DNA from: Escherichia phage HC13 | Sequence record: OL362276.1 | Reading direction: 5' to 3' (one strand) | Length of the DNA stretch: 39,803 bases | Part shown: piece by piece, positions 1-39,803 of the stretch | Position numbering within the stretch: the first letter of the stretch is position 1 | How the letters are laid out: every line of letters begins with the position of its first letter | The notes under the pieces: generated by a model | What the model was told of the DNA's origin: nothing | Database searches by the model: none | The model's input: only the letters and a program-made list of their open reading frames with translations | Translations under genes and position numbers: made by a program

Positions 1-175
1 TCTCACAGTTCAAGAACCTCAAGTCTCCCCATAGGCCCTCTTTCAGTCAGACTCAAGGCCCTACCCCAGTCTATCATAAGGTTGGACCGATGGTCAAGAC
101 GTCAGATCAACGATAGGTTTAGTCTATGGCTTAGGGAAGGACGATAGGTAGGGACTATGGGTCTTCTTTGAGTCT

Positions 176-184
176 CTATCTGTA
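176..184 (+). promoter_or_regulatory. Possible T7-type concatemer-junction pause/termination signal (ATCTGT)
   Basis: Sequence tctATCTGTa lies just upstream of the left-end short-repeat array, the same relative place as the ATCTGTT pause site near the end of the T7 terminal repeat (recollection). Single short motif only. Confidence 0.25.
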
Positions 185-315
185 TAACCATAAGTCACAA
201 CCATAGGTCACAGCCTACCTCTCACAACCATAAGTCATAACCTACAGTCTCACTAACCTACAGTCTCAACCATAAGACACCAACACCTACAGTCATAGAC
301 CTACAGTTAATAGAC
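185..315. repeat. Left-end array of short direct repeats (ACCATAAGTCA / ACCTACAGTC units)
   Basis: Read directly: about ten reiterations of CCATAAGTCA / CCTACAGTC-like units. Analogous to the short repeats that flank the terminal repeat in T7. Confidence 0.6.
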
Positions 316-420
316 ACAAGGCTATAGACTTAAGGTCTAAGACATGTTAGTCAAAGACTATATCCTCTTAGTCACTATGGGGCCGACGATAGCTTAATCA
401 ATATTATTTAAGATTACCTA

Positions 421-452
421 TTGACTACAGGTCCAGACTATGGCTTAATAGC
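421..452 (+). promoter_or_regulatory. Candidate minor host (sigma70) early promoter
   Basis: TTGACT at 421-426 followed about 18 nt later by a weak -10-like TTAATA. Position is homologous to T7 A1, but the -10 is poor. Confidence 0.25.
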
Positions 453-561
453 TTCCGTCAACACGACACGGCAACAACCGGATAGTGAAGACGCCGGGTC
501 ATCCCGGTTAAGTAGACAGCCTGATAAGTCATACGAACAACAGGCAGATGACAGAAAGTAG

Positions 562-598
562 TTGACAAGATGTACCGACTTAAAGTAGTATGTACCAC
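562..598 (+). promoter_or_regulatory. Strong host (sigma70) early promoter, T7 A2/A3-like
   Basis: TTGACA at 562-567, 18-nt spacer, TAGTAT at 586-591, then GTACCACAT. The flanks (CCGGTTAAGTAGACAGCCTGATAAGTC upstream) closely resemble the T7 A2/A3 promoter region as I recall it. Confidence 0.55.
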
Positions 599-708
599 AT
601 CAACACGAAACAACGACCGAAACGGTCTACCTGAAGTCCTCTGACTGAAGGGAATGCTCTTTAACAATCTGGATAAACTCTTAATGTGCGCCGATAGCGA
701 CTAACTAC

Positions 709-751
709 AGGGCCTTTGAGTCTACATCTGAAGGCCCTGACTGATAGTCAC
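709..751 (+). promoter_or_regulatory. Early-leader hairpin plus GACTGATAGTCA element (candidate RNase III site R0.3)
   Basis: AGGGCC (709-714) pairs with GGCCCT (733-738). It is followed by CTGACTGATAGTCAC, and the same GGCC..TGACTGATAGTCA element recurs at 1647-1671 before the next early gene. Confidence 0.35.
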
Positions 752-783
752 TAACACATAATTAACTTTGAGAGGATATAACT

Positions 784-1293
784 ATGGAACGTAATGCTAA
801 CGCATACTATGAGCTGCTGGCTGAAACCGTTGAGGTATTTATCGAGCGTATTCAGTACGACCACCTGACTCAAGATGACGACTACAGCACTGCGCTGCAT
901 GAGGTCGTAGACGGTCAGGTTCCACACTATTACCACGAGATTTTTACGGTGATGGCTGCTGATGGTATAGACAACGAGTTCGAAGACTCTGGGATGATAC
1001 CTGAAACCAAGGACGTAACGCGTATCCTACAAGCTCGCATCTATGAGGCACTTTATAACGACGTGTCTAATAGCTTGGATGTAGTCTGGTTTGAGGATGA
1101 AGAGGCAGACGAAGAGGATGAATATTGGGTAGTTGACGCTAAAACAGGCGCAATAATTGTGCAAGCTGTAGCTCTTGAGGTCGCTACTGCATGTGCCAAG
1201 GTTAACTATGAGGCAGGTCGCCACCTGAAGGTGGAAGACATCAATGATAACGTAGTGTTCGACCCTGCGTCTGCTGAGGAGGACTGCCAGTAA
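784..1293 (+). CDS. 0.3: Ocr-like DNA-mimic anti-restriction protein (gene 0.3) with an extra C-terminal extension
   Basis: 169 aa. Residues about 20-100 ([66 protein letters not shown]) align with T7 Ocr as recalled ([66 protein letters not shown]). SD GAGAGGA upstream. First gene after the early promoters. Confidence 0.85.
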   Translation: [169 protein letters not shown]

Positions 1294-1478
1294 TGAGCAA
1301 GATATACGCAATATACTATGTCGTGCCTAACTCATGGGGAGATGACCACATCCTGCAGGAGCCTTGTTATTATAACGAGGATGAGGCAAAACAGGCACTA
1401 GCGGAAGCCCAAGCGGAAGCCAAAGACCCTTGGTCTGGCGTGTATAAGGCCTACATGGAGGTTATACAAGTTGTCTAA
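1293..1478 (+). CDS. Hypothetical early protein (61 aa)
   Basis: ATG overlaps the Ocr stop (TAATGA). Same-strand early position; no recognisable motif. Confidence 0.5.
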   Translation: MSKIYAIYYVVPNSWGDDHILQEPCYYNEDEAKQALAEAQAEAKDPWSGVYKAYMEVIQVV

Positions 1479-1646
1479 AACTTATGGTCTCTGCCAGCAC
1501 CACGTCACCAACGCCCGGCTTATAGTCAAGACCGGGCGGTTAAACCACGATGCGACTATGCGTCACCTGAAAGCGGTCTACGAGGGCCGCAAGCGTATAC
1601 ACGACAGTTTACACGCTAAGTGACAGACTACAGGTCATCAATGCTG

Positions 1647-1671
1647 GTGGCCTGACTGATAGTCATTAACA
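1647..1671 (+). promoter_or_regulatory. Conserved early 5'-UTR element GGCCTGACTGATAGTCA (candidate RNase III site R0.5)
   Basis: Near-identical to the element at 735-751. Both sit about 35-45 nt upstream of an early start codon. Confidence 0.3.
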
Positions 1672-1686
1672 ACTGAGAGGGAAGAT

Positions 1687-1914
1687 ATGCACACAATCAC
1701 TGGTGCCATAACCAAAGGTTTTCGAGCGATTTTCGGTGAAACGCAAGAAGTATGCACCAATCATAAATTCGTACTTTCTTGCGTAGCAGGTGACGAGTTT
1801 GACGGGTTCGATAAACTGGTGGTTTGCGACCATTGCGGACAAGAGGCTATCCAACACTCAAACGGTAAATTTGAATTAATAGACGATAGCCTTACAGAAG
1901 GAGACGGCGAGTAA
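1687..1914 (+). CDS. Hypothetical early protein (75 aa) with Cys-x2-Cys and possible zinc ribbon
   Basis: SD GAGAGGGAAG upstream of ATG. Contains C..C and CDHC spacing suggestive of a small zinc-binding fold. Confidence 0.5.
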   Translation: MHTITGAITKGFRAIFGETQEVCTNHKFVLSCVAGDEFDGFDKLVVCDHCGQEAIQHSNGKFELIDDSLTEGDGE

Positions 1915-2046
1915 CCTAAATAAACAGGAGAGAACCAAATCATAGCTTGACCATAACACTGACGTGATGGTACTGAGTGATAGACGAGAGGTCATCGACT
2001 GATAGGTGGCCTCAAAGATTACCACTTACATTGATAGGAGTTAACT

Positions 2047-2151
2047 ATGAGCACTGCAATCATCTGGACTATCTCAGGCTTCGTAGCGTGGGGAATGTTT
2101 ACTCTAGTCTGCAAACTACCGGTCCTTACTCAACTGTTATGGGGCTTATGA
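2047..2151 (+). CDS. Small hydrophobic peptide (34 aa)
   Basis: My own translation: MSTAIIWTISGFVAWGMFTLVCKLPVLTQLLWGL. AGGAG six nt upstream of ATG. Too short for the ORF track. Single predicted TM helix. Confidence 0.4.
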   Translation: MSTAIIWTISGFVAWGMFTLVCKLPVLTQLLWGL

Positions 2152-2351
2152 CTATGAGTATCGCACTATTGATAGCCATAGGCTATGGACTTATCGCCTA
2201 CGTGCTGGTGAGAGACATCAACAAAGCGCGTAAAGTCTACAAATTCAACTATGTACGTCTGGGTAGCTGGACTGTACGTCAACCTAACGGACGATTCATG
2301 CGTAACTTAGCGAACGTCTGGGATATAGCAACACTTGGGAGCAAACTGTAA
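2148..2351 (+). CDS. Hypothetical small membrane protein (67 aa)
   Basis: In frame with track ORF 1977..2351, but I start it at the ATG overlapping the upstream stop (ATGA). Hydrophobic N-terminus SIALLIAIGYGLIAYVLV. Start uncertain. Confidence 0.4.
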   Translation: MTMSIALLIAIGYGLIAYVLVRDINKARKVYKFNYVRLGSWTVRQPNGRFMRNLANVWDIATLGSKL

Positions 2352-2677
2352 TGAACAAGTCATACGGGATTAATCTGGTACACTCTATGGACGCAGACAT
2401 GCAAATGTTAAGCCTACTGGCTACCGGGTATCGTCACGGGACGTCAAGTCACTCCGCACGTCAACAGCAGGAGCGGGACCGGGTACTGCAAGCAAGACTC
2501 CGGGCTGAGGGCCATAAGTCCGAACTAATGTGTCTGGCGTATGGTGGACGACCAATCACTGACGATGGTAAACTTTTAGTCTCAGGCTGGAAGGCGATAG
2601 ACCAGCGGTCAACCATCAAGCACACGACTCATGGTGACTTCAGTCATCTCCACGCTAACCCGCTGATATGCAAGTAA
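2351..2677 (+). CDS. Hypothetical early protein (108 aa), occupies the slot of T7 gene 0.7
   Basis: ATG overlaps the previous stop. No kinase motifs. Last ORF before the RNAP gene. Confidence 0.5.
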   Translation: MNKSYGINLVHSMDADMQMLSLLATGYRHGTSSHSARQQQERDRVLQARLRAEGHKSELMCLAYGGRPITDDGKLLVSGWKAIDQRSTIKHTTHGDFSHLHANPLICK

Positions 2678-2682
2678 TTCTG

Positions 2683-2706
2683 ACTTAACTATCACTATAG
2701 GACTCA
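2683..2706 (+). promoter_or_regulatory. Phage RNAP promoter (TTAACTATCACTATAGG, +1 about 2700) upstream of gene 1
   Basis: Matches the 11-copy promoter family in this window. Architecture is that of T7 promoters (..CACTATAG G..). Confidence 0.7.
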
Positions 2707-2774
2707 AGGTCTAAGACTCCAAGTGAAAGACCAAAGAGACTTTAAGTGAAAGACTAATAACAAGGACTTTAAGT

Positions 2775-5456
2775 ATGAGCGTCATCTCTATTGACAAGCA
2801 CGACTTCTCTGATGTGTCGAACGCCATTGAGCCGTTTAACCTACTGGCTGACCACTACGGGCAAGACCTTGCAGTCAAACAGCTTCAGCTTGAGCACGAG
2901 GCATACACTGAAGGCGAGCGACGTTTCATCAAGAACCTTGAGAGACAGACTGAGCGAGGGGAACTGGCAGACAATCAGGTCGCCAAGCCTTTGATGCAGA
3001 CTCTGGTCCCTAAGATTGCGCAAGCCGTCAAGGAGTGGCATGAAGGTCCAGACGGGAAGCTGTCAACCTCTCGTCCTAGCGTAGCGTTCACCGTGTTGAG
3101 CACTGAAGAGAAGGCCGTCAAGGACCGCTCTATGCGCATCTCCTGTGAGTCCGCTGCGGTTATCATACTGAAGGTCATACTCTCCAAGCTGGTCAAGCCT
3201 GAAGGGATACCGATTACACCGATGGCCTCCGCGATAGGTCGCACACTTGAGGACGAAATCCGCTTCGGTCGCATCCGTGACAAAGAGAAAGAGCACTTCA
3301 AGAAGGCGATAGCTGATAACCTGAATAAGCGGGCCGGGGCGTCATACAAGAAAGCCTACATGCAAGCGGTCGAGGCGTCCATGCTGGAGCAAGGCCAACT
3401 GGAAGATGCGTGGGGGACTTGGAGTCCTACAGAGGCTGTCCACGTTGGCATCAAGATGCTCGAGATTGTCATCCAGTCAACACAACTGGTCGAGCTTAAG
3501 CGGTATGGTGCTGGTAATGCAGCGGCTGACGTAGAGATGGTCCACCTGTCAGACTTCTGGGTCAAGAAGATGGCACAACGAGGATTCAGCCTTGCGGGTA
3601 TAGCTCCAGTCTACCAGCCTTGCGTCGTTCCACCTAAGCCGTGGACTGGTGTCGTAGGCGGTGGGTACTGGGCCAAAGGACGCAGACCATTACCACTGAT
3701 TCGCTTAGGGTCTAAGTCTGCGGTAGCACGCTACGAAGACGTGTATATGCCTGAAGTCTATGACGCTGTGAACATCATTCAGAATACACCTTGGAAAGTG
3801 AACAAGAAGGTTCTGGAAGTGGTGAACATGGTCGAGAAGCTGAACAACACGCCTATTGATGACATCCCTCAGATGGAACCGCTGAAGCCTGAGGACTATG
3901 CGGGTGAGACTGAAGAAGAACTCAAGGCATGGAAGAAGGCTGCTGCTGGTATCTATCGCCGCGAGAAGGCCAGACAGTCACGAAGATTGTCACTGAGCTT
4001 TATCGTCAACCAAGCGAACAAGTTCTCTCAGTTCAAGGCCATCTGGTTCCCGTATAACATGGACTGGCGCGGTCGCGTCTACGCTGTGCCGATGTTCAAC
4101 CCTCAGGGTAACGACATGCAAAAGGGTCTTCTGACTCTGGCAGTCGGTAAGCCTATTGGTGCTGATGGTTTCAAATGGCTGAAGGTCCACGGTGCAAACT
4201 GCGCGGGTGTCGATAAAGTCACCTTCGAGGAGCGTATCAAGTGGGTGGAAGATAACCACGACAACATCATGGCTGCTGCCAATGCACCGATGGATAGCAT
4301 TGAGTGGTGGGGCAAGTTAGACTCTCCGTTCTGCTTCCTAGCGTTCTGCTTCGAGTATGCTGGCGTAATGCACCACGGCTTGTCTTACTCCTGCTCGCTG
4401 CCGATAGCGTTCGATGGGTCCTGCTCTGGGATTCAGCACTTCAGCGCTATGCTTCGCGACCACATCGGTGGACATGCAGTAAACCTGACGCCATCCGGTA
4501 AGGTCCAAGACATCTACCGCATCGTGTCTGACCGCATTGAGGAGGAGCTTAAAGTCCTACTGGTTAACGGTACGGACAACGAGATGGTAACTCACGAGGA
4601 CAAGAAAACTGGTGAGATTACCGAGCGTCTCAAGCTGGGGACACGAGAGCTTGCCCGTCAGTGGCTGACCTACGGTATGTCACGAAAGGTCACTAAGCGT
4701 TCGGTCATGACTCTGGCCTACGGGTCGAAAGAGTACGGCTTCGCAGACCAAGTTTACGAGGACATCGTGATGCCAGCGATTGACTCAGGGTCTGGCGCTA
4801 TGTTCACTGAACCAAGCCAAGCATCTCGCTTCATGGCTAAGATGATTTGGGAAGCTGTGAGTGTGACCGTAGTTGCTGCGGTTGACGCGATGAAATGGCT
4901 TCAGGGTGCTGCCAAGCTGCTTGCTGCTGAAGTGAAGGACAAGAAGACTGGAGAAATCCTGAAGCCTTGTCTTCCGGTACACTGGGTCACACCTGATGGT
5001 TTCCCTGTCTGGCAGGAATACCGCAAGAAGGACACCACTCGTCTGAACCTGATGTTCTTAGGGTCATTCAACCTTCAGCCTACCGTCAACAAAGGCACGA
5101 AGAAAGAGCTGGACAAGCACAAGCAGGAGTCAGGCATTAGCCCGAACTTCGTCCACTCACAAGATGGTAGCCACCTGCGGAAGACTGTAGTCCACACTCA
5201 CCGCAAGTATGGCGTGATGTCATTCGCAGTGATTCACGATAGCTTCGGGACCATCCCTGCTGACGCTGAGTATCTGTTCCGTGGTGTCCGTGAGACGATG
5301 GTCGAGACATACCGCGATAACGATGTGCTGCTTGACTTCTACGAGCAGTTTGAATACCAGCTTCATGAAAGCCAGCGCGACAAGTTGCCTGAGCTTCCGA
5401 AGAAAGGTAAACTGAATATCGAAGACATCTTGTCTTCAGACTTTGCATTCGCTTAA
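2775..5456 (+). CDS. 1: Single-subunit DNA-directed RNA polymerase (T7 gene 1 homologue)
   Basis: 893 aa, aligns end to end with T7 RNAP as recalled (ANQFKAIWFPYNMDWRGRVYA, HGANCAGVDK, DGSCSGIQHFSAM, KRSVMTLAYGS, NFVHSQDGSHLR, IHDSFGT, C-terminal SDFAFA). Confidence 0.97.
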   Translation: MSVISIDKHDFSDVSNAIEPFNLLADHYGQDLAVKQLQLEHEAYTEGERRFIKNLERQTERGELADNQVAKPLMQTLVPKIAQAVKEWHEGPDGKLSTSRPSVAFTVLSTEEKAVKDRSMRISCESAAVIILKVILSKLVKPEGIPITPMASAIGRTLEDEIRFGRIRDKEKEHFKKAIADNLNKRAGASYKKAYMQAVEASMLEQGQLEDAWGTWSPTEAVHVGIKMLEIVIQSTQLVELKRYGAGNAAADVEMVHLSDFWVKKMAQRGFSLAGIAPVYQPCVVPPKPWTGVVGGGYWAKGRRPLPLIRLGSKSAVARYEDVYMPEVYDAVNIIQNTPWKVNKKVLEVVNMVEKLNNTPIDDIPQMEPLKPEDYAGETEEELKAWKKAAAGIYRREKARQSRRLSLSFIVNQANKFSQFKAIWFPYNMDWRGRVYAVPMFNPQGNDMQKGLLTLAVGKPIGADGFKWLKVHGANCAGVDKVTFEERIKWVEDNHDNIMAAANAPMDSIEWWGKLDSPFCFLAFCFEYAGVMHHGLSYSCSLPIAFDGSCSGIQHFSAMLRDHIGGHAVNLTPSGKVQDIYRIVSDRIEEELKVLLVNGTDNEMVTHEDKKTGEITERLKLGTRELARQWLTYGMSRKVTKRSVMTLAYGSKEYGFADQVYEDIVMPAIDSGSGAMFTEPSQASRFMAKMIWEAVSVTVVAAVDAMKWLQGAAKLLAAEVKDKKTGEILKPCLPVHWVTPDGFPVWQEYRKKDTTRLNLMFLGSFNLQPTVNKGTKKELDKHKQESGISPNFVHSQDGSHLRKTVVHTHRKYGVMSFAVIHDSFGTIPADAEYLFRGVRETMVETYRDNDVLLDFYEQFEYQLHESQRDKLPELPKKGKLNIEDILSSDFAFA

Positions 5457-5471
5457 CAGGAGGAGAAGTAT

Positions 5472-5702
5472 ATGTCAATGAAACTTGTAGCACACAACAG
5501 AGTATTCAACGATGGGTCGGGACGTTGCCATGTAGAGCTGACTTATAAGGATTTAATCATTCTCCGAGACAGATTACAGTCGGGTGTGACTGGGTGGATT
5601 CAACCTAACGAGTACAACCTTATAGCTTCGATTGATGAAGTTCTTAACGCGTGGATGGAAGACGAGCGAATTCAGTATCCGTCATTCCCTCTAATTAGAT
5701 AA
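5472..5702 (+). CDS. Hypothetical protein (76 aa)
   Basis: Strong SD AGGAGGAG upstream. Sits between gene 1 and 1.1; no recognisable motif. Confidence 0.5.
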   Translation: MSMKLVAHNRVFNDGSGRCHVELTYKDLIILRDRLQSGVTGWIQPNEYNLIASIDEVLNAWMEDERIQYPSFPLIR

Positions 5703-5712
5703 GGAGAGAGTT

Positions 5713-5928
5713 ATGAAATTTGCACACAAGCATACTGGCGTTAATGGTGGGACTCAAATCGTGACCGTAACAGAACACAACGGCAAGGGTATGGTGAAGA
5801 CCACGGTCATACCTACCGAGATGTCCAAGCAGCTTAACATCCCGTTCAAGACTCTTGTATATCTGGTCGAGTCCAGCCACGAGAAGTACCTGAAGGACGC
5901 AGTGTCCAAGCTGGAGCAGGCCAAATGA
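5713..5928 (+). CDS. Hypothetical protein (71 aa)
   Basis: SD AAGGAGAG upstream of ATG. No recognisable motif. Confidence 0.5.
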   Translation: MKFAHKHTGVNGGTQIVTVTEHNGKGMVKTTVIPTEMSKQLNIPFKTLVYLVESSHEKYLKDAVSKLEQAK

Positions 5929-6002
5929 CAGACATACAGTTACTGGCCCTGTGGCTGGGAGCACTCGCAGTATTCACTTTAATCCAACGCAGAAGAGGTT
6001 AA
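5925..6002 (+). CDS. Small hydrophobic peptide (25 aa)
   Basis: My own translation: MTDIQLLALWLGALAVFTLIQRRRG. ATG overlaps the upstream stop (ATGA). Very short, speculative. Confidence 0.25.
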   Translation: MTDIQLLALWLGALAVFTLIQRRRG

Positions 6003-6003
6003 C

Positions 6004-6027
6004 CCTAAACTATCACTATAGGATTAG
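6004..6027 (+). promoter_or_regulatory. Phage RNAP promoter (TAAACTATCACTATAGG, +1 about 6021)
   Basis: Promoter-family match. Position equals T7 phi1.1. Confidence 0.75.
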
Positions 6028-6070
6028 ACTCAAGGTCATGACTCAAAGTCGTGGCCTTCATGATTAACCC
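6022..6070 (+). promoter_or_regulatory. Putative RNase III processing hairpin (R1.1-like)
   Basis: Conserved UAGACUCAAGGUCAU ... GUGGCCUUCAUGAUUAA. Upper stem AAGGUCAU pairs with GUGGCCUU; internal loop and lower stem as in the hairpins at 13150 and 36801. Confidence 0.45.
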
Positions 6071-6099
6071 TAAATAAACACTACTGGAGATTTAACCGT

Positions 6100-6279
6100 A
6101 TGTATCAGAACACTATCAACTTCGAGCGCATCCGTGAACGTCAGCAGACTGAAGGTTACATCCCTAAGGGCCGCAAGCTGAACAAGACTAAACGTGGCGG
6201 TGGCATCAAAGGTGCTTTCCGTAATGCTGAAGGTAAAGACTCTCTGGTCAACCAAGAGAAATACTTCGTAGGAGCATAA
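6100..6279 (+). CDS. 1.1: Gene 1.1-like small basic protein (59 aa)
   Basis: My own translation contains KGRKLNKTKR, matching T7 gp1.1 as recalled. Below the ORF-track size cutoff. Confidence 0.6.
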   Translation: MYQNTINFERIRERQQTEGYIPKGRKLNKTKRGGGIKGAFRNAEGKDSLVNQEKYFVGA

Positions 6280-6283
6280 CCAA

Positions 6284-6547
6284 ATGGGCCGACTTTATAG
6301 TGGCAACCTCAACGCTTTCAAATCAGCGTGCAACAGGCTCTATCAGTTAGACTTAGCTGTTATATCTCAGGAGTTTCAAGACCATGTGTCAAGCCAAGAG
6401 TGCATGAAACTCAGGGTGGAGGACCGAGCCGGTAACATCTTCGCGCTTGAGACCTTCGCACACTACGATGAAGACGTGCTGTATAATACCGCAACCGACT
6501 ACCTCAACGGTCTCGCTGACCATCTCGACACATGGAGCAAAGAATAA
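6284..6547 (+). CDS. 1.2: gp1.2, inhibitor of host dGTP triphosphohydrolase
   Basis: MGRLYSGNLNAFKSA...LDLAVI...RVEDRAGN...HYDEDVLYN aligns with T7 gp1.2 (MGRLYSGNLAAFKAA...). Confidence 0.85.
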   Translation: MGRLYSGNLNAFKSACNRLYQLDLAVISQEFQDHVSSQECMKLRVEDRAGNIFALETFAHYDEDVLYNTATDYLNGLADHLDTWSKE

Positions 6548-7593
6548 TGACAACTATCAAAACTAACCCTCACCGCGCTGTAGATTACTCTGAGTCTGGA
6601 ATTAAGAAGGCACTGGAAGCAGCCGGGTCTCTGGAAGCTGAAGTGAAGTACGATGGTGTGCGCCTGAACCTCCTGGTCCTGCGTGAAGGTGAGACCTACT
6701 GGCTTAGCCGCGAGTCGAAACCTCTACCAGCCTTGGAGTGGATGAACTCTGAGTTAGGTAATGCGTGGACCCAAGCTGACTGGCGATGGTTCCTGCGTCA
6801 ATCCGGCTACGAAGGTGTGGGCATGATGATTGATGGCGAGGTCATGGTCAAAGGTGTAGACTTCAACACCTCCTCAGGTCTCATCCGAACGAAGTGGCTC
6901 AAGCCTAACAACGAGGAGTTCGCTGAATACTATTCGCCGGCGACTGGTGGAAAGAAGCTCCCGTTCTGGGGATCCCGGTCACGACTTCAGGTTGTGGTCT
7001 ACGGTGTCATCGACATGACAACCATTGCTGACCCGAAAGCCGAAGGTCCTATCCATAGCGTCACACGCCTGAAGGCCGAAGCTATCGTCCCTCTCCTCCA
7101 GAAATACTTCCCGGAAATCGACTGGGCTCTGTCTGAGTCACACACGGTCTATGACCTTGAGTCGCTCAACTCCCTGTACGAACAGAAGCGTCTGGAAGGA
7201 CACGAGGGTCTGGTAGTCAAGGACCCACTGGGTAAATATAAGCGTGGCAAGAAGTCAGGCATGTGGAAGATGAAGCCTGAGGAGACCATCGACGGGACCG
7301 TGTGTGGTCTCGTGTGGGGGACTCATGGTAAGGCTAACGAGGGCAAGGTCATCGGCTTCGAGGTTCTGCTTGAGGATGGCATGGTGGTTAACGCCTGTGG
7401 TCTGACTGAAGAACAGAAGGCTGAGTTTACGGAAGCCTGTAACACTGATACATATATTCTCGGTGGAATCAATCCATACGAAGGCTGGCAGTGTGAAGTG
7501 CTATTCATGGAGCGGTTCCCTGATGGCTCTCTTCGTCACCCTAGCTTCAAGTGCTGGCGTGGAACGGAAGACAATCCAACCGTTAAGAGCTAA
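6547..7593 (+). CDS. 1.3: ATP-dependent DNA ligase (gene 1.3)
   Basis: Aligns with T7 ligase: catalytic Lys motif EVKYDGVR, EGHEGLVVKDP, KSGMWKMKPE, C-terminal SLRHPSF. I prefer the ATG at 6547 (MTTIKTNP..., matching T7 MMNIKTNP); the track ORF begins at 6532. Confidence 0.93.
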   Translation: MTTIKTNPHRAVDYSESGIKKALEAAGSLEAEVKYDGVRLNLLVLREGETYWLSRESKPLPALEWMNSELGNAWTQADWRWFLRQSGYEGVGMMIDGEVMVKGVDFNTSSGLIRTKWLKPNNEEFAEYYSPATGGKKLPFWGSRSRLQVVVYGVIDMTTIADPKAEGPIHSVTRLKAEAIVPLLQKYFPEIDWALSESHTVYDLESLNSLYEQKRLEGHEGLVVKDPLGKYKRGKKSGMWKMKPEETIDGTVCGLVWGTHGKANEGKVIGFEVLLEDGMVVNACGLTEEQKAEFTEACNTDTYILGGINPYEGWQCEVLFMERFPDGSLRHPSFKCWRGTEDNPTVKS

Positions 7594-7603
7594 CTAAATG
7601 TCA

Positions 7604-7645
7604 ACCCAGTGGTCTTCGCGGACTGCTGGGTTTCTTTGCTTTGTG
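7604..7645 (+). terminator. Early (host RNAP) intrinsic terminator TE
   Basis: ACCCAGUGGUC / GGACUGCUGGGU hairpin (about 11 bp with two G-U pairs) followed by UUUCUUUGCUUUG. Same position as T7 TE, immediately after ligase. Confidence 0.6.
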
Positions 7646-7678
7646 CTAGCAAGCTATCGTCTGGGCCACCAGTTAGAC

Positions 7679-7702
7679 CCTAAGCTATCACTATAGGACA
7701 AC
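7679..7702 (+). promoter_or_regulatory. Phage RNAP promoter (TAAGCTATCACTATAGG, +1 about 7696)
   Basis: Promoter-family match, one mismatch in the upstream part. Confidence 0.7.
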
Positions 7703-7725
7703 CATCAACAACCAAAGGAGACTCT

Positions 7726-7986
7726 ATGTCTAAGAACTTAATGTTCAACCGTTATACCGATACCTTCCACCTGTCTAACAACCCGTTCGCTTGCATTAAG
7801 CGCAACGAGAAGCTGGGATACTTCGGGAAGGCCGTTAAGCTGTCACCTACAGTCTATGCTCTGATTACTCACGGCAAAGCTGAAGAGGCTCGCCAGAAGC
7901 GTGAGACCGACGTACCTGTGGTATACACCAAGTGGCCTCGCGTTCGTCTGTTTATTGAGTTCGTGAAGGAGGTGATCAATGGTTAA
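7726..7986 (+). CDS. Hypothetical protein, positional equivalent of T7 gene 1.6
   Basis: 86 aa, good SD (AAAGGAG). Assignment is by position only. Confidence 0.5.
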   Translation: MSKNLMFNRYTDTFHLSNNPFACIKRNEKLGYFGKAVKLSPTVYALITHGKAEEARQKRETDVPVVYTKWPRVRLFIEFVKEVING

Positions 7987-8422
7987 GGTGGGGGATACAG
8001 TTAACTATGTTGGACCAGTTGGAGCGCACGCGGGACGCTCCTGTGGCAAGGTGATATTGGTCAAGAATGAGCATGTAGCTGTTGTTAAGTGGCCCCGTTT
8101 ATCTGAACCACTCACTCACTCCATTAGTTCCTTAAGTATTACCAAGCAGGCGCAGTCCGAGCCGACAACCATAGGTCAGGAAGATAGCGTCCGTAAGCCA
8201 TCTCACTATCAGGTCTTTGACGGCGTGGAGTCCATTGAGATTATCGCTCGGTCCATGACTGTCAGTGAGTTCCGTGGCTTCTGCATGGGTAACGTCCTTA
8301 AGTATCGACTCCGGGCTGGTAAGAAGTCAGAGCTGGCGACTATGGAGAAGGACCTGAACAAAGCAGCCTTCTATCAGGAGCTGTTCGACCTACATAAAGG
8401 TAAGTGCTATGCTTCCGAGTGA
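7979..8422 (+). CDS. 1.7: gp1.7-like protein (T7 nucleotide kinase homologue, divergent N-terminus)
   Basis: C-terminal 75 aa (KPSHYQVFDGVESIEIIARSMTVSEFRGFCMGNVLKYRLRAGKKSELATMEKDLNKAAFYQELF) aligns with the T7 gp1.7 C-terminus as recalled. The N-terminal half is shorter and unrelated. Confidence 0.7.
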   Translation: MVKVGDTVNYVGPVGAHAGRSCGKVILVKNEHVAVVKWPRLSEPLTHSISSLSITKQAQSEPTTIGQEDSVRKPSHYQVFDGVESIEIIARSMTVSEFRGFCMGNVLKYRLRAGKKSELATMEKDLNKAAFYQELFDLHKGKCYASE

Positions 8423-8504
8423 GTGGTGCGAGCGTAAACTTGAGGAGACAGGTAACGTCGATTACCTTCAGCTCTACAACTTATGGAAGGAGCGTGGTCT
8501 ATGA
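8409..8504 (+). CDS. Small ORF (31 aa), positional gene 1.8
   Basis: My own translation: [31 protein letters not shown]. Overlaps neighbours at both ends. By position only. Confidence 0.3.
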
Positions 8505-8659
8505 CTGACGTAGAGAAGAAATACATCGTGGAGCTTGAGGGTCGCGTTCAGTCCTTCGAGGTTCCGTTGTACGCAAAGTCTCTTGAAGAGGCTACCCTGA
8601 AGTCCCAAGAGTATGAGGACGCTGGGTTTGTGGTCGGACGGATTCGCCCTGAGACCTAA
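8501..8659 (+). CDS. 2: Gp2-like inhibitor of host RNA polymerase
   Basis: My own translation (52 aa): ...[36 protein letters not shown], aligning with T7 Gp2 (...[35 protein letters not shown]). Confidence 0.7.
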
Positions 8660-8678
8660 ACTATCACTGTAGGACAGA
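8655..8678 (+). promoter_or_regulatory. Variant phage RNAP promoter (TAAACTATCACTGTAGG)
   Basis: Family member with A to G at -3. Position equals T7 phi2.5. Confidence 0.55.
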
Positions 8679-8716
8679 CGTCCAGTTAGTAACTTTAAAT
8701 TAGGAGATTTACACCA

Positions 8717-9409
8717 ATGGCTAAAGAGCAACTGAAGACTTTCACCACTCCGGTAGCTGGTATCGTTGAGCCTTACGCATGGCTGAACAAAGCAGACACC
8801 AAGTTTAATGAACGTGGTGAGCATAAGGTTAACCTGACGTTCGACCTGAGCGACCCGAAGGTCCGTAAGATGATTGATGTCTTACAGAAGATTCACGACG
8901 ATGCGTATGCGAAAGCACTCGCAGACCACGAGAAGAACCCACCTCAGGTTCAGCGTGGCAAGAAGCCTATTGAACCACGTGAAGGCGACATGCCGTGGAT
9001 TGAGAATGGTGACGGTACTGTTACCCTTAAGTTTAAATGCTTTGCGTCTTACCTGAAAGACGGCAAGTCCGAGCCTATCTTATTACGGTTCTACGACACC
9101 GATGCTAAACTCATCCGTGACGTCCCGAATATTAGCGCTGGCTCCAAACTGAAGGTCAAGTTTAAAGTCCTGCCGTTCAAGTGGAACGCTGCGACCGGTG
9201 CAAGCGTTAAGCTCCAGCTTGAGTCCTGCCTTCTTGTAGAACTGAAGGAGTGGAAAGGTGCTGGTGGTGATGGTGGCTGGGGTGATGATGAAGACCTTGG
9301 TACTGGCTACAAAGCGCCAACCGATGGTGACTTCGGGTCTGATGCCTTCGGTGACGATGGTTCCGAAGGTGGTGACGACTCCAGCTCTGGTGGCGATTAC
9401 GACTTCTAA
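8717..9409 (+). CDS. 2.5: Single-stranded DNA-binding protein (gene 2.5)
   Basis: Aligns with T7 gp2.5 (AEPYAWLNK, GKKPIEPREGDMPW, GASVKLQLES, acidic C-terminus ending in F). Confidence 0.93.
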   Translation: MAKEQLKTFTTPVAGIVEPYAWLNKADTKFNERGEHKVNLTFDLSDPKVRKMIDVLQKIHDDAYAKALADHEKNPPQVQRGKKPIEPREGDMPWIENGDGTVTLKFKCFASYLKDGKSEPILLRFYDTDAKLIRDVPNISAGSKLKVKFKVLPFKWNAATGASVKLQLESCLLVELKEWKGAGGDGGWGDDEDLGTGYKAPTDGDFGSDAFGDDGSEGGDDSSSGGDYDF

Positions 9410-9858
9410 TGGCTACAGTGAAAAGCCTTAAGCAGCGACTCATGGTTTCGGGTGACTGCTGGCTTTTTACAGGCTGCGTTAACAACAAGGGCTACGGTCA
9501 GATTAGGCATAATGGGAAAACCATGCTTGCACATCGCGTAGCCTACGAGCTGATTACAGGTGAGGAACCTAACGGTGTTCTACTACACACTTGTGACACT
9601 CCGCTATGTTGTAACCCTGAGCATCTGACTGTAGGAACCCAACGGGACAACCTTCAGGACATGCGTAACAAGGGGCGCGGTGTAAACCCTCCTCATGTTC
9701 CGGGAGAGAAGTGTGGTATGTCTAAACTTACCAACACTAAAGTCAAGGAAATTAGGTCTTCCAGCCTTACCCAGCGACAGCTCGCCACAATCTACGGAGT
9801 GTCTCAGCCGACAATAGGTAAGATACTAAGGAGAGAAACATGGCGACACGTAATATAA
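9409..9858 (+). CDS. HNH family homing endonuclease
   Basis: LAHRVAYEL...HTCDTPLCCNPEHL...QRDN is a classic HNH His-Cys core. C-terminal LTQRQLATIYGVSQPTIGKIL is helix-turn-helix-like. Start overlaps the SSB stop (TAATG). Confidence 0.8.
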   Translation: MATVKSLKQRLMVSGDCWLFTGCVNNKGYGQIRHNGKTMLAHRVAYELITGEEPNGVLLHTCDTPLCCNPEHLTVGTQRDNLQDMRNKGRGVNPPHVPGEKCGMSKLTNTKVKEIRSSSLTQRQLATIYGVSQPTIGKILRRETWRHVI

Positions 9859-10295
9859 GCAGGGGTCACTCGATAGGAATATACCGTTCCGGCCTTGAGG
9901 CCAAGAACCAAGAGTGGCTAGAGAAGAACGGAGTTAAGGCTGAGTACGAAATGTATAACATTAAGTACACAATACCTGAGTCACTCCATAGTTATTGTCC
10001 AGACTTTGTTCTTCCAAATGGAATCATCGTGGAGACCAAGGGAATCTTCGCAGTCGAAGACCGTAAGAAGCACCTTCTGGTACGCGAACAACACCCAGAG
10101 TTAGACATCCGGTTCGTGTTCTCAAGTTCCCGCTCCAAGTTATACAAAGGGTCTCCGACCACGTATGGCGCATGGTGCGAAAAGAACGGATTTAAGTATG
10201 CCGATAAGTTCATCCCGGTTGAGTGGCTGCGAGAGGCGACTGTACGTCTTCCCTCAGGTATCCTCATCCCCAAGAAGAAAGGAGTTAAGTTATGA
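9840..10295 (+). CDS. 3: Endonuclease I, Holliday-junction resolvase (gene 3)
   Basis: Aligns with T7 endo I (FRSGLE, PDFVLPNGIIVETKG, DRKKHLLVREQHPELDIRFVFSSSRSKLYKGSPT). Confidence 0.92.
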   Translation: MATRNISRGHSIGIYRSGLEAKNQEWLEKNGVKAEYEMYNIKYTIPESLHSYCPDFVLPNGIIVETKGIFAVEDRKKHLLVREQHPELDIRFVFSSSRSKLYKGSPTTYGAWCEKNGFKYADKFIPVEWLREATVRLPSGILIPKKKGVKL

Positions 10296-10516
10296 CTCAA
10301 GAAGTTAAGGTCGTTCGTAAGCGTCTGACCATTGATAAAATCCCGGTAGGCTATGCGTTTATCGTCCACGGTAAGCCGGGTGAAGTGTACGTGAAGATTA
10401 GTAACTCTCACGTCTTCAACCATAAGTTGCTCCAGATGCACACCACTGATGCTAACCGCTTCCAACGTCATCTGAACCTCGTAGCTGTAGAGCTGGTGGT
10501 GTACGATGGTGAGTAA
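10292..10516 (+). CDS. Hypothetical protein (74 aa)
   Basis: Strong SD AAAGGAG seven nt upstream. Sits between endo I and lysozyme; no motif recognised. Confidence 0.5.
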   Translation: MTQEVKVVRKRLTIDKIPVGYAFIVHGKPGEVYVKISNSHVFNHKLLQMHTTDANRFQRHLNLVAVELVVYDGE

Positions 10517-10964
10517 GGTTCAGTTCAACCCACGGTCCCGTACTGACGCTATCTTCGTTCACTGTTCGGCTACAAAGCCAGATATGGACATCGGGGTAGA
10601 GACCATCCGTATGTGGCACAAGCAGCAAGGCTGGCTGGACGTAGGCTACCACTTTATCATCAAGCGCGATGGTACTGTGGAAGAGGGACGCCCTGTCAAT
10701 GTCGTAGGGTCACACGTTAAGGACTGGAACTCACGGTCTGTAGGCGTCTGCCTTGTAGGTGGAATTGACGCTAAGGGCAAGTTTGAAGCTAACTTCACTC
10801 CAGCCCAGATGAACTCCCTGCGCAACAAGCTGGCTGACCTGAAGTCCATGTATCCTCAGGCAGAAATCAAAGCACATCATGATGTAGCACCAAAGGCGTG
10901 TCCAAGTTTCGACTTACAGCGCTGGCTGTCTACCAATGAACTGGTCACTTCCGACCACGGTTAA
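10506..10964 (+). CDS. 3.5: N-acetylmuramoyl-L-alanine amidase / T7 lysozyme (gene 3.5)
   Basis: Near-collinear with T7 lysozyme (DAIFVHCSATKP, WLDVGYHFIIKRDGTVEEGR, GVCLVGGIDAKGKF, HHDVAPKACPSFDL). Confidence 0.95.
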   Translation: MVSKVQFNPRSRTDAIFVHCSATKPDMDIGVETIRMWHKQQGWLDVGYHFIIKRDGTVEEGRPVNVVGSHVKDWNSRSVGVCLVGGIDAKGKFEANFTPAQMNSLRNKLADLKSMYPQAEIKAHHDVAPKACPSFDLQRWLSTNELVTSDHG

Positions 10965-10988
10965 TAAACTCTAAAGGAGAATAACTCA

Positions 10989-11204
10989 ATGATTAAACTT
11001 ATTGAATTTCTTGGTCGTCTGGTGGTGCGTGGTTATCGTCGTGCTGCGGTACTGGAACGAAAGGTAGAAAAGAAGACTGCTGACGGTGCGGCTGATGCTG
11101 CTGCGCTGGCTGACAAGCTGACCATCGCGTCACTGGAAGCTGGAATGAAGGCACGCCAAGCTGACACCAAAGCTGACCAGTTGGCTCAGTTCTTCAAAGA
11201 CTAA
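10989..11204 (+). CDS. Hypothetical protein (71 aa)
   Basis: Good SD. Hydrophobic/basic N-terminus, Ala-rich, C-terminal FFKD. No function inferred. Confidence 0.5.
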   Translation: MIKLIEFLGRLVVRGYRRAAVLERKVEKKTADGAADAAALADKLTIASLEAGMKARQADTKADQLAQFFKD

Positions 11205-11223
11205 ACTATCACCTTAGGGATTG
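11200..11223 (+). promoter_or_regulatory. Variant phage RNAP promoter (TAAACTATCACCTTAGGGA)
   Basis: Family member with two changes in the -5/-4 region. Lies directly upstream of gene 4. Confidence 0.5.
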
Positions 11224-11269
11224 GACCATGAGTCCTTTCCCTTTGTTCGCATTTGTGCTTAAGGAGTGA

Positions 11270-12973
<1,704 letters not shown>

Positions 12974-12984
12974 GGAGGAGTACA

Positions 12985-13149
12985 TTGCTAAGAAAACTTA
13001 AAGCTCGCTACCATCGGTTCATGTACAAATGGTGGAGCGATGAAGCAACCTGCCTGTCTAACATTCTGGGAGACCAGCGGTTCAACTCTGAGGCATGGAA
13101 GAAAGCTAACCGGAAGTTCATGTATCACTTCTTGCGTACAGACTTCTAG
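12985..13149 (+). CDS. Small basic hypothetical protein (54 aa from TTG)
   Basis: Frame of track ORF 12952..13149. I prefer the TTG at 12985, which has SD AAGGAGGAG four nt upstream. Start codon uncertain. Confidence 0.35.
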
Positions 13150-13195
13150 GTCTAGACTCAAGGTCATTCACAGCGAGTGGCCTTTATGATTAGAC
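13150..13195 (+). promoter_or_regulatory. Putative RNase III processing hairpin (R4.7-like)
   Basis: Lower stem GUCUAG pairs with UUAGAC, internal loop, upper stem AAGGUCAU pairs with GUGGCCUU, 9-nt loop. Same family as 6022 and 36801. Confidence 0.45.
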
Positions 13196-13212
13196 TAAAG
13201 CGGAGGATTAAC

Positions 13213-13644
13213 ATGAGGACTTGCAGTAGATGTGGCTCCACAAAGGAGTCAACTGAGTTCAGGAAGATAAATGGGTGGTGCATATCCTGTGTTCGTGAGG
13301 ATAATAGGCTGCGATACCACCGAAACAAAGGTACAGATGCTGGTGAGGCGCATCGCCTATCTGCCCGTAAGTCTTGGCTTAAGAAAGCCTATGGTCTCAC
13401 ACTTGAGGAATATGACACTATGTTCGATAGTCAAAAGGGCAGATGCGCTATATGCTCAGACATTATCTTCAAGCATGGGTCTATTGAGAGTAAGAATAAT
13501 GTAGCCCACGTTGACCATTGCCATGACTCAGGTATTGTTAGGGGATTGCTATGTGGTACATGTAATAGCGCACTTGGTAAGTTCGGTGACAAGGTAGCCG
13601 TGCTTAGGGCTGCTATAGCGTACTTGGAGAAATATAATGTTTAA
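13213..13644 (+). CDS. HNH homing endonuclease, endonuclease VII-like His-Me finger
   Basis: GRCAICSD...VAHVDHCHDSGIVRGLLCGTCNSALG is the endonuclease-VII-type signature. N-terminal CSRCG...CISC zinc ribbon. SD GGAGGA before the ATG at 13213 (the track ORF starts upstream at 13177). AT-rich, with rare AGA/AGG/ATA codons. Confidence 0.8.
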   Translation: MRTCSRCGSTKESTEFRKINGWCISCVREDNRLRYHRNKGTDAGEAHRLSARKSWLKKAYGLTLEEYDTMFDSQKGRCAICSDIIFKHGSIESKNNVAHVDHCHDSGIVRGLLCGTCNSALGKFGDKVAVLRAAIAYLEKYNV

Positions 13645-15808
13645 TCTCAACTCATTCTATGGCACAGATATAGAGACTGACGGTCTACTAGACACTGTGT
13701 CACAGTTCCATTGTGGTGTTATCATTAACGCCGGAACTCAGGCTACTGAGAAATATGGTGTTGCCCCTATGACTGGGCTGACAGGTGGATTCAAAGAGTA
13801 CATAGACCGCATAGAATCTATTATGGCATCCACTGACGGTATGCTGGTTCTGCACAATGGTGTGAACTATGATATACCAGCCTTGAAAATACTGAAGAAG
13901 AAATACTTTGGTAAGAACCTAAATGTGAATAAGGGTCGAATTATTGATACCTTGGTGCTGGGACGCTTGATGTATCCAAACATTAAGTTCTCAGACATGG
14001 GCGCGGTGAAAGCTGGTCGTCTGCCTCCTAAGATGATGGGACGCCAGTCTCTTGAGGCTTGGGGTTATCGTCTCGGTGAGATGAAGGGTGAGTACAAACA
14101 CGATTACGTTGCCAAGTGCAAGGCAGAAGGTATCGAATATAAGGCTGGGGACGAATGGTTGTTCCCATCTCAGGAGATGCTGGACTATAACGTTCAAGAC
14201 GTTGTGGTCACACTGGCGTTGTTCAAGAAGTTCCTGACTGACAAGTATTACTTCCAGTCTGAACAGTTCGCTTTCGAACAGATTTATGCGTTGCGTCTGG
14301 AACATGATGCTGCGTGGACCTGTGCGAAGATGGAGCGTAACGGCTATCCGATGAACACCGAGATGGTCGAAGGCTTATATCGTGAACTCACTGTCAAACG
14401 TGCTGAGTTGCTGGACAAGCTGCGTTCGACTTTCGGCAGCTGGTACGCACCAAAGGGAGGCAAGGAGTTCTTCAAGCACCCACGGACAGGCAAGGACCTC
14501 CCGAAGTATCCGCGAGTCGTGTACCCTAAGGTCGGGTCAGTATTCAAGAAGCCGAAGAACAAAGCTCAACGCTTAGGTCTGGAACCTTGCGAGTTCGACT
14601 CACGAGACACGATGAAGGGAGCACCGTTCACACCTATCACTTACGTTGAGTTTAATCCGGGAAGCGGAGACCACTTAGCGAAAGTCCTGATGGAGCGTGG
14701 CTGGGAGCCTGTGGACTTCACTGACACCGGGAAACCTGTAGTCGATGACGAGACGTTAGAACACGTTAAGTTACCAGACGCAGAGGCTCAGGCTTGCGTA
14801 GAGCTGGTCCGTGAGTATCTGGTAGTCCAGAAGAGAATCGGGCAGGCTGCTGAAGGTAAGAACGCTTGGTTGAAACTTGTAGGTCCAGACGGACGTATGC
14901 ACGGTTCAATCAACCCATGTGGTGCAGTAACCGGACGTGCGACTCATAGTTCACCAAACATGGCTCAGGTCCCGGCTAACGGTGCTCCATACGGTGAGAC
15001 TTGCCGTGGTGCTTTCGGTGCAGCGTGGAACAAGAAGGACGGTAAGCCAGACCCTTGGATTCAAGTAGGTGTGGATGCCTCAGGTCTTGAGCTTCGTTGT
15101 CTTGGGAACAGAGCGGCTCCGTTTGATGGTGGTGCCTATGCGAAGACTGTGGTCGAAGGTGACATCCACTGGGCCAACGCAGTAAACGCTGGGTTAGCAC
15201 CTAACGTCCAACGCGATAAGTCTAACCACGACCATGAGGCTTTCCGTAACAACGCTAAGACGTTCATCTACGCGTTCCTGTATGGTGCAGGGGCCGCTAA
15301 GATTGGACTGATAGTAGGCGGTGGTAAGAAGGAAGGTTCAGCGCTCATGAAGAAATTCATTGAGGGTACACCAGCTATCAAGGACCTCAGGGAAGCTGTG
15401 CAGAACACGCTCATCTCTGAGTCCAAATGGGTAGACGGTGAGAACATCGTGAAGTGGAAACGCCGCTGGCTGAAAGGTCTGGACGGTCGACGCATCCACA
15501 TCCGGTCGCCACACTCAGCACTGAACGCCTTACTTCAGGGTGATGGTGCGGTAGTCTGTAAGCACTGGATTGTTGAGACTGAACGTATGCTTGAAGCCGA
15601 AGGATATGTCCACGGCTGGGATGGAGACTTTGCGTACATGGCATGGGTGCACGATGAGCTACAAATTGCCTGTAAAAACAAGGACTTAGCAGAACGCGTA
15701 GTAGAAATTGCTCAACTTGCTATGCGTAAGGTTGGTGAGTTCTATAACTTTAAATGTGTGTTAGACACGGAGGGTAAAATTGGACCAACGTGGAAAGAAT
15801 GCCATTGA
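13637..15808 (+). CDS. 5: DNA polymerase (gene 5, family A)
   Basis: Collinear with T7 gp5 (exo motif DIETDG, FHCGVI, EAWGYRLGEMKGEYK, YNVQDVVVT, GAVTGRATH, NAKTFIYAFLYGAG, YMAWVHDE, C-terminal WKECH). Start overlaps the HNH stop by 8 nt. Confidence 0.97.
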   Translation: MFNLNSFYGTDIETDGLLDTVSQFHCGVIINAGTQATEKYGVAPMTGLTGGFKEYIDRIESIMASTDGMLVLHNGVNYDIPALKILKKKYFGKNLNVNKGRIIDTLVLGRLMYPNIKFSDMGAVKAGRLPPKMMGRQSLEAWGYRLGEMKGEYKHDYVAKCKAEGIEYKAGDEWLFPSQEMLDYNVQDVVVTLALFKKFLTDKYYFQSEQFAFEQIYALRLEHDAAWTCAKMERNGYPMNTEMVEGLYRELTVKRAELLDKLRSTFGSWYAPKGGKEFFKHPRTGKDLPKYPRVVYPKVGSVFKKPKNKAQRLGLEPCEFDSRDTMKGAPFTPITYVEFNPGSGDHLAKVLMERGWEPVDFTDTGKPVVDDETLEHVKLPDAEAQACVELVREYLVVQKRIGQAAEGKNAWLKLVGPDGRMHGSINPCGAVTGRATHSSPNMAQVPANGAPYGETCRGAFGAAWNKKDGKPDPWIQVGVDASGLELRCLGNRAAPFDGGAYAKTVVEGDIHWANAVNAGLAPNVQRDKSNHDHEAFRNNAKTFIYAFLYGAGAAKIGLIVGGGKKEGSALMKKFIEGTPAIKDLREAVQNTLISESKWVDGENIVKWKRRWLKGLDGRRIHIRSPHSALNALLQGDGAVVCKHWIVETERMLEAEGYVHGWDGDFAYMAWVHDELQIACKNKDLAERVVEIAQLAMRKVGEFYNFKCVLDTEGKIGPTWKECH

Positions 15809-16196
15809 CGGAAAGTCCCTGCATTATACAGGTGCTGCGAGCGAGTTGTATGCGAGCTACCGACTGACGGCTATGGGACACCAAGTCTTCCTACCTGCGT
15901 TCACCCAGTCCAAAGCGGACTTAGTGGTGGATATCAACGGGACCCTTATGAGGGTTCAGGTGAAAACTGGGACCAAGCTGAAGAACTGTAATAGCATTCA
16001 GGTCCGGCTTGGTGGGTGCGGTAAGCCAACTTACAGTCCTGGAGACATCGACCTACTAGCGGTTGTCTATCAGGATTTGCTCTGGCTTATACCGTTCACT
16101 GAAGAGGTTAGAGTCAAGACCTCTATGTGTATAAACTTAACGTCTGACAAGAAGTACGGACAATTTAAACAGGAGAAGACTAATGGCTATTACTAA
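15780..16196 (+). CDS. Hypothetical protein, possible PD-(D/E)xK-like nuclease fold
   Basis: TTG start with SD GGAGGG five nt upstream. Pattern E(22)...ADLVVD...RVQVK resembles restriction-endonuclease-like / Hjc-type cores, with Q in place of the usual acidic residue. Weak inference. Confidence 0.4.
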   Translation: MDQRGKNAIDGKSLHYTGAASELYASYRLTAMGHQVFLPAFTQSKADLVVDINGTLMRVQVKTGTKLKNCNSIQVRLGGCGKPTYSPGDIDLLAVVYQDLLWLIPFTEEVRVKTSMCINLTSDKKYGQFKQEKTNGYY

Positions 16197-16467
16197 ACGT
16201 ATTCGTGTGAGTTTTGATCTGAAGATGGTTGTTAACTCAAAGGAAGAAGATACCATGTGTCGCCAACTGGCTGAGATGACTAAAGCCTACGCTGAGGGTG
16301 AGGAGCTGGATGGTCTTCAGTTGGCTATGGTAAAAACCGCAATCGAGTCAGGCCCTGAGTCTGCCCTTGAAATTGCCCTCAAGAAGACCATCAAGGAGGA
16401 GCTGGTAGACGACTTTGGTTATGGCCAGTTCGGAGTATCTAACCTGCGATTCGAGGTCAAGCAATGA
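16183..16467 (+). CDS. 5.5: gp5.5-like protein
   Basis: N-terminus MAITKRIRVSFDL resembles T7 gp5.5 (MAMTKKFKVSFDV, recollection). Position between gene 5 and 5.7. Confidence 0.55.
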   Translation: MAITKRIRVSFDLKMVVNSKEEDTMCRQLAEMTKAYAEGEELDGLQLAMVKTAIESGPESALEIALKKTIKEELVDDFGYGQFGVSNLRFEVKQ

Positions 16468-16673
16468 GTGAATACTTACGGGTCCTAGCGGCCCTTAAGT
16501 CTTGCCCGAAGACCTTCCAGTCCAACTACGTGCGCAACAATGCGGCACTGGTGGCTGAGGCTGCGAGTCGTGGACATCTGAGCTGTCTGTCTATGGACGG
16601 GCGTAACAACGGTGCGTGGGAGATTACCGCTGCTGGCACCAAGTTCCTGAACCAACATGGAGGATGCCTGTGA
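16464..16673 (+). CDS. 5.7: gp5.7
   Basis: 69 aa, about 80% identical to T7 gp5.7 as recalled (LKSCPKTFQSNYVRNNAALVAEAASRGHLSCL...GGAWEITAAGTKFL). Confidence 0.85.
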   Translation: MSEYLRVLAALKSCPKTFQSNYVRNNAALVAEAASRGHLSCLSMDGRNNGAWEITAAGTKFLNQHGGCL

Positions 16674-17536
16674 GCGAAAAGAAAATAGCTCTGGTTCTTG
16701 ATGGTGACTATCTGGTCTTCTCTTCTATGGCTGCTGCCGAGGACGAGACTGACTGGGGCGATGACATCTGGACCCTTATCTGCGACCATGAGAAGGCTCG
16801 TCGCATCCTTGAGAACACCATCGCTGAAATCGTTAAGAAGCGCAAGGCGTGGAAAGACGCTAAGATTGTGATGTGCTTCACTGACGATTACAACTGGCGT
16901 AAGGACGTCCTGCCTACCTATAAGGCCAACCGTAAAGGTTCTCGCAAGCCTGTAGGTTACAAGAAGTTCGTAGCCGAAGTGATGGCTGACCCACGGTTCA
17001 ACAGCTTCCTGCGTCCTACGCTTGAAGGCGATGATTGTATGGGTATCATCGGGACCAGACCTCAGATTGTAGGCTGTGACCATGCTGTTCTGGTGTCCTG
17101 TGATAAGGACTTCAAGACCATCCCGAACTGTGAGTTCTTCTGGTTAACCACTGGTGAAATCCTGAGTCATACGACTGCTGAGGCAGACTACTGGCACATG
17201 GAGCAGACCATCAAGGGTGACACTACAGATGGCTACGGTGGTATTCCGGGGATGGGTGAGGACACCACTCGTGCATTCCTTGACGAACCGTATTACTTCG
17301 TGCAGGAGAGCCGCGAGCTTAAGACTGGCAAGAACAAAGGCCAGATTAAGACTGAGTGGAAGAAGTATCCGAAGCGTGAAGACATGACGCTGTGGGACTG
17401 CATGGTTACACTGGCTGCTAAGGCTGGCATGACCGAGGAGGAACTTCTGGTCCAAGCTCAGGTCGCTCGTATTTGTCGAGCCTCCGACTATGACCCTAAG
17501 TCCAAGGAGGTCATCCTATGGACACCATCCATGTAA
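16670..17536 (+). CDS. 6: 5'-3' exonuclease (gene 6)
   Basis: Aligns with T7 gp6 (LVLDGDYLVF, CFTDDYNWRK, YKANRK, KKPVGY, CDKDFKTIPNC, TIKGDTTDGY, MTEEEL). I prefer the GTG at 16670 (SD GGAGGA six nt upstream, overlapping the 5.7 stop); the track ORF starts at 16616. Confidence 0.92.
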   Translation: MSEKKIALVLDGDYLVFSSMAAAEDETDWGDDIWTLICDHEKARRILENTIAEIVKKRKAWKDAKIVMCFTDDYNWRKDVLPTYKANRKGSRKPVGYKKFVAEVMADPRFNSFLRPTLEGDDCMGIIGTRPQIVGCDHAVLVSCDKDFKTIPNCEFFWLTTGEILSHTTAEADYWHMEQTIKGDTTDGYGGIPGMGEDTTRAFLDEPYYFVQESRELKTGKNKGQIKTEWKKYPKREDMTLWDCMVTLAAKAGMTEEELLVQAQVARICRASDYDPKSKEVILWTPSM

Positions 17537-17610
17537 TTTACTGGGTCGGACTTCTGGCCCTTTACTGCATGTACAAGTGGTTCGGGTCGAACAACCGTCC
17601 TAAACACTGA
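17518..17610 (+). CDS. Small hydrophobic peptide (30 aa), gene 6.3-like by position
   Basis: My own translation: MDTIHVIYWVGLLALYCMYKWFGSNNRPKH. SD AAGGAGG seven nt upstream. Confidence 0.4.
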   Translation: MDTIHVIYWVGLLALYCMYKWFGSNNRPKH

Positions 17611-17662
17611 GTCTAGCCGATAGTCATATCCTATCAATCCAACAGTCATCCATAGGTGAAAC

Positions 17663-17686
17663 ACTAAACTATCACTATAGGGACTT
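17663..17686 (+). promoter_or_regulatory. Phage RNAP promoter (TAAACTATCACTATAGGGA, +1 about 17680)
   Basis: Consensus-class match. Position equals T7 phi6.5. Confidence 0.8.
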
Positions 17687-17746
17687 TATGACCTAAGATA
17701 TGACTATAAGATATACTTTAGTCTTAACTTAAAGAGGAGATTCAAG

Positions 17747-18019
17747 ATGGCGATTAATGCTATTGAAAACGTTGTTAAGCAGTTACAGGAAGAAAGACTT
17801 GATGTTCCGAACATCTCACAGTCTGCCATCCAGTTCCTGCACGTATTGTTCAACGCAAGCTACGCTGAGAAGATGGGCGTTATCAGTCTCCTCAAGCAGC
17901 AAGGCTACAGCGATGCGTTCATTGCCGGGTTCATCAAGGGTCTCCAGTATTGCTCTGACACTCTCGACTCTGCGGTTGCTATGCGTCGTGAGCTGAAAGA
18001 TACCGTTCAGTTTGATTAA
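17747..18019 (+). CDS. Hypothetical protein, positional gene 6.5
   Basis: 90 aa, good SD (GAGGAG). By position only. Confidence 0.55.
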   Translation: MAINAIENVVKQLQEERLDVPNISQSAIQFLHVLFNASYAEKMGVISLLKQQGYSDAFIAGFIKGLQYCSDTLDSAVAMRRELKDTVQFD

Positions 18020-18033
18020 CTGTAGGAGGGACT

Positions 18034-18258
18034 ATGTGTTTCAGTCCAAAGATTAGCACTCCGAAGCCTTCGGTCCAAGCACCTGAACCAGCACCCCTGA
18101 GTGAGGAAGTTGCGTCAGTTGACATCGGGGCTGAATCGGATGTGGACACCAACGAGACCAAAGGTATCAAAGACCTGAAGGTCAAGAAGGAGTCTGCACC
18201 TAAAGATAAATCGTCAGTTAGCCGCGCTATGCGAGCCTCTGGCGTCAACATGGGGTAA
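18034..18258 (+). CDS. 6.7: gp6.7-like virion protein
   Basis: N-terminus MCFSPKISTPK matches T7 gp6.7 (MCFSPKIKTPK, recollection). Confidence 0.7.
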   Translation: MCFSPKISTPKPSVQAPEPAPLSEEVASVDIGAESDVDTNETKGIKDLKVKKESAPKDKSSVSRAMRASGVNMG

Positions 18259-18262
18259 GACA

Positions 18263-18685
18263 ATGCTACCATATCTCAACTCACGCGAAGGTCGCCACAT
18301 GTGCGCTTGTCTCCTCTGGGAAGACGGGCAGTCTAACTTCAAGTCATTCGAGGACTTCAAGGCTCATACTTACCGTATGGCTGACGAGTTCGAGGGTGAA
18401 GAGTACACAATCTACGATGTCTCAGGCCAACCAGTAGCGTATCTCTACATGCTGGCTACCACATCTTGGCACCGACCGACTCCCGGTCTTGACCTTTCAA
18501 TAGTCGCTATTCGTCGTGACTCGCAGTCCTCCCGCAAGGTTCTTGAGACTGTCAGACACATCATAGACGAAGAGTGCAAGCGTTGGGGTCTGGGCTGGTA
18601 TTCTCGTGTCAAGCATGTTTCCGGGTCGGTAGACATCGTAACAACCAAGTGCGTTAGCACGAACAAGGAGATTAATCGTGGGTAA
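18263..18685 (+). CDS. gp7-like protein (host-range / virion protein)
   Basis: 140 aa, positional equivalent of T7 gene 7. Start uncertain (weak SD). Confidence 0.5.
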   Translation: MLPYLNSREGRHMCACLLWEDGQSNFKSFEDFKAHTYRMADEFEGEEYTIYDVSGQPVAYLYMLATTSWHRPTPGLDLSIVAIRRDSQSSRKVLETVRHIIDEECKRWGLGWYSRVKHVSGSVDIVTTKCVSTNKEINRG

Positions 18686-18926
18686 ATCAATCAGTAAGGC
18701 CTTCAGTAAAGTAGTAAAAGGTGCTTTAGGTACCGTTGGTCTTGGTTCTAACGATGCACCTAAGGTTGTTGAGGCTCAGACCCCAGCAGCACCAGTGGAA
18801 GTACCGAACGACAAAGTGGAGGATGTGGATACTGAAACAACCGCATCTGACGAGAAGAAAGTGAAGCGCTCCGGTAAGCGTAGCCTTCAGGTCTCTCGTA
18901 CCTCTGGTGGCGGTATTTCTATTTAA
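18678..18926 (+). CDS. 7.3: gp7.3-like tail/adsorption protein
   Basis: GTG start with SD AAGGAG. C-terminus KRSLQVSRTSGGGISI matches T7 gp7.3 (KKSLSVARSSGGGINI, recollection). Confidence 0.7.
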   Translation: MGKSISKAFSKVVKGALGTVGLGSNDAPKVVEAQTPAAPVEVPNDKVEDVDTETTASDEKKVKRSGKRSLQVSRTSGGGISI

Positions 18927-18937
18927 GGAGGTGATGA

Positions 18938-20506
18938 ATGGCTGAACGTGAAGGGTTCGCTGCTGAAGGAGCCAAAGCGGTCTATGACCGACTTAAGAAC
19001 GGTAGACAGCCATATGAGACACGCGCTCAGAACTGTGCTGCTGTCACTATCCCGTCACTGTTTCCTAAGGAGTCCGACAACTCGTCTACTGAGTACACAA
19101 CTCCGTGGCAAGCTGTGGGTGCTCGCTGCTTGAACAACTTGGCTGCAAAGCTGATGTTGGCATTATTCCCTCAGTCACCGTGGATGCGACTAACAGTCTC
19201 AGAATATGAGGCCAAGACCTTGAGTCAGGACTCAGAGGCTGCTGCTCGTGTTGACGAAGGGCTTGCTATGGTCGAGCGTGTGTTGATGGCCTACATGGAG
19301 ACTAACAGTTTCCGTGTGCCATTGTTCGAAGCTCTGAAGCAGCTTATCGTCTCCGGTAACTGTCTGCTTTACATTCCAGAGCCTGAACAGGGTACTTACA
19401 GTCCTATGCGAATGTACCGCTTAGTGTCCTACGTTGTTCAACGTGATGCTTTCGGTAATATCTTGCAGATTGTAACTCTCGACAAGGTAGCGTTTAGTGC
19501 TCTACCGGAAGACGTTAAGTCGCAGCTCAACGCAGACGACTATGAGCCTGACACAGAGCTGGAAGTATATACGCACATCTACCGTCAAGACGACGAGTAT
19601 CTACGTTATGAGGAAGTGGAAGGCATTGAGGTAGCAGGGACCGATGGTTCATACCCACTGACTGCATGTCCATACATCCCGGTACGAATGGTTCGACTGG
19701 ATGGTGAAGACTATGGTCGTTCTTACTGCGAGGAGTATCTGGGTGACCTGAACTCGCTGGAGACGATTACAGAAGCTATCACCAAAATGGCTAAGGTAGC
19801 CTCCAAGGTGGTGGGCCTCGTTAACCCGAACGGTATCACGCAACCTCGTCGTCTGAACAAGGCGGCTACAGGTGAGTTCGTGGCTGGTCGCGTTGAGGAC
19901 ATCAACTTCCTGCAACTGACGAAAGGTCAGGACTTTACGATTGCCAAGTCGGTGGCTGACGCTATCGAGCAACGTTTAGGCTGGGCCTTCCTTCTTAATA
20001 GTGCTGTTCAGCGTAATGCAGAGCGTGTCACTGCTGAAGAGATTCGTTATGTTGCTGGCGAACTGGAGGCGACCTTAGGTGGCGTGTACTCAGTACAGTC
20101 ACAAGAGCTTCAGTTACCTATCGTCCGTGTGCTGATGAACCAACTTCAGTCTGCTGGCATGATTCCTGACCTTCCGAAAGAAGCGGTAGAGCCTACTGTC
20201 TCAACTGGTCTGGAAGCTCTGGGCCGTGGTCAGGACTTGGAGAAGCTGACTCAGGCGGTTAACATGATGACTGGTCTTCAGCCGCTATCTCAGGACCCGG
20301 ACATCAATTTGCCGACCCTTAAGCTGCGACTCCTGAACGCTCTGGGTATCGACACCGCTGGCCTACTCCTGACGCAAGACGAGAAGATTCAGCGCATGGC
20401 TGAGCAGTCGTCACAACAGGCAGTTGTCCAAGGTGCTAGTGCTGCTGGTGCTAACATGGGCGCTGCTGTAGGTCAGGGAGCTGGTGAGGACATGGCTCAA
20501 GCCTAA
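18938..20506 (+). CDS. 8: Portal (head-tail connector) protein (gene 8)
   Basis: Collinear with T7 gp8 (YETRAQNCA, PWQAVGAR, LYRLVSYVVQRDAFGN, YIPVRMVRLDGEDYGRSY, GRGQDLEKL). Confidence 0.96.
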   Translation: MAEREGFAAEGAKAVYDRLKNGRQPYETRAQNCAAVTIPSLFPKESDNSSTEYTTPWQAVGARCLNNLAAKLMLALFPQSPWMRLTVSEYEAKTLSQDSEAAARVDEGLAMVERVLMAYMETNSFRVPLFEALKQLIVSGNCLLYIPEPEQGTYSPMRMYRLVSYVVQRDAFGNILQIVTLDKVAFSALPEDVKSQLNADDYEPDTELEVYTHIYRQDDEYLRYEEVEGIEVAGTDGSYPLTACPYIPVRMVRLDGEDYGRSYCEEYLGDLNSLETITEAITKMAKVASKVVGLVNPNGITQPRRLNKAATGEFVAGRVEDINFLQLTKGQDFTIAKSVADAIEQRLGWAFLLNSAVQRNAERVTAEEIRYVAGELEATLGGVYSVQSQELQLPIVRVLMNQLQSAGMIPDLPKEAVEPTVSTGLEALGRGQDLEKLTQAVNMMTGLQPLSQDPDINLPTLKLRLLNALGIDTAGLLLTQDEKIQRMAEQSSQQAVVQGASAAGANMGAAVGQGAGEDMAQA

Positions 20507-20525
20507 ACTATCACTATAGGAACAA
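20502..20525 (+). promoter_or_regulatory. Phage RNAP promoter (TAAACTATCACTATAGG, +1 about 20519)
   Basis: Promoter-family match. Position equals T7 phi9. Confidence 0.8.
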
Positions 20526-20600
20526 CACCGTAAGTCCAACTCTAGGTGAGTCAACTAGACGAGGCAGGTGTTACCTATTAACTACCAAAGGAGAGACTTA

Positions 20601-21485
20601 ATGTCCCAATCAGTTTATGCCGAGTTCGGCGTTAGCTCTAATGCAATCACTGGTTCCGTTGAGGACCTGAACGAACACCAGAAGTCTATGCTTGAACAGG
20701 ACGTAGCGGTACGTGATGGCGACGACGCTATTACCTTCAAGCAACTGGAAGCCGAAAACGAAGAGGCTGCCGAAGAAGACGAGAACGTCGAAGAGACTGA
20801 AGGTGAAGAAGACCACGAGTCCGATGACGAAGAGTCTGAGACCGATGGTGAACAACCTGAGTTCGTCGAACTGGGTGATGCACCTAAAGAGCTGACCGAA
20901 AGTGTCACCGCTCTGGATGAAAACGAAGCTGCATTCGACGACATGGTGTCTTCTGCTGTGGAAGCTGGCAAGGTCACTGCTGATGAAATTACCGCTATCA
21001 AGGCTGAATACGCCAAGGACGGTAAGCTGTCTGACGCATCCTACGCTAAGTTGCAGGAAGCAGGTTACACCAAGCGTTTCGTAGATTCGTTTGTCCGTGG
21101 TCAGGAAGCTCTGGCTGAACAGTATGCTGCTGGTGTGGTTCGCTACGCTGGTGGAGCTGAACAGTTTAACCGCATTCTGTCTCACCTTGAGTCCAACGAC
21201 CCGTCAACTCGTGAAGCACTGGAAGCTGCTATCGTTCGTAAGGACATTGCTACTACCAAAGCTCTGCTGAATCTGGCTGGCAAGACTCTGGGTAAAGCTG
21301 TGGGTGTTAAACCTCAGCGTACCATCACCACTCAGGCTAAACCTGTGGTCGCACCTAAGGCTCCTCAGACCGAAGCATTCAGCTCCAAGGCTGACATGAT
21401 TAAGGCTATGAGTGACCCGCGATACCTGCGTGACGCTAAATACACGATGGAAGTTCGCGCTAAGGTAGCTGCCTCAAGCCTGTAG
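20601..21485 (+). CDS. 9: Capsid assembly (scaffolding) protein (gene 9)
   Basis: Acidic, low-complexity; aligns with T7 gp9 (AVRDGDDAI, GYTKRFVDSFVRGQEAL, KAMSDPRY). I prefer the ATG at 20601 with SD AAAGGAGAG; the track ORF starts at 20568. Confidence 0.9.
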   Translation: MSQSVYAEFGVSSNAITGSVEDLNEHQKSMLEQDVAVRDGDDAITFKQLEAENEEAAEEDENVEETEGEEDHESDDEESETDGEQPEFVELGDAPKELTESVTALDENEAAFDDMVSSAVEAGKVTADEITAIKAEYAKDGKLSDASYAKLQEAGYTKRFVDSFVRGQEALAEQYAAGVVRYAGGAEQFNRILSHLESNDPSTREALEAAIVRKDIATTKALLNLAGKTLGKAVGVKPQRTITTQAKPVVAPKAPQTEAFSSKADMIKAMSDPRYLRDAKYTMEVRAKVAASSL

Positions 21486-21486
21486 G

Positions 21487-21510
21487 ACTAAACTATCACT
21501 ATAGGGAGAC
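21487..21510 (+). promoter_or_regulatory. Phage RNAP promoter, perfect class-III type (TAAACTATCACTATAGGGAGACC, +1 about 21504)
   Basis: Best consensus match in the window. The transcript starts GGGAGACC and can pair with GGUUUCCC 20 nt downstream, as in the T7 gene 10 leader. Confidence 0.85.
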
Positions 21511-21611
21511 CAAGAGAAAGACTCAAGGTTTCCCTATTACTTCAGTCCATACGGATTGGGCATACAGTAAGTAATAAACTTTATCTTTCAATTGAATAGG
21601 AGAATTATCAT

Positions 21612-22661
21612 ATGGCAAACGTTCCGGGTCAGAAAGTTGGTACAGACCAAGGTAAAGGCAAATCTGGTTCCGACGCTCTGGCGTTGTTCCTGAAGGTCTT
21701 TGCTGGCGAAGTCCTGACAGCATTCACTCGCCGCTCTGTAACTGCTGACAAGCATATTGTCCGTACCATTCAGAACGGTAAGTCTGCTCAGTTCCCGGTC
21801 ATGGGTCGCACCTCTGGTGTGTATCTGGCTCCGGGTGAGCGACTGTCCGATAAGCGTAAAGGTATCAAACATACCGAGAAAGTGATTACCATTGATGGTC
21901 TGCTGACTGCCGATGTGATGATTTTCGACATTGAAGACGCGATGAACCACTATGACGTGGCTGGCGAGTACTCCAACCAGTTGGGCGAAGCTCTGGCTAT
22001 CGCTGCCGATGGTGCGGTACTGGCTGAGATGGCTATTCTGTGTAACCTGCCGGCTGCATCTGATGAAAACATCGCTGGTCTTGGCAAAGCGTCTGTGCTG
22101 GAAGTTGGTACTAAAGCAGACCTGAACACTCCGGCTAAGCTTGGTGAAGCAATCATCGGTCAACTGACCATTGCTCGTGCGAAGCTGACATCCAACTACG
22201 TTCCTGCTGGCGACCGTTACTTCTACACCACACCGGACAACTACTCTGCAATCCTCGCGGCTCTGATGCCGAACGCTGCTAACTATGCTGCGCTGATTGA
22301 CCCAGAGACTGGTAACATCCGTAACGTAATGGGCTTCGTGGTTGTTGAAGTTCCACACTTGACTCAGGGTGGTGCTGGGGAAACTCGTGGTGCCGATGGT
22401 ATCACTATTGCGACTGGTCAGAAGCACGCCTTCCCAGCTACTGCTACTGGTGATGTTAAAGTTGCTCTGGACAACGTTGTAGGCCTGTTCTCTCACCGTT
22501 CTGCTGTAGGTACTGTTAAGCTGCGTGACTTGGCGCTGGAACGTGACCGCGACGTCGATGCTCAGGGCGACCTGATTGTTGGTAAGTACGCTATGGGTCA
22601 CGGTGGTCTGCGCCCAGAAGCAGCAGGCGCACTGGTTTTCACAGCGGCGCCAGCGGGTTAA
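21612..22661 (+). CDS. 10A: Major capsid protein 10A
   Basis: Near-collinear with T7 gp10A (GKSAQFPV, HTEKVITIDGLLTADV, YSAILAALMPNAANYAALIDPE, HRSAVGTVKLRDLALER, AMGHGGLRPEAAGA). Confidence 0.97.
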   Translation: MANVPGQKVGTDQGKGKSGSDALALFLKVFAGEVLTAFTRRSVTADKHIVRTIQNGKSAQFPVMGRTSGVYLAPGERLSDKRKGIKHTEKVITIDGLLTADVMIFDIEDAMNHYDVAGEYSNQLGEALAIAADGAVLAEMAILCNLPAASDENIAGLGKASVLEVGTKADLNTPAKLGEAIIGQLTIARAKLTSNYVPAGDRYFYTTPDNYSAILAALMPNAANYAALIDPETGNIRNVMGFVVVEVPHLTQGGAGETRGADGITIATGQKHAFPATATGDVKVALDNVVGLFSHRSAVGTVKLRDLALERDRDVDAQGDLIVGKYAMGHGGLRPEAAGALVFTAAPAG

Positions 22662-22924
22662 CGACCTTTAAGGCCCTCTCTACAGAGGGTCCTACCTTAG
22701 AGACGTATAGTTCTACGGTGGGAACCAGCCTGAAGGTTGACTTCCCTGAGCTTTCAGATGTGACTGATTGGTCGCTGCTTGAGGTGACTACGCCTGATGG
22801 TGTTAGCTACTCCCGTAGAACCAACAGTCTCTACTTCAAGGCCACCTCTGGCGTGGAAGGTCTGGTGATTGTTGGGTATGACGGTACGCCTGTGCGTTCC
22901 TTCAACGTATCTTTCACAAACTAA
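21612..22924 (+). CDS. 10B: Minor capsid protein 10B, predicted -1 frameshift product
   Basis: Slippery G GTT TTC at 22635-22641 lies seven codons before the 10A stop. I read the -1 frame as open from 22634 through track ORF 22718..22924. Mechanism known from T7. Confidence 0.5.
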
Positions 22925-22927
22925 TTG

Positions 22928-22972
22928 AAACCCCTTGGGTGCCTTCGGGTGCTTGAGGGGTTTTTTTTTTTG
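22928..22972 (+). terminator. T-phi-like terminator after the capsid gene
   Basis: AACCCCTTGGG...CTTGAGGGG stem followed by a run of 11 T. Resembles T7 T-phi (AACCCCTTGGGGCCTCTAAACGGGTCTTGAGGGGTTTTTTG). Confidence 0.75.
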
Positions 22973-22986
22973 CTTAAGGAGGGACT

Positions 22987-23076
22987 ATGGTCCTTATTTA
23001 CACAGGGTTAGCACTATTCGTCTTATTCTGGGCGTACCTGCTGTCCAGCTCACCGTCTAGCGCCTATGACCGTTAA
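22987..23076 (+). CDS. Small hydrophobic peptide (29 aa) between T-phi and gene 11
   Basis: My own translation: MVLIYTGLALFVLFWAYLLSSSPSSAYDR. SD AAGGAGGG upstream. Confidence 0.35.
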   Translation: MVLIYTGLALFVLFWAYLLSSSPSSAYDR

Positions 23077-23087
23077 GGAGTAAACCT

Positions 23088-23654
23088 ATGGCTCAATACA
23101 TTCCACTGAATGCTAACGATGACTTAGATGCCATCAACGATATGTTAGCAGCTATCGGTGAACCAGCAGTCCTACAGCTTGACGAAGGTAACGCTGACGT
23201 CTCGAACGCTCAACGTATCCTGCATCGTGTCAATCGTCAGGTCCAAGCTAAAGGCTGGAACTTTAACATCAACGAAGCTGCTGTCCTGACGCCTGATGTC
23301 CAAGACAACAGGATTCGATTCCTGCCGTCTTACCTTCGGGTCATGACTGCTGGTGCTACCAGTTACTACAGCAACATGGGGGGCTATCTCTATGACCTGT
23401 CCACTCAGTCCACGACCTTCACTGGACCAATTACAGTCGAACTGGTGGAGATGAAACCGTTCGCTGAGATGCCTGTAGTATTCCGTGACTACATCGTTAC
23501 CAAGGCTAGCCGTGAGTTCAACGCTAAGTTCTTCGGTAGCCCAGAGTCTGAACTGTACCTTCGTGAGCAGGAAGCAGAACTCTATCAGCAGGTTATGGAA
23601 TACGAGATGGACACTGGTCGCTACAACATGATGTCTGACATTGGGAGGGACTAA
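23088..23654 (+). CDS. 11: Tail tubular protein A (gene 11)
   Basis: Aligns with T7 gp11 (INDMLAAIGEP, RILHRVNRQVQAKGWNFNI, GGYLYD, YIVTKASREFNAKFFG, MEYEMD). Confidence 0.93.
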   Translation: MAQYIPLNANDDLDAINDMLAAIGEPAVLQLDEGNADVSNAQRILHRVNRQVQAKGWNFNINEAAVLTPDVQDNRIRFLPSYLRVMTAGATSYYSNMGGYLYDLSTQSTTFTGPITVELVEMKPFAEMPVVFRDYIVTKASREFNAKFFGSPESELYLREQEAELYQQVMEYEMDTGRYNMMSDIGRD

Positions 23655-23881
23655 TGGCTAGTCACAACCTGAAGATTCACCGCCAGCACTTTGGTCCGGT
23701 ACAGCTAGGTCTAAAGACAGCAGAGCTGAGACTTAACGACCGGGACTTTAAGGTTGGCGACTGGCTTATCCTGAATGAGTGGGACAACGGGTATACTGGA
23801 CAACAGGTAGCACGTAAGGTTGTCCACATTGCTGACGTTGGTGACATCGCTGAGGGATACATCCTAATGAGTATGATTTAA
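23654..23881 (+). CDS. ASCH/DUF3850-like small protein
   Basis: 75 aa, SD GGGAGGG. LKIHRQHFGPVQLGLKTAELRLNDRDFKVGDWLILNEW...VVHI fits the phage DUF3850 (ASCH-like beta-barrel) pattern as recalled. Inserted between genes 11 and 12. Confidence 0.5.
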   Translation: MASHNLKIHRQHFGPVQLGLKTAELRLNDRDFKVGDWLILNEWDNGYTGQQVARKVVHIADVGDIAEGYILMSMI

Positions 23882-23890
23882 GGAGGGCAT

Positions 23891-26248
23891 ATGCCGCTTA
23901 TTACGCAAAGCATAAAAAATCTTAAGGGTGGCATTAGCCAACAGCCTGACATCCTGAGGTTCTCAGACCAAGGCGAGGCCCAAGTTAACTGCTGGTCATC
24001 CGAGAGTGATGGCCTCCAGAAGCGTCCACCTACAGTCTTCAAGCGACGTCTTAACATCGACGTTGGGAGCAACCCTAAGTTCCACCTGATTAACCGTGAT
24101 GAGCAGGAGCAGTATTACATCGTGTTCAACGGGTCCAACATTCAGGTAGTCGACTTGAGCGGTAATCAATACTCAGTTTCCGGTGAGGTAGACTACGTTA
24201 AGTCGTCCAACCCGCGAGATGACATCCGTGTCGTTACTGTTGCAGACTATACGTTCGTCGTTAACCGTAAGGTTGTCGTTAAAGGTGGAAGCGAGAAGTC
24301 ACACTCTGGTTATAATCGTAAAGCTCGTGCTTTAATTAACCTGCGTGGTGGACAGTATGGTCGCACCCTTAAGGTAGGAATCAACGGAGGAGTTAAGGTT
24401 TCGCATAAGTTGCCAGCAGGTAATGATGCCGAGAATGACCCACCTAAGGTGGACGCTCAAGCCATCGGTGCAGCTCTGAGAGACCTTCTTGTTGCTGCTT
24501 ACCCTACCTTCACGTTCGACATTGGGTCTGGATTCCTGTTAATCACTGCCCCTTCAGGGACTGACATTAACTCAGTGGAGACGGAGGATGGCTATGCTAA
24601 CCAGCTAATCAGCCCAGTACTCGACACGGTGCAAACAATCTCTAAGTTGCCTCTTGCAGCTCCAAATGGGTACATCATTAAGATTCAAGGTGAGACCAAC
24701 AGTAGCGCCGATGAATATTACGTGATGTATGACTCCAACACTAAGACGTGGAAGGAGACAGTAGAGCCGGGAGTGGTCACTGGGTTCGATAACACCACAA
24801 TGCCTCATGCTCTGGTGAGACAATCTGACGGCTCCTTTGAGTTCAAGACTCTGGACTGGTCTAATCGTGGTGCTGGTAATGATGACACAAACCCTATGCC
24901 TAGCTTCGTGGATGCTACGATTAACGATGTGTTCTTCTACAGGAATAGGCTGGGGTTCTTGTCAGGCGAGAACGTAATCATGAGCCGTTCAGCCAGCTAC
25001 TTTGCGTTCTTCCCTAAGAGTGTGGCTACACTGAGTGATGATGATCCTATTGACGTAGCTGTAAGTCATCCTAGAATCTCAATCCTTAAGTATGCCGTTC
25101 CGTTTAGCGAGCAGCTACTACTTTGGTCGGATGAGGTGCAGTTCGTGATGACAAGCTCTGGGGTCCTTACCTCGAAGTCTATCCAGCTTGATGTAGGCTC
25201 AGAGTTTGCTTTAGGAGATAATGCCAGACCGTTCGCTGTAGGACGCTCAGTCTTCTTCTCAGCGCCTCGTGGGTCATTCACCAGCATTAAGCGATACTTC
25301 GCTGTAGCAGATGTGTCTGACGTGAAGGATGCTGATGATACCACTGGACACGTACTGTCCTATATCCCTAACGGTGTGTTCGACATTCAGGGGACAGGGA
25401 CTGAGAACTACATCTGCGTCAACTCTACAGGTGCATACAACAGAATCTACATCTACAAGTTCTTGTTTAAGGACGGCGTACAGCTTCAAGCCTCTTGGTC
25501 GCACTGGGAGTTCCCTAAAGCTGATAAGATTCTGGCGTCTGCGTCGATTGGCTCTACCATGTTCATTGTTCGTCAGCATCAAGGCGGAGTGGACCTTGAG
25601 CACCTTAAGTTCATCAAGGAGGCCACTGACTTTCCGTTAGAACCATATAGACTCCACGTTGACTCCAAGGTGTCTATGGTAATACCAATTGGCTCATACA
25701 ACGCTGACGCCTATAAGACTACGGTTGACATTGGTTCTGCTTATGGTGGAAACGCTCCGTCTCCCGGTAGGTACTATCTGATTGACAGTCAGGGTGCCTA
25801 CGTGGACCTTGGTGAATTGACCGACATCTCAACTGTGGCTGTGCTCAATGGCGATTGGTCAGGACGTACAGTGTTCATCGGACGGTCTTACCTGATGTCC
25901 TACAAGTTCTCACGGTTCCTGATTAAGATTGAAGACGAGAGTGGCACTCAGTCTGAAGACACTGGACGCCTACAACTTCGTCGGGCTTGGGTAAACTACA
26001 AGGACACTGGCGCTCTTAGACTCATTGTCAGAAACGGTGAGCGGGAGTTCGTGAACACCTTTAATGGTTACACCCTTGGTCAGCAAACCATAGGGACTAC
26101 CAACATTGGGGATGGTCAGTATCGATTCGCTATGAATGGTAACGCATTAACCACGAGTCTAACCTTAGAGTCAGACTATCCTACCCCAGTGTCCATCGTT
26201 GGGTGTGGCTGGGAGGCGTCATACGCTAAGAAAGCTCGTTCCGTCTAA
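23891..26248 (+). CDS. 12: Tail tubular protein B (gene 12)
   Basis: Aligns with T7 gp12 (ITQSIKNLKGGISQQPDILR, VTVADYTFVVNR, FFYRNRLGFLSGEN, DDDPIDVAVS, LQLRRAWVNY, GCGWE). Confidence 0.96.
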   Translation: MPLITQSIKNLKGGISQQPDILRFSDQGEAQVNCWSSESDGLQKRPPTVFKRRLNIDVGSNPKFHLINRDEQEQYYIVFNGSNIQVVDLSGNQYSVSGEVDYVKSSNPRDDIRVVTVADYTFVVNRKVVVKGGSEKSHSGYNRKARALINLRGGQYGRTLKVGINGGVKVSHKLPAGNDAENDPPKVDAQAIGAALRDLLVAAYPTFTFDIGSGFLLITAPSGTDINSVETEDGYANQLISPVLDTVQTISKLPLAAPNGYIIKIQGETNSSADEYYVMYDSNTKTWKETVEPGVVTGFDNTTMPHALVRQSDGSFEFKTLDWSNRGAGNDDTNPMPSFVDATINDVFFYRNRLGFLSGENVIMSRSASYFAFFPKSVATLSDDDPIDVAVSHPRISILKYAVPFSEQLLLWSDEVQFVMTSSGVLTSKSIQLDVGSEFALGDNARPFAVGRSVFFSAPRGSFTSIKRYFAVADVSDVKDADDTTGHVLSYIPNGVFDIQGTGTENYICVNSTGAYNRIYIYKFLFKDGVQLQASWSHWEFPKADKILASASIGSTMFIVRQHQGGVDLEHLKFIKEATDFPLEPYRLHVDSKVSMVIPIGSYNADAYKTTVDIGSAYGGNAPSPGRYYLIDSQGAYVDLGELTDISTVAVLNGDWSGRTVFIGRSYLMSYKFSRFLIKIEDESGTQSEDTGRLQLRRAWVNYKDTGALRLIVRNGEREFVNTFNGYTLGQQTIGTTNIGDGQYRFAMNGNALTTSLTLESDYPTPVSIVGCGWEASYAKKARSV

Positions 26249-26272
26249 CTTATTGAAGGGCCTATAGATTTA

Positions 26273-26296
26273 CCTTAACTATCACTATAGGGACTA
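26273..26296 (+). promoter_or_regulatory. Phage RNAP promoter (TTAACTATCACTATAGGGA, +1 about 26290)
   Basis: Promoter-family match. Position equals T7 phi13. Flanked by the inverted repeat GGGCCTATAG / CTATAGGCCC. Confidence 0.8.
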
Positions 26297-26324
26297 TAGG
26301 CCCTTAAGGTCATAAGGAGACTTT

Positions 26325-26786
26325 ATGTATATTCGCAAGGCTACGGATGTAGACGTTTGGTACGCTGCTGCACAACTTACAGATGACGACTTAGAGGAGT
26401 GTAAAGCCAACTATGGGACCACTGAAGGTCTCACTGAAAGGCTGCAAGCACACCTAACGTCTACATCTGTTGTTTTGACTAACGCTCTTGGAGAGATTTA
26501 CGCCTATGGTGGCAACCAAGGTGACAACGTTTGGTTCCTGACTACCAGAATGACCGAGCGTCTCCCGCCTAAAGGTAAGCGAGAGTTCCGTGAGAGAATC
26601 ATGGAGTATCGTGACAAGATGCTGGAGGACTATCCGGTACTATGGAACTACGTCTGGGAAGGCAATACGTCTCATATCCGGTTTCTCAAGTCAATAGGAG
26701 CTAAGTTCCACGACGATAAGTGGACCAGAAGTCCAGTGACTGGAGAAGTATTTATTCTATTCACAATCACTAAGGAGGACACGTGA
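26325..26786 (+). CDS. Internal virion protein gp13-like
   Basis: 153 aa, good SD. Positional equivalent of T7 gene 13; no sequence recollection to confirm. Confidence 0.55.
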
Positions 26787-27169
26787 CTAAGGTCTGTACC
26801 GTCTGTAAAATTGAAAAGCCACTAGAAGCGTTCTCCCCACGGAAAGACTCTAAGTGTGGTGTACGCTCTGCCTGTAAGCTGTGTCATAATGGACGAAGCC
26901 ACAAGAACAAGGGATACGAGAAGTATCACATTACGCAGATAGAATATGATTCCATCCTAAAAGAGCAGGGCGGGGTCTGCGCAATCTGCAAGACATTAGG
27001 AACTAGCCGAGGATTATGCGTTGACCACTGTCACACCTCCGGGAAAGTCCGAGGAATCCTATGTCATACCTGCAACCTAAAGCTGACCCGTAGAAACTAC
27101 CACTCTACATGCGAAGATTTCGATGGTAAGGCTGCTGAGTATCTGGCTACAAGCCGGAAGGGGGATTAG
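26783..27169 (+). CDS. HNH homing endonuclease, endonuclease VII-like (second copy)
   Basis: GGVCAICKT...[24 protein letters not shown] is the same His-Me finger signature as ORF 13213..13644. N-terminal CTVC...CKLC zinc ribbon. ATGA-overlaps the gene 13 stop. Confidence 0.8.
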
Positions 27170-27205
27170 GAAATTTGCGAACCAATTTCAATCGGTCTAG
27201 GAATC

Positions 27206-27760
27206 ATGTCTGTAGCAGGGGCCACTATGTCCGCATCCCAACAGGCCAAGGCCGAAGGTGCGGCAATTGACGCTCAGAACCGTCAGGCTCAGGAGATGGT
27301 TAAGCAGATGAACTACTCTGACGCCAACCTGAGGATGCAGGAGCGCGACCTGAAGGAGCAGCAGATGGCTGAACTGACAGAGACCACGCTCAACGGTATC
27401 CGCAATCAGGGTATGGTCCGAGCTGCGGTGGCTGAGTCCGGTCTGGAAGGTAACTCTATGGACAGGATTGAACGTCAGGTAGCAGGAGATACAGTCAAGG
27501 AGCGAGCAGGGATTACCGAAAGTTACAACCGCGACTATGCGGCTATCTTCGGGAACCGTATCGCCAACATTGAGAACACCAAGTCTGCTATCCACGGTCA
27601 AGGTAAAATCATCAAGACCAGCCCACTGGCTCATGCACTTAATGTGGCAAGCGCCGGGATGCAGGGGTACGCTGCTGGTAAGTCAATCTCTGGGGCATCA
27701 AGCTCTGGTGGTGCTGCACCGATTAGTGCTGCTAAAGGTACACCTACAGGTCATAGCTAA
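27206..27760 (+). CDS. 14: Internal virion protein A (gene 14)
   Basis: Aligns with T7 gp14 as recalled (GNSMDRIERQ..., ESYNRDYAAIFG, Gly/Ala/Ser-rich C-terminus). Confidence 0.8.
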   Translation: MSVAGATMSASQQAKAEGAAIDAQNRQAQEMVKQMNYSDANLRMQERDLKEQQMAELTETTLNGIRNQGMVRAAVAESGLEGNSMDRIERQVAGDTVKERAGITESYNRDYAAIFGNRIANIENTKSAIHGQGKIIKTSPLAHALNVASAGMQGYAAGKSISGASSSGGAAPISAAKGTPTGHS

Positions 27761-27771
27761 GAGGAGGACTA

Positions 27772-30054
27772 ATGGCTAGTAATATTGAATCAGCTCTGGC
27801 TAATCGGACTATGGGTCGTGGCAGAGCGCCGGGTAAAACTATCGCCGTCAACTATCAAGCAGCCAGCGTTCAGGCTCCAACTGGTGACTCCGGTCTGGCT
27901 CGGGCGTTAACCAACTTCGTTGAGTCTGGGACTGGATTATACAAGCAGTTCAAAGACGAGGAGAAGACACGGGCCGACGAGCGGTCTAACGAGATTATCC
28001 GTAAGCTGACACCTCAACAAAGACGTGAGGCTATCCAGAACGGCACACTGCTGTATCAGGACGACCCTTACGCTATGGAAGCACTTCGAGCCAAGACTGG
28101 ACGTAACGCTGCCTTTGCGGTGGATGACGAGATTAACGTTAAGATTCAGAACGGTGAGTTCCGTACACGTCAGGACATGGAAGAGTATCGCCACCAGCGA
28201 CTTCAGGACGCCGCTAAGTCCTATGCTGAAGAGGCGGGTATTAACCCTACCGATGAGTTCTTCCAGCGCGGGTTCAACGATAACATCACAGACCGCAACA
28301 TCGCTATCTATGGGTCTTTCAATAAGTATTTCAGCAAGCAGTCTGAAGAGACAGCAATGTTGAACACTCGTATTGAGATGAACTCGTTCCTTAACGATGG
28401 CGACCTGATGCGTTCACCTGAGTCTGGCAAGACATTCATGGCCTACCTTCGTGACGGACTGACTACTGCTGCTATCCCCTCGGACCAGCGAGCGCGGGAG
28501 GTCATTACCCAGACGGTCCGTGACGCAATCCAGAAGTCAGGCGGCTCAAACTTCCTACAGCAAGTACGAGGCGAGCGCATCTCCCTTAACGGAGTGGACG
28601 CTACAGTCGAGGAGATTGTAGGACCTGATGTCTTCAACGCTGCTATTGTTGAGGCACAAGGAACTGAGTACAAGCTGGTGGCTAAGTATCAGGAAGACTT
28701 ATCGTTAGGCGTTCAGTCTGCGATTCTTCAGGACGACCCAACCATCGGTCTTGCCCAGATTCAGAAACTCAAGGAGCAGAACAACCTGCTTCAGCCGGGT
28801 GAAGAACTTACGCCTCAGCGTCAGATGCTTATTAATGCCGAAGCCAGCTTACTGGAAGCGGTCAAGCGTAAGTCTGCTGAACAGGCGAAGGAGAACACTA
28901 AGTTAATCCAGACCCAGAACAAGCAACTAGTCATAGACCAAGTGTATCAGCGACGTCTGTCTGGAGACAACGTGTCCACCAACTATGAGGACCTTCCGGT
29001 CTCTGAAGCCACAGGAGAGTTCAAGCGTTCAGACATGAACAACTATGCGTCTGCTAAGCTACAGCAGATTGACCAGATGGACATCCCTGAGGCTGCTAAG
29101 GACGCCCAGAAGGTGGCATTGTTAAGGGCTGACACTAACAACGGTCCGTTCCGTAATGCCTTCCAGACTCTTACTCAGGACGCTGCTGGTGAGTGGCAGG
29201 CTTCGGTCATCCGTGGACAGTACGACCCAGACAAGATGCAACGCTTCGAGTCTCTTCGCCGTGCCTACACTCAGGACCCTTCAAGTTTCGCTGCTCTGTA
29301 TCCTGACCAAGCTCAGTTGTTCTCTACGTTCGACCAGATGGACAAGATGGGTCTGGACCCTCAGACGATGATTGAAGCTGATAAGCAAGCTGCAAGTCAA
29401 AGCCGTGAGATGCGCATGGAGTCAGACAAGGCGTGGCAGGAGTTGAAGAACGACTCTCGGAATAAGGACCTTTCGCGTCTTCCTACGTCTCTGGACTCAA
29501 GTGCTCGTAAGGTCTGGGACTCATGGTACTATCGTACCGGTAACGCTGACGCTGCAACTCAGCAGACTCAACGCTGGCTGAATGAGAACACCTTAACGTT
29601 CCAGTCTGAAGGTTCTGACGGTAAGTCCATCGGCATGGTGTCGAAGCACCAGCTTATGGTCGGGGATAACCCAGAGTCGTGGCAGGTGGGTCGAGACATT
29701 ATCGACACCGCTCGTCAGCAGCTCATTAAGGCCAACCCTTGGGTAGTGAACTCTCAGTTGTCAGTTGTTGAACAGAACGGCTCTATCTTCCTCCAAGACG
29801 CTACAGGGACTATTCGTATTCGCTACGATAAAGAACTTGTAGGTAAACTCTACCGCGAACAACAGCAGAAGGCACAAGATGCCGCATATGCTCAGGCAGA
29901 ACGTGACGCTAACAAGCGAGCGCGTATCGTCGGGACTAAAGCTGCTGGTGACAAACGTCGTGCTGACCGAGAGGCCAACATCGAGAAGCGCGGTGGGATG
30001 TACAATGACGTCTCACTGGAGGGTATCGCAAACACCTTAATCGGTAAGGAGTAA
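27772..30054 (+). CDS. 15: Internal virion protein B (gene 15)
   Basis: 760 aa, position and size equal T7 gp15 (747 aa). Strong SD. Confidence 0.8.
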   Translation: MASNIESALANRTMGRGRAPGKTIAVNYQAASVQAPTGDSGLARALTNFVESGTGLYKQFKDEEKTRADERSNEIIRKLTPQQRREAIQNGTLLYQDDPYAMEALRAKTGRNAAFAVDDEINVKIQNGEFRTRQDMEEYRHQRLQDAAKSYAEEAGINPTDEFFQRGFNDNITDRNIAIYGSFNKYFSKQSEETAMLNTRIEMNSFLNDGDLMRSPESGKTFMAYLRDGLTTAAIPSDQRAREVITQTVRDAIQKSGGSNFLQQVRGERISLNGVDATVEEIVGPDVFNAAIVEAQGTEYKLVAKYQEDLSLGVQSAILQDDPTIGLAQIQKLKEQNNLLQPGEELTPQRQMLINAEASLLEAVKRKSAEQAKENTKLIQTQNKQLVIDQVYQRRLSGDNVSTNYEDLPVSEATGEFKRSDMNNYASAKLQQIDQMDIPEAAKDAQKVALLRADTNNGPFRNAFQTLTQDAAGEWQASVIRGQYDPDKMQRFESLRRAYTQDPSSFAALYPDQAQLFSTFDQMDKMGLDPQTMIEADKQAASQSREMRMESDKAWQELKNDSRNKDLSRLPTSLDSSARKVWDSWYYRTGNADAATQQTQRWLNENTLTFQSEGSDGKSIGMVSKHQLMVGDNPESWQVGRDIIDTARQQLIKANPWVVNSQLSVVEQNGSIFLQDATGTIRIRYDKELVGKLYREQQQKAQDAAYAQAERDANKRARIVGTKAAGDKRRADREANIEKRGGMYNDVSLEGIANTLIGKE

Positions 30055-30059
30055 TAATA

Positions 30060-33000
30060 ATGGCAACACGTGGTGTAAGGAACGCAAACCCCGGGAACCT
30101 CCGTAAGTCCAAAGACCAGTGGGAAGGTGCTATAGGCGATGATGGTGCATTCGTCATCTTCGATAGTCCTGAATCTGGGGTCCGAGCCTTAGCGAAAAAC
30201 CTTCAAAGCTACGGTCGCCAAGGCTATGACTCAATCGAGAAGATTATCAACCGATGGGCGCCACCCAGCGAGAACGACACTCAGTCCTACATCAACTCTG
30301 TTGTGGCTGCGACTGGTATTCCAGCAACCCAAAGTATCGACTTGACGAACCCTGATGTCCTCGCCGCTCTGTCTGAGGCTATCGGCTACCATGAGACAGG
30401 CTCCCGGTACGACCCAGAAGTCTATCAGAAGGGAGTCGCAAGAGCACTCAATGGCATTAGCCCAAAGACTCCACCAGTAAGCGCTAACGTATTTGACGCA
30501 CTCACGGAAGGACTCAAGGCTAAACCTAAAGTAGCTCTTGGTGAGAACCTTCCGACCGCTGCTGGTATGAACATTGAGGGTCAAGCACCTGAAGCTCCCA
30601 ACGAATCGTTCGGTGAGATGTTCTATAAGGCTACTGGCGAGACCATGCAGGAACGAGAGGATCGCTCTACGTGGTTCGGTTTCGGTGCGGCTACAGAAGC
30701 TGAAGTGAAGAACTCTATGGTCGGCGTGGCTATCAGAGCTGGTCAGACTGAGGACTCACTTGATGTCATTGGCGATGTGTTCAACCCTACCCGCTGGAAC
30801 AACCATAAGTGGACTCGTGAAGAGCTGGACCAGATTCGTAACGCTGGGGTTCTGCCTCAGTATTACGGAGTCATTACTGGCGGTTCTCCTCAGAATCTGA
30901 CAGAGCTGATTAACTTGGCGTTGGAGAACCAGAAGTTGGACCAAGAGAAGGCCAAGGCTGGGACTGGTGCTCAGTTAGCAGCTGGTGTGATTGGTGCTGG
31001 TGTAGACCCGCTGACCTACGTTCCTATCGCTGGACAGGTTGGCAAAGGTGCGAAGCTGGTCAACAAGATGTTCACCGTGGCTGCTCAATCTGGAGCACTT
31101 GCTGGTGTATCAGAGATGGCCCGTACCTCAGTGGCTGGTGGTGATGCTCATGTGGCTGAAGCTATCCTTGGTGGTGCCCTCTTTGGTGGTGGTATGACTG
31201 CCATCGCTGATGGGTTAGGCAGAGCCTTAGGTCGCAACACTAATGAGTTTGCTGGCCCAGCTACACGTCTGGAAGCTCGTGAGACCGCTCGTAACGTTGA
31301 TGGTCAGGACCTGTCTCGTCTGCCTATTCAGGAAGGTGAGCAGACATTTAGTCATCAAGGCGTTAAGTTCGCTGACGTTCCTAATGAGCCGGGAAGTGTA
31401 CGATTAGAAGACGGTTCAATCCTGATTGGTGAGAACCCTCTGAACCCTAAGACACGTCAAGTCTTTGACGAAGTGATTGAGCCGGAACGGGCAGCTGCTG
31501 GCGTGAACCTTGGCGGACTTACCGAGATTGGTCTGAAGCTGCTTCGGTCTGAGAACCCGGAGATTCGTGGAGTAGCTGCTGACTTAGTGCGTTCACCGAC
31601 TGGTATGCAGTCTGGGGCTTCAGGTAAAATCGGGACCACTGCGTCTGACGTATTCGAGAGACTTCGTGCTGTAGACCATCGGTTCTACAACGACATCGAC
31701 GATGCTGTTACTGAGGCACTCAAGGACCCTTACTTCCAGACAGCATTCTGGCGAGACTCTGGCGCATTCCGTCAGGACATCTACCAGCGTGTGTCTATGG
31801 CTATTGAAGACGGAAGTGGGAACCTGAAGGCTGAACTGACTCCTGGAGAACTGAAAGTCTATGACCTGCTGAAGAACCAGTTTGACGCCAAGCGTGAGAT
31901 GATGGAGAACCCGGCGATGTTTGGTCGCCCAGACGCTCAGTCTATCTTTCCGGGTAGCCGCTTCAAGGGAACATACGTCCCGCATGTGTATAGCAACCAG
32001 ATGAAGGAGCTGTACATCAAGGAGCTTGGGAGTCCAGAGGCGTTGCAGGAGGCCATCAAGAAGTCATGGTTGACCAGCTATGCGTCTCGACCTGAAGTCA
32101 AGAAACGCGTGGACGAGGCACTCTTAGAGGCTGACCCTACGTTGACCCCAGAAGGACTTGCTGCTGCGGTCGATAAGTACGCCAACGATAAGGCTTACGG
32201 TATCTCTCACACCGAGCAGTTCGAGCGTTCATCCGTAATGGAAGAGAACATCAATGGTCTGGTGGGTCTGGAGAACAACAGCTTCCTTGAGGCCCGTAAC
32301 CTGTTCGATAGCGATATGTCAATCGTCCTACCTAACGGTCAGACCTTCAGTGTCAACAACCTGCGTGAGTGGGACATGGACAAGATTGTCCCGGCCTACA
32401 ACCGTCGAGTTAATGGCGATATTGCTATCATGGCTGGTACAGGCAAGACCACGAAGGACATGAAGGACTTGGTTGAGACCCTGATGAACAAGGCTGGGGA
32501 TGACGGTAAGTTGAAAGGTGAAGTATCTACCTTACGTGACACTTTGAAGATTCTAACTGGTCGTGCTCGACGTGATGGTGCTGATGATGCGGCCTTCGCT
32601 ACCGTGATGCGCACAATGACAGACCTATCGTTCTTCGCTAAGAATGCCTACATGGGTGTTCAGAACTTAACGGAGATTGGTGGTATGCTGGCTCGTGGTA
32701 ACGTTCGTGCAATGCTTCATGGAGTCCCAATTTTCCGTGACTTAGCCTTCCGTAACAAGAAGGTTGGGGCCTCAGAGATTAAGGACCTGCACAATGTTAT
32801 CTTCGGTAAGGAACTTGATGACTCAATCCGTCCGTCTAAACAGGATGTCATTGACCGTCTGCGATCTTACAGTGACCTCGGTCGTGGTACAGCTACAGCT
32901 CTGGGGACTGCCAAGTATTACACTGGCGAACTTGCAGTACGCTCTCCGTTCACTAAAGTCCTCAACGGTACGACCAACTACCTGTTAGATGCTGGACGTC

Positions 33001-33947
33001 AGGGCTTCCTGTCTGACATCGTGGAGCATAGCCTGACTGGTAGTAAGCGTAAGTTCGATGACCGCTGGCTGAAGACCGCTAGTATCTCTGACGAGCAGTG
33101 GAAGGGCATTAAGTCCCTAATCCGTGAGTCAGTGACTCGTGGTCCAGACGGGAAGTACACCATCAAGGATAAGAAGGCGTTCAGTCAGGACCCAAGGGCT
33201 ATGGACCTCTGGCGTATGGGTGACACCATCGCTGATGAGACCCTGCTCCGTCCCCACAAGCTGAGCAACATGGACGCCAAGGCTTATGGTCCGATAGCGA
33301 AGACTGTCTTGCAGTTTAAGAACTTCGTTATCAAGTCTATCAACGGTCGAACCATGCGTACCTTCTACAATGCCACCAAGAACAACCGAGCTATGGACGC
33401 TGCGCTGTCAACGGTTATGTCTATGGGTCTGGCTGGAATGTACTACATGGCTCAGGCGCACATAAAGGCTTACGCTATGCAGGACGGTCGTGACCGAGAG
33501 TATCTGAAGCAAGCCCTTAACCCAACAATGATTGGCTATGCGGCGCTGTCCCGTAGCTCCCACTTAGGTGGTCCTCTTGGGGTCGCCAACATTCTGGGTG
33601 GAATCGCTGGGTATGAGGACACTAAGATGCTCCGCTCGTCAATCCTTCCGCGCTCACCTACCGAGAAGACGGAGAAGCCAATCGCCTTTGGTGCTGCTTC
33701 CAGTGGTCCGGTAATGAATGTGGTCGGCAACTTCCTTGAGCAGGTCCCGGCTTTCGGCTATGCTGCTAACGTTGGTGCTACGGCTTACAACTTGGCGGGA
33801 TACCTCAAGGCTGATACCCGTGTCAACGAGCGAGACTACATGACCGGGATGTATAACACGTTCCGTGAACTTGTACCGAATGACCCGATTACCCAGAAGT
33901 TGCTGCTTGGAACGTTTGAGGAGCAGGGCATCCACATCAAGGACTAA
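30060..33947 (+). CDS. 16: Internal virion protein C with N-terminal lytic transglycosylase-like domain (gene 16)
   Basis: 1295 aa (T7 gp16 about 1318 aa). N-terminus GVRNANPGNLR...GYHETGSRYD is typical of the gp16 peptidoglycan-hydrolase region. Confidence 0.85.
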   Translation: MATRGVRNANPGNLRKSKDQWEGAIGDDGAFVIFDSPESGVRALAKNLQSYGRQGYDSIEKIINRWAPPSENDTQSYINSVVAATGIPATQSIDLTNPDVLAALSEAIGYHETGSRYDPEVYQKGVARALNGISPKTPPVSANVFDALTEGLKAKPKVALGENLPTAAGMNIEGQAPEAPNESFGEMFYKATGETMQEREDRSTWFGFGAATEAEVKNSMVGVAIRAGQTEDSLDVIGDVFNPTRWNNHKWTREELDQIRNAGVLPQYYGVITGGSPQNLTELINLALENQKLDQEKAKAGTGAQLAAGVIGAGVDPLTYVPIAGQVGKGAKLVNKMFTVAAQSGALAGVSEMARTSVAGGDAHVAEAILGGALFGGGMTAIADGLGRALGRNTNEFAGPATRLEARETARNVDGQDLSRLPIQEGEQTFSHQGVKFADVPNEPGSVRLEDGSILIGENPLNPKTRQVFDEVIEPERAAAGVNLGGLTEIGLKLLRSENPEIRGVAADLVRSPTGMQSGASGKIGTTASDVFERLRAVDHRFYNDIDDAVTEALKDPYFQTAFWRDSGAFRQDIYQRVSMAIEDGSGNLKAELTPGELKVYDLLKNQFDAKREMMENPAMFGRPDAQSIFPGSRFKGTYVPHVYSNQMKELYIKELGSPEALQEAIKKSWLTSYASRPEVKKRVDEALLEADPTLTPEGLAAAVDKYANDKAYGISHTEQFERSSVMEENINGLVGLENNSFLEARNLFDSDMSIVLPNGQTFSVNNLREWDMDKIVPAYNRRVNGDIAIMAGTGKTTKDMKDLVETLMNKAGDDGKLKGEVSTLRDTLKILTGRARRDGADDAAFATVMRTMTDLSFFAKNAYMGVQNLTEIGGMLARGNVRAMLHGVPIFRDLAFRNKKVGASEIKDLHNVIFGKELDDSIRPSKQDVIDRLRSYSDLGRGTATALGTAKYYTGELAVRSPFTKVLNGTTNYLLDAGRQGFLSDIVEHSLTGSKRKFDDRWLKTASISDEQWKGIKSLIRESVTRGPDGKYTIKDKKAFSQDPRAMDLWRMGDTIADETLLRPHKLSNMDAKAYGPIAKTVLQFKNFVIKSINGRTMRTFYNATKNNRAMDAALSTVMSMGLAGMYYMAQAHIKAYAMQDGRDREYLKQALNPTMIGYAALSRSSHLGGPLGVANILGGIAGYEDTKMLRSSILPRSPTEKTEKPIAFGAASSGPVMNVVGNFLEQVPAFGYAANVGATAYNLAGYLKADTRVNERDYMTGMYNTFRELVPNDPITQKLLLGTFEEQGIHIKD

Positions 33948-33966
33948 ACTATCACTATAGGAAACT
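33943..33966 (+). promoter_or_regulatory. Phage RNAP promoter (TAAACTATCACTATAGG, +1 about 33960)
   Basis: Promoter-family match. Position equals T7 phi17. Confidence 0.8.
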
Positions 33967-34011
33967 GGAGGCGCTACCATAGGTCTCCGTTTAAATCACA
34001 AAGGAGGCATA

Positions 34012-36192
34012 ATGTCCACGATTACACAATTCCCTTCAGGAAACACTCAGTACAGGATAGAGTTCGACTACCTAGCCAGAACGTTTGTTGTTGTTACGCT
34101 GGTGAATAGCTCTAACCCTACCCTGAACCGTGTACTGGAAGTTGGTAGAGATTACCGATTCCTTAATCCAACGATGATTGAGATGTTGGCTGACCAATCA
34201 GGTTTCGACATCGTTCGTATTCACCGTCAGACTGGAACTGACTTAGTGGTAGACTTCAGGAATGGCTCAGTGTTGACAGCTAGTGACCTGACCAATTCAG
34301 AGCTTCAGGCTATCCATATTGCAGAAGAAGGTCGAGACCAAACGGTTGACTTAGCGAAGGAATATGCCGATGCTGCTGGTAGCTCTGCGGGCAACGCTAA
34401 GGATAGCGAGGACGAAGCACGCCGAATCGCTGCGAGTATCAAGGCAGCTGGTAAAATTGGCTATATTACCCGTCGCTCCTTCGAGAAAGGCTTCAACGTT
34501 ACAACATGGAACGAGGTCCTGCTATGGGAAGAGGATGGTGATTATTACCGCTGGGATGGTACGCTTCCAAAGAACGTTCCCGCTGGTTCAACTCCTGAAT
34601 CATCTGGTGGTATTGGGCTGAGTGCGTGGGTTAGTGTTGGTGATGCGTCACTTAGAGCAAACCTGTCTGATAGTGATGGCGCTAAATACATAGGCAGTGG
34701 AGAAAGGACATTACTTGAGCACAACAATGATGTTTTGCACTCAAAAGACTTCCCAACACTGCAGGCAGCTATAGATGCATCTTTGCAAAAAAATGATCTA
34801 CTGGTGTCTCCTGGAAATTATACTGAAAAAGTTACTATTGGAAACGCGCAGTTAAAAGGTGTTGGCGGGGCCACGGTACTAAAAACTCCGGCAGACTTTA
34901 CAAACACTGTTCAGGTTAATTTAGCTACACCTCATTGGCAATTCCGCCATAGTGGTGGTTTTGCTATAGATGGTTCCGGGACAACCGGGGTCGTAGGTAT
35001 TAGTTTTGACCCGTCAGACCAATATTCCGGACGTCATAATTTTAGTGATGTATACATCCACAACATCAACAAGGCCATTCAGAAGCCTTCCGGGAACATC
35101 GGCAATACTTGGAGAAATATTGGGATATCTACGTGTGATTGGGGGTATTACGCGATTAGTGGCTCAGAGACGCATTGCGGGGCCGATACCCTCTACAATA
35201 TCCACTTCGATGGCATCTCCACCTATGCAGTCTATCTAGACGGCACTGTCGATAATGGCGGGGTTGGCGCATGGTGGCTTAAAGACTCCATTATTGAGGC
35301 TTCCGGAGGTGGCGGGATATACTTAAAAAGTAAATCGGGCGACTGTCCTACATCTCCATGCGGGGTATCCAATATATGGATGGAAGCGATCGCAACATCA
35401 CCGGCTGTTCAGGTAGACGGCGTGGCGCAAAAACCGCGAGTTCTCAAGTTGGTAGACACAGCGATATTCTTTGCTGAGTATTCTTATCTCAACAACATCG
35501 AGCTATCCAACTCCAACTTAGTAACTTATGGTTGCCGTTTTGACAACGCTGATGGCAATCAGGATATTGTCGTGGATGCACAAAGTACCATTGTAGCCCA
35601 TGACGTGTATTTAAACGGCAGTTCTGGAAAGGACGTTATTGTGGAGTCCGTAGCATCGCAATCTGCAACGATAGCTACCACAAACTTATCTCTGAGGGGC
35701 AACTTAACAAGAGGGAGAGTATTTAATACGCCGACAGGGAATAAATTAATGGCTATCACATTTGACTCAGGTAGCCATAATTTTTCTGGCAGCGGCACCG
35801 TTAACGGTTCGACTGTATCTGACGGACTTCACGCCGCTACATGTACCGAATTTTCATTCCCCGGAGCCGGTTTATATGAAATGGTAGCGACAAGAACAAC
35901 CATTACATCCGGTAGATGGTACGTGTGGGGAGTTAACTCACGCCTACAATCTGGCTCGGCGGATATTAGTATAACGTCAGGTATTACCATGGGTAGTGTT
36001 TACACAAAGCAGGGGGAGTGGATTAGCACTTTCGGTGTAGGAAAGGCATCTACCACTGGCACTGTAGCGCTATACGTTTCCACAGGAGGAGGTTCGGGAG
36101 CTACGGTCAGATTCAGTGACTTTTTCATCGCTGAGTTTACGACGCAAGCTCAGGCTTTAGCTTTCGCCAATTCAAGGATGTCGTTATCATAA
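34012..36192 (+). CDS. 17: Tail fibre/tailspike: T7 gp17-like N-terminal anchor fused to a divergent C-terminal receptor-binding domain
   Basis: N-terminal about 150 aa (YRIEFDYLARTFVVVTL..., RFLNPT, LVVDFRNGSVLTASDL, QAIHIAEEGRD) match the T7 gp17 N-terminus. From about residue 225 the sequence is unrelated to T7, Gly/Ser/Thr/Asn-rich and AT-richer at the nucleotide level. Confidence 0.85.
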   Translation: MSTITQFPSGNTQYRIEFDYLARTFVVVTLVNSSNPTLNRVLEVGRDYRFLNPTMIEMLADQSGFDIVRIHRQTGTDLVVDFRNGSVLTASDLTNSELQAIHIAEEGRDQTVDLAKEYADAAGSSAGNAKDSEDEARRIAASIKAAGKIGYITRRSFEKGFNVTTWNEVLLWEEDGDYYRWDGTLPKNVPAGSTPESSGGIGLSAWVSVGDASLRANLSDSDGAKYIGSGERTLLEHNNDVLHSKDFPTLQAAIDASLQKNDLLVSPGNYTEKVTIGNAQLKGVGGATVLKTPADFTNTVQVNLATPHWQFRHSGGFAIDGSGTTGVVGISFDPSDQYSGRHNFSDVYIHNINKAIQKPSGNIGNTWRNIGISTCDWGYYAISGSETHCGADTLYNIHFDGISTYAVYLDGTVDNGGVGAWWLKDSIIEASGGGGIYLKSKSGDCPTSPCGVSNIWMEAIATSPAVQVDGVAQKPRVLKLVDTAIFFAEYSYLNNIELSNSNLVTYGCRFDNADGNQDIVVDAQSTIVAHDVYLNGSSGKDVIVESVASQSATIATTNLSLRGNLTRGRVFNTPTGNKLMAITFDSGSHNFSGSGTVNGSTVSDGLHAATCTEFSFPGAGLYEMVATRTTITSGRWYVWGVNSRLQSGSADISITSGITMGSVYTKQGEWISTFGVGKASTTGTVALYVSTGGGSGATVRFSDFFIAEFTTQAQALAFANSRMSLS

Positions 36193-36336
36193 AAACAACC
36201 TCAGCCGAATCGGGTTATTTATCATCAGAACGGTATTGAATCATCGAAGGTTGTGGAGGTAGAGGCTAACTACACGTTGACCAACGTATGATAACAACTT
36301 TGGGTCACGGACGACCCGCTTTAAACTGGAGGTTTT

Positions 36337-36531
36337 ATGATTGAGTTAGACTTCAAGAATGAGGTCCTCAAAGCCTCGCCTATCGTCGGGACCGCTGCGG
36401 CTGATGGTGCCAGTCGGTTCTTCTTTGGGCTAACGCTCAACGAATGGTTCTACGTCGCTGCTATCGCGTACACCGTGGTGCAGATTGGCGTCCTAATTTA
36501 CAAGACGATTAAGAGCGGAGGTAAGACATGA
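36337..36531 (+). CDS. 17.5: Class II holin (gene 17.5)
   Basis: Aligns with T7 holin (LDFKNEVLKASPIVGT, FFFGLTLNEWFYVAAIAYTVVQIG). Confidence 0.9.
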   Translation: MIELDFKNEVLKASPIVGTAAADGASRFFFGLTLNEWFYVAAIAYTVVQIGVLIYKTIKSGGKT

Positions 36532-36791
36532 CGCAGATGGACTTAGAGAAGTTCCTGTTAATGCTGGACACAGAACGTGCTAGACTAATGCTTCAAGACC
36601 TGCGGGATGACTCTAAGCGTTCGCCCCAGCTCTACAACGCCATTGAGAAGCTACTGGCTCGTCACAACTTCGTGCTAAGCAAGGTGTCTGTTGACGAGAA
36701 GACGCTCGCTGATATGGAGGCCCTGAACGCAGAGTACGATAAGGTGCTCTCCGCTACGGAAGATAATGACACTGGATATGGAGTGCAGTAA
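36528..36791 (+). CDS. 18: Terminase small subunit (gene 18)
   Basis: Aligns with T7 gp18 as recalled (FLLMLDTERARLMLQDL, RSPQLYNAIEKLL). Confidence 0.8.
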   Translation: MTQMDLEKFLLMLDTERARLMLQDLRDDSKRSPQLYNAIEKLLARHNFVLSKVSVDEKTLADMEALNAEYDKVLSATEDNDTGYGVQ

Positions 36792-36800
36792 ATCTATTAA

Positions 36801-36855
36801 GTGTTAGACTCAAGGTCATTACTGTATGTAGTGGCCTTTATGGTTAACACTAACT
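36801..36855 (+). promoter_or_regulatory. Putative RNase III processing hairpin (R18.5-like)
   Basis: GUGUUAGAC...AAGGUCAU / GUGGCCUU...GGUUAACAC. Same upper stem as 6022 and 13150; lower stem differs but still pairs (covariation). Confidence 0.45.
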
Positions 36856-36901
36856 AGTGGAGGAGACTCTACGTGAAATCTGATAAACCGGGAGGGCAAC
36901 T

Positions 36902-37351
36902 ATGCTCGAATTTTTAAAGAGAGCGGCTCCGTGGTTACTTGCAGCAGTGATGTTTGCTGGTGGCTACCACACCGCTAACAATAAGTGGGAGGCTAAGGTC
37001 AATGCAGAATACACCACGAATCTTAAGGCATCGGAGGATACAAGACTTGCTGTCCAAGCTGAAGTCAACAAAGTGTCCAAACGGTTTCAGGACGAAATGT
37101 CCTCGCTGGAAGGCAGCACTGATAGGATTATTGCTGACCTTCAGTCTGACAATAAGCGGTTGCGCATCCGAGTCAAACCAACGAGTGGAACCACGCAAAG
37201 TGACGGTCGATGCTTCATTGATGGTTACGCCGAACTTGACGAACGAGATGCTAAACGTCTTATCGCCATCGGAGTGAAAGGAGACAAGTGGATTAAGGCC
37301 CTTCAGGACACTGTGAGAGCCTTGCAGCAAGATAAGGAGGTGAAGCATTGA
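36902..37351 (+). CDS. 18.5: Rz-like i-spanin (gene 18.5)
   Basis: Aligns with T7 gp18.5 (MLEFL, N-terminal [45 protein letters not shown]). Confidence 0.88.
37047..37277 (+). CDS. Candidate Rz1-like o-spanin lipoprotein embedded in Rz (+1 frame); start codon uncertain
   Basis: Embedded +1-frame ORF with signal-like [23 protein letters not shown] and lipobox Cys codon at 37161-37163. No in-frame ATG near the signal, so TTG at 37047 is only a guess. The mature part is not proline-rich. Confidence 0.4.
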   Translation: MLSKLKSTKCPNGFRTKCPRWKAALIGLLLTFSLTISGCASESNQRVEPRKVTVDASLMVTPNLTNEMLNVLSPSE

Positions 37352-39111
37352 GTAAAGACTTAGTGGCGCGTCAGGCGCTAATGACTGCACGTATGAAGGC
37401 AGACTTCGTGTTCTTCATCTTCGTTCTCTGGAAAGCACTAAGCCTTCCGGTTCCAACCCGCTGCCAGATAGATATGTGTAAGAAGCTGGCTGCTGGTGAT
37501 AATCGCCGCTTCATCCTTCAGGCTTTCCGTGGTATTGGCAAGTCATTTCTGACCTGTGGCTTTGTGGTCTGGAAGCTATGGAACAACCCAGACTTGAAGT
37601 TCATGATTGTGTCGGCCTCAAAGGAGCGAGCCGATGCTAACTCCATCTTCATCAAGCGAATCATCGACCTCATGCCTCAGCTTCAGGAACTCAAACCTAA
37701 GCAGGGACAGCGAGATGCGGTTATTAGCTTCGACGTGGGACCTGCCAAGCCAGACCACTCACCTTCGGTTAAGTCCGTTGGTATCACTGGTCAGTTGACT
37801 GGTAGTCGTGCTGACATCCTGATTGCCGATGACGTGGAGGTTCCGAACAACTCAGCGACTCAGGCTGCACGAGACCGTCTATCAGAGCTTGTGAAAGAGT
37901 TCGACGCTATCCTGAAGCCGGGAGGTACGATCATCTATCTGGGTACTCCTCAGAACGAGATGACCCTGTACCGTGAGCTGGAAGGTCGTGGGTACACCAC
38001 TACTATCTGGCCCGCTCGTTATCCACGCGACAGGAAGGACTGGCAGTCTTACGGCGACCGTCTGGCTCCTATGCTTCAGGAAGAGCTGGAAGAGGACCCT
38101 GAGTCCTTCTACTGGCGTCCGACTGATGAAGTACGCTTCGATGATACGGACCTGAAGGAACGTGAGCTGTCCTACGGTAAAGCTGGCTTCGCTCTACAGT
38201 TCATGCTTAACCCGAACCTGAGTGATGCCGAGAAGTACCCTCTGAAGCTCCGTGACCTTATCGTAGCCGACTTGGACCCAGCGTCCAGCCCAATGGTCTA
38301 CCAATGGTTGCCGAACCCTCAGAACAAGCGTGAGGACGTTCCTAACGTTGGACTCATGGGTGACTCGTACCACACGTATCAGACTGTAGGTTCTGCCTTC
38401 AGTTCTTACACCCAGAAGATTCTGGTCATTGACCCTAGTGGTCGTGGTAAGGATGAGACTGGTTATGCGGTACTGTACCAGCTCAACGGCTACATCTTCG
38501 CTATGGAAGTTGGTGGTATGCGTGGTGGGTATGAAGACTCTACGCTGGAAGCACTGGCTAAGATTGGCCGTAAGTGGAAGGTCAACGAATACGTCATTGA
38601 GGGTAACTTCGGTGATGGTATGTACCTTGAGCTATTCAAGCCTGTAGCGGCCCGTATACATCCTGCTGCTGTAACTGAAGTGAAGAGTAAGGGTCAGAAA
38701 GAACTCCGCATCTGTGACGTTCTGGAGCCTATCATGGGGTCTCACCGACTTATCATCAACGCTGCTGCTATCGTCCAAGACTACCAGTCGGCCTCTGATA
38801 AGGATGGTGTTCGTAACCCTATCTACTCTCTCTTCTACCAGATGACACGTATCTCTCGTGAACGTGGAGCCTTGGCACACGATGACCGACTTGATGCGCT
38901 GGCTATCGGTGTACAGTTCTTCGTTGAGTCTATGGCTAAGGATGCCAACAAAGGCGAACGTGAAGTCACTGAGGAGTGGCTGGAGGAACAGATGGAGAAC
39001 CCACGGAAAGGCTTCGAGTCCATCCACACTGAGTTCTGGGACAATGGGGTCCGGGTAACTCACGATACGGACGACGAGCTGGGACTAGGGTCATACGTTA
39101 CGTTCCACTAG
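37348..39111 (+). CDS. 19: Terminase large subunit (gene 19)
   Basis: Collinear with T7 gp19 ([93 protein letters not shown]). TTG start with SD AAGGAGG seven nt upstream, overlapping the Rz stop. Confidence 0.96.
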
Positions 39112-39205
39112 CTGAATGAATAACTATAGGCGAAAACTGAGTTAATAAGCAGTTAGTAACCTATAGTTACTACCAGTCTAACCTACTGTTTTACAAGGAG
39201 TTTGG

Positions 39206-39229
39206 ACTTAACTATCACTATAGGGAAGA
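39206..39229 (+). promoter_or_regulatory. Phage RNAP promoter (TTAACTATCACTATAGGGAAGA, +1 about 39223), phiOR-like
   Basis: Promoter-family match near the right end, where T7 has phiOR. Confidence 0.8.
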
Positions 39230-39407
39230 CCCCCGGTTACTTATAGTATTACTATAGTGAATATACATATGCAGACTTTATGCAAGACCTTAGGAGGCAG
39301 ACTCCGAGTTCTTACCTAAGGCTTGCACCGATGGGAGGAGGTGATATTAATCATAATACCTCCAATACAGATAGTCACAGACCATAGATACAGGAGGTAT
39401 GTAGCAT

Positions 39408-39566
39408 ATGGCAAAGACCAAAGCTGTACTTAAAGCTCTGGCGACCAATCGAGCTACATACAGGTTTCTTGCTGCTGTTCTACTTGCTGCTGGCGCTACT
39501 GCTGGAAGTCAGTGGGTCGGGTGGGTCGAGACTCTCGTATGTTCTCTGGTGTCTGAGTGTCGTTAA
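39408..39566 (+). CDS. Small hydrophobic protein (52 aa), gene 19.5-like by position
   Basis: My own translation: MAKTKAVLKALATNRATYRFLAAVLLAAGATAGSQWVGWVETLVCSLVSECR. SD AGGAGG upstream. Confidence 0.4.
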   Translation: MAKTKAVLKALATNRATYRFLAAVLLAAGATAGSQWVGWVETLVCSLVSECR

Positions 39567-39723
39567 CGCCGTAATGGTAACAATCAACGAAAGTAAGACC
39601 TAAGGTCAGTTCATAGCTGACGCTACTCTACTGACCTTAGCTCCTGTAGTCAAGGACTTTAGGTAACACCTTAATAGAAGCTCACTTAGGGTCATCCTAC
39701 TTATTGGTCTATCCTAGTGTCGC

Positions 39724-39768
39724 CTGACCTACGGTCCTTGACCTACAGTGGCTGTGGCCTACAGTAGT
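39724..39768 (+). repeat. Right-end short direct repeats (CCTACGGTC / CCTACAGTG / CCTACAGTAG)
   Basis: Read directly. Same repeat family as the left-end array at 185-315, consistent with the repeats flanking the terminal redundancy in T7-like genomes. Confidence 0.5.
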
Positions 39769-39803
39769 GACGATGAGTTTTGGACCAAAAGTTTGAGACC
39801 ACA

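Follow-up and report, generated by a model that had tools for sequence, protein, structure and literature searches.

The RNase III sites R0.3 and R0.5 of phage T7 are cleaved, reportedly just before a GAU (..UUUAUGAU..), and the 0.7 kinase of T7 stimulates RNase III. Substrates of this enzyme span about two helical turns, the distance from cut to loop must be at least 11 bp, and internal loops limit cleavage to one strand, leaving protective 3' hairpins (PMC1540722). The standard substrates, T7 R1.1 and its derivatives, are irregular hairpins of about two turns with a loop that restricts the cut to one strand; G-C pairs near the scissile bond can reduce catalysis in minimal substrates (PMC1540722).

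The window analysed here is the whole 39,803-nt sequence of Escherichia phage HC13 (OL362276.1), a complete Kayfunavirus (K1F-like, T7-family) genome. Identity between the window and Kayfunavirus genomes is 97%. An earlier note had described a motif that recurs upstream of successive early genes and had proposed that a processing cassette is repeated along the early polycistronic mRNA, like T7 R0.3 and R0.5. Homology and structure support this proposal, and the shared motif is very probably the 3' strand of processing signals for the host RNase III on the early rightward transcript of this K1F-like T7 relative. The analysis itself shows the sequences and folds, the homology to T7 and T3 sites, the covariation, the strand specificity and the mosaic breakpoints; from homology and analogy with T7, we infer that HC13 RNA is cleaved, where exactly the cuts fall and how they affect stability and translation. 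Full-text literature searches for RNase III with K1F or Kayfunavirus, in literature that did not include the K1F genome paper, returned no transcript ends and nothing specific.

A repeated motif in the early region

A gap-free 21-mer, CCTGACTGATAGTCA(C/T)TAACA, occurs at 736-756 and 1651-1671, and the two copies are identical at 20 of 21 positions; upstream of it both copies also have ACTACAGG. The earlier note had placed these copies at 735-751 and 1647-1671. Both are real, with GGCCCTGACTGATAGTCA at 733-750 and GGCCTGACTGATAGTCA at 1649-1665, but their coordinates were 1-2 nt off and the gap-free repeat extends further than reported. Across the whole genome, 21-mers that differ at no more than one position form 16 pairs. 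Phage promoters account for 15 of these, and the motif pair is the sole non-promoter repeat of such quality. The repeat could be put down to chance, and its 15-nt exact core alone is unremarkable, being by estimate about what is expected in a 40-kb genome. However, 100 dinucleotide shuffles gave a mean of only 0.02 such 21-mer pairs per genome, and thus the 21-mer repeat exceeds chance.

A related third copy had been reported at about 1997-2012. The recurrence is genuine, since CGACTGATAGGTGGCC at 1996-2011 carries the common 9-mer GACTGATAG, which is found four times genome-wide where 0.5 occurrences would be expected, three of them in the early hairpins. Its place in the hairpin is not equivalent, however: the 9-mer forms the 3' strand of the internal loop and lower stem in copies 1 and 2 but an apical loop in copy 3. 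The idea that copy 3 is a diverged version of this 3'-arm element was therefore rejected. The 9-mer is also missing from the corresponding hairpins of L006, L008 and T7 R0.5.

A common SD-like sequence and a start codon had also been said to follow each copy. This is true of copy 1 (TTGAGAGGA at 768-776, ATG at 784) and copy 2 (ACTGAGAGG at 1672-1680, ATG at 1687), but copy 3 is followed by TTGATAGGAG at 2031-2040 and an ATG at 2047, with no GAGAGG. From the start of the motif to the ATG the spacing is 51, 38 and 51 nt, respectively. It is doubtful that the GAGAGG belongs to a cassette at all, since the SD region after copy 2 arrives with a module shared with Kagunavirus phages, and its likeness to the 0.3 leader is thus probably mere SD similarity.

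The motif itself is only the 3' half of a larger element: it supplies the 3' side of the internal loop and of the lower stem in hairpins of about 55 nt, which we call sites A, B and C. The RNA structure prediction suggested in the earlier note was run, and minimum-energy folds give hairpins at all three sites (z -4.7 for A, -2.1 for B and -2.8 for C). The hairpins are fairly G+C-rich, as might be expected of terminators or attenuators for the host RNA polymerase, but the sequences that follow A, B and C (CACTAACACA, TTAACAACTG and CACTTACATT) contain no T-run, and a terminator scan reported nothing at these sites. The early candidate of the scan is a hairpin with a T-run at 7603..7632 on the plus strand, 3' of a ligase-sized ORF; it probably closes the early transcription unit, as TE does in T7, where the record has TE annotated after gene 1.3. 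The terminator scan, the shuffle test and the covariation described below refute the chance and terminator or attenuator readings, which we regard as having virtually no probability.

Sites A, B and C and their T7 and T3 counterparts

Site A (697..755, plus strand) lies before ocr (0.3) and is of the R0.3 type by its fold, model score and homology. It has a lower stem GCGACUA/UAGUCAC, an internal loop ACUA/ACUGA and an upper stem 708-719/727-739, and copy 1 of the motif (733-750) is its 3' strand. The fold has an energy of -25.6 kcal/mol. Upstream, at 562..591 on the plus strand, is a candidate host sigma-70 early promoter (TTGACA-18-TAGTAT, 10 of 12 consensus positions), a consensus match only, which would make site A part of the early transcript's 5' leader; the EcoDS1 record has three annotated host promoters at the equivalent place. 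R0.3 of T7 and T3 likewise follows the host promoters, with the start of 0.3 another 30-40 nt on, and has the same architecture of a lower stem, a 4/5 internal loop and an upper stem of about 10 bp, with common flanks TAACU..(C/A)AGGG...CCCU...GAU...UCACUAA. In position and sequence, site A is orthologous to R0.3 of T7 and T3. The two differ in the 3' strand of the internal loop (ACUGA in A, UAUGA in T7 R0.3), in the closing pair of the upper stem (C-G versus A-U) and in the apical part, which is longer in A (a 12-bp bulged stem with a 7-nt loop, compared with 9 bp and a 4-nt loop). Such a hairpin ahead of ocr has the same architecture in almost all of 41 IMG/VR relatives and in T7, while the stem sequences differ.

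Site B (1620..1670, plus strand; 41.3 bits) lies immediately 3' of gene 0.35, and the TGA stop of this gene (1621-1623) is within its 5' arm, just as the stop of T7 gene 0.4 (1431-1433) is within R0.5. The upper stem is CAGGUCAUCA/UGGUGGCCUG with the loop AUGC, and copy 2 (1649-1665) is the 3' strand. The fold has an energy of -18.9 kcal/mol, and with its z of -2.1 site B is the weakest of the hairpins; in the register of the family the lower stem has one A.A mismatch and two G.U pairs, and the minimum-energy fold puts the lower stem in another register. Site C (1977..2029, plus strand; 40.6 bits) has the upper stem GAGGUCAUC/GGUGGCCUC and the apical loop GACUGAUA, and copy 3 spans this loop and part of the 3' upper strand. 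It is 94-98% identical to the sites after gene 0.35 in K1F and EcoDS1.

Both B and C are colinear with R0.5, which follows gene 0.4 in T7 and 0.3 in T3, and share with it (C)UGAGUGAUAGAC..AGGUC...GUGGCCU...GAUUA.CACUU; site B is also colinear with a site before 0.7 in Klebsiella phage phi1_146013. By these resemblances B and C are two copies of the R0.5 type, bracketing an inserted gene, whereas T7 and T3 have one. Relative to T7 and T3 R0.5, B has an A-type 3' strand (CCUGACUGAUAGUCA) and C has CCUCAAAGAUUACCA and a loop with GACUGAUA. We considered B as a plain duplicate of A and rejected this, since the 5' arm and upper stem of B are of the R0.5 type and only the 3' arm is A-like.

A covariance model (model R1), made solely from 12 hairpins that precede ocr genes, T7 R0.3 and site A among them, was used to search both strands of the window. 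It found six matches, namely A, B, C and three later sites, all on the plus strand and all with an SD and a start codon downstream; the distance from the end of the hairpin to the ATG is 29 nt for A, 17 nt for B and 18 nt for C. Scores were 59 bits for A (14 bits for its reverse strand) and 41 bits each for B and C, compared with 43 bits for T7 R0.5 and 40 bits for T3 R0.5. T3, whose stem-loops annotated as 'RNase III recognition site' made an annotation-based control, gave matches to all five of the early ones, with site R1 as a weak partial match. The T7 records examined have no RNase III site annotation. There the model matched 855-903, 1430-1482, 5850-5902, 13856-13910, 18504-18576 and 36819-36869, and weakly 3114-3138 and 6421-6446, positions that we take to be those of R0.3, R0.5, R1.1, R4.7, R6.5, R18.5, R1 and R1.3; these are eight of the ten T7 sites, whose positions are reportedly published. 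A scan of 1-8000 against Rfam at E values up to 10 gave no relevant match but one chance snoRNA match on the minus strand, and Rfam appears to have no family for RNase III sites of the T7 group.

The three later matches bear on another claim of the earlier note, that the early elements are separate from the late hairpin family. They do not form a separate family, since the same model matches an R1.1-type site at 6021..6074 (27.4 bits, fold z -4.5; before an ORF at 6100) and late-region sites at 13150..13199 (32.3 bits; SD and ATG downstream) and 36801..36854 (49.3 bits), all on the plus strand. The first begins at the end of a phage promoter at 6002-6023 (promoter family D1), the second has a T7-like CCUUUAUGAU strand, and the third has nearly the coordinate that the match at 36819-36869 has in the T7 genome. 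The main differences between early and later sites are the 3' strand of the internal loop (CCUGACUGAU or CCUCAAAGAU in the early sites, CCUUUAUGAU in the later ones) and the closing pair of the upper stem. Before gene 1 of HC13 no equivalent of R1 was found: the stretch 2699-2780 had no model match and folded no better than shuffles (z -0.15).

Conserved pairing and predicted processing

Pairing in this family is conserved while sequence changes. Across 57 matches (51 distinct), 94.2% of cells were paired compared with 29-47% for slid partners, a percentage somewhat inflated because the alignment was fitted to the model. Compensatory double changes were found in 11 of 17 pairs, about 14% of cells were G.U pairs, and the covariation score was 0.575 against a control maximum of 0.094; none of 500 shuffles reached the observed score. 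All 57 matches at E<=0.001 were on the gene strand. RNAalifold on a plain MAFFT alignment of six sites, not fitted to the model (B, C and those of K1F, T7 R0.5, T3 R0.5 and the Klebsiella phage), gave 10 bp, a 4+5 loop and 10 bp, with five compensatory pairs. In the model alignment the HC13 sites have 7+10 pairs and a 4/5 internal loop, consistent with an irregular hairpin of about two helical turns.

In the proposed signal, a lower stem (about 7-10 bp) and an upper stem (9-12 bp, capped by a loop) flank an asymmetric internal loop whose 5' strand has 4 nt and whose 3' strand has 5 nt, the parts stacking to about two helical turns. GAU occurs at 743-745, 1658-1660 and 2017-2019 and aligns with the T7 GAU at 891-893 and 1469-1471. 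By analogy with T7, Escherichia coli RNase III would make a single cut immediately before this GAU, on the 3' side of the internal loop. The predicted cut in A, placed by alignment to the T7 UAU/GAU junction, is between U742 and G743, which would leave a 41-nt leader ahead of the ocr ATG at 784; those in B (between U1657 and G1658) and C (between A2016 and G2017) would leave 29 nt ahead of the 75-aa ORF (ATG 1687) and 30 nt ahead of a 34-aa ORF (ATG 2047). The products would be a leader fragment with its 3' end at 742, an mRNA of 743-1657 for 0.3, a 61-aa ORF and 0.35, a monocistronic mRNA of 1658-2016 for the 75-aa gene, and an mRNA from 2017 with small genes and gene 1. Each upstream product would keep the upper hairpin at its 3' end, which may protect it from 3' exonucleases, and each downstream product would have a short defined leader of 29-41 nt ahead of the ribosome-binding site.

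The predicted cut-to-loop distance in the HC13 sites is 12-15. In 51 of 51 distinct family members the upper stem has A-U or U-A, and never G-C, as its second pair, which fits the known G-C antideterminant in the proximal box of RNase III substrates, as far as the box, mapped onto the HC13 sites by inference from a minimal substrate (PMC1540722), is correctly placed. T7 R1.1 and the HC13 sites likewise have an A-U pair at this second position. The HC13 sites differ from R1.1 in a variant internal loop and a G-C closing pair. Where T7 closes the upper stem with A-U, HC13 has C-G or G-C, and thus the efficiency of cleavage may differ from that in T7. A further point against the reading is that HC13 has no recognisable 0.7 kinase, the stimulator of RNase III in T7.

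The hairpins could instead be structural mRNA elements that RNase III does not cut, either leaders that tune translation or stabilisers bound without cleavage, which we consider unlikely. Closing pairs of C-G or G-C can be catalytic antideterminants in minimal substrates (PMC1540722), and RNase III binds some motifs without cutting them (PMC1540722, PMC3867540). Partition-function folds point to a better-exposed SD once a 200-nt precursor is shortened to the 'processed' leader, at A (unpaired 0.24 to 0.61) and B (0.28 to 0.73), but there was no such change at C, and long-range fold predictions are weak evidence. Moreover, the SD lies outside hairpins A, B and C, whose ends are about 17-30 nt ahead, and the sites are colinear with annotated RNase III sites of T3 and with T7 R0.3 and R0.5 and have kept the GAU after the cut.

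Mosaic breakpoints and unannotated sites

Between sites B and C lies an inserted cassette (1671..1940, plus strand) that comprises the 75-aa ORF (1687-1914), a leader with the SD ahead of it and a trailer behind it. The cassette is 90% identical over 271 nt to the DNA of the Kagunavirus siphophage vB_EcoS_SCS44 and begins 1 nt 3' of site B; neither K1F nor EcoDS1, the two genomes compared, has it. The product belongs to PHROG 32657, which has no function assigned. The duplication of the R0.5-type site probably arrived with this foreign cassette, inserted by recombination inside the site. Comparison of HC13 with K1F or EcoDS1 places homology breakpoints inside the sites, at 755/736, 1617-1653 and 1968-1973. 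Furthermore, the gene 0.2 cassette of K1F is missing in HC13, with its endpoints in the common 3' arm of two A-type sites.

These breakpoints, the position of the Kagunavirus-like cassette and an upper stem that precedes unrelated genes in other T7-like contigs would suit repeats that act mainly as DNA, as short 'joint' sequences for recombination of early cassettes, with the RNA hairpin secondary. The compensatory changes and frequent G.U pairs point instead to selection on the fold of the sense-strand RNA, and all matches are on one strand. Loss of pairing with conserved primary sequence was not seen in relatives, where the opposite was found. That same upper stem recurs on lower stems that vary and yet remain paired. 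Where a functional sequence is conserved, recombination is to be expected as a by-product and does not take the place of an RNA function, and we regard a mainly DNA role as very unlikely. It is a tentative possibility, by contrast, that RNase III sites also serve T7-like phages as recombination joints for the gain and loss of early cassettes. If so, a captured gene would automatically come to have a 5' end made by processing and, at its 3' end, a protective hairpin. A second and weaker possibility is that the lineage-specific loops (ACUGA/AAAGA early, UAUGA late) tune cleavage differently for early and late RNA in a phage that lacks the 0.7 kinase. The hexamer TGATAG, considered as a 'stop-codon cassette', is not enriched genome-wide (9 observed, 10.9 expected).

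The coincidence of the sites with mosaic breakpoints, and their position on either side of a gene from an unrelated siphophage, are a concrete illustration of how early 'accessory' genes enter T7-like genomes. The main value of the sites is for annotation. The HC13 hairpins are an ordinary, well-understood kind of element, merely unannotated in this phage group: Kayfunavirus records, among them those of K1F, EcoDS1 and LM33_P1, a phage studied for therapy, leave RNase III sites unmarked. Once they are known, the likely mature early mRNAs and their leaders follow, a help in the engineering of K1F-type phages and the interpretation of RNA-seq data. The model matches K1F at 710-768, 1033-1085 and 1769-1821 and EcoDS1 at 904-962, 1493-1545 and 6051-6104, and the sites of these two phages are 88-98% identical to those of HC13. 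K1F has two A-type sites, before genes 0.2 and 0.3, and one R0.5-type site, whereas HC13 has two R0.5-type sites and no gene 0.2. In EcoDS1, an annotated ORF (1493-1636) starts on an RNase III-type site.

Early region of HC13 and the shared motif

Over its first 3 kb the window shares 97% identity with Kayfunavirus genomes (e.g. LM33_P1 and HC12) and 92% with K1F. It is therefore the complete genome of a K1F-like phage within Studiervirinae, the subfamily of T7. A candidate host-type promoter (562-591) is followed by ocr/0.3 (784-1293), a 61-aa ORF (1293-1478), a K1F gp0.35 homologue with a TTG start (1471-1623), a 75-aa ORF (1687-1914), small ORFs (2047-2677), a phage promoter (2681-2702), gene 1 (2775-5456), and a TE-like terminator (7603-7632). 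The 61-aa ORF, between 0.3 and 0.35, gave no match in PHROG or Pfam. The TTG of gene 0.35 is 10 nt past GGAGG, and K1F has ATG. Within this gene is a G+C-rich hairpin without a T-run (CGCCCGG..CCGGGCG, 1512-1538, z -2.9), also present in K1F with one loop change.

An earlier note had described one element reiterated upstream of successive early genes. Its two main copies, GGCCCTGACTGATAGTCA (copy 1, 733-750) and GGCCTGACTGATAGTCA (copy 2, 1649-1665), are real: the ungapped repeat 736-756/1651-1671 is identical at 20/21 positions, and of the 16 pairs of 21-mers in the genome that differ at no more than one position, it was the only one not formed by phage promoters (dinucleotide shuffles gave 0.02 such pairs per genome). 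The proposed third copy (1996-2011) has only the 9-mer GACTGATAG in common with them. This 9-mer does recur (4 occurrences in the genome vs. 0.5 expected, three of them within the early gaps of the hairpins A, B, and C), but in copy 3 it forms an apical loop and therefore is not a structural equivalent of copies 1 and 2. Likewise, the downstream GAGAGG said to follow each copy was found after copies 1 (TTGAGAGGA, 768-776) and 2 (ACTGAGAGG, 1672-1680), but copy 3 has TTGATAGGAG.

RNA structure prediction, which the note had proposed as a check, placed every copy in a hairpin: A (697-755, -25.6 kcal/mol, z -4.7), B (1620-1670, -18.9 kcal/mol, z -2.1), and C (1977-2029, z -2.8). The motif makes up the 3' strand of A and B, with CCUG closing the upper stem, ACUGA on the 3' side of the internal loop, and UAGUCA in the lower stem. 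The 3' arm common to A and B, TGACTGATAGTCA(C/T)TAA (738-754 and 1653-1669), holds a stop for each reading frame in its 17 nt (TGA, TGA-TAG, and TAA). Tandem TGA-TAG is also in the 5' arms of C and of T7 R0.5 (GAGTGATAGAC); TGATAG was not enriched genome-wide (9 vs. 10.9 expected).

Homology to the RNase III sites of T7 and T3

The comparison with T7 R0.3 and R0.5 made in the note held up. A and the T7 R0.3 region have the common pattern TAACT.(C/A)AGGG...CCCT...GAT...TCACTAA, and 1973-2030 is nearly colinear with the R0.5 region (CTGAGTGATAGAC..AGGTC..TGGCCT..GATTA.CACTT). In 41 IMG/VR loci, chosen via their ocr genes and thus independently of RNA, the 100 nt upstream of ocr had the same fold in almost all, with widely varying stem sequences; the exception was the most divergent locus, L040. 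A covariance model was built from 12 of these hairpins (R0.3-type) and run on both strands of the window with filters off. There were six significant matches, all on the + strand and each followed by a Shine-Dalgarno (SD) sequence and a start codon: A (59 bits), B (41.3 bits), C (40.6 bits), and later sites at 36801-36854 (49 bits), 13150-13199 (32 bits), and 6021-6074 (27 bits). The later sites have a T7-like CCUU(U/C)AUG(A/G)U strand. Since one model matches both, the early elements belong to the same family as the late hairpins, contrary to the earlier note.

As a positive control, the model recovered all five stem-loops annotated as RNase III recognition sites in the T3 record (R0.3, R0.5, R1, R1.1, and R1.3), R1 weakly. 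The T3 terminal repeat also held an unannotated 23.5-bit match (86-138), possibly a relic or due to chance, that overlaps the leftward A0 promoter at its -10 box (126-131). The T7 records examined lack RNase III site annotation. The T7 matches (855-903, 1430-1482, 5850-5902, 13856-13910, 18504-18576, and 36819-36869, with weak partial ones at 3114-3138 and 6421-6446) lie at the positions reported for R0.3 (890), R0.5 (1468), R1.1 (5887), R4.7 (13892), R6.5, R18.5 (36856), R1 (3138), and R1.3 (6448) (Dunn and Studier 1983). No matching family was found in Rfam for positions 1-8000.

In the window and the 41 loci together, 57 model matches reached E ≤ 0.001, and every one was on the gene strand. 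In their alignment 94.2% of cells were paired, vs. 29-47% when partners were slid by 1-3 columns; 11 of the 17 pairs had compensatory double changes, and the covariation score was 0.575 (slid controls ≤0.094, shuffles 0.227). This alignment was fitted to the model; for an independent check, B, C, T7 R0.5, T3 R0.5, and the sites of K1F and a Klebsiella phage were aligned with plain MAFFT and folded with RNAalifold. The same structure was obtained (10 bp, 4+5 nt loop, 10 bp), with five compensatory pairs. In a pattern scan of IMG/VR, the upper stem of B occurred with at least seven distinct pairs of lower-stem sequences, all still pairing, and upstream of genes unrelated to one another (ocr, a SAMase-like gene, 0.7 kinase, and gene 1). 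G.U made up about 14% of cells in the 57-match alignment, and the reverse strand of A scored 14 bits vs. 59; therefore, it is the sense RNA rather than the DNA that is constrained.

No R1-type hairpin was found before gene 1 (2699-2780, z -0.15, no model match), where the phage promoter (2681-2702) stands in its place. This promoter is followed by 21-nt direct repeats, AGACT(C/T)(C/T)AAGTGAAAGAC(C/T)AA, at 2714-2734 and 2737-2757. The 17-mer GACTCAAGGTCTAAGAC of the 2681-2774 region recurs at 327-343.

Predicted processing

T7-type RNase III sites are a long-known class, cut in ..UUUAU|GAU.. in T7. The T7 coordinates 890 and 1468 both fall on the U before GAU, which supports this cut position. 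A, B, and C are real and conserved hairpins, and on homology they are very probably host RNase III processing signals orthologous to R0.3/R0.5 of T7 and T3. By alignment to the T7 cut, cleavage would occur at U742|G743, U1657|G1658, and A2016|G2017, leaving leaders of 41, 29, and 30 nt. The predicted cut-to-loop distances are 12-15 positions. RNase III substrates are about two helical turns long, the cut must be at least 11 bp from the loop, internal loops limit cleavage to one phosphodiester, and the 3' hairpin left by cleavage protects against 3'-5' exonucleases (PMC1540722).

Every one of the 51 distinct family members has A-U or U-A as the second upper-stem pair, which, on an inferred mapping of positions, would be consistent with the known G-C antideterminant of the proximal box. 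The window sites have C-G or G-C as closing pair, against A-U in T7, so the cleavage rate could differ. A partition-function comparison gave a weak hint that processing might leave the SDs downstream of A and B more open. RNase III sites are unannotated in the Kayfunavirus records examined. In EcoDS1, a RefSeq ORF of 'unknown product' (1493-1636) begins on an R0.5-type hairpin (model match 1493-1545) and may be an over-call.

Origin of the hairpins and gene cassettes

A is the R0.3 orthologue. B lies directly 3' of gene 0.35, whose TGA is within the B 5' arm, as the 0.4 TGA is inside R0.5 in T7; in K1F, gp0.35 is followed by a single R0.5-type site. Pairwise BLAST aligned K1F 1765-1804 to both 1616-1653 (B) and 1973-2010 (C), and the B 3' half is similar to the K1F R0.3 site. 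Starting one base past B, 1671-1940 has 90% nucleotide identity to the Kagunavirus siphophage vB_EcoS_SCS44. B and C are thus the two copies of a single ancestral R0.5-type site that were separated when a foreign cassette was inserted.

The 75-aa gene with its SD and trailer (L048, the Kagunavirus locus, 606-873) is 90% identical at the nucleotide level in the Kagunavirus siphophages vB_EcoS_SCS44, Bas75, and BUCT825. In vB_EcoS_SCS44 the gene has a sigma-70-like promoter of its own and its trailer bears the next gene's SD. The window trailer retains this SD without the ORF, which suggests that the cassette moved from a siphophage into the podophage HC13. The 75-aa protein (PHROG 32657, no assigned function) has four cysteines, with a CxxC among them. 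Directly after C, a 34-aa ORF (2047-2151) replaces K1F gp0.36.

K1F gene 0.2 is absent from the window, with endpoints in the common 3' arm of the two A-type (R0.3-type) sites of K1F. Given these endpoints and the two copies B and C, the reiteration described in the note reflects in part a likeness shared by all RNase III sites of this family and in part the passage of cassettes through such sites. Of these results, only the connection of cassette junctions with the sites is mildly novel. Homology breakpoints against K1F and EcoDS1 lie inside RNase III-type sites (736-755, 1617-1653, and 1968-1973). In some relatives, two or three A-type cassettes follow one another, each preceding a small gene (0.1, 0.2, 0.3), as in K1F (710-768 and 1033-1085) and the relative L009 (853-911, 1208-1260, and 1525-1577). 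At L009 1208-1260, GACTGATAG is in both the loop and the 3' arm.

Follow-up and report, generated by a model that had tools for sequence, protein, structure and literature searches.

The left end of the Escherichia phage HC13 genome raises the question of what a T7-like phage carries between ocr and its RNA polymerase gene when the 0.7 protein kinase is missing, and whether the small genes found there are inhibitors of host or defence proteins. A first-pass annotation of the window (the whole stretch of DNA analysed here, 39,803 nucleotides; OL362276.1) had placed five small, supposedly undescribed ORFs in the interval 1293-2677 in lieu of the kinase. The ORFs of 61, 75, 34, 67 and 108 aa are all present between ocr and gene 1 (Table 1). 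Their number, by contrast, has to be corrected: the interval holds six genes, and the overlooked one is o50 (HC13_0004 in GenBank).

HC13 has ~98% nucleotide identity to Kayfunavirus genomes of the LM33_P1 type, and the interval is a typical early region for a coliphage of the K1F-like type (Kayfunavirus), mostly of a known kind. Taken as a whole, it is probably best explained as a non-essential early (class I) accessory region of the K1F/LM33_P1 type, in which o50 would encode an FtsZ inhibitor of the gp0.4 family and the kinase slot would be a cassette.

Table 1. Genes and predicted signals at the left end of the HC13 window
Feature	Position	Strand	Evidence
Sigma-70-like early promoter (TTGACA, 18-nt spacer, TAGTAT)	562..591	+	consensus scan 10/12; position of the T7 A promoters
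Putative RNase III-type hairpin upstream of ocr (R0.3 equivalent)	695..753	+	-25.6 kcal/mol, z = -3.56
ocr (gene 0.3), 169 aa, DNA-mimic anti-restriction protein with C-terminal extension	784..1293	+	PF08684 (E 1.5e-28, residues 7-95); phrog_2568 (E 4.6e-51)
o61, 61 aa, acidic (pI 4.3), homologue of CR8 gene 0.31	1293..1478	+	tblastn; rare insertion between ocr and o50
o50, 50 aa, basic (pI 10.4), TTG start, K1F 'Gp0.35' type, predicted FtsZ inhibitor	1471..1623	+	phrog_5058; hhalign; PF26807
Putative RNase III-type hairpin upstream of o75	1626..1664	+	-18.9 kcal/mol, z = -1.54
o75, 75 aa, acidic (pI 4.6), cysteines C23, C32, C47 and C50, acidic tail	1687..1914	+	phrog_32657 (E 1.9e-52)
Putative RNase III-type hairpin upstream of o34 (R0.5 equivalent)	1974..2028	+	fold of 1940-2046: -27.7 kcal/mol, z = -1.99
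o34, 34-aa hydrophobic peptide, homologue of CR8 0.705 and CR44b gene 0.41	2047..2151	+	similarity to CR8 0.705
o67, 67 aa (65 aa from ATG at 2154), N-terminal transmembrane helix, basic tail; K1F '0.6', CR8 0.71	2148..2351	+	phrog_2385 (E 9.7e-32)
o108, 108 aa, basic, histidine-rich; EcoDS1 'Gp0.38', CR8 0.38	2351..2677	+	phrog_7066 (E 6.1e-46)
Core promoter of the phage RNA polymerase (AACTATCACTATAGGA), immediately before gene 1	2687..2702	+	motif scan
Gene 1, single-subunit T7-type RNA polymerase, 893 aa; right boundary of the interval	2775..5456	+	ORF list
Terminator-like hairpin	7603-7632		

Gene content of the early interval

Of the two bordering genes, ocr is wrongly labelled 'protein kinase' in several GenBank records, and gene 1 carries the annotation DNA-directed RNA polymerase in every close relative. 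The listed ORFs between them are real genes, not chance ORFs, because every one of them shows either a Shine-Dalgarno sequence or an overlap of start and stop codons and is conserved as an ORF in other phage genomes. Such overlaps link ocr with o61 (TAATG), o34 with o67 (ATGA) and o67 with o108 (TAATG). Homologues occur in 221 phage records for o108, 214 for o67, 56 for o75, 35 for o34 and five for o61, and synonymous codon differences exceed nonsynonymous ones in o75 (20 against 6, compared with XY1) and in o108 (12 against 1, compared with EPr2).

The view that these ORFs are undescribed could not be maintained. All five are already-catalogued families, and four of them match PHROG families or named genes (CR8 0.31, 0.705 and 0.71; EcoDS1 Gp0.38; K1F '0.6'). 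Homology to the T7 early proteins 0.4, 0.5, 0.6 or 0.7, which the first-pass annotation had named as the evidence against novelty, was undetectable for the five and was found for the sixth, o50. Searches of Pfam, PHROG, NCBIfam and PDB sequences revealed no similarity of o61, o75, o34, o67 or o108 to any characterised protein. Structure prediction and fold searches on the small ORFs yielded nothing usable, the AlphaFold models for o108 and o75 being of low confidence (the two pLDDT values are 60 and 48).

A common backbone unites HC13 with the Kayfunavirus and Caroctavirus phages K1F, LM33_P1, EcoDS1, CR8, SFPH2 and B1. It runs from ocr through a gp0.4-like gene, the variable slot, a short hydrophobic ORF, o67, o108 and a phage promoter to gene 1. 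Several of these phages depart from it: K1F has a 55-aa membrane ORF in place of o75 and o34 as well as an N-terminally truncated o108, SFPH2 and B1 carry a SAM hydrolase in place of Ocr, and HC13 possesses o61 as an extra gene, which it shares with only four distinct phages in the collection.

Promoters and RNase III-type hairpins

By analogy with T7, host RNA polymerase would transcribe the region from left-end promoters during genome entry. The claim that the interval belongs to the early left end of a T7-like genome agrees with the presence of a sigma-70-like promoter and a terminator-like hairpin. Sigma-70-like sites are no more numerous in the region than in shuffled sequence, and the promoter assignment thus rests mainly on position. 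The core of the phage RNA polymerase promoter, by comparison, occurs 11 times in the window, always on the + strand, versus 0.2 occurrences expected by chance, and in the CR8 record a promoter is predicted at the corresponding position upstream of gene 1.

Judged by sequence alignment, the three intergenic hairpins are homologous to T7 RNase III sites, the blocks which they have in common with T7 R0.3, R0.5 and R1 being GAGTGATAGACT...AGGTC...GGTGGCCT...TGAT..TCACT; the z-scores of two of the three are modest (-1.5 and -2.0). The hairpin upstream of ocr aligns with the R0.3, R0.5 and R1 sites. It shares the motif CTGACTGATAGTCA with the hairpin upstream of o75, which likewise aligns with the T7 sites and is deleted along with o75 in EPr2. 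The hairpin upstream of o34 has CTGAGTGATAGAC in common with T7 R0.5 and is nearly invariant in EPr2 and UKE1. An Rfam search of the hairpins returned no matching family. Processing at these hairpins would split the early transcript into the units ocr-o61-o50, o75 and o34-o67-o108, and the overlapping stop and start codons would couple the genes inside each unit.

o50, a distant relative of T7 gp0.4

The gene o50 has a Shine-Dalgarno sequence (GGAGGT) 8 nt upstream of its TTG start codon, and its first 8 nt overlap the end of o61. Its match to phrog_5058 (E 3.8e-26) was scored as the strongest family match in the interval except that of o75. Weaker matches connect it reciprocally with the T7 protein: o50 hits the T7 gp0.4 family phrog_7202 with E 2.3e-4, and T7 gp0.4 hits phrog_5058 with E 9e-5. 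When 27 K1F-type sequences were compared with 24 T7-type sequences by hhalign, the two groups matched with a probability of 91.4% (E 9.1e-7; 41 columns, 34% identity). PF26807.1 is carried by all homologues of both o50 and T7 gp0.4, and a tblastn search of the entire window with T7 gp0.4 has its best match in o50. A pairwise BLASTP comparison of o50 with T7 gp0.4 detected no similarity. On the strength of the profile comparisons, o50 is assigned to the gp0.4 family as a distant member.

The alignment of the two subtypes extends over their full length, and Y5, G6, L7, M30, K34, Y37 and K41 are invariant in it. Shared features include the YGL motif and the M, L, K, Y, E and K positions kept in o50, a length of ~50 aa, and a location just downstream of ocr in the same RNase III-delimited unit. 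In K1F, UKE1 and EPr2 ocr is followed immediately by an o50-type gene, just as 0.3 is by 0.4 in T7; in HC13 only o61 separates the two, and the order 0.3-0.31-0.4 of CR8 mirrors this arrangement. By contrast, o50 belongs to a separate subfamily (PHROG 5058, 'Gp0.35' in K1F, versus PHROG 7202 for T7 gp0.4), it is basic whereas T7 gp0.4 is acidic (pI 4.7), and its TTG start and the inserted o61 are also unlike T7.

For T7 gp0.4, the residues that matter were mapped in the work describing the CapRel-Ebc defence, which was reported in 2026 and senses the gp0.4-FtsZ complex (PMC13423816). Toxicity is abolished by substitution at V15, V22, W28, M32, L35 or Y39, of which W28 is indispensable (FtsZ binding is lost in W28L and W28A), and substitutions of A12, T14, L16, S19 and R23 affect CapRel activation only; the gp0.4 fold of two antiparallel alpha-helices is known from prediction only (PMC13423816). 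Five of the six FtsZ-face residues are identical in o50 (V12, V19, M30, L33 and Y37), while the position of T7 W28 is occupied by an invariant His26. None of the five CapRel-face residues is identical. The two faces differ in identity with P = 0.013 in both the hypergeometric and the Fisher test, values that derive from one 41-column alignment with small counts. Across the 27 K1F-type sequences, the FtsZ-face residues of o50 are kept.

K1F infection mislocalises FtsZ, and in 2022 K1F was stated to be without 0.4, the responsible factor being unidentified and probably novel (PMC9372555). Among the papers searched, none of later date names the FtsZ inhibitor of K1F. Because it is a distant relative of the division blocker gp0.4, o50 is the best candidate for this inhibitor. 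We propose that o50 would bind the synergy-loop face of FtsZ via the hydrophobic face formed by V12, V19, M30, L33 and Y37, with H26 standing in for T7 W28, and that this binding would block Z-ring assembly and lead to filamentation. An o50-type protein would then be the factor behind FtsZ mislocalisation by K1F. Since the other face of o50 differs at all five positions that trigger CapRel-Ebc in T7 gp0.4, the protein may not trigger this sensor.

The kinase slot and o75

The lack of the 0.7 kinase was confirmed by tblastn, Pfam and PHROG: no such enzyme is encoded anywhere in the 39.8-kb window. When the whole window was searched by tblastn, the best match of T7 gp0.7 had an E of 1.9 and that of the 243-aa CR8 kinase an E of 0.16, and the Pfam and PHROG search of the interval ORFs gave zero kinase matches. 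This absence is a lineage trait common to K1F and LM33_P1 and not a peculiarity of HC13; in other phages of the genus, a short kinase (243 aa) is present.

The idea that all the small ORFs stand in the interval instead of the kinase did not survive comparison with related phages. In CR8, SFPH2 and B1, homologues of o34, o67 and o108 adjoin the 243-aa kinase on its downstream side and, because they are present beside it, these three genes are, as far as gene order tells, not kinase replacements. Only o75 sits in the kinase slot, the slot being inferred from the gene maps of CR8, B1 and SFPH2, where, unlike in HC13, it is filled by the kinase. The 0.7 kinase would accordingly be a variable cassette in the genus, with the HC13 lineage lacking it and having o75 in its slot.

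The CxxC pattern ascribed to o75 is present, two further cysteines accompany it, and none of the four varies among the homologues. This orphan and its homologues make up just one cluster at 50% identity in a set of 1.84 billion representatives. The gene has apparently been exchanged between podophage families and siphophage families whose hosts are capsulated or extraintestinal E. coli; its records include unrelated Kagunavirus siphophages. There, the homologue is the first gene of an operon and is divergent from a DicA-like regulator. Because o75 has ~92% amino acid identity to the Kagunavirus copies and the similarity runs into the RBS of the next Kagunavirus gene, whose ATG is ATC in HC13, the gene was apparently transferred horizontally. 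Its product would be a cysteine-rich, probably zinc-binding acidic protein, with Kagunavirus-like siphophages as the apparent source.

A LysW-type zinc ribbon was considered for o75 and rejected. Like LysW (PDB 3wwl, 5k2m, 3vpb), o75 has a second zinc-knuckle of the form LVVC[D/E]xCG and an acidic C-terminal tail ending in Gly-Glu, and one member of the o75 cluster was automatically named LysW. Unlike LysW, however, its first knuckle is C-x8-C and not CPxC, EDWGE is missing (the tail reads EGDGE), and the phage context is unrelated to lysine biosynthesis. The hhalign probability was 24% over 17 columns that comprise the second knuckle only, and HMMER found no match between o75 and LysW in NCBIfam, Pfam or PDB sequences.

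The genes o34, o67, o108 and o61

The genes o34, o67 and o108 would form a conserved, translationally coupled trio that is independent of the kinase and encodes two small membrane proteins and a soluble basic protein. They share their position between an R0.5-type RNase III site and gene 1 with genes 0.5, 0.6 and 0.7 of T7. The two single-TM peptides noted earlier were recovered, as both o34 and o67 contain a single 19-residue stretch of strong hydrophobicity, with Kyte-Doolittle maxima of 1.82 and 2.35 (residues 3-21 of o67, which has a pI of 10.7). o34 is 47% identical to CR8 0.705 (pairwise E 4e-10) and has no PHROG match; o67 is 82% identical to CR8 0.71. The 143 homologues of o108, mostly from contigs of ~40 kb, are without a Pfam domain, the core residues 27-108 are highly conserved, and a BFVD fold search returned its own family only, including 'Gp0.38'.

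Equivalence of these proteins with T7 products was rejected in each case. o34 resembles T7 gp0.5 in being very short, hydrophobic and encoded directly after an R0.5-type RNase III site; it gave no BLASTP alignment with gp0.5 and no PHROG match against the gp0.5 family 16572. Likewise, o67 gave no BLASTP alignment with T7 gp0.6A, and the two fall into different PHROGs (2385 versus 8393). For o108 as the C-terminal host shut-off domain of gp0.7 (residues 230-359), the hhalign probability was 0.2%, BLASTP against gp0.7 gave E 0.16 on a charged helix only, and none of 29 members of the o108 family matched phrog_2828.

The insertion o61 is not found in LM33_P1-like relatives, and tblastn detected homologues in only five of 50,697 phage records, the copies of CR8, phiHAO1-1 and ZCEC02 being 56-87% identical. 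GAGGAGG precedes the gene. Pfam, PHROG and NCBIfam gave no family match for o61, and its synonymous to nonsynonymous ratios (9:9 and 1:8) show no synonymous excess.

Alternative explanations

The assignment of o50 as an FtsZ inhibitor has to be weighed against the possibility, in our view rather unlikely, that o50 is a gp0.4 relative with a changed target and that division in K1F is blocked by another early protein, for example the membrane protein o34 or o67. Replacement of the essential W28 by an invariant histidine would fit such retargeting, as would the reversed net charge and the fast evolution of the family (4 synonymous versus 11 nonsynonymous codon differences between o50 and K1F), and Kil-like small membrane peptides are known division inhibitors (PMC9372555). 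Against it speak the conservation of the FtsZ-binding residues throughout the K1F-type sequences, the fact that T7 and K1F-type phages face the same E. coli FtsZ, and the multi-ring filaments of K1F-infected cells, a phenotype that is the same as with T7 (PMC9372555). For these small proteins at large, it is possible, if doubtful, that they functionally replace the kinase and that they include one or more undescribed inhibitors, acting on a host defence system or on some host protein besides FtsZ. Current work views the T7 kinase as a broad counter-defence factor (bioRxiv 10.1101/2024.12.20.629319), and a phage without it may therefore need other counter-defences. The region is early and accessory, o75 lies exactly in the kinase slot, is under purifying selection, moves between unrelated E. 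coli phage families and leads the Kagunavirus operon, and conservation of o67 and o108 extends over more than 210 genomes. However, none of the ORFs resembles a characterised protein, CR8, B1 and SFPH2 have the trio and the kinase side by side, and the argument from position is indirect.

That some of the small ORFs, notably o61 and o34, are annotation noise or decaying remnants appears to be the least likely of these explanations, and we consider it improbable. The rarity of o61, its lack of a family and its codon differences would be compatible with it, as would the short length of o34, the missing PHROG match and the unrelated short hydrophobic ORFs found instead in K1F, EPr2 and B1. Yet o61 is an intact ORF at 56% identity in another genus, Caroctavirus, with 26 invariant positions, its Shine-Dalgarno sequence is strong, and it is coupled to ocr. 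Similarly, o34 retains its hydrophobicity along with its identity to CR8 0.705, its stop codon overlaps the o67 start, and its position is always filled by a short hydrophobic ORF. With a gp0.4-family FtsZ inhibitor and a kinase cassette as the preferred explanation, we only tentatively suggest that o75, o67 and o108 include one or more early proteins of a new kind that serve host takeover or counter-defence, with o75 as the strongest candidate among the three, and, separately, that the o50 subfamily inhibits FtsZ while escaping CapRel-Ebc.

Implications

What looked like loss of the kinase with 'replacement' by small ORFs is cassette variation within the genus, which corrects a plausible misreading of this region. 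The well-conserved o75 and the o67-o108 pair are priorities for experiments. Judged by the profile comparisons, K1F-type phages carry a divergent gp0.4 (Gp0.35 in K1F, o50 in HC13), and an open question about a therapy-relevant E. coli K1 phage thereby becomes testable. The pattern of residue conservation predicts the FtsZ-binding face and a possible evasion of CapRel-Ebc by the subfamily. If true, this would be an effector that keeps the face with which it binds its target and changes the face that is recognised by host immunity.

The early region between ocr and the RNA polymerase gene

In the first-pass annotation, the interval between ocr and the RNA polymerase gene (gene 1) of HC13 was described as an early accessory region that lacks the 0.7 protein kinase and holds five small ORFs of unknown function instead, a description that is largely correct, if incomplete. 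All five ORFs (o61, o75, o34, o67 and o108, named after their length in amino acids) are present at the positions assigned to them, and exact sequence matching identified three proteins of the interval as HC13_0003, HC13_0004 and HC13_0005. Judged from sequence, the five are real genes and not chance ORFs because each has either a Shine-Dalgarno sequence or overlapping stop and start codons, each is conserved elsewhere (homologues of o61, o75, o34, o67 and o108 occur in 5, 56, 35, 214 and 221 phage records, respectively), and codon differences are mostly synonymous in o75 (20 synonymous to 6 nonsynonymous) and o108 (12 to 1). Absence of the kinase holds for the entire window, the best tblastn E values being 1.9 with T7 gp0.7 and 0.16 with the 243-aa kinase of CR8.

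Comparison of positions 700–2800 with 50,697 phage records by megablast yielded 233 matching records, headed by LM33_P1-type Kayfunavirus genomes with ~98% identity over ~90% of the query. The interval is an ordinary, well-populated type of Kayfunavirus early region, and its ORFs, put forward as undescribed, belong to families that are already described; Pfam and NCBIfam scans of the small ORFs returned no family. Ocr of HC13 comprises 169 amino acids, of which only residues 7–95 are covered by the Pfam ocr domain. Its C-terminal extension of ~70 amino acids is absent from Ocr of T7 (117 aa) and phiHAO1-1 (111 aa).

Features of the early region and promoter-like elements of the HC13 sequence
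Feature	Position	Strand	Remarks
Sigma-70-like promoter	562-591		
RNase III-type hairpin	695-753		fold z = -3.6; aligns with T7 R0.3, R0.5, R1
ocr	784-1293	+	Pfam PF08684, E 1.5e-28
o61	1293-1478	+	61 aa
o50	1471-1623	+	50 aa; TTG start; GGAGGT 8 nt upstream; 8-nt overlap with the end of o61
RNase III-type hairpin	1626-1664		fold z = -1.5; aligns with T7 R0.3, R0.5, R1
o75	1687-1914	+	75 aa
RNase III-type hairpin	1974-2028		fold z = -2.0; aligns with T7 R0.3, R0.5, R1
o34	2047-2151	+	34 aa
o67	2148-2351	+	67 aa
o108	2351-2677	+	108 aa
Phage promoter core AACTATCACTATAGG(A/G)	2687-2702	+	directly upstream of gene 1
Single-subunit RNA polymerase gene (gene 1)	2775-5456	+	from the ORF list
Strong terminator-like hairpin	7603-7632		
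Other ten promoter-core copies	6008, 7683, 8659, 11204, 17667, 20506, 21491, 26277, 33947, 39210	+	

Three intergenic hairpins that resemble RNase III sites of T7 bound three units. The first, ocr-o61-o50, corresponds to the 0.3–0.4 message of T7 and the last, o34-o67-o108, to the 0.5–0.7 message, with o75 forming a unit of its own between them. By analogy with T7, the host polymerase would transcribe the interval and RNase III would cleave the transcript at these hairpins. An Rfam scan of positions 1–8500 detected no relevant family. The phage promoter core occurs 11 times in the window, always on the plus strand, as compared with 0.2 copies expected by chance. Unlike T7, which has no phage promoter directly upstream of its RNA polymerase gene, HC13 carries one predicted copy at this place, which would let the polymerase raise its own expression. 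Short ACCTACAGTC-type repeats are located near the left end at ~200–310. The first 50–250 nt of the window do not recur at the right end, and hence the sequence does not hold two copies of the direct terminal repeat that a T7-like genome would be expected to have.

A Gp0.4-like protein encoded downstream of o61

On profile evidence, a homologue of a T7 early gene is present in the interval, outside the five ORFs considered in the first-pass annotation. It is the 50-aa ORF o50, whose product hits phrog_5058 with E 3.8e-26 and phrog_7202 with a weaker E of 2.3e-4. T7 gp0.4 belongs to the latter family (E 4.6e-33) and in turn matches phrog_5058 at 9e-5. Separate searches of 5.8 billion proteins with o50 and T7 gp0.4 retrieved 50 and 43 proteins, respectively, with none in common, and all of these carry the same precomputed Pfam accession, PF26807.1; no paper mentioning PF26807 was found. 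Profile–profile comparison of 27 K1F-type with 24 T7-type sequences by hhalign gave a probability of 91.4% (E 9.1e-7) over 41 columns, and a joint alignment that included divergent copies from Klebsiella and Kosakonia phages was collinear from end to end. The link is made by profile methods only, pairwise BLASTP of o50 against T7 gp0.4 giving no significant match. Gene order is in line with it: 0.3-0.31-0.4 in CR8, where 0.31 is a homologue of o61 and 0.4 encodes a T7-type gp0.4, parallels ocr-o61-o50, and in K1F the o50 homologue (YP_338091, 'Gp0.35') directly follows ocr.

In close relatives the o50-type protein starts with ATG and its gene directly overlaps the ocr stop codon. In HC13 they are separated by an insertion, the 186-bp o61 gene, which accounts for the TTG start of o50; the identical junction is found in ZCEC02 and phiHAO1-1. 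The gp0.4-like genes downstream of this insertion are unannotated in the GenBank records of phiHAO1-1 (1148–1339) and ZCEC02 (879–1031), likely because of the TTG start. Relative to the K1F copy (1623–1772), o50 differs by 4 synonymous and 11 nonsynonymous codons. These small counts suggest fast, possibly diversifying evolution of the gene outside the conserved residues of the FtsZ face.

The kinase position and the o75 cassette

The kinase is also absent from K1F, according to the annotated record and an ORF list made here, and from LM33_P1. A short kinase of 243 amino acids is encoded by many other phages in the genus or close to it, including CR8, SFPH2 and Enterobacter phage B1 (PMC12785254). 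In these carriers the kinase gene is flanked on one side by the gp0.4-like region and on the other by a short hydrophobic ORF grouped with homologues of o67 and o108; identities to CR8 amount to 47% (o34 versus 0.705), 82% (o67 versus 0.71) and 45% (o108 versus 0.38). Genes of the o34, o67 and o108 type thus coexist with the kinase, so that the earlier idea of small ORFs standing in for it does not apply to them, and only o75 occupies the kinase position.

In several Kayfunavirus records the label 'protein kinase' is attached to Ocr, among them IME177 (387–890) and one LM33_P1 record (LT594300), a possible trap for surveys of kinase presence in the genus. Moreover, a kinase gene is missing from KX689784 ('Escherichia phage JSS1', Kayfunavirus), but the phage that goes by JSS1 in the papers on the JSS1_004 kinase encodes a full-length gp0.7-like enzyme. 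Two different phages appear to bear this name, and those papers were therefore set aside as evidence on this genus.

The CxxC pattern noticed earlier in one of the ORFs is genuine and was understated. o75 contains four cysteines (C23, C32, C47 and C50), none of which varies among six homologues drawn from two phage families, and is probably a small zinc-binding protein. A relationship with LysW, which came up through the automatic name of one cluster member, was dismissed since comparison with solved LysW proteins yielded only a 17-column match to the second zinc knuckle (probability 24%). The AlphaFold2 single-sequence model of o75 is of low confidence (pLDDT 48).

Among 1.84 billion representative proteins, o75 forms a single cluster at 50% identity. 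It occurs in LM33_P1-type Kayfunavirus and, with ~90–92% amino acid identity, in Kagunavirus siphophages such as XY1, Bas70 and K1ind1. In Kagunavirus the homologue heads an operon that is divergent from a DicA-like regulator. Nucleotide similarity to XY1 (window 1600–1990 versus XY1 2380–2790) extends upstream into the ribosome-binding site and ~25 nt past o75, where it covers the Shine-Dalgarno sequence of the gene that follows in Kagunavirus; the ATG of that gene is ATC in HC13. This vestige of a ribosome-binding site and start codon suggests that o75 was transferred from a siphophage to a podophage. In EPr2 the o75 unit is missing together with its hairpin, which fits a cassette.

The o34-o67-o108 unit

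Neighbouring genes of this unit overlap at ATGA (o34/o67) and TAATG (o67/o108). In line with the two single-transmembrane peptides noted earlier, o34 and o67 each have one strongly hydrophobic segment, which in o67 is an N-terminal transmembrane helix that leads into a basic tail. BLASTP detected no similarity between o67 and T7 gp0.6A, and the name '0.6' given to its K1F homologue is thus positional only. In the very close relative vB_EcoP-101118UKE1 (1879–1998), an extra A in an A-run shifts the frame of the o67 homologue, leaving 39 amino acids, which implies that it is dispensable, at least for laboratory propagation.

Nothing significant was found when o34 was compared with gp0.5, or o108 with gp0.7, by BLASTP. 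o108, which is 'Gp0.38' of EcoDS1, has a very conserved C-terminal core including H91, H99, H101 and C107; no Pfam domain was present among 143 homologues. The short length of the Kayfunavirus kinase and a weak BLASTP match at the domain boundary had raised the possibility of o108 being a detached shut-off domain of gp0.7. It was rejected on the results of hhalign (probability 0.2%) and of a PHROG scan of 29 members. A low-confidence AlphaFold2 model of o108 (29-sequence alignment, pLDDT 60, pTM 0.41) retrieved only its own family from BFVD with Foldseek. Neither this model nor that of o75 had a PDB hit below E = 1, and profile searches of PDB sequences gave no match.

Discussion

T7 gp0.4 binds FtsZ and prevents the Z ring from assembling (Kiro et al. 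2013; see the summary in PMC9372555). Its toxicity is abolished by each of the substitutions V15A, V22A, W28A/W28L, M32A, L35A/L35P and Y39A, and substitutions at A12, T14, L16, S19 and R23 leave FtsZ inhibition intact while activation of the defence protein CapRel-Ebc is lost (2026 study, PMC13423816). Mapped via the hhalign alignment, the counterparts of the FtsZ face in o50 are V12, V19, H26, M30, L33 and Y37, five of six being identical to T7 (P = 0.013 for at least five matches, given 14 identities in 41 columns). By contrast, none of the five CapRel-face counterparts (Q9, H11, T13, R16 and K20) is identical (P = 0.013 for the difference between the two faces). Both statistics are based on small numbers and one alignment.

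K1F infection elicits a multi-ring filament phenotype like that of T7 (Dhanoa et al. 2022, PMC9372555). For these authors K1F 'lacks the 0.4 genes', a view that is explained by the blindness of pairwise BLASTP to the similarity described here, and the peptide behind the phenotype 'is currently unknown'. No later paper was found to identify the K1F factor, and a 2016 modelling paper as well as the 2026 paper (PMC13423816) deal with T7-type homologues only. Taking together the family match, the FtsZ-face residues, the K1F phenotype and the position of the K1F homologue after ocr, the best-supported mechanism is that o50 acts as a His-type gp0.4 which would inhibit FtsZ. Two differences call for caution: the essential Trp28 of T7 gp0.4 is replaced by histidine, which is invariant in all 27 K1F-type sequences, and o50 is basic (pI 10.4) whereas T7 gp0.4 is acidic (pI 4.7).

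The most useful outcome from this interval is a concrete and cheaply testable candidate for the FtsZ inhibitor of K1F, accompanied by the prediction that proteins of this type may evade CapRel-Ebc.

Follow-up and report, generated by a model that had tools for sequence, protein, structure and literature searches.

Five short open reading frames in a K1F-type coliphage genome

The window analyzed here, that is, the entire 39,803 nt stretch of DNA from Escherichia phage HC13 (OL362276.1), is a complete Kayfunavirus genome that matches HC12 and LM33_P1 at 94–96%, and the genome that hosts the five ORFs under study is that of a T7-like (K1F-type) coliphage. The initial annotation had listed five hydrophobic ORFs of fewer than 60 codons with plausible Shine-Dalgarno (SD) sequences, and all five were found on the plus strand exactly where it had placed them, each with an ATG start codon and a visible SD motif. 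ORF1 (2047..2151) encodes 34 aa and is preceded by AGGAG, 6 nt upstream of the ATG. The corresponding motifs are GGAG at 8 nt for ORF2 (5925..6002; 25 aa), AAGGAGG at 7 nt, within the end of gene 6, for ORF3 (17518..17610; 30 aa), TAAGGAG at 5 nt for ORF4 (22987..23076; 29 aa), and AGGAGGT at 9 nt for ORF5 (39408..39566; 52 aa). That the ORFs had been missed by the ORF track is true of that track, but the omission reflects its length threshold alone, and public collections already list four of the five exact peptides (ORF1, ORF3, ORF4, and ORF5) under the label of hypothetical protein.

Short ORFs were filtered for a length of 20–60 aa, an SD motif of at least 4 nt, and a 15-residue Kyte-Doolittle mean of at least 1.6. 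On the plus strand outside of the larger genes (12%), the filter returned the five ORFs, one alternative-frame ORF inside ORF5, and nothing else. The same filter yielded six candidates on the whole, non-coding minus strand, which corresponds to a Poisson p of about 9e-4 for the five ORFs. About a dozen short ORFs embedded inside large genes also passed, and the positional enrichment of the five relative to these embedded candidates was modest (binomial p 0.045). Conservation, rather than these enrichment counts, is the decisive evidence that the five ORFs are more than chance occurrences.

All five reading frames are conserved in related phages

Searches of 50,697 phage records with tblastn retrieved full-length matches in 36 records for ORF1, 175 for ORF2, 196 for ORF3, and 44 for ORF4, whereas ORF5, aligned over residues 14–52, matched 222 records. 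The nonsynonymous/synonymous ratios in the claimed frames, counted along minimum spanning trees of few, related sequences and without correction for multiple hits, were 0.29 (ORF1), 0.14 (ORF2), 0.22 (ORF3), 0.38 (ORF4), and 0.47 (ORF5), with binomial p values in the range of 2e-12 to 0.014. The other frames gave ratios of 0.56–1.7, and nearly all of them contained stops. Third codon positions harbored 31 of the 67 variable columns in ORF1, 20 of 40 in ORF2, 13 of 26 in ORF3, and 24 of 53 in ORF4, a pattern that was seen in the claimed frame only. Same-length homologues of ORF1 to ORF4 had no stop codon in the claimed frame and did have stops in the other frames. For ORF1 and ORF4, such homologues were intact down to 45–47% identity, and the SD motif was kept while its sequence varied.

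Loss of the frames in relatives had been named as the outcome that would speak against the ORFs as genes. The opposite was observed. Taken together, the comparison indicates that each of the five ORFs is intact in relatives and has evolved under purifying selection in the claimed frame. Searches of the literature on ribosome profiling of small T7 proteins and on small transmembrane proteins of Kayfunavirus retrieved nothing specific and no ribosome-profiling or proteomic data.

ORF1 and ORF2 overlap neighboring genes

ORF1, which encodes a predicted membrane peptide of the early region, ends with a TGA stop codon that overlaps the ATG of the next gene (at 2148) as ATGA. The downstream gene (2148..2351, plus strand) encodes 67 aa with an N-terminal TM segment, belongs to phrog_2385, and is named '0.6' in K1F; it lacks a strong SD motif of its own. 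The overlap between ORF1 and this gene is ATGA or TGATG in every distinct version found. In relatives, this gene follows a small TM peptide from one of two unrelated families and overlaps it as ATGA or TAATG/TGATG. Nine same-length versions of ORF1, down to 47% identity, keep the SD with an altered sequence, divergent alleles keep the C-terminal motif KLPV.TQ, and the ratio of 0.29 compares with 1.2–1.7 in the other frames (p = 2e-12). The start codon is ATT in one relative, and another relative has a frameshift; therefore, either ORF1 is dispensable or these assemblies carry errors. Upstream of ORF1 there is a structured leader of 132 nt (z −2.1).

The arrangement resembles that of T7 genes 0.5 and 0.6 (1496-1639 and 1636-1797), in which a 47-aa hydrophobic early peptide likewise overlaps the start of 0.6 by 4 nt. 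However, the T7 0.5 peptide (phrog_16572) and ORF1 (no PHROG) have no sequence similarity, and the downstream partners are unrelated as well, T7 gp0.6A being soluble whereas the product of 2148-2351 has a TM segment. ORF1 is annotated as a 34-aa CDS in vB_CtuP_B1, vB_EholP_HHH, PH1061, and 101118UKE1. Gene '0.41' of CR44b was considered as a further annotated copy and rejected; this ORF is longer, lies in a different frame, and is no evidence of annotation.

ORF2 consists of MTD, a 17-residue hydrophobic core, and QRRRG, and ends 1-2 nt upstream of a phage promoter (6004-6022). Its upstream partner (5713..5928, plus strand) encodes a 71-aa soluble protein starting with MKFAHK and corresponds to gene 1.05 of CR44b. 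In 20 of the 21 distinct ORF2 contexts, a gene of 66–71 aa ends in the ATGA with which ORF2 starts. The next element is either the promoter or another gene, and ORF2 is retained with both. All 175 records with ORF2 are K1F-like phages, and the 22 distinct nucleotide versions underlie the ratio of 0.14 (p = 8e-18).

ORF3 and ORF5 lie at the positions of T7 genes 6.3 and 19.5

ORF3 overlaps the last 19 nt of the exonuclease gene 6, and no further gene lies between it and the promoter at 17667. It matches phrog_28149 (E 1e-27), and its ratio of 0.22 has a p of 2e-6. A short hydrophobic ORF with an SD motif that overlaps the end of gene 6 was found at 53 of 77 gene 6 loci, T7-type peptides included. 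By position, ORF3 corresponds to T7 gene 6.3. In both cases, the slot is filled by a hydrophobic ORF of 27–41 aa with the SD motif and the start codon in the last codons of gene 6, this ORF is the last middle gene ahead of the gene 6.5 promoter, and the peptide runs from a short acidic N-terminus through one hydrophobic helix to a basic tail. T7 and most relatives of the window use GTG as the start codon in this slot.

Homology of ORF3 to T7 gp6.3 was considered and rejected: hhalign gave a probability of 7.8% over 10 aligned columns, and neither ORF3 nor its variants matched Pfam DUF5516 at E values up to 1. The same model gives 56–68 bits for T7 gp6.3 and for two further peptides of the slot. 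T7 gp6.3 is assigned to DUF5516, phrog_11345, and phrog_5008, in contrast to ORF3 with phrog_28149. Across the T7 group, the slot is occupied by several (at least four) unrelated peptide families, in agreement with the remark that gene 6.3 is poorly conserved (PMC2680503).

ORF5 scores 70.1 bits (E 1.3e-19; cut-off 33) against the NCBIfam equivalog model NF040465 (T7_gp19.5), with residues 6-49 aligned to profile positions 1-44 of 47. It shares phrog_2193 with T7 gp19.5 (E 6e-24 and 4.5e-25, respectively), and its exact sequence is HC13_0052, named 'Gp19.5' in UniRef. On these profile matches, ORF5 is classified as a member of the gp19.5 family. The location corresponds as well: in T7, phiOR lies at 39229 and gene 19.5 at 39389-39538, and in the window, gene 19 ends at 39111 and ORF5 is preceded by a phiOR-like right-end promoter (39210..39224, plus strand), which is one of 11 matches to AACTATCACTATAGG, with 0.03 expected by chance. 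T7 gp19.5 (49 aa) and ORF5 (52 aa) share an R.TYRFL motif and a C-terminal cysteine pair. They differ in that Pfam DUF5465, which covers the C-terminal 19 residues of T7 gp19.5, is not reached by ORF5, and in that the hydrophobic helix of ORF5 is Ala/Gly-rich and weaker than that of T7 gp19.5. A PDB sequence search with ORF5 returned no match. The ORF5 homologues were collected with tblastn; an over-narrow scan for a 19.5 motif downstream of gene 19 missed the Kayfunavirus copies. Among close relatives, the selection signal is weak (ratio 0.47, p = 0.014).

ORF4 is inserted between the gene 11 ribosome-binding site and the gene 11 start codon

A Tphi-like terminator (22927..22975, plus strand; a 17-bp hairpin followed by T11, −25.6 kcal/mol, z −3.2) lies directly upstream of the SD motif of ORF4. 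ORF4, a predicted accessory membrane peptide, is an insert of about 100 nt located exactly between the ribosome-binding site and the ATG of gene 11, and it uses the SD motif that serves gene 11 in relatives without ORF4. Its TAA stop codon lies inside a replacement SD motif for gene 11, the ATG of which is at 23088. Gain or loss of ORF4 is a precise ATG-to-ATG insertion or deletion. There are two allele types, 45-52% identical and of equal length, both with a C-terminal SPYDR, and the ratio of 0.38 has a p of 5e-5. ORF4 is annotated in PM131, phi1_146013, and 22664UKE3-2, and the exact peptide has been deposited under four accessions. One record annotates an overlapping ORF in another frame at this site, which the comparison does not support.

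Membrane character of the peptides

The best 19-residue segments have Wimley-White octanol free energies of −9.6 (ORF1), −7.8 (ORF2), −11.1 (ORF3), and −14.7 kcal/mol (ORF4), resembling T7 gp6.3 and the 17.5-type holin that is already encoded in the window (36337-36531). Kyte-Doolittle means over 19 residues are 1.8-2.2 for ORF1, ORF2, and ORF4 and 1.3 for ORF3. The value of ORF5 on the Wimley-White scale, −0.9 kcal/mol, is marginal and no better than that of a soluble control. For ORF1, ORF2, and ORF4, the description as single-TM peptides has good support; for ORF3 the description is reasonable, and for ORF5 it is weak on physical scales. TMHMM predicts a single-pass protein for the CR44b homologue of ORF5, as it does for T7 gp19.5 (PMC2680503).

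None of the five ORFs matched a holin family in PHROGs, Pfam, or NCBIfam; the sole match of this kind, below the threshold, was that of T7 gp19.5 with the holin family phrog_4712 (E 0.032). Searches of the same three collections with ORF1, ORF2, and ORF4 gave no usable family match, and the only hit, for ORF2 at E 0.14, was disregarded. In size (25-52 aa), in having one predicted hydrophobic helix, and in carrying few charged residues at one end, ORF1 to ORF5 are similar to small single-pass membrane proteins in general, which often adjoin or overlap a partner gene, as some of the five do. Examples of such proteins are AcrZ, MgtS, KdpF, the type I toxins TisB and Ibs, holins, and antiholins.

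Five small genes, or coupling ORFs, nucleic acid signals, and chance

The sequence comparisons make it probable that ORF1 to ORF5 are five separate, translated small genes of K1F-like phages, each of which most likely encodes a one-helix inner-membrane peptide. The early class would comprise ORF1 and ORF2, which precede the early terminator at 7603, and the middle class ORF3, which precedes the promoter at 17667. ORF4 would be a late gene reached via read-through of Tphi, and ORF5 a late gene transcribed from the right-end promoter. ORF1 and ORF2 are each the smaller member of a translationally coupled pair of genes, and ORF4 is an accessory insertion that now occupies the gene 11 ribosome-binding site. 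All five peptides probably insert into the inner membrane of the host, where they may act as non-essential modulators of membrane-linked steps.

Alternatively, only the act of translation might matter, with ORF1 and ORF4 serving as coupling or leader ORFs for 2148-2351 and gene 11, respectively, with ORF2 ending upstream translation before the promoter, and with inert peptides. Such a role would fit a gene 2148-2351 that has no good SD motif and starts inside the ORF1 stop codon, the position of ORF4 on the SD motif of gene 11 with its stop codon inside the new one, and the almost invariant ATGA at the start of ORF2. It would also fit the absence of ORF1 and ORF4 from most relatives, which implies that they are dispensable. 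However, a coupling ORF requires no particular amino acid sequence, yet ORF1 to ORF4 all show a synonymous excess in their own frames, and alleles that are only 45-52% identical keep the length, the hydrophobic core, and the terminal motifs (KLPV.TQ in ORF1, SPYDR in ORF4, and QRRRG in ORF2). Moreover, gene 11 is translated directly from the same SD motif in relatives without ORF4, so that no leader is required. Inert leader ORFs are, therefore, an unlikely explanation.

Conservation could also stem from overlapping DNA or RNA signals, namely, the origin and promoter after gene 1, Tphi, RNase III sites, or the end of gene 6, rather than from coding. The primary origin of T7 lies in the region after gene 1, and ORF2 adjoins a phage promoter in that region; ORF4 directly follows Tphi, ORF3 shares 19 nt with gene 6, and a structured leader precedes ORF1. 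Nevertheless, we consider this explanation very unlikely. For ORF1 to ORF4, the third-position variation appears in the claimed frame only, and the same-length homologues are free of stops there and not in the other frames; ORF2 is kept where another gene replaces the promoter; and the bodies of the ORFs lie outside of the hairpin and promoter cores. Searching the entire window against Rfam returned nothing, which leaves no known RNA element to account for the conservation.

That some of the five are chance ORFs in the small gaps between the genes of a densely packed genome is hardly credible: short hydrophobic ORFs with weak SD motifs are indeed common, as the dozen or so inside large genes and the modest enrichment show, but each of the five frames is found intact in tens to hundreds of phages and is under frame-specific purifying selection, the minus-strand baseline argues against chance, and a search for stops and frameshifts in relatives found none except in one genome for ORF1.

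Possible functions and relationship to known T7-group peptides

If ORF1 to ORF5 are taken as small membrane-peptide genes, analogy with T7 suggests lysis timing as the likeliest role of the middle and late peptides (ORF3, ORF4, and ORF5). Mutations in T7 19.5 and 6.3 affect lysis timing, and gp19.5 is regarded as a candidate for a secondary holin or a factor in lysis timing (PMC2680503, PMC8365609). In this analogy, 6.3 has no demonstrable homology to ORF3, and the effects of 19.5 are confounded by a neighboring DNA hairpin (PMC2680503). For the early ORF1 and ORF2, our guess is that they and their coupled partners contribute to host take-over or to exclusion. The cell-division and envelope-targeting factors that had been invoked as a parallel give no functional lead: T7 gp0.4, which acts against FtsZ, has no hydrophobic segment, and neither gp0.4 nor gp0.6, which acts against MreB, is a membrane peptide.

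A further reading, which we regard as rather doubtful, is that T7-group genomes have fixed slots in which such small peptides can replace one another as cassettes, each acting together with a coupled partner. Unrelated peptides of 34, 29, or 55 aa are encoded ahead of the 0.6-like membrane protein, unrelated families likewise fill the gene 6.3 slot, and the precise gain or loss of ORF4 would be of the same kind. The slots would then be hot spots of host-specific adaptation, the peptides could inhibit inner-membrane defense or entry factors or exclude competing phages, and ORF2 would be a near-universal, mostly unannotated Kayfunavirus gene.

The five ORFs are real, but they encode small membrane peptides of a sort that is usual in this phage group, and they add little new biology. 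Their proposed status as genuine small hydrophobic genes is borne out by conservation and selection, but they do not form a new class: hydrophobic peptides like these are annotated in T7, too (0.5, 1.4, 1.5, 6.3, and 19.5). Such tiny genes have been known in T7-group phages since the T7 sequence, with lysis timing as the only functional hint. For phage engineering, conserved and selected peptides should not be handled as empty spacer, and ORF4 and ORF1 are, in addition, tied into the translation of neighboring genes.

ORF1, ORF2, and ORF4 are each entered as a 'hypothetical protein' in one public record or more, in the case of ORF2 as a variant in phage GA2A. The 25-codon ORF2, with its matches in 175 phage records, is unannotated in all five records examined (K1F, CR44b, 101118UKE1, Peacock, and Dev2). 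In two of these, the annotated ORF is instead an overlapping one in a different frame, which gains no support from the comparison.

Occurrence of the five small reading frames

The 39,803-bp window comprises the entire genome of a T7-like phage belonging to the K1F-like genus Kayfunavirus, and it is 94–96% identical, across most of its length, to the genomes of Escherichia phages HC12, 6925, and LM33_P1. All large genes are located on the + strand, in the same order as in T7, and the phage promoter AACTATCACTATAGG is present in 11 copies vs. 0.03 expected by chance. The ligase gene is followed by an early terminator (7603–7632), and a Tphi-like hairpin followed by T11 is found at 22927–22975. 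The initial annotation had listed five small hydrophobic ORFs with good ribosome-binding sites, and all five were found on the + strand, each with an ATG start and a recognizable Shine-Dalgarno (SD) site upstream: ORF1 (2047–2151, 34 aa), ORF2 (5925–6002, 25 aa), ORF3 (17518–17610, 30 aa), ORF4 (22987–23076, 29 aa), and ORF5 (39408–39566, 52 aa). Four of these contain a strongly hydrophobic helix, in line with the proposed single-TM peptides; this description fits ORF5 less well, because its hydrophobic segment scores weakly by the Wimley-White measure, although TMHMM predictions have been reported for its homologues.

Candidates had to be 20–60 aa long, carry an SD of 4 nt or more, and reach a Kyte-Doolittle mean of 1.6 or higher over 15 residues. 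In the portion of the + strand outside the larger genes (12%), this filter retained ORF1 to ORF5 and only one further candidate, an alternative-frame ORF within ORF5. About a dozen weaker candidates were found inside the large genes, and six on the entire minus strand. The enrichment of the five ORFs had a Poisson p of ~9e-4 vs. the minus-strand rate and a binomial p of only 0.045 vs. the embedded candidates. Their position alone is suggestive of genes; judged by sequence comparison, the deciding evidence on their status is conservation.

Conservation and frame-specific selection

In a tblastn search of 50,697 phage records with the five peptides, full-length matches to ORF1, ORF2, ORF3, and ORF4 were obtained in 36, 175, 196, and 44 records, respectively, and ORF5 matched 222 records, with the alignment extending over residues 14–52. 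Nearly all matching phages are of the Kayfunavirus type. Homologues were extracted from about 290 loci in IMG/VR and GenBank. They comprised nine same-length versions of ORF1 (lowest identity 47%), 22 distinct nucleotide versions of ORF2, 22 versions of ORF3, some of them with in-frame one-codon deletions, and 12 same-length versions of ORF4, among them two alleles that are only 45–52% identical. The SD is retained in the relatives even where its sequence has changed.

Substitutions were counted on a minimum spanning tree, and the ratio of nonsynonymous to synonymous substitutions in the claimed frame was 0.29 for ORF1 (binomial p = 2e-12), 0.14 for ORF2 (8e-18), 0.22 for ORF3 (2e-6), and 0.38 for ORF4 (5e-5). 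The other two frames of these four ORFs contain stops and had ratios of 0.9–1.7. For ORF5, the ratio was 0.47 among close relatives (p = 0.014), with one alternative frame nearly as low (0.56); the family is recognizable down to 30–47% identity in distant T7-like phages. Thus, the coding inference of the initial annotation was right, in view of both conservation and frame-specific selection: the frames are conserved in related genomes, with claimed-frame ratios of 0.14–0.47. Unconserved frames, which it had named along with a lack of ribosome occupancy as grounds for abandoning the proposal, were not the pattern observed; the exceptions were two relatives, one with ATT as the start codon of ORF1 and the other with a frameshift in ORF1.

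Altogether, ORF1 to ORF5 are conserved, selected, SD-equipped small genes in the early, middle, and late transcription units. The possibility that only the act of translation of these ORFs matters is weakened by the selection on their amino-acid sequence. Conservation resulting from overlapping nucleic-acid signals is also less plausible given the codon-position pattern of the substitutions, and because the contexts change among relatives. Presence of the ORFs by chance is excluded.

Relationships to T7 genes and possible roles

ORF5 is, on the basis of family profiles and position, a member of the gp19.5 family. It matches NCBIfam NF040465 with 70.1 bits vs. a cut-off of 33, as well as phrog_2193, the PHROG of T7 gp19.5, and it follows the right-end promoter, the same position as that of T7 gp19.5. 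The exact peptide has an entry (HC13_0052) in Escherichia phage HC13, and the gp19.5 annotation is already present in Dev2, CR44b, and UniRef. Most family members carry two cysteines 5–7 residues apart near the C-terminus (39450–39566 in the window; homologous loci L195–L204), a pair that is kept even at 33–47% identity (CSLVSEC in the window, CSILTC in T7) and that would face the periplasm if the topology is N-in.

ORF3 overlaps the final 19 nt of the exonuclease gene 6, inside which its SD is located. T7 gene 6.3 is built in the same manner (37 aa, GTG start, 13-nt overlap with gene 6), and a hydrophobic ORF in this arrangement was present in 53 of the 77 gene 6 loci scanned, representing several unrelated sequence families. 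ORF3 belongs to phrog_28149. Because it lacks a match to Pfam DUF5516, which T7 gp6.3 does match, and profile-profile comparison with the gene 6.3 type gave a probability of only 7.8%, membership in the gene 6.3 family was rejected, and ORF3 is best classified as a positional analogue of gene 6.3. The ATG start of ORF3 in the window (17518) is GTG in most relatives; it arises from a synonymous Leu CTG-to-CTA change in the overlapping gene 6.

We infer that all five peptides insert into the inner membrane and act as non-essential modulators. The available experiments are all on T7. In this phage, substitutions in 19.5 emerge upon removal of the holin or endolysin, with altered lysis time, and a 6.3 substitution in an evolved line made the lysis time shorter (PMC2680503). 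When T7 lacking the holin was passaged independently, the same changes in 19.5 appeared again (PMC8365609). Gene 19.5 can be deleted, and 6.3 was not recovered among the removable genes in one screen (PMC9825161). Based on these mutant and deletion experiments, ORF5 most likely modulates lysis timing. ORF3 and ORF4 might do so as well, at a lower level of confidence, and for ORF1 and ORF2 we propose a membrane-directed early function exerted together with their coupled partners. The five genes are ordinary; genes of this kind have long been known in the T7 group, and ORF1 to ORF5 are their Kayfunavirus counterparts. The peptides are already deposited as hypothetical proteins. As by-products, the analysis provides corrected annotations for ORF2 and ORF4 and describes coupled, slot-like gene arrangements.

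Coupled arrangements in the early region

The TGA stop of ORF1 overlaps the ATG (2148) of a gene for a 67-aa protein (2148–2351), the same 4-nt overlap as between T7 genes 0.5 and 0.6. This partner, which has an N-terminal hydrophobic segment and no good SD, belongs to phrog_2385 and is designated 0.6 in K1F. In relatives, a gene for a small hydrophobic peptide likewise precedes and overlaps the 0.6-like gene; this peptide is either of the 34-aa ORF1 type or of an unrelated 29-aa type (MNIGYWVCL...); in K1F, a 55-aa two-helix peptide adjacent to the 0.6-like gene replaces both. Across Kayfunaviruses, the slot 5' of this membrane protein gene thus accommodates at least three unrelated hydrophobic peptides (34, 29, and 55 aa; loci L003–L022), with the 34-aa and 29-aa types translationally coupled to the 0.6-like gene. 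A CDS annotation for ORF1 exists in several GenBank phages. The 132-nt gap before ORF1 (1915–2046, + strand) is predicted to fold into an extended hairpin (−30 kcal/mol, z −2.1), a candidate counterpart of the RNase III processing site R0.5 of T7.

The ORF2 peptide consists of MTD, a 17-residue hydrophobic core, and QRRRG, and is confined to K1F-like phages. Its start forms an ATGA overlap with the upstream 66–71-aa 'MKFAHK...' gene (5713–5928 in the window) in 20 of 21 distinct contexts, and a promoter core begins 1–2 nt after its end. In some relatives, another gene takes the place of this promoter and ORF2 itself is unchanged, which argues against conservation via a promoter or origin. ORF2 is not annotated in the records of K1F, CR44b, 101118UKE1, Peacock, and Dev2; the annotation of phage GA2A includes a variant of the peptide. 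Instead of ORF2, 101118UKE1 annotates an overlapping 38-aa GTG ORF in a different frame (5951–6067, + strand) that crosses the phage promoter (6008–6022), and Peacock an ORF in the same stretch. The 5951–6067 annotation is probably erroneous: its frame contains stops in 5 of 22 relatives, and the nonsynonymous/synonymous ratio of this frame is 1.7. A further perfect promoter copy is located at 2687–2701, just 5' of the phage RNA polymerase gene (2775–5456), so that transcription of this gene and of ORF2 by the phage enzyme is possible as well; a promoter is predicted at the matching position in CR44b.

ORF4 as an accessory gene

In relatives devoid of ORF4, gcttaaggagggcctATG follows the T-run of the terminator, and gene 11 starts at the ATG of this sequence. 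In the window, the SD of that gcttaaggagggcctATG site serves ORF4, and gene 11 is driven by a second SD, which takes in the TAA stop of ORF4. The second, divergent ORF4 allele occupies the same site behind a different SD variant, of which empty sites also occur. This sharing of the SD with gene 11 and the existence of occupied and empty sites identify ORF4 as an accessory gene of ~100 nt that is present or absent from ATG to ATG; 44 of the roughly 220 records of Kayfunavirus contain it. ORF4 is annotated in PM131, phi1_146013, and 22664UKE3-2, and the exact window peptide is found under four deposited accessions. In Pipis, a 'single transmembrane' ORF is annotated between the Tphi hairpin and gene 11 in a frame other than that of ORF4 (locus L282, 470–574; window 22935–23060, + strand); both alternative frames over ORF4 contain stops in all 12 relatives compared. 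Upstream of this site, the major capsid gene (21612–22661) is followed by a 68-aa ORF (22718–22924, + strand), a region that corresponds to the frameshift extension (10B) in the CR44b and T7 annotation and that phi1_146013 lists as a 'major head protein' piece of its own.

Follow-up and report, generated by a model that had tools for sequence, protein, structure and literature searches.

A conserved phage promoter directly upstream of the gene for RNA polymerase in K1F-like phages suggests a natural autogene

The classic example of a timed handover from the host to the phage RNA polymerase is phage T7, whose polymerase gene, gene 1, is purely 'early'. An earlier note on the DNA analysed here stated that T7 has no phage promoter directly before gene 1, and the T7 and T3 records confirm this, with none between gene 0.7 and gene 1. 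Both phages carry E. coli promoter C in this slot, where the T3 record also annotates the RNase III site R1, to which T7 has a homologous sequence. The T7 promoter phiOL lies at 405, ahead of the entire early region, and no T7 terminator is annotated before Tphi at 24210; in principle, gene 1 is therefore within reach of T7 RNA polymerase (RNAP) too, and the contrast with T7 drawn below is a matter of degree. Auto-amplification is known from engineered T7 autogenes, in which the polymerase gene is placed under its cognate promoter (PMC6395690), and, in the part of PMC3737178 that cites Endy et al. 2000, from T7 gene 1 moved behind a T7 promoter. In Pseudomonas phage LUZ100, mapping placed the phi1 start site before the RNAP gene, and positive feedback was proposed (PMC10134795); in Vibrio phage phiA318, the predicted phage promoter phi-A8 lies upstream of the kinase and RNAP genes, an arrangement termed autoregulation (PMC4099482).

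The DNA analysed here (the window) is the whole 39,803-nt record OL362276.1 of Escherichia phage HC13, a K1F-like phage of the T7 family that belongs to Kayfunavirus and is 97% identical to LM33_P1. The features that bear on the transcription of gene 1 are the following:

562..591, + strand: sigma-70-type early promoter-like site, TTGACA-18-TAGTAT, from a sequence scan
2351..2677, + strand: early open reading frame of 108 aa (phrog_7066, function unknown), with its stop codon 8 nt before the promoter
2685..2702, + strand: phage-RNAP promoter (-15 to +3), TTAACTATCACTATA followed by GGA, recognised from 10 family copies, invariance in relatives and annotated homologues
2775..5456, + strand: gene 1, single-subunit RNA polymerase of 893 aa, an open reading frame with Pfam RNA_pol and RPOL_N domains
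7603..7632, + strand: first terminator-like hairpin downstream, past the ligase gene, in the position of T7 TE
2685, 6006, 7681, 8657, 17665, 20504, 21489, 26275, 33945 and 39208, + strand: starts of the family promoter copies, from the 18-mer search

A search of the window for the promoter 18-mer, allowing at most 3 mismatches, returned 10 matches, all on the + strand, compared to 0.03 expected by chance. The earlier note had placed a family promoter, with its +1 at about 2700, about 75 nt before gene 1, and this promoter is indeed one of the 10 same-strand copies. The sequence around it reads cttaactatcactataGGACTC..., and the promoter agrees with the family consensus at every position from -13 to +3. 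Promoters of the T7 group extend over about 20 bp (-17 to +3/+6), follow the genome's own consensus and occur in many same-strand copies, and all of these properties were found here. By analogy with T7, in which TATA is followed by the initiating G, the +1 would be G2700; given that the gene 1 open reading frame begins at 2775, the distance to the ATG, and hence the length of the leader, is 75 nt. The promoter is class II-like, starting with GGA rather than GGGA, as do the other class II-like promoters of the genome.

We compared this region among relatives with RNAPs at least 79% identical, which yielded 21 Kayfunavirus and Caroctavirus loci. A family promoter of the genome's own type, starting 75-93 nt before gene 1, was identified in 20 of them; for the remaining locus (L018), no promoter family was derivable from the truncated contig, and the same promoter is present in the aligned sequence. 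Among matching phage records, 218 of 220 cover at least 80% of window positions 2640-2800. No phage promoter was found within 600 nt before gene 1 in about 58 T7-, T3-, KP32- and K11-like loci, and one T3-like locus has a promoter at -617. Three promoter types were distinguished at -11 to -7 (CTATC, CCCTC and GGTAC), each paired with a different RNAP specificity loop (N748/N756; D748/R756, as in T3; and K748), and in each of the three lineages the copy before gene 1 is of the genome's own type. The specificity bases (-12 to -8) match the cognate loop, which in the window reads TRLNLMFLGSFNLQPT, and the types co-vary with residues 748 and 756. A T7 RNAP bearing the K1F specificity loop is active on a promoter with the K1F consensus (PMC3458549). 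Comparison of 17 close relatives shows that none of the 20 promoter columns and 5 of the 72 leader columns vary, compared to 51 of 100 third-codon positions of gene 1 (Fisher P = 6e-6 for the promoter, and 3e-10 for the leader). The TATA region is deviant, in the gene 1 copy only, in two lineages (CACTAAAGG in L013-15, 21 and 22, and CACTGTAGG in L087), where these copies may be weak.

The promoter before gene 1 is real and conserved, yet already annotated in related phage genomes. The records of EcoDS1 (NC_011042, 'phi', 2244-2266), an Escherichia phage, and of the Citrobacter phages CR44b (HG818823, 1814-1836) and CR8 (NC_023548, 3356-3378) mark this very element at the corresponding place, some 70-100 nt ahead of gene 1; the identity to window positions 2640-2800 is 96.9% for EcoDS1 and CR44b. 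All three records mark a promoter only, and no discussion of autoregulation or of the leader was found in the literature searched, outside of which lies the K1F genome paper (Scholl and Merril 2005). The EcoDS1 record additionally annotates three host promoters in the region equivalent to 562..591.

An autogene consists of a polymerase gene with its cognate promoter upstream, on the same strand and with no terminator in between, and this is the arrangement in the window, where no terminator-like sites were found on the + strand ahead of 7603-7632. The proposal of the earlier note that the promoter is placed such that the phage RNAP could transcribe its own gene is supported by the tests of consensus, terminators, conservation, co-variation and constraint. 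All these sequence-level tests agree with a working member of the promoter family, the transcript of which would have to run through gene 1. We consider it probable that 2685-2702 is a functional promoter for the phage's own RNAP, that early host read-through into gene 1 is followed by positive feedback and that the leader is a 5'UTR, such that the locus is likely a natural 'autogene'. Under this scenario, host RNA polymerase from the left-end early promoters would read through to gene 1, there being no terminator between, the site at 562..591 presumably giving rise to the earliest gene 1 transcripts. Once made, the first phage polymerase molecules would initiate at G2700 and produce more gene 1 mRNA, closing a positive feedback loop, and the transcript would run on into the genes past gene 1. 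Later, the loop would presumably be limited by the gp3.5 lysozyme-type inhibitor, as in T7; the window encodes a gp3.5-type amidase as well as a gp2-type host RNAP inhibitor. The family membership, position, conservation, co-variation and constraint of the promoter are demonstrated, whereas initiation at 2700, a net positive effect on the RNAP level, the strength of the feedback and the function of the leader are inferred; no Kayfunavirus transcriptome or other transcript data were found in the literature searched.

The leader runs from a short 5' hairpin through ACTTTAAG-type units to the 3' end GGACTTTAAGTATG, and contains three features:

2703..2738, + strand: 5'-proximal two-tier hairpin, CUC-AA-GGUCU-AAG-ACU-CCA-AGU-GAA-AGACC-AAA-GAG, predicted fold, -7.9 kcal/mol
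2714..2757, + strand: two 21-nt direct repeats, AGACTCCAAGTGAAAGACCAA (2714-2734) and AGACTTTAAGTGAAAGACTAA (2737-2757), 86% identical, from a repeat search
2762..2777, + strand: gene 1 ribosome site, with the Shine-Dalgarno sequence (SD) AAGGA at 2762-2766, the second GACTTTAAGT at 2765-2774 and the ATG at 2775, read from the sequence

All five leader types share the GGUC(U)/(A)GACC stem of the hairpin. Among close relatives, the variable hairpin columns are those of the apical and internal loops, and the sequences compared showed no compensatory changes. The predicted fold is not significantly more stable than that of shuffled sequences, either for the leader alone (z = +0.82) or for positions 2640-2790 (z = -0.62), and no Rfam family was detected in 2400-3000 at an E of 1 or better. 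The duplicated units that the earlier note had pointed out in the leader are present and exceed chance: when the 75-nt leader was dinucleotide-shuffled 5000 times, 15 shuffles contained an exact repeat of at least 11 nt and 1 contained at least 7 repeated 8-mers. The 21-nt repeats include both copies of AAGTGAAAGAC (2721-2731 and 2744-2754) and the first GACTTTAAGT (2738-2747), and further, weaker copies start at 2701 and 2763. Within the whole window, AAGTGAAAGAC occurs at 2721 and 2744 only, and GACTTTAAGT at 2738 and 2765 only. Tandem Repeats Finder reported nothing on the leader because the units are too degenerate and their spacing is uneven (14, 23 and 27 nt). The repeats are given in the 2026 Sparklingdew paper, with their meaning left uncommented. 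Two mini-ORFs in the leader that overlap at GTGA (GTG 2723-2749 and GTG 2746-2757) were discarded as candidates, neither being kept in other leader types.

If the leader is the 5'UTR of a transcript starting at G2700, its 5' hairpin would probably serve stability. Behind the hairpin comes a weakly structured, A-rich stretch made up of degenerate R-GACTYYAAGT units, which resemble the ACUUUAAG 'epsilon' motif beside T7 ribosome sites; the last unit forms the spacer between SD and AUG, and the units would most likely promote translation of a gene with only a weak SD (AAGGA). The T7-like gene 1.1 ribosome site has the same sequence as the leader end, GGACTTTAAGTATG, and in T7 itself 6 of 11 ACTTTAAG copies lie at most 40 nt upstream of a start codon (P = 1e-5). 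The epsilon motif UUAACUUUAA of T7 gene 10 has been described as a translation enhancer (PMC9590205), and ACUUUAAG, which shares 7 of 10 bases with it, has two copies in the leader, one at 2739 (23 nt ahead of the SD) and one at 2766. An epsilon motif is expected upstream of the SD, and the copy at 2766 lies instead between the SD and the AUG; ACTTAAAG-type units are found also behind phiOL in T7-, T3- and K11-like phages, with no gene start near. Judged by these motif matches, the epsilon reading of the leader is weak. A genome-wide role of GACTTTA as a ribosome-site spacer was rejected given that, among the 8 other + strand copies, a single one fits (26319, GGAGACTTTATG, between the SD and the start codon).

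An alternative that we consider unlikely is that the promoter and its constrained, A+T-rich repeat leader form primarily a T7-type replication origin, with gene 1 transcription as a by-product or a second function. The transcript would prime DNA synthesis in the adjoining AT-rich region, as a counterpart, located upstream of gene 1, of the primary origins at T7 phi1.1B and T3 phi1.05, and a single element would both prime replication and close the polymerase feedback loop, coupling the two in Kayfunavirus and Caroctavirus. The T3 record annotates the primary origin directly behind phi1.05, and the T7 and T3 modules likewise consist of a promoter with GGA or GGGA and an A+T-rich leader of 75-85 nt that carries CTT(T)AAG units, but are sited past gene 1 and are more AT-rich. 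Units of the form (A)CTT(T)AAG recur in the sequences behind T7 phi1.1B and T3 phi1.05, the T7 sequence ending in GGACTTTAAGTATG; however, ACTTTAAG in T7 is mostly tied to ribosome sites. In KP32- and K11-like phages, a 5' hairpin and three ACTTAAAG units come after the first promoter past gene 1. Among 53 loci from other genera, 25 have the densest cluster of such units just past gene 1, and among 20 Kayfunavirus/Caroctavirus loci, 9 have it just before gene 1; the window promoter at 6006, past gene 1, has behind it only an R1.1-type RNase III site and no AT-rich module.

Further comparisons point in both directions. The flank from -52 to -18 shares 22 of 35 positions with that of the phiOR-like promoter at 39208 (mean 9.9, sd 3.5 for other promoter pairs), and TGGTC occurs on the lower strand at 2729-2733, a single site that we take to be primase-type by the T7 primase site rule; it is, however, not kept in other leader types. 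The highest leader alignment scores were obtained with T7 phi2.5 (31), phi1.1B (29) and phiOL (28), the other 14 leaders scoring at most 19. A homology specific to the T7 origin was nevertheless rejected: the score beats shuffles (1 of 2000) yet is equalled by those of the phiOL and phi2.5 leaders, phi2.5 even ranking at the top, and the likeness to the T7 origin is therefore unspecific. The leader is also only moderately AT-rich, with a GC content of 0.37 (0.28 in the lowest 40 nt) compared to 0.29 (0.17) for T7 phi1.1B; it falls among the lowest 2.6% of 75-nt windows in GC content but is not the most AT-rich promoter leader of the genome, that of the promoter at 17665 having a GC content of 0.33 (0.20 in the lowest 40 nt). 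No mapped origin of any Kayfunavirus was found in the literature searched.

The next promoter lies only at 6006, and the promoter before gene 1 thus also serves the genes past gene 1, so that selection on it need not concern gene 1. It is conceivable, albeit at long odds, that the promoter is mainly the leftmost entry point of the phage RNAP, used for genome pull-in and for the genes past gene 1, with the effect on RNAP dosage incidental. It would then replace phiOL, which is absent in Kayfunaviruses, and the promoter found directly past gene 1 of other genera. No family promoter lies to the left of 2685 in the window, and the next promoter is about 300-780 nt past the gene 1 end in Kayfunavirus loci and immediate in other genera (+2677 or +2748). 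Against this stand the fixed position of the promoter, 75-93 nt before the gene 1 ATG, and the end of the leader, which is gene 1's own ribosome site; moreover, a transcript from this promoter necessarily encodes the RNAP.

That the leader hairpin is an RNase III processing site R1, as before gene 1 of T7 and T3, with the repeats as parts of its stem, is highly improbable: the leader start GACTCAAGGTC is identical to the 5' half of the canonical window sites at 6027, 13155 and 36807, and an RNase III site directly follows each of T3 phi1.1 and phi1.3, but only this 5' half of the canonical site (AGGTC ... G.GGCCT, pairing into an upper stem of 9-12 bp that sits on an internal loop and a lower stem) is present, the invariant 3' half G.GGCCT reading AAGACCA and the stem comprising 11 pairs only, with two internal loops. 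A covariance model trained on 12 sites from Kayfunavirus/Caroctavirus, 5 that are annotated in T3 and the T7 homologue of T3 R1 assigned 62-67 bits to the three canonical window sites (all three in the training set). It also picked up sites outside the training set, with 38 bits at 1620-1668, 34.5 bits at 1977-2027 and 18.9 bits at 697-753. The same search of the whole window yielded nothing in 2650-2800 at an E of 10 or better, and a targeted search of 2650-2800 gave at best 4.6 bits, with 2.2 bits for the leader itself.

If the natural autogene reading holds, gene 1 would also be under its own polymerase in a sister lineage of T7 with at least 220 sequenced phages, including the therapy candidates LM33_P1 and K1F. 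Such auto-amplifying wiring is what T7 simulations and genome-rearrangement experiments explored artificially, and these phages would therefore test whether polymerase feedback speeds or destabilises the T7-type life cycle. The promoter, tracking three polymerase specificities, would also be a compact case of promoter-polymerase co-evolution, and cloning a K1F-type gene 1 together with its upstream region would amount to cloning an autogene.

Compared to T7 and T3, the genome is collinear and the slot is the same, between the last early gene and gene 1. In the window, this slot holds a phage promoter, with no RNase III-type site and no sigma-70-like site; a host promoter equivalent to T7 promoter C was sought in 2600-2775 and rejected on that ground. 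The T7 autogene constructs are artificial, whereas the arrangement in the window is natural, conserved in two genera and would be bootstrapped by host-polymerase read-through. LUZ100 is a distant phage with temperate features, in which the promoter is thought to be repressed by a MarR-like protein, and phiA318 is related to SP6 and K1E. The promoter sequences of both are unrelated to that of the window, which is a strictly T7-like lytic genome with no repressor nearby.

With up to 3 mismatches allowed, the 18-mer TTAACTATCACTATAGGA has 10 matches in the window, every one of them on the + strand, compared with a chance expectation of 0.03, which bears out the family promoter that an earlier note had placed approximately 75 nt before gene 1, the gene for the phage RNA polymerase (RNAP). 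The sequence at this promoter reads ...ctgaCTTAACTATCACTATA|GGACTCAAGG..., and, by analogy with T7, transcription would start at G2700, 75 nt 5' of the ATG at 2775. The family search of the window found no family promoter to the left of 2685. The first 8 kb of the window are 92-97% identical to Kayfunavirus genomes (K1F-like; Autographiviridae, Studiervirinae), with LM33_P1 the closest (97%), and the setting is as follows.

784-1293, Ocr, a T7-type landmark
2685-2702, + strand, family promoter before gene 1
2775-5456, gene 1, ORF of 893 aa, single-subunit RNA polymerase with Pfam RNA_pol and RPOL_N domains
7603-7632, TE-like terminator downstream of the ligase gene
8483-8659, gp2-type inhibitor of host RNAP, a T7-type landmark
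10506-10964, gp3.5-type amidase, a T7-type landmark

Three promoters form a subclass with T at -14 (TTAAC) and mutual similarity reaching -52, namely 2650-2701 (before gene 1), 26240-26291 (before the ORF at 26325) and 39173-39224 (phiOR-like). The 35-nt upstream flanks of the gene 1 promoter and the phiOR-like promoter (39208) are identical at 22 of 35 positions, compared with a mean of 9.9 (sd 3.5) for other promoter pairs; this similarity suggests that the promoters descend from one ancestor or have an upstream element in common. Short direct repeats (AACCATAAGTCAC / ACCTACAGTC) form arrays at the left end (186-310), and their copy number differs strongly among related genomes. Positions 316-382 (GACTTAAGGTCTAAGAC...AAAGAC) are paralogous to the beginning of the gene 1 leader, with a degenerate promoter-like AGTCACTATGGGG at 369-381. 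Conservation of this promoter-like part does not extend to K1F and other relatives, so Kayfunavirus seems to have no equivalent of phiOL, the left-end promoter of T7.

We surveyed 80 IMG/VR loci encoding relatives of the window RNAP, with the promoter family derived de novo for each locus. Of the 21 loci whose RNAP is at least 79% identical, 20 have a family promoter with its start 75-93 nt ahead of gene 1; in the 21st, an incomplete contig, the family was not derivable and the same promoter sequence is visible in the alignment. The approximately 58 T7-, T3-, KP32- and K11-like loci have no family promoter within 600 nt before gene 1; one T3-like locus (L041) has a promoter at -617. In these genera, the first promoter lies directly after gene 1, at +2677 or +2748. 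On the L041 contig (36 kb; positions -617 and -1569 from gene 1), a phiOL-like promoter with an AT-rich leader lies no more than 617 nt before this gene, which suggests a very short early region.

The promoters of the relatives fall into three types: AACTATCACTATAGG in most of them, the T3-like AACCCTCACTATAGG in L019, L039, L087 and L088, and GGTACACTATAGG in Citrobacter phage CR8 (L017; genus Caroctavirus). The copy in front of gene 1 is always of the genome's own type, and the specificity loop of the RNAP shifts with the promoter type (N748/N756; D748/R756, as in T3; K748). T7 RNAP with the K1F loop is active on a promoter carrying the K1F consensus (PMC3458549). As a reference for constraint across 17 close relatives, we took the third-codon positions of the first 300 nt of gene 1, 51 of 100 of which are variable; the upstream ORF varies in 59 of 202 columns and the promoter in 0 of 20 (p = 6 × 10−6 against the third-codon positions). 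Three independent lines, that is, position, co-variation with the specificity loop and constraint, indicate that the gene 1 promoter is real, and it is reasonable, on this sequence evidence, to interpret the arrangement as the phage RNAP transcribing its own gene. In six genomes (L013, L014, L015, L021 and L022, start at -81; L087, -82), the gene 1 copy alone has an altered TATA region (CACTAAAGG or CACTGTAGG), with the remaining promoters having TATAGG or TGTAGG in the L013-type genomes and TATAGG in L087; such copies may be down-tuned feedback promoters.

The leader, the 75 nt between G2700 and the ATG, varies in only 5 of 72 columns among the same 17 relatives (p = 3 × 10−10 against synonymous sites), and its 3' half, which carries the repeats, in 1 of 37; this conservation indicates that the leader is not a neutral spacer. 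The first 39 nt are predicted to form a two-tier hairpin (CUC-AA-GGUCU-AAG-ACU-CCA-AGU-GAA-AGACC-AAA-GAG, -7.9 kcal/mol), in which all four variable columns lie within the apical and internal loops and the GGUC(U)/(A)GACC stem of which is found again in 5 of 5 diverged leader types. No compensatory changes were seen, so the hairpin is plausible, not proven. Taken as a whole, the leader is no more stably folded than shuffled versions of it (z = +0.82), and an Rfam search of the region matched no family. The leader also contains two mini-ORFs, GTG 2723-2749 (MKDQRDFK) and GTG 2746-2757 (MKD), which overlap in a GTGA and have an SD-like AAGAC or AGAGAC in front of each; their conservation does not reach the other leader types.

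The duplicated leader words of the earlier note each occur exactly twice in the window, both times in the leader. They belong to a pair of 21-nt units (2714-2734 and 2737-2757) that are 86% identical, with weaker copies at both leader ends. Among 5000 dinucleotide shuffles of the leader, an exact repeat of at least 11 nt appeared in 15, and seven or more repeated 8-mers in 1. Repeat units R-GACTYYAAGT lie at 2701, 2715, 2738 and 2765, the last forming the spacer between the SD and the gene 1 ATG. The sequence GGACTTTAAGTATG matches the gene 1.1 ribosome site of T7-like phages exactly, and ACTTTAAG, the core of the T7 gene 10 'epsilon' enhancer (PMC9590205), is over-represented in the 40 nt ahead of start codons in the T7 genome (6 of 11 copies, p = 1 × 10−5). 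These likenesses favour a role of the units in the translation of gene 1, the SD of which is just AAGGA. However, ACTTAAAG-like units also occur behind phiOL in T7-, T3- and K11-like phages, where gene starts are distant.

Promoter and leader could also belong to a primary replication origin module of the T7/T3 type, a reading that is compatible with transcription of gene 1 by its own product and that we consider unlikely. The T3 record has the primary origin directly behind phi1.05, T7 gene 1.1 sits behind phi1.1B, and both regions consist of a phage promoter and, behind it, A+T-rich sequence that contains CTT(T)AAG repeats. In KP32- and K11-like phages, a 5' hairpin and three ACTTAAAG units stand behind the first promoter that comes after gene 1; in three such loci (L045, L050 and L042), at approximately +2748 from the gene 1 start, the hairpin is GGGAACC...GGTTCC, the units are spaced 11-12 nt, and the module lies just before the next gene, matching the gene 1 leader of Kayfunavirus in architecture. 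Behind the window promoter that follows gene 1 (6006) there is an R1.1-type RNase III site alone, the repeat module being found before gene 1 instead. The flank shared with the phiOR-like promoter fits an origin, as do the best leader alignments, which are to the T7 phi2.5, phi1.1B and phiOL leaders, but this alignment similarity is not origin-specific, and the AT-richness of the leader is moderate (GC 0.37), another promoter leader of the window being richer.

Because the opening sequence of the leader, GACTCAAGGTC, is also the 5' half of the canonical RNase III-type sites of the window, we made a formal test for a site R1, using a covariance model of 18 aligned sites (12 from Kayfunavirus/Caroctavirus, 5 annotated in T3, and the T7 sequence homologous to T3 R1).

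6021-6072, 13149-13198 and 36801-36852, canonical RNase III sites, aligning column for column with annotated T3 R0.3, R0.5, R1.1 and R1.3; 62-67 bits, all in the training set
1620-1668, untrained early-region match, 38 bits
1977-2027, untrained early-region match, 34.5 bits
697-753, untrained early-region match, 18.9 bits

None of these six sites lies directly before gene 1; the whole-window search gave no match in 2650-2800 at E ≤ 10, and a targeted search of that interval gave at best 4.6 bits (2.2 for the leader itself), so that, with the invariant 3' half G.GGCCT also absent, R1 is rejected.

The gene 1 promoter has already been marked by annotators of related genomes, in equivalent positions.

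EcoDS1, promoter 'phi' 2244-2266, gene 1 at 2336
CR44b, promoter 1814-1836, gene 1 at 1906
CR8, promoter 3356-3378, gene 1 at 3460

A 2026 Kayfunavirus paper (Sparklingdew) lists eight CTWAACTATCACTATAGG repeats, one of which falls at the end of the gene preceding that for the RNAP, and does not discuss it. The literature searched, to which the K1F genome paper did not belong, yielded no experimental work on the Kayfunavirus gene 1 promoter. The autogene principle is likewise known: the engineered T7 autogene has the polymerase gene behind its cognate promoter (PMC6395690), and T7 gene 1 auto-amplifies when placed behind a T7 promoter (PMC3737178). In LUZ100, a phi1 promoter was mapped before the RNAP gene (PMC10134795); the corresponding promoter of phiA318 is predicted only (PMC4099482). 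To this our analysis adds the survey of Kayfunavirus and the sister genus, the finding that promoter and specificity loop co-vary, the strong constraint found for the leader, the ruling out of an RNase III site and the likeness of the leader to leaders associated with origins.

The expert-annotated records of T7 and T3 agree with the earlier note that T7 has no phage promoter immediately upstream of gene 1: between genes 0.7 and 1, both have E. coli promoter C, T3 has RNase III site R1 and T7 a homologous sequence, and the first phage promoter follows gene 1, whereas in the window a family promoter precedes it. T7 phiOL, at 405, is nevertheless upstream of the entire early region, and the T7 record marks no T7 terminator ahead of Tphi (24210), so T7 RNAP can in principle reach its own gene too.

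Follow-up and report, generated by a model that had tools for sequence, protein, structure and literature searches.

Three small open reading frames behind the RNA polymerase gene of Kayfunavirus phages are probably early accessory genes, one of them encoding a predicted membrane micro-protein

Between its RNA polymerase gene and the next phage promoter, Escherichia phage HC13 carries three small open reading frames (ORFs) that are, on balance, probably real and expressed early accessory genes, including one for a membrane micro-protein. We studied them in the window, by which we mean the whole stretch of 39,803 nucleotides that was analyzed and that belongs to the genus Kayfunavirus, the K1F-like relatives of T7. 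All three ORFs were found exactly where an initial annotation had placed them (Table 1). This annotation had also noted strong Shine-Dalgarno sites in front of the two larger ORFs and a promoter at 6004, and both readings held: the ribosome-binding sites are AGGAGGAG for ORF1 and TAAGGAG for ORF2, each located 6 nt before the ATG, and the promoter contains the exact phage promoter core CTAAACTATCACTATAGG. Its contrast with T7 was equally correct, since gene 1 of T7 ends at position 5822 and the phi1.1A promoter lies at 5848 with no ORF in between. The distance from gene 1 to phi1.1A is thus 25 nt in T7, whereas here it amounts to 547 nt and accommodates three genes that have no T7 counterpart. 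ORF1 and ORF2 already figure as hypothetical proteins in the genome records of many K1F-like phages, while ORF3 is largely overlooked.

Table 1. Features of the gene 1 to gene 1.1 region in the window
Feature	Position	Strand	Basis and remarks
Gene 1, T7-type single-subunit RNA polymerase, 893 aa	2775..5456	+	ORF list; labelled RNA polymerase in all matching records
ORF1, 76 aa	5472..5702	+	PHROG 28104; cassette of optional occurrence, preceded by a Shine-Dalgarno site of its own
ORF2, 71 aa	5713..5928	+	PHROG 8082; Kayfunavirus-wide, fast-evolving
ORF3, 25-aa hydrophobic micro-protein MTDIQLLALWLGALAVFTLIQRRRG	5925..6002	+	Start overlaps the ORF2 stop (ATGA)
Phage RNA polymerase promoter, T7 phi1.1A position	6004..6026	+	Exact core match at 6005-6022; directly 3' of the ORF3 stop
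Stem-loop homologous to the T7 R1.1 RNase III processing site	6022..6065	+	Fold and alignment with T7
Degenerate second promoter copy TTAACCCTAAATAAACACTACTGGAGA, T7 phi1.1B position	6064..6090	+	Read from the sequence; includes the gp1.1 ribosome-binding site
True homologue of T7 gene 1.1, 59 aa	6100..6279	+	PF08200, E 6e-11; BLASTP against T7 gp1.1, E 7e-6

The 711 bases around these ORFs have matches in 216 phage records, the best being vB_EcoP-U8 (99.2%) and LM33_P1 (99.0%). A near-identical Kayfunavirus sequence for this region is also found in PV615262 (Acinetobacter phage vB_Aba_01KA) and PQ520054 (Enterococcus phage IME_EF3), whose host labels may be wrong or whose samples may have been contaminated.

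To assess coding status, about 45 related loci were gathered from GenBank phages, IMG/VR and Logan assemblies, and substitution patterns were determined for each reading frame. In its own frame, ORF1 gave a pN/pS of 0.30 (0.42 with distant members) against 1.1 to 2.2 in the other two frames, ORF2 gave 0.14 (0.34 with distant members) against 1.5 to 4.5, and ORF3 gave 0.28 against 1.23 and 0.95; in ORF3, moreover, 31 of the 60 distinct single-site variants were synonymous compared to 27% expected (P = 5.5e-5), without any excess in the other frames, although both the pN/pS values and this binomial test overstate independence because the compared sequences share kinship. The own-frame values of two control genes, gp1.1 (0.12) and gp1.2 (0.25), were similar. 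Purifying selection is therefore confined to the proper frame in ORF1, ORF2 and ORF3, indicating that all three are real coding sequences.

ORF2 was detected in 219 phage records and is present throughout the genus. A search among 5.8 billion proteins returned 193 clusters, nearly all of them on contigs of about 40 kb. The protein of the window is basic (pI 9.5) and shares 97% identity with its K1F counterpart and 73% with that of CR44b. An AlphaFold model of fair confidence (pLDDT 86) combines an antiparallel sheet of three strands with two helices, a short one and a long C-terminal one. Such a three-stranded sheet with a helix could be read as a small nucleic-acid-binding protein of the AP2 or integrase arm-binding type, acting on phage or host DNA or RNA. 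We consider this unlikely, as the structural scores for AP2 and arm-type proteins were all weak and were outranked by LptE and type III secretion chaperones, and no sequence profile of any DNA-binding family matched ORF2.

The names under which ORF2 is filed are misleading. It is called gp1.1 in records of the K1F lineage (K1F, Dev2) and 1.05 in CR44b. ORF2 gave no Pfam match to PF08200 at E<=1 and no BLASTP alignment to T7 gp1.1, and it does not occupy the gp1.1 position either, being located upstream of the promoter and hairpin rather than between phi1.1/R1.1 and gene 1.2. Likewise, ORF2, with 71 aa, gave no Pfam match to PF25755, the T3 gp1.05 family of about 155 to 165 aa. Both "gp1.1" and "1.05" are thus in use for a protein that is unrelated to either, and the names are corrected here. 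The initial annotation had suggested comparison with relatives as a check, and had named absence from all of them together with a missing translation signal, or identity with known T7 proteins, as what would speak against its proposal. Neither applies, because the ORFs are present in relatives (39 records for ORF1 and about 220 for ORF2 and ORF3) and are not T7 proteins, the real gp1.1 being encoded further downstream. Its statement that none of the products is recognizable also stands: no sequence match was found in Pfam, NCBIfam or the PDB, and the PHROG families that were hit are of unknown function. Searches of Pfam, NCBIfam, PADLOC and PDB sequences for a function returned nothing or noise, and our literature searches found no paper giving a function or expression for the three proteins. 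A K1B4 transcriptome paper turned out to concern an unrelated phage.

ORF1 has a much narrower distribution than its two neighbors: 39 phage records contain it, with identities of at least 84%. A word-indexed search recovered 9 clusters, and phmmer, run exhaustively against 1.8 billion representatives, recovered 5 clusters of 40 to 88% identity. Every one of the distant relatives, down to 40% identity, is located directly after gene 1, and an ORF2 homologue follows wherever the contig reaches far enough. Comparison with K1F and CR44b revealed a clean indel: in the window, TAACAGGAG is followed by ORF1, TAAGGAG and then AGAGTTATG, against an uninterrupted TAACAGGAGAGAGTTATG in the two other phages, which places the boundaries of the indel within Shine-Dalgarno (AGGAG) repeats. 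The base composition of ORF1 also deviates from that of the surrounding genome. Its GC content is 0.434 and its GC3 0.447, compared to a GC content of 0.501 for the window and a GC3 of 0.6 to 0.68 in gene 1, ORF2 and the ligase gene, which points to a foreign origin. These comparisons show ORF1 to be an optional, mobile cassette. It resembles moron-like cassettes in its presence or absence between flanks that are 90 to 100% conserved, in its lower GC content, in its rapid divergence and in that its slot takes a further cassette. It differs from them in having no promoter or terminator of its own, as no such site lies between 5456 and 5713, and in being part of the polymerase operon. The product is acidic (pI 5.5), and its model is of low confidence (pLDDT 66), with a beta-hairpin, two helices and generic fold matches. 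The N termini of ORF1 and ORF2 look alike by eye; a profile-profile probability of 1.2% led us to reject the idea that the two are tandem paralogues.

The region around the three ORFs is unevenly conserved. The last 199 residues of the polymerase are 90 to 100% identical across the loci, and gp1.1 is 92 to 100% identical in most of them and about 80% identical in K1F and in locus L011. Between these flanks, ORF2 drops to 44% identity and ORF1 is absent or has diverged to 41 to 51%. In addition, many relatives harbor a T3 gp1.05-type gene (PF25755, about 155 to 165 aa) exactly between the ORF3 stop and the promoter, among them L001 (EcoDS1, 2108-2578), L045 (GA2A, 1283-1756), L006, L007 and L011 (6560-7054); the window lacks this cassette. 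Taken together, the conserved flanks, the variable ORF2 and ORF1 and the extra gp1.05-type gene form the signature of an accessory hot spot. According to one study (10.1101/2023.04.06.535777), accessory genes that evolve fast and sit between conserved genes of a phage are generally argued to target the defences of the host or to counter competitors. One record labels the PF25755 gene "microtubule-binding protein", which looks like an annotation artefact.

Variation was also seen further downstream. After the promoter and hairpin, the gene order is gp1.1 (PF08200), gp1.2 (PF10922), ligase and a TE-like terminator, the latter a strong hairpin with a 13-bp stem and a T-run at 7603-7632, directly after the ligase gene and thus at the position of T7 TE. 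For gp1.2, the dGTPase inhibitor encoded at 6284-6547, no tblastn match was found in more than half of the related loci, though gp1.1 and ligase flank the slot, which suggests that gp1.2 has been replaced there by a different type of protein. The K1F records DQ111067/NC_007456 have no gene annotated between ORF2 and the ligase gene, and in the K1F locus (L004, 1587-1764) the gp1.1 homologue splits into two tblastn pieces, suggesting a frameshift or a sequencing error in the K1F reference.

The initial annotation regarded products encoded immediately behind the polymerase gene as candidate polymerase-associated or host-shutoff factors. On this view, ORF1, ORF2 or both would bind the RNA polymerase of the phage or the host, whether to regulate it, to make it more processive or to shut off host transcription, and would be translated together with the polymerase. 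This position is the sole real argument for such a role, which we regard as quite unlikely. Neither protein matches PF16857 (T7 Gp2) or any other RNA polymerase-binding family, and a match to Xp10 P7 appeared at a low rank in a non-specific list. Most of the genus lacks ORF1 even though the polymerase C terminus is so well conserved, and ORF2 varies beside an almost invariant polymerase, unlike a tightly co-evolving partner. A nearly invariant enzyme next to a variable ORF2 and an optional ORF1 therefore argues against obligate polymerase partners. Moreover, the related locus L011 has a separate gene for a Gp2-type inhibitor.

ORF3 is the most conserved of the three ORFs. Its DNA was found in 221 phage records by blastn, and a scan of IMG/VR with a back-translated pattern found it in Kayfunavirus-type contigs exclusively. 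Four other pattern matches in that scan were rejected as chance, since at a length of 76 nt they are out of frame. ORF3 was intact in 41 of the 41 loci that were read, with a length of 25 codons in 40 of them and of 26 in L011. Its start always overlaps the ORF2 stop (ATGA or GTGA), and its stop, whether TAA, TGA or TAG, stands at the same position across loci. This junction and the length of ORF3 are kept even where ORF2 is only 44% identical. In the window, the ATG overlaps the ORF2 stop within AAATGA and a GGAG lies 9 nt upstream, an arrangement that recurs at gp1.2 of the same window.

The consensus of the encoded peptide is MTDLQLLALWLGALAVFTLIQRRRG, from which the window differs by an isoleucine at position 4. 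A hydrophobic core of 17 residues (mean Kyte-Doolittle hydropathy, 2.28) is preceded by the N terminus MTD and followed by the C terminus QRRRG. In all alleles, one segment of membrane-spanning length lies between charged ends, the pattern of a single-pass membrane protein. This includes a second allele, MTDLKWLALWLAFLAVYTLIQRRRG (with the stretch WLAFLAVY), which was seen only in loci carrying the T3 gp1.05-type cassette, and the diverged peptide of 26 aa in L011, VTDNQLWLTLWSAFLITFIVFQRRRG, which keeps an acidic N terminus, about 17 hydrophobic residues and QRRRG. The diverged versions in L011, L028 and L010 all consist of TD, a hydrophobic stretch and a basic C terminus (QRRRG in L011 and L010, QQRRG in L028). 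Several small single-pass membrane proteins are known in E. coli, such as TisB, ShoB, Ibs and AcrZ-type peptides. ORF3 is like them in its size of 25 aa, its one hydrophobic helix and its charged ends, and unlike them in being located in the early operon of a lytic phage, in being coupled to an upstream gene and, apparently, in having no antisense RNA partner. Nor does it have the setting of a holin such as T7 gp17.5, as it belongs to the early unit directly after gene 1, upstream of the TE-like terminator, and not to a late or lysis region.

ORF3 has no PHROG or Pfam family and resembles no known family in sequence. An annotation exists in GA2A (YP_009324944.1), and none in K1F, LM33_P1 and most other records; the published annotation of the K1F-like phages SH3 to SH5 used a minimum ORF length of 30 aa (PMC4925675). 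Some records annotate an alternative ORF of 38 aa at 5951-6067, which crosses the promoter and the hairpin. We reject it as spurious because a 1-nt indel in relatives breaks its frame.

The block formed by ORF3, promoter, hairpin and gp1.1 is very conserved as DNA, even next to an ORF2 of 44% identity, and part of the conservation of ORF3 may therefore reflect linkage or recombination. Taken further, ORF3 might not be a functional peptide at all, its 78 bases being kept for what they do at the level of DNA or RNA; they could, for instance, form an upstream promoter element, a recombination block with gp1.1 or a spacer whose translation holds ribosomes on the message as far as the RNase III site. 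In line with this, the nucleotide conservation of ORF3 is about that of the adjacent promoter and hairpin, and the peptide has neither a family assignment nor an annotation in most genome records. The evidence against it makes this explanation quite improbable. The enrichment in synonymous changes and the low pN/pS are restricted to the ORF3 frame, the start (ATG or GTG) and the stop are found at fixed positions while their codons change, and in L011, L028 and L010 many bases have changed and the peptide pattern has been kept. The gp1.05 cassette is inserted exactly after the ORF3 stop codon. There is also no signal of RNA structure, with a fold z-score of +0.2 for ORF3, and a scan of 5300-6400 against Rfam yielded a single chance match to a snoRNA (21 bits compared to a threshold of 95 bits); a structured RNA in the ORF3 region was thus rejected.

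ORF length by itself is not significant here, because the ORF list of the window contains frequent chance ORFs of 60 to 120 aa in wrong frames. That the three ORFs are likewise chance open frames in an intergenic spacer is nevertheless an explanation of negligible probability, contradicted by the frame-specific purifying selection on all three, by positions that are kept across 40 to 100% identity and by proper ribosome-binding sites.

The signals downstream of ORF3 suggest how the three genes, which we thus take to be real, might be expressed. The promoter core occurs 11 times in the window, compared to 0.03 matches expected by chance. The promoter behind ORF3 is invariant across relatives and is annotated as such in EcoDS1, CR44b and ASO2B. 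The hairpin that follows has a folding energy of -16.6 kcal/mol (z -3.9) and is nearly invariant in relatives. It aligns with the T7 sequence ACTCAAGGTCATTCGCAAGAGTGGCCTTTATGATTGACC between phi1.1A and phi1.1B, a segment that holds the R1.1 RNase III site of Dunn and Studier's T7 map. By this homology, the hairpin is the probable 3' boundary of a message comprising gene 1, ORF1, ORF2 and ORF3. In the second promoter copy, TATAGG is changed to TACTGG. Since relatives differ in this copy and the ribosome-binding site of gp1.1 overlaps with it, it is probably a decayed tandem promoter, a relic that no longer works.

The region is therefore like T7 in the order of its genes and signals (phi1.1A promoter, R1.1 hairpin, phi1.1B relic, gp1.1, gp1.2, ligase and TE-like terminator) and differs from it by the genes inserted before phi1.1A. 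Our analysis suggests that the three ORFs most likely share with gene 1 one early message bounded by RNase III processing, which would make this message four-cistronic as opposed to monocistronic in T7. Judging from the homology of the signals to those of T7, ORF1 to ORF3 would be its distal cistrons. The message would probably arise through transcription by the host polymerase that begins at the left end, possibly also from a phage promoter at 2684, and would probably end by cleavage at the R1.1-like hairpin. ORF1 and ORF2 would each be translated from their own strong Shine-Dalgarno site, and translation of ORF3 would be coupled to that of ORF2 through the overlapping ATGA, aided by the GGAG.

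The promoter at 2684-2701 (CTTAACTATCACTATAGG) is of the phage type with one mismatch and precedes the RNA polymerase gene by about 75 nt; the same variant is present at 26274 and 39207. T7 is not known to have a phage promoter before gene 1, so that the one at 2684 could provide the polymerase with positive feedback. It is followed by ACTCAAGGTC, the motif that opens the R1.1-like hairpin at 6028. The segment at 2699-2740 may thus hold an R1-type processing site; the fold there is only weakly better than that of shuffled sequences (z -1.3). Further upstream, the early region at 784-2677 contains a gene for an Ocr-like anti-restriction protein (784-1293) along with five small ORFs, four of which belong to PHROG families of unknown function, while the one at 1293-1478 has no PHROG match. 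None of the ORFs before gene 1 was recognized as a counterpart of gp0.7, the kinase/shutoff protein of T7.

Judged from sequence comparison, the best reading of ORF1 to ORF3 is an early accessory set of genes that would be directed against the host and carried on the gene 1 message, and whose products would not be components of the phage polymerase. ORF1 would be a small acidic cytoplasmic protein from a horizontally moved optional cassette, and ORF2 is a genus-wide, rapidly diverging, small basic alpha/beta protein. Both might bind a protein or nucleic acid of the host and in this way serve takeover or counter-defence. ORF3 would be a single-pass micro-protein of the inner membrane, acting early in infection on this membrane or on a membrane protein; according to the positive-inside rule, its acidic N terminus would face outward and its QRRRG tail would be cytoplasmic. 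Any specific molecular target that one might name for the three is improbable at present. We can nonetheless imagine, as a speculation of low probability, that ORF2 and the coupled ORF3 work as a pair and constitute a previously undescribed, Kayfunavirus-specific early module at the host inner membrane, which would for instance disable a membrane-bound abortive-infection or exclusion system or change membrane energetics, while ORF1 would be a counter-defence cassette that is swapped in and out of the same hot spot.

Small early accessory genes are an ordinary class of feature in a T7-like phage, and these genes do not by themselves reveal a new mechanism; what they add is a conserved and mostly unannotated micro-protein. 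Members of Kayfunavirus, K1F and LM33_P1 among them, are under study for phage therapy of E. coli K1 and ST131. Overall, the polymerase operon of this genus carries a variable accessory slot, together with a genus-wide predicted membrane peptide of 25 residues that most annotations have skipped.

Follow-up and report, generated by a model that had tools for sequence, protein, structure and literature searches.

The locus at positions 6021-6070 of the Escherichia phage HC13 sequence (OL362276.1) raises the question of what role is played by a hairpin that has close relatives at other intergenic positions of the 39,803-nt stretch analysed here, which we call the window. A preliminary description had assigned three elements (6022-6070, 13150-13195, and 36801-36855) to a single hairpin family located where phage T7 has its RNase III sites R1.1, R4.7, and R18.5. 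Our study leads to the interpretation that the three elements are, very probably, T7-type RNase III processing signals on the rightward polycistronic transcripts of the phage. The kind of element is already known: the RNase III processing sites of T7, reportedly described by Dunn and Studier in 1983, have been textbook material since that year, T7 R1.1 RNA is a model substrate of the Nicholson laboratory, and the hairpins considered here are new members of a known family.

Sequence and fold of the three hairpins

The preliminary description had attributed to the three elements a common pair of blocks, TAGACTCAAGGTCAT ... GTGGCCTT(C/T)ATG(A/G)TTA, and an upper-stem core, AAGGTCAT/GTGGCCTT, identical in all of them, and both statements agree with our comparison. 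The first 8 upper-stem pairs are the same across the 6022, 13150, and 36801 copies, and the 16-mer GTGGCCTTYATGRTTA occurs exactly three times in the window, on the + strand only; shuffled sequence yielded a mean of 0.64 matches with 3 mismatches tolerated. Each element is built from a 7-bp lower stem, an internal loop of 4x5 nt in which ACUC faces (C/U)AUG(A/G), and an upper stem of 10-11 bp. The R1.1-like hairpin occupies 6021-6070 on the + strand (covariance-model hit of 63.2 bits, the element being in the training set of the model), with its lower stem at 6021-6027 / 6064-6070, its loop strands ACUC at 6028-6031 and CAUGA at 6059-6063, and its upper stem at 6032-6042 / 6048-6058; in read-through transcripts the lower stem reaches 6019/6072. 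The R4.7-like hairpin lies at 13149-13196 (+ strand; 62.2 bits, also in the training set), with its lower stem at 13149-13155 / 13190-13196, ACUC at 13156-13159, UAUGA at 13185-13189, and its upper stem at 13160-13169 / 13175-13184. The R18.5-like hairpin spans 36801-36850 (+ strand; 64.2 bits, likewise in the training set), and its parts are a lower stem at 36801-36807 / 36844-36850, ACUC at 36808-36811, UAUGG at 36839-36843, and an upper stem at 36812-36822 / 36828-36838.

The lower stems had been said to differ in sequence and still pair, which proved correct. In the 13150 element, GUCUAG (13150-13155) pairs with UUAGAC (13190-13195); in the 36801 element, GUGUUAG (36801-36807) pairs with UUAACAC (36844-36850); and in the 6022 element, GGAUUAG (6021-6027) pairs with UUAACCC (6064-6070) with a single A.C mismatch. 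That mismatch is the exception among the 12 cells at the four varying positions, the other 11 of which are standard pairs; with 0.375 per cell taken as the chance rate of pairing, our own arithmetic puts the probability of this outcome at about 2e-4. RNA folding, which had been proposed as a check, gave minimum free energies (MFE) of -20.2, -19.4, and -23.4 kcal/mol for the 6022, 13150, and 36801 elements, respectively, with z values against dinucleotide shuffles of -4.0, -4.6, and -4.3. The stem/bubble/stem organization that had been ascribed to the family is what the comparative model shows, but it does not appear as such in the MFE structures, where ViennaRNA puts a few pairs inside the internal loop.

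Phage relationships, gene context, and promoters

By sequence, the window is a K1F-like Kayfunavirus, a relative of T7 in the subfamily Studiervirinae. A 601-bp stretch around the finding has matches in 485 phage records, of which the best are Kayfunavirus genomes (96.7% identity for LM33_P1 and 95.5% for K1F), and the right end of the window is 99.7% identical to Escherichia phage 6925. The long ORFs of the window lie on the + strand without exception, and the hairpins are intergenic and syntenic with the T7 sites. As had been proposed, the 6022 hairpin stands before gene 1.1, since the ORF that follows it encodes gp1.1 (Pfam Phage_1_1, E 6e-11), and the 36801 hairpin stands before 18.5, between gp18 (the small terminase) and an Rz-like gp18.5. 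The placement of the 13150 hairpin between genes 4 and 5 holds in that the gene 4/4.3 block precedes it and gene 5 lies beyond it, and its first base is also the final base of the stop codon in a gp4.3-family ORF; the next gene, however, is not a 4.7 homologue. That gene, at 13213-13644 on the + strand, encodes endonuclease VII (PF02945, E 2.7e-24; phrog_2633). It is covered in just 4 of 191 related records, for which reason we regard it as probably a mobile or homing-type insertion; in the others the match ends just beyond the hairpin and gene 5 comes next. The endonuclease VII gene seemingly uses the ribosome-binding site of gene 5, whose start codon it overlaps.

Promoters were located with a position weight matrix (PWM) built from 11 annotated EcoDS1 promoters, which identified 12 strong promoters in the window. 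The equivalent of phi1.1 is a phage RNA polymerase promoter at 6004-6026 on the + strand (CCTAAACTATCACTATAGGATTA; 31.2 bits), orthologues of which are annotated in the ASO2B and EcoDS1 records. Its +1, G6021, is the first base of the hairpin lower stem, a coincidence absent from the preliminary description, and transcripts initiated there open with the 5' arm. The A.C mismatch of the 6022 element may be the cost of this double constraint, because its 5' arm is also positions +1 to +7 of the promoter. In T7, R1.1 is flanked by the promoters phi1.1A and phi1.1B, whereas the window has a single one here; the stretch 6064-6086 (TTAACCCTAAATAAACACTACTGG), considered as a promoter of the phi1.1B type, receives no score of 12 bits or more from the EcoDS1 matrix. 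The phi6.5 promoter (17663-17685, + strand; 30.5 bits) is followed 6 nt on by a degenerate promoter-like copy, CCTAAGATATGACTATAAGATAT (17.5 bits), both within 17663-17714.

A further difference from T7 concerns the gp0.7 kinase, which has no counterpart in the window phage: no homologue was found in PHROG scans of the early ORFs (400-2700), and the kinases of T7 and GW1, used as tblastn queries, had no significant match in the window. Among Kayfunaviruses, GW1 and SFP20 do carry the kinase. The T7 gp0.7 kinase phosphorylates and stimulates RNase III (PMC4858673), and processing efficiency in the window phage may differ from that in T7 because the kinase is missing.

Homology with the T7 sites and predicted cleavage positions

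On the evidence of alignment, the three hairpins and the T7 RNase III sites are homologues, both by sequence and by structure. The T7 sequence (NC_001604) was read at the cleavage coordinates that we take to be those of Dunn and Studier, position 5887 for R1.1 among them, and was cross-checked by motif; neither NC_001604 nor V01146 carries RNase III features. Seven of the ten cleavage positions so taken fall in the same motif, as in R1.1, ACTCAAGGTCATTCGCAAGAGTGGCCTTTA[T]GATTG. The T7 sites R0.5, R1.1, R4.7, and R18.5 align column for column with the window hairpins, with which they have in common the blocks ACUCAAGGUC / GGCCUUUAUGAUU, and when four window elements and seven T7 sites are aligned, 11 columns are invariant and a single pairing scheme fits all rows. 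The closest likeness is that of the 13150 element, which equals T7 R1.1 over 14 + 17 nt (ACTCAAGGTCATTC and GAGTGGCCTTTATGATT), that is, over the entire internal loop and upper stem; all 10 bp of its upper stem are those of R1.1, and the first 8 bp are the same as in R1.1 in all three elements. The elements also have the proximal and distal boxes of a proven substrate and are free of inhibitory pairs, as judged by identity with R1.1 only. T7 R1.1 is cleaved efficiently at one phosphodiester (PMC4858673). The apical loops and lower stems of the T7 sites are unlike those of the window hairpins in sequence.

In the alignment, the T7 cleavage coordinates share a column with the cuts that we predict in the window; these cuts would lie after U6061, U13187, and U36841, in the 3' strand of the internal loop. 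From the predicted cut to the next start codon there are 38 nt (U6061), 25 nt (U13187), and 60 nt (U36841), and the last of these distances equals the 60 nt that separate T7 R18.5 from the start codon of 18.5.

RNase III of E. coli has other substrates, and these include the lambda N leader and the rnc leader. Such substrates have no sequence in common with the phage elements, and many are cut on both strands; the phage hairpins, unlike them, form a multi-copy paralogous set with conserved sequence. What they have in common is form, as the rRNA precursor stems are likewise double helices of about two turns in which loops or bulges set the cleavage pattern (PMC1540722, PMC3867540).

A covariance model of the family in other phages

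A covariance model of 59 positions and 18 pairs (model R1) was trained on four window elements and seven T7 sites. With filters off, it gives six hits on the + strand of the window and nothing credible on the - strand; four of the six are training sequences whose scores are partly built in, the independent ones being 692-758 and 1972-2032. In T7 the model also recovers R6.5, which was outside the training set. A more demanding comparison is offered by T3 (NC_003298) and phiYeO3-12 (NC_001271), neither of which contributed to the training and whose GenBank records each label ten stem-loops as RNase III sites. The model produces 8 hits in T3 and 8 in phiYeO3-12, all 16 of them annotated "RNase III recognition site", with no extras; the annotated sites that it misses are R3.8 and R13. 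Across 13 genomes it produces 81 hits, every one on the transcribed (+) strand. These results provide evidence that the model separates annotated RNase III sites from background.

T3 and phiYeO3-12 belong to another genus, Teetrevirus, with another promoter consensus than the window, and still have the arrangement nearest to it: the phi1.1 promoter overlaps the start of the R1.1 stem-loop, R3.8 begins at a promoter +1, and R13 and R6.5 enclose promoters. R4.7 of T3 lies directly before gene 5, as it does in most Kayfunaviruses.

Covariation and structure at the RNA level

The covariation that had been claimed for the family is strong in both helices when 70 distinct sequences are considered, representing Teseptimavirus, Teetrevirus, Przondovirus, and Kayfunavirus. 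In the model-fitted alignment of these sequences, 93.2% of the cells are standard pairs, compared with 28-50% when the partners are slid by 1-3 columns; changes on both sides occur in 14 of the 18 pairs, and the observed score was reached by none of 500 shuffles. Since a model-fitted alignment leans to the structure of its model, 65 sequences were also aligned with MAFFT alone and passed to RNAalifold, which again predicted the lower and upper stems with the 4x5 loop between them and showed compensatory changes in 13 of 17 pairs. A scan of IMG/VR for the exact motif gave 109 stretches on contigs of about 40 kb, amounting to 45 distinct elements, in which pairing at the seven lower-stem positions ranges from 73 to 100%. 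Where these positions vary, 2 to 6 base combinations occur, and pairing drops from 0.77 to 0.51 on partner shuffling. The A.C mismatch at 6023/6068 is also found in 10 of these 45 elements.

Strand asymmetry points in the same direction. Conserved G.U pairs give the + strand RNA the more stable fold, by 2.6-11 kcal/mol relative to the complement in five of six window elements, which argues for an RNA rather than a DNA structure. Structure, homology, covariation, strand, and synteny are all direct observations. The conservation has a second component: in the 70 sequences, hardly any variation is seen in the internal loop or in the three upper-stem pairs next to it (A-U, G-C, G-C), a tighter constraint than pairing demands. 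E. coli RNase III, by contrast, is reported to lack any positive sequence determinant that is conserved. A second sequence-specific reader, be it a phage or host protein or the ribosome, could also use the hairpins, but this seems unlikely to us.

Further hairpins in the window

The count of three elements given in the preliminary description is too low, as the window holds at least six canonical members of the family, plus R3.8-like and R13-like hairpins. The additional canonical members lie in the early region on the + strand. The one at 692-758 occupies the R0.3 position, has a longer upper stem, and scores 35.3 bits (E 3e-6) outside the training set; its fold has -25.6 kcal/mol (z -5.2), and an ocr-like gene lies downstream at 784. 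The member at 1615-1673, of the ACAGG/CCUGA subtype like T7 R1, scores 56.2 bits, being in the training set (z -2.8), and precedes an ORF at 1687. The third, at 1972-2032 (33.9 bits, E 7e-6, outside the training set; z -3.6), sits between an ORF end at 1914 and an ORF start at about 2088, and has orthologues in six other Kayfunavirus genomes. These early-region members fall into two sequence subtypes, ACUACAGG/CCUGACUGAU (like T7 R1) and ACGAGAGG/CCUCAAAGAU.

The two non-canonical hairpins are also on the + strand. The R3.8-like hairpin at 11216-11242 begins at about the +1 of the promoter at 11200-11222 before gene 4 and is followed by the block UUCCCUUUGUUCGCAU, as at T7 R3.8; the covariance model does not detect it, and the R3.8 sites of T7 and T3 are missed likewise. 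The R13-like hairpin at 26256-26305 is a perfect 12-bp stem (26256-26267 / 26294-26305; z -2.7) that surrounds most of the phi13 promoter (26273-26295). The annotated R13 of T3 also lies around phi13, but its sequence does not align with the 12-bp stem of the window, so the two are analogous and not demonstrably homologous.

At other positions the search had a different outcome. T7 sites also include R0.3, R0.5, R1, and R1.3, whereas the window has no canonical hit before gene 1 or gene 1.3. An R1-like site before gene 1 was rejected (z -0.14 against shuffles, no model hit); the motif CTCAAGGTC, the 5' motif of the family, comes there right after the promoter at 2683-2705 with no matching 3' half in 2683-2775, and this region may be a decayed remnant of R1. 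An R6.5-like site around the promoter at 17663-17685 was also rejected (z -0.38, no model hit), in contrast to T7, T3, phiYeO3-12, and K11, where the model does find R6.5. No convincing equivalent of R1.3 was identified in the window by the model or by folding.

Alternative explanations

Special attention has been given to the possibility that the hairpins are rho-independent terminators or attenuators of transcription, since the record of ASO2B (MZ726794, vB_EcoA_ASO2B) labels the orthologue of the 6022 element, at 233-269, as 'rho-independent terminator; discovered using WebGeSTer', and a stable upper stem followed by a short U-containing stretch, CCUUUAU, has some resemblance to one. A consensus scan, however, detects nothing terminator-like at the three positions; in none of the tails after the hairpins (CAUGAUUAA, UAUGAUUAG, and UAUGGUUAA) does the stem lead into 5 or more consecutive U, and the tails do not qualify as those of terminators. 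A terminator 40 nt past the +1 of phi1.1 would defeat that promoter, and it would need neither a covarying lower stem nor a conserved internal loop, while the homologues in T7, T3, and phiYeO3-12 are on record as RNase III sites. We consider it highly improbable that the hairpins terminate transcription, and the ASO2B label is probably a misannotated RNase III site. Still less credence, and in practice next to none, is due to a role at the DNA level, as cruciforms, recombination or replication signals, homing-endonuclease targets, or functionless relics of duplication. It is true that the 6022 element lies in the region of the T7/T3 primary replication origin (a rep_origin is annotated in T3) and that the endonuclease VII gene adjoins the 13150 element, but all 81 model hits are oriented with transcription, the G.U pairs become C.A on the other strand, where folding of the complement is poorer by 2.6-11 kcal/mol for 5 of 6 elements, and compensatory changes, G-U intermediates among them, are the mark of an RNA helix. 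Conservation across four genera speaks against functionless relics in particular.

It is also conceivable that the hairpins act as RNA without being cleaved, as binding sites of RNase III or another protein, as structural barriers, or as translational operators for the downstream genes. RNase III can regulate by binding, and bulge-helix-bulge variants of R1.1 are bound and left uncut (PMC1540722, PMC3867540); the loop and the adjoining upper-stem pairs are also more conserved in the 70 sequences than base pairing would need, which would be compatible with such a role. The elements nevertheless keep the exact loop and upper stem of the efficiently cleaved T7 R1.1 (PMC4858673), and they lie 25-60 nt before start codons, with the ribosome-binding sites free in the predicted folds. 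An action without cleavage is for these reasons very unlikely in our judgement.

Proposed mechanism

Under the interpretation that the elements are RNase III processing signals, a transcribed element would fold into two coaxial helices of about two helical turns, split by the asymmetric 4x5-nt internal loop, and the hairpin would be bound by the RNase III of the host. With the helix interrupted by the loop, the enzyme would cleave a single phosphodiester, in the 3' strand of the loop. The upstream mRNA would be left with a stable terminal hairpin and so be shielded from 3' exonucleases, and the downstream mRNA (genes 1.1-1.3, endonuclease VII with gene 5, or 18.5-19) would acquire a defined 5' end 25-60 nt before a start codon. 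Both effects are in line with earlier work, according to which internal loops limit RNase III to one phosphodiester and the 3' hairpin that is left protects the RNA from exonucleases (PMC1540722, PMC3867540). At 6022, promoter-initiated and read-through transcripts would be trimmed to one common 5' end, as follows from a hairpin that starts at the +1 of phi1.1. Cleavage by RNase III, the exact cut sites, and the stabilising effect are what we infer from the homology with T7. Among the points that count against the interpretation are the missing gp0.7 kinase, the conserved A.C mismatch of the 6022 element, and the fact that its lower-stem sequence is also constrained by the promoter.

Annotation status and significance

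Annotation of RNase III sites is absent from the Kayfunavirus records of K1F, EcoDS1, SH3, GW1, 6925, vB_EcoP-R1, ST56, SFP20, and ASO2B. A comparison of the window with Rfam 15 gave 0 matches at gathering thresholds and, at E values up to 1, a chance mir-872 match elsewhere in the window, and none of the papers searched joins 'RNase III' with 'Kayfunavirus'.

The value of the result lies chiefly in annotation, and covariance model R1 could serve to annotate T7-like genomes. Phages of the K1F type are a popular chassis for therapy and diagnostics, and the correct placement of processing sites is useful for the engineering of their genomes, for the modelling of gene expression, and for the choice of neutral insertion sites. 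To the biology of RNase III these hairpins add nothing new. If a second reader did recognize them, they would do more than mark a cut and could replace gp0.7-stimulated processing in the Kayfunaviruses that have no kinase. The missing gp0.7 is the one point at which processing in the window phage might differ quantitatively from that in T7.

Follow-up and report, generated by a model that had tools for sequence, protein, structure and literature searches.

In phage T7, gene 2.8 lies between genes 2.5 and 3, its start abutting the gene 2.5 stop codon (TAAGTG) and its 3' end containing AAGGGAGG followed by the gene 3 ATG. The gene is dispensable, having been deleted in T7-delta-3HE (bioRxiv 10.1101/2025.09.07.674715). 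In the literature, we found no report of a mapped cleavage site for T7 gp2.8 or gp7.7. Free-standing phage endonucleases in general cut some way off the gene that encodes them and co-convert its flanks (PMC2988022; PMC12724721).

The window analysed here is the 39 803-nucleotide genome of Escherichia phage HC13, a T7-like coliphage and a Kayfunavirus, in which an HNH endonuclease gene likewise lies between genes 2.5 and 3. Its start overlaps the preceding stop codon (TAATG) rather than abutting it, and the design at the other end, with gene 3 starting inside the 3' end of the upstream gene, is the same as in T7. Unlike the T7 case, however, the HC13-type gene is sporadic in its genus (~3% of records) and is linked to a defined gene-3 allele. 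We consider it likely that ORF 9409–9858 is a free-standing homing endonuclease gene with a co-converted 5' gene-3 flank.

The HNH gene and its neighbours

The features of the region are as follows.

8656–8675, + strand: phage-RNA-polymerase promoter upstream of the SSB gene, matching the consensus of the window with two mismatches; starts the HNH-containing transcription unit
8717–9409, + strand: gene 2.5, single-stranded DNA-binding protein (SSB; Pfam SBB_T7, 244 bits); upstream flank
9409–9858, + strand: free-standing HNH (His-Me finger) endonuclease gene, 149 aa; positional counterpart of T7 gene 2.8
9457–9660, + strand: nuclease core of the HNH protein (approximately residues 17–84)
9718–9837, + strand: C-terminal helix-turn-helix of the HNH protein (approximately residues 104–143)
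9827–9842, + strand: Shine–Dalgarno TAAGGAG (9827–9833) and gene 3 ATG (9840–9842), read from the sequence within the last HNH codons
9840–10295, + strand: gene 3, endonuclease I (Holliday-junction resolvase; Pfam Phage_endo_I, 248 bits)
9840–10084, + strand: HNH-linked 'E-type' 5' tract of gene 3, drawn from fixed differences and from a block of near-identity with UFJF_EcSW4 that reaches 10084
9952–9998, + strand: stretch where fixed E/Q differences are most crowded, 23 within 47 nt (gp3 residues 38–53)
10292–10516, + strand: 74-aa ORF, short form of K1F gp3.2 (PHROG 15211, function unknown), outside the mobile block

In Pfam, ORF 9409–9858 matched HNH_3 (PF13392) over residues 40–82 with 39.7 bits, against a gathering cut-off of 24.8, and residues 112–143 gave helix-turn-helix matches below threshold, bearing out the HNH core and C-terminal helix-turn-helix-like segment that a sequence-only reading of this DNA had described. 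The same reading placed the ORF as a wedge between SSB and endonuclease I that overlaps both, and this is indeed so: the HNH ATG and the SSB stop codon have one base in common (TAATG at 9407–9411) and the last 19 nt overlap the start of gene 3 at 9840. PHROG HNH/endonuclease families matched the protein at 1e-31 to 1e-11, and all of the columns that are invariant in 43–45 homologues (C17, H42, R43, C62, C67 and H72), together with the near-invariant H60, D63, N69, N81 and D84, are kept in HC13. The protein was modelled as a His-Me (beta-beta-alpha-metal) fold plus a helix-turn-helix, with I-HmuI and I-PpoI as the closest structures, and a sequence-level search of the PDB gave no relative at E < 0.4. 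The best relatives from characterized phages, found by tblastn over more than 90% of the length, were T7 gp7.7 (47% identity, E = 5e-30, 119 bits) and T7 gp2.8 (40% identity, E = 4e-20, 91 bits). As judged from these matches, the ORF encodes a complete HNH_3 His-Me-finger nuclease that belongs to the T7 gp2.8/gp7.7 family; the predicted protein is nearer to gp7.7 than to its positional counterpart, gp2.8, and orthology to the latter is not established, although the family is the same.

The promoter consensus, CTAAACTATCACTATAGGRA, occurs at 11 sites in the genome, with none expected by chance, and the next site downstream of 8656–8675 is at 11201–11220; a promoter or terminator was looked for inside the HNH cassette and none was found. 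No Rfam family reached its gathering score anywhere in the window, nor E ≤ 1 in 9200–10600, and a group I intron around the HNH gene was ruled out, because there is no Rfam match and the ORF is flanked by two intact genes. A 159-aa antisense ORF at 9992–10471 was treated as spurious, because it lies opposite conserved coding sequence and the called genes of the phage are all on the + strand. The neighbouring lysozyme was recognized in Pfam as an Amidase_2 match.

Distribution of the gene and the linked tract of gene 3

An HNH gene stands at the SSB/gene-3 junction in approximately seven of 247 related phage records (~3%); the HC13-type gene is found in only three others among these records, and at the same site pO91, PE3-1 and JSS1 have an HNH gene of 43% identity. 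The PE3-1 gene seemed truncated but is not, its DNA being 99% identical to that of pO91 with no indels, and only its annotation is short. Nine further HNH-carrying genomes, from IMG/VR and ENA/Logan assemblies, use the same site, and the HNH-carrying sample as a whole (isolates, IMG/VR and ENA/Logan assemblies) comprised 15 genomes, a small number that includes some closely related to each other. The boundaries of the insertion are sharp, in that homology to HNH-less phages extends to TAATGGC and restarts at codon 8 of gene 3. HNH-less relatives use TAATG as the stop–start junction for gene 3; in HC13 this TAATG is occupied by the HNH ATG, and the 3' end of the HNH gene provides a new Shine–Dalgarno sequence and start for gene 3. 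One IMG/VR locus, L055, is without the HNH gene except for the initial ~56 nt, which are joined in frame to gene 3, and has an E-like 5' half-tract; we read it as a stage of loss bearing an HNH deletion scar.

Compared with HNH-less Kayfunaviruses, HC13 shows 92–97% identity in SSB, falls to ~70% in gene 3 from 9861 to ~10058, and is back at 97–99% from 10085 onward. The E-type tract was present in all 15 HNH-carrying genomes and in none of 14 ordinary HNH-less genomes, all of which were Q-type. Phages of the Q-type include K1F, SH3 and Peacock. Between these 15 and 14 sequences there are 31 fixed differences, every one in 9872–10008 and none in the remainder of gene 3, and in the phage database a tract at least 83% identical to that of the window never occurs in a record without an HNH gene at this position. 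Segment trees resolved two deep clades, HNH-carrying and HNH-less, for the gene-3 5' tract only (between-group distance 0.32), whereas the groups were interspersed (distance 0.03–0.06) for SSB, for the 3' part of gene 3 with the 74-aa ORF, for lysozyme and for primase. Gene 3 is incongruent with its neighbours, as the check proposed in the sequence-only reading required, but only over its first 57–82 codons.

On the upstream side, the 3' 400 nt of SSB are 85–96% identical to HNH-carrying and HNH-less relatives alike, and we rejected a co-conversion tract there, as no HNH-linked allele was found. On the downstream side, the 74-aa ORF is 96–99% identical to short-form relatives with or without the HNH gene, has no rare codons and shows no fixed differences, and a mobile block reaching it was likewise rejected; gene 3 beyond the tract is ordinary backbone, as is the 74-aa ORF. 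The sequence-only reading had proposed a co-converted block or an acquired module over 9409–10516. What survives, mainly on comparative evidence, is a shorter block that does not reach 10516 and that, as delimited by the E/Q linkage, the ~30% divergence of the tract and the near-identity of HC13 and UFJF_EcSW4 over 9402–10084, consists of the HNH gene and the first 57–82 codons of gene 3.

HC13 and UFJF_EcSW4 are 94% identical genome-wide but differ at one position in 683 nt over 9402–10084. This block includes 459 nt without a mismatch, a longer such stretch than any other in the genome, whereas mismatches make up ~8.5% of positions just upstream of it and 5.5% beyond 10658. The block is best read as a recent joint transfer of the HNH gene and the tract. 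However, the HC13 genome is strongly mosaic, a patchwork of blocks of 70–100% identity to each relative, many of which, including several of low identity, have no nuclease gene (ligase, 6600–7600; 30000–30400; 31000–31400), so linkage alone could reflect hitch-hiking. The HNH gene and tract might then be an old allelic cassette carried along by ordinary mosaic recombination, with the HNH gene inert, decaying or otherwise used. Two further observations would fit such a cassette. Alleles of the HNH gene and sub-alleles of the tract have been brought into new pairings (HNH dS 1.05 and tract dS 0.32 for Emlis against ERZ27238561, whose HNH type is 78% identical to that of HC13; 0.19 and 1.3 for HC13 against Emlis), so the two are not a strictly indivisible unit; and some metagenomic HNH copies have substitutions (C17R, G30C) at positions that are otherwise invariant or nearly so, and may thus be inactive. 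We nevertheless regard hitch-hiking as unlikely. Recombination does occur between the HNH gene and the tract, yet in none of the 15 genomes is an intact HNH gene paired with a Q-type tract, and in more than 200 relatives the E-type tract is never found without the HNH gene or its scar. In addition, the two tightest HC13/EcSW4 identity blocks that lack near-identity to a third relative are both nuclease-gene blocks, and the HC13 copy itself retains every invariant residue.

We found no outside donor for the E-type tract above 80% nucleotide or 76% amino-acid identity among phages and IMG/VR contigs beyond the HNH-carrying Kayfunaviruses. In a more distant T7-like phage, L140, where the same site holds an HNH gene of 61% identity, the tract is only marginally closer to E-type (52%) than to Q-type (46%).

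The variation within each allele bears on what the tract might be. In HNH-less phages the Q-type allele is unusually uniform, with a p-distance of 0.040 in the tract compared with 0.095 for the rest of gene 3, and such conservation is what would be expected of a homing target. At least four sub-alleles of the tract occur in HNH-carrying phages, E1 (HC13/EcSW4), E2, E2b and E3, which encode almost the same protein (dN 0.006–0.05) with near-saturated synonymous sites (dS 1.1–1.5), compared with a dS of ~0.2 for the adjoining HNH gene and the rest of gene 3; third positions differ at 27 of 66 in the tract and at 26 of 220 in the latter two together (p ~1e-6). A tentative and somewhat unlikely extension of the homing explanation is that the first third of gene 3 is the battleground of an arms race, in which the nuclease target is recoded while the protein is conserved; if HNH variants cut each other's alleles, frequency-dependent selection could maintain the recoding.

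Composition and codon use

The sequence-only reading had also claimed an excess of AGA, AGG, ATA and AAT codons in the HNH gene, gene 3 and the 74-aa ORF over the flanking SSB and lysozyme genes. As a share of Arg, Ile and Asn codons, the HNH gene has 8/27 of these rare types where 4.5 would be expected (p = 0.07), gene 3 has 7/27 where the expectation is 4.1 (p = 0.10), and the 74-aa ORF has 0/12; the values for SSB and lysozyme are 3/21 and 2/22. The claim therefore did not hold gene by gene, and failed for the 74-aa ORF, but it stood for the sub-block 9409–10100 taken jointly (15/45 for an expectation of 7.4, p = 0.004; codons in the overlap enter once per frame); 10101–10516 has 0/21. In the GC profile, the dip has a minimum of 0.447 in 300-nt windows, only the 7th–12th percentile depending on window step, and we rejected GC content as a significant signal, whereas the AT skew of 0.258 at 9626–9925 is in the top 0.6% of windows and the A-richness over 9626–10100 is real. 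The composition anomaly is real but weak, and it stops near 10100, without the 74-aa ORF. Elsewhere in the genome, the gene at 13186–13644 (19/33) and the tail fibre gene at 34012–36192 (43/116) are by far stronger codon outliers.

Ten of the 15 rare codons fall in 9814–9879, around the gene-3 Shine–Dalgarno sequence and the frame overlap, and 9827–9842 holds four of the eight in the HNH gene. Once the last 14 codons are set aside, this gene is typical (3/21, 3.7 expected), and we dropped a gene-wide codon bias, which vanishes with them. This clustering is what would be seen if the signal reflected local coding or regulatory constraint, namely the Shine–Dalgarno sequence, the overlapping frames and a low-expression start of a toxic nuclease gene, and were silent on origin. 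Such constraint is a highly improbable account of the whole, however, because E-type tracts have a lower GC content (0.43–0.465, compared with 0.51–0.54 for Q-type) and three to seven rare codons, some well past the junction (in HC13, ATA at 9972 and AAT at 10017), whereas Q-type tracts have none, including at the homologous codons, and because neither the 30% divergence nor the linkage depends on codon counts. As a complete explanation it is largely refuted by the comparative data, and it stands only for the junction-proximal cluster. The composition of the E-type tracts looks foreign.

Homing and comparison with known systems

The HNH gene, having no promoter of its own, shares with SSB the transcript that starts at 8656. 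Under the homing explanation, an HNH-less relative in a mixed infection would have its conserved Q-type allele nicked or cut by the enzyme within the first third of gene 3. The likeliest place is around the counterpart of 9952–9998, our candidate for both the immunity determinant and the cleavage-target region; alternatively, the cut might fall at the SSB/gene-3 junction itself, TAATGGCC. The break would be resected and then repaired from the HNH-carrying genome, bringing in the HNH gene with the adjoining 170–245 nt of gene 3. The E-type flank is probably immune to cleavage, and we propose that it escapes recutting because it differs from the target at ~30% of positions. Overall, this would amount to intronless homing with one-sided co-conversion. 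Two features of homing genes are seen here: presence and absence are sporadic at one locus in close relatives, and the flank is co-inherited, a population pattern from which we infer conversion. Nuclease activity, target location and over-transmission in crosses are predictions of the same kind.

The HNH gene could instead be kept because it benefits the phage, as a weapon against co-infecting HNH-less relatives or as a DNA-end binder that blunts a GAPS4-like defence, with homing secondary. Wild-type T7 outcompetes a mutant without genes 2.8, 7.7 and 3.8 only in the presence of GAPS4, and catalytically dead T7 gp3.8 still counters GAPS4 (bioRxiv 10.1101/2025.09.07.674715); in phage PhiPA3, an intron-encoded endonuclease drives interference competition (PMC11620839). 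These results lend support to a benefit, the HC13 protein being 40–47% identical to gp2.8 and gp7.7. We nevertheless find it very unlikely as the main role: the effect of gp2.8 alone is not reported in the GAPS4 work, carriage by only ~3% of related phages argues against a broadly useful function, and the one-sided linked tract is explained by homing but not by benefit. The two roles are not mutually exclusive.

For annotators, the HNH gene and the first 57–82 codons of endonuclease I should be treated as one mobile unit in Kayfunaviruses, which makes gene 3 unfit as a single phylogenetic marker. For the T7-family HNH proteins, the predicted 47-nt target in a well-known resolvase gene offers a precise and cheap test, and natural alleles predicted to be resistant are already at hand. 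If the recoding of the tract does reflect mutual targeting by HNH variants, the locus would provide, in therapeutic-type coliphages, a compact natural system of nuclease/target co-evolution; if not, the case is a textbook one.

Elements of this kind are already known, and the HC13 locus is an unremarkable but clear case of homing nucleases reshaping adjacent phage genes. Terminase-associated HNH genes of the HK97 gp74 type are adjacent to terminase and conserved group-wide, and the HC13 gene fits neither description, lying ~27 kb from the terminase genes (36528–36791 and 37381–39111) and being absent in ~97% of relatives. I-HmuI of Bacillus phage SPO1 (PDB 1U3E), which has 15–16% sequence identity to the HNH protein, is an intron-encoded HNH nickase that nicks beside its insertion site, whereas the HC13 gene is free-standing, without an intron. 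In the 'HEG islands' (Barth et al. 2023, PMC10448857), nuclease genes likewise lie beside essential genes at the edges of blocks of odd identity; there, cognate sites can be taken by unrelated nuclease genes of the same class, while the HC13 site is used by two HNH types 43% identical, and the islands exceed 10 kb, compared with less than 0.7 kb for the block that would travel with the HC13 gene. SegF, SegG and MobE of phage T4 resemble it in being free-standing genes between or beside essential DNA-metabolism genes, in having a target in a neighbouring conserved gene away from the insertion (for HC13, a predicted one), in flank co-conversion and in their sporadic distribution in close relatives (PMC2988022). 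SegF and SegG, however, are GIY-YIG enzymes whose activity and co-conversion were shown experimentally, whereas HC13 is known from its sequence pattern, and, unlike in the T4 systems, its linked tract is short (~170–245 nt) and lies on one side only.

Gene order and the HNH gene

The window of 39,803 bp is a complete phage genome, the closest relatives of HC13 are Kayfunavirus phages (T7-like, Studiervirinae), and its called genes lie on the + strand without exception. The genes around the HNH ORF are as follows.

8717-9409, +, SSB (gp2.5)
9409-9858, +, HNH ORF
9840-10295, +, endonuclease I (gp3; gene 3)
10292-10516, +, 74-aa ORF
10506-10964, +, lysozyme (gp3.5)

Matches to the genome's own phage-polymerase promoter consensus occur at 8656 and 11201 and, because none was found between them, the SSB-to-lysozyme genes form one transcription unit; no promoter or terminator belonging to the HNH gene itself was found. 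The 20-nt consensus, CTAAACTATCACTATAGGRA, occurs 11 times, always on the + strand (2684, 6005, 7680, 8656, 11201, 17664, 20503, 21488, 26274, 33944 and 39207), with 0 copies expected by chance.

The HNH ORF overlaps both neighbours, as had been read from the sequence, by 1 nt with the SSB stop (TAATG) and by 19 nt with gene 3, and the domain call was correct: Pfam HNH_3 matches with 39.7 bits (cut-off 24.8), and residues 112-143 give weak HTH matches. The protein keeps all residues invariant among 43-45 aligned homologues, gives an AlphaFold2 model with a pLDDT of 89 and shows 100% identity to its GenBank entry, 'HNH homing endonuclease [Escherichia phage HC13]', so that the label is already in the annotation. 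Metagenomic copies with C17R at a family-invariant cysteine (L132, SRR8960927, and L133, SRR11125120) or G30C at a near-invariant glycine (L136, ERZ28574585) may be decaying. The first two loci carry a further 121-aa HNH_3 gene (L132 3864-4229; L133 2204-2569) just in front of the primase gene, at the position of T7 gene 3.8, where HC13 has only a spacer (11205-11272).

The cassette alters expression too: the SSB-coupled start used by gene 3 in HNH-less phages now serves the HNH gene, and gene 3 receives a strong Shine-Dalgarno sequence of its own, exactly as with T7 gene 2.8. The 74-aa ORF is a short form of K1F gp3.2, matching only the C-terminal 70 residues of PHROG 16385 (157 residues); relatives have versions of 74, 134, 156 or 163 aa at this position, a length polymorphism that is independent of the HNH gene.

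Extent and linkage of the HNH block

A megablast search with 8700-11000 gave 247 related records, most of them aligning as two separate pieces with the HNH gene left out; only three others (UFJF_EcSW4, Emlis and Midid) have the HC13-type gene, and pO91, PE3-1 and JSS1 carry a different HNH gene (~43% protein identity) at exactly the same site. In junction alignments, homology to HNH-less phages continues on the left through TAATGGC, the shared stop-start, and restarts on the right at codon 8 of gene 3. Sliding identity between HC13 and four HNH-less relatives is 92-97% through SSB, about 70% over 9861-10058 and 97-99% from 10085 onward. By segment distances, the gene 3 5' tract (9840-10084) falls into two deep clades, genomes with the HNH gene at this junction (HNH-plus) and those without it (HNH-minus), 0.32 apart, while in SSB, the 3' part of gene 3 with the 74-aa ORF, lysozyme and primase the two groups intermingle, at distances of 0.03-0.06. 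Discordance between gene 3 and its neighbours, for which the sequence-only reading had proposed a phylogenetic comparison, is thus seen in the first 57-82 codons of gene 3 and not in the remainder of 9409-10516.

HC13 shares 94% identity with UFJF_EcSW4 over 36 kb. Over 9402-10084, there is one mismatch in 683 positions, including the longest perfect run of the entire comparison (459 nt), and mismatch density is ~8.5% directly upstream of this block and 5.5% past 10658. Only three genome stretches have ≤3 mismatches per 600 nt: this block, 13351-13962, with another nuclease gene, and 21222-21832, a scaffold/capsid-gene stretch that is near-identical to Emlis too and 97-98% identical to pO91. 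The near-identity of 9402-10084 is evidence for recent joint movement of the HNH gene and the tract. Directly adjoining the block on its left, the acidic C-terminal tail of SSB (9379-9401) is a small indel/substitution hotspot across relatives (..SSSGGDYDF in HC13, ..DSEGDYNF in UFJF_EcSW4, an 18-nt repeat insertion in Midid).

The sample was enlarged with IMG/VR contigs and ENA/Logan assemblies encoding close HNH homologues, and in every added genome the gene lies between SSB and endonuclease I. All 15 of 15 HNH-plus genomes have one allele of the tract (E-type, ..QEWLEKNG..EMY.I.YTIP.SLH.YCPDFV..) and all 14 of 14 ordinary HNH-minus genomes the other (Q-type, ..QQWLEQNG..ESHYINYVIPASDHKYTPDFI..). 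The 31 nucleotide differences fixed between the groups all lie within 9872-10008, most densely at 9952-9998 (23 in 47 nt), and the remaining 231 nt of gene 3 hold none. In the HNH-less contig L055 (IMGVR_UViG_2974604219_000001; features at 1447-1953 and 2031-2339), gene 3 starts with 18 codons (~56 nt) of a pO91-type HNH ORF, an in-frame fusion that is a deletion scar, and its tract has an E-like 5' half; the second ORF, a lysozyme N-terminus fused to a duplicated gene 3 3' end, results either from a rearrangement or from an error of assembly.

The HNH gene, gene 3 and the 74-aa ORF had also been suspected of excess AGA, AGG, ATA and AAT codons. The HNH gene (8/27, p=0.07) and gene 3 (7/27, p=0.10) lean that way, and the 74-aa ORF (0/12) does not. 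Ten of the 15 occurrences fall within 9814-9879, where the HNH frame also encodes the gene 3 Shine-Dalgarno (TAAGGAG, read ..AGG AGA..) and overlaps the first gene 3 codons; with the last 14 codons left out, the HNH gene has an ordinary count (3/21; 3.7 expected). In the composition profile, the GC dip is unremarkable (7th percentile), although the A-richness of 9626-10100 ranks among the highest 0.6% of 300-nt windows, and far stronger codon outliers are 13186-13644 and the tail-fibre gene. E-type tracts have a GC of 0.43-0.465 and 3-7 rare codons, against 0.51-0.54 and 0 in Q-type tracts; the impression for gene 3 thus holds true of the HNH-linked allele. What survives of the co-converted block or acquired module is the HNH gene with the 5' third of gene 3, the 3' part and the 74-aa ORF being ordinary backbone.

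Other mosaic loci

A second free-standing nuclease gene (13186-13644; Pfam Endonuclease_7, 85 bits), immediately upstream of the DNA polymerase gene, is the genome's strongest rare-codon outlier (19/33), and just 4 of 214 related records have its full block. The polymerase 5' end (13637-14000) is only 60-77% identical to relatives lacking the Endonuclease_7 gene, yet HC13 and UFJF_EcSW4 are near-identical over 13351-13962; the pattern is the same as at the HNH gene. Directly 3' of the polymerase gene lies a 107-aa PD-(D/E)XK_5 nuclease ORF (15873-16196, 33.6 bits); three relatives give no alignment over 15801-16200, and within the polymerase 3' end (15401-15800) identity is down to 70-86%, so that the polymerase gene is bracketed by two nuclease genes with divergent ends. 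The tail-fibre gene (34012-36192) stands out strongly in codon use and GC3 (43/116 rare codons, GC3 0.44). Distally, over about 34600-36200, it has no match in UFJF_EcSW4 or pO91 but is 99-100% identical to Emlis, which looks like a host-range module swap.

Proposed intronless homing and known systems

The HNH gene is not terminase-associated, nor is it intron-encoded, no intron being found in the region by an Rfam search of the window. Free-standing phage endonucleases can cut away from their own gene, the flank being copied in by repair (PMC2988022; PMC12724721), and the HC13 pattern is most simply read as intronless homing of the kind established for T4 SegF, SegG and MobE, to which we liken the HC13 gene. 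The endonuclease would cut a co-infecting relative's conserved allele at a point removed from the HNH gene's own position, and resection followed by repair from the nuclease-carrying genome would copy in the HNH gene and the intervening flank; we infer all three of HNH activity, target position and over-transmission. A target within or at the start of gene 3, with the E-type tract immune to cleavage, would fit the linked flank being downstream only, the Q-type tract being more conserved among HNH-less phages than the rest of gene 3 (0.040 against 0.095), and the finding, among the 15 HNH-plus genomes, of no intact HNH gene paired with a Q-type tract, even though recombination between gene and tract clearly happens. 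The right-hand tract boundary lies at the most conserved part of gene 3, PDFxLPNGIIVETKG, which, by comparison with T7 endonuclease I, holds the catalytic Asp/Glu/Lys and offers homology for crossovers.

Silent sites in the tract vary greatly from one HNH-plus phage to another. Between HC13 and Emlis-type sequences, tract dS is 1.3 and dN 0.046, with a dS of 0.19 for the HNH gene and 0.18 for the rest of gene 3; between Emlis and IMG_139, the values are 1.2, 0.006, 0.29 and 0.26, respectively. Third-position differences between HC13 and Emlis number 27/66 in the tract and 26/220 outside it (Fisher p about 1e-6). The same HNH alleles are not always joined to the same tract sub-alleles, and the two have thus been reshuffled. 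The diversity may simply reflect old alleles persisting beside a recombination barrier; selection for DNA-level escape from related nucleases seems to us an unlikely cause.

T7 gp2.8 and its paralogue gp7.7 belong to the same family as the HC13 protein (40% and 47% identity, respectively), and T7 gene 2.8 has the same site and the same junction design. T7 genes 2.8, 7.7 and 3.8 are dispensable and together make the phage more competitive in the face of the GAPS4 defence (bioRxiv 10.1101/2025.09.07.674715); a benefit of this kind might account for the HC13 gene as an alternative to homing, and the two would not exclude each other. In other phages, nuclease genes lie at the edges of identity blocks, and one can replace another at the same site (PMC10448857). 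The HC13 block is a new and well-delimited case of a known kind, to which the present analysis adds precise limits for the sequence that travels together (9402 to about 10084), its complete linkage, a candidate target and the silent-site pattern.
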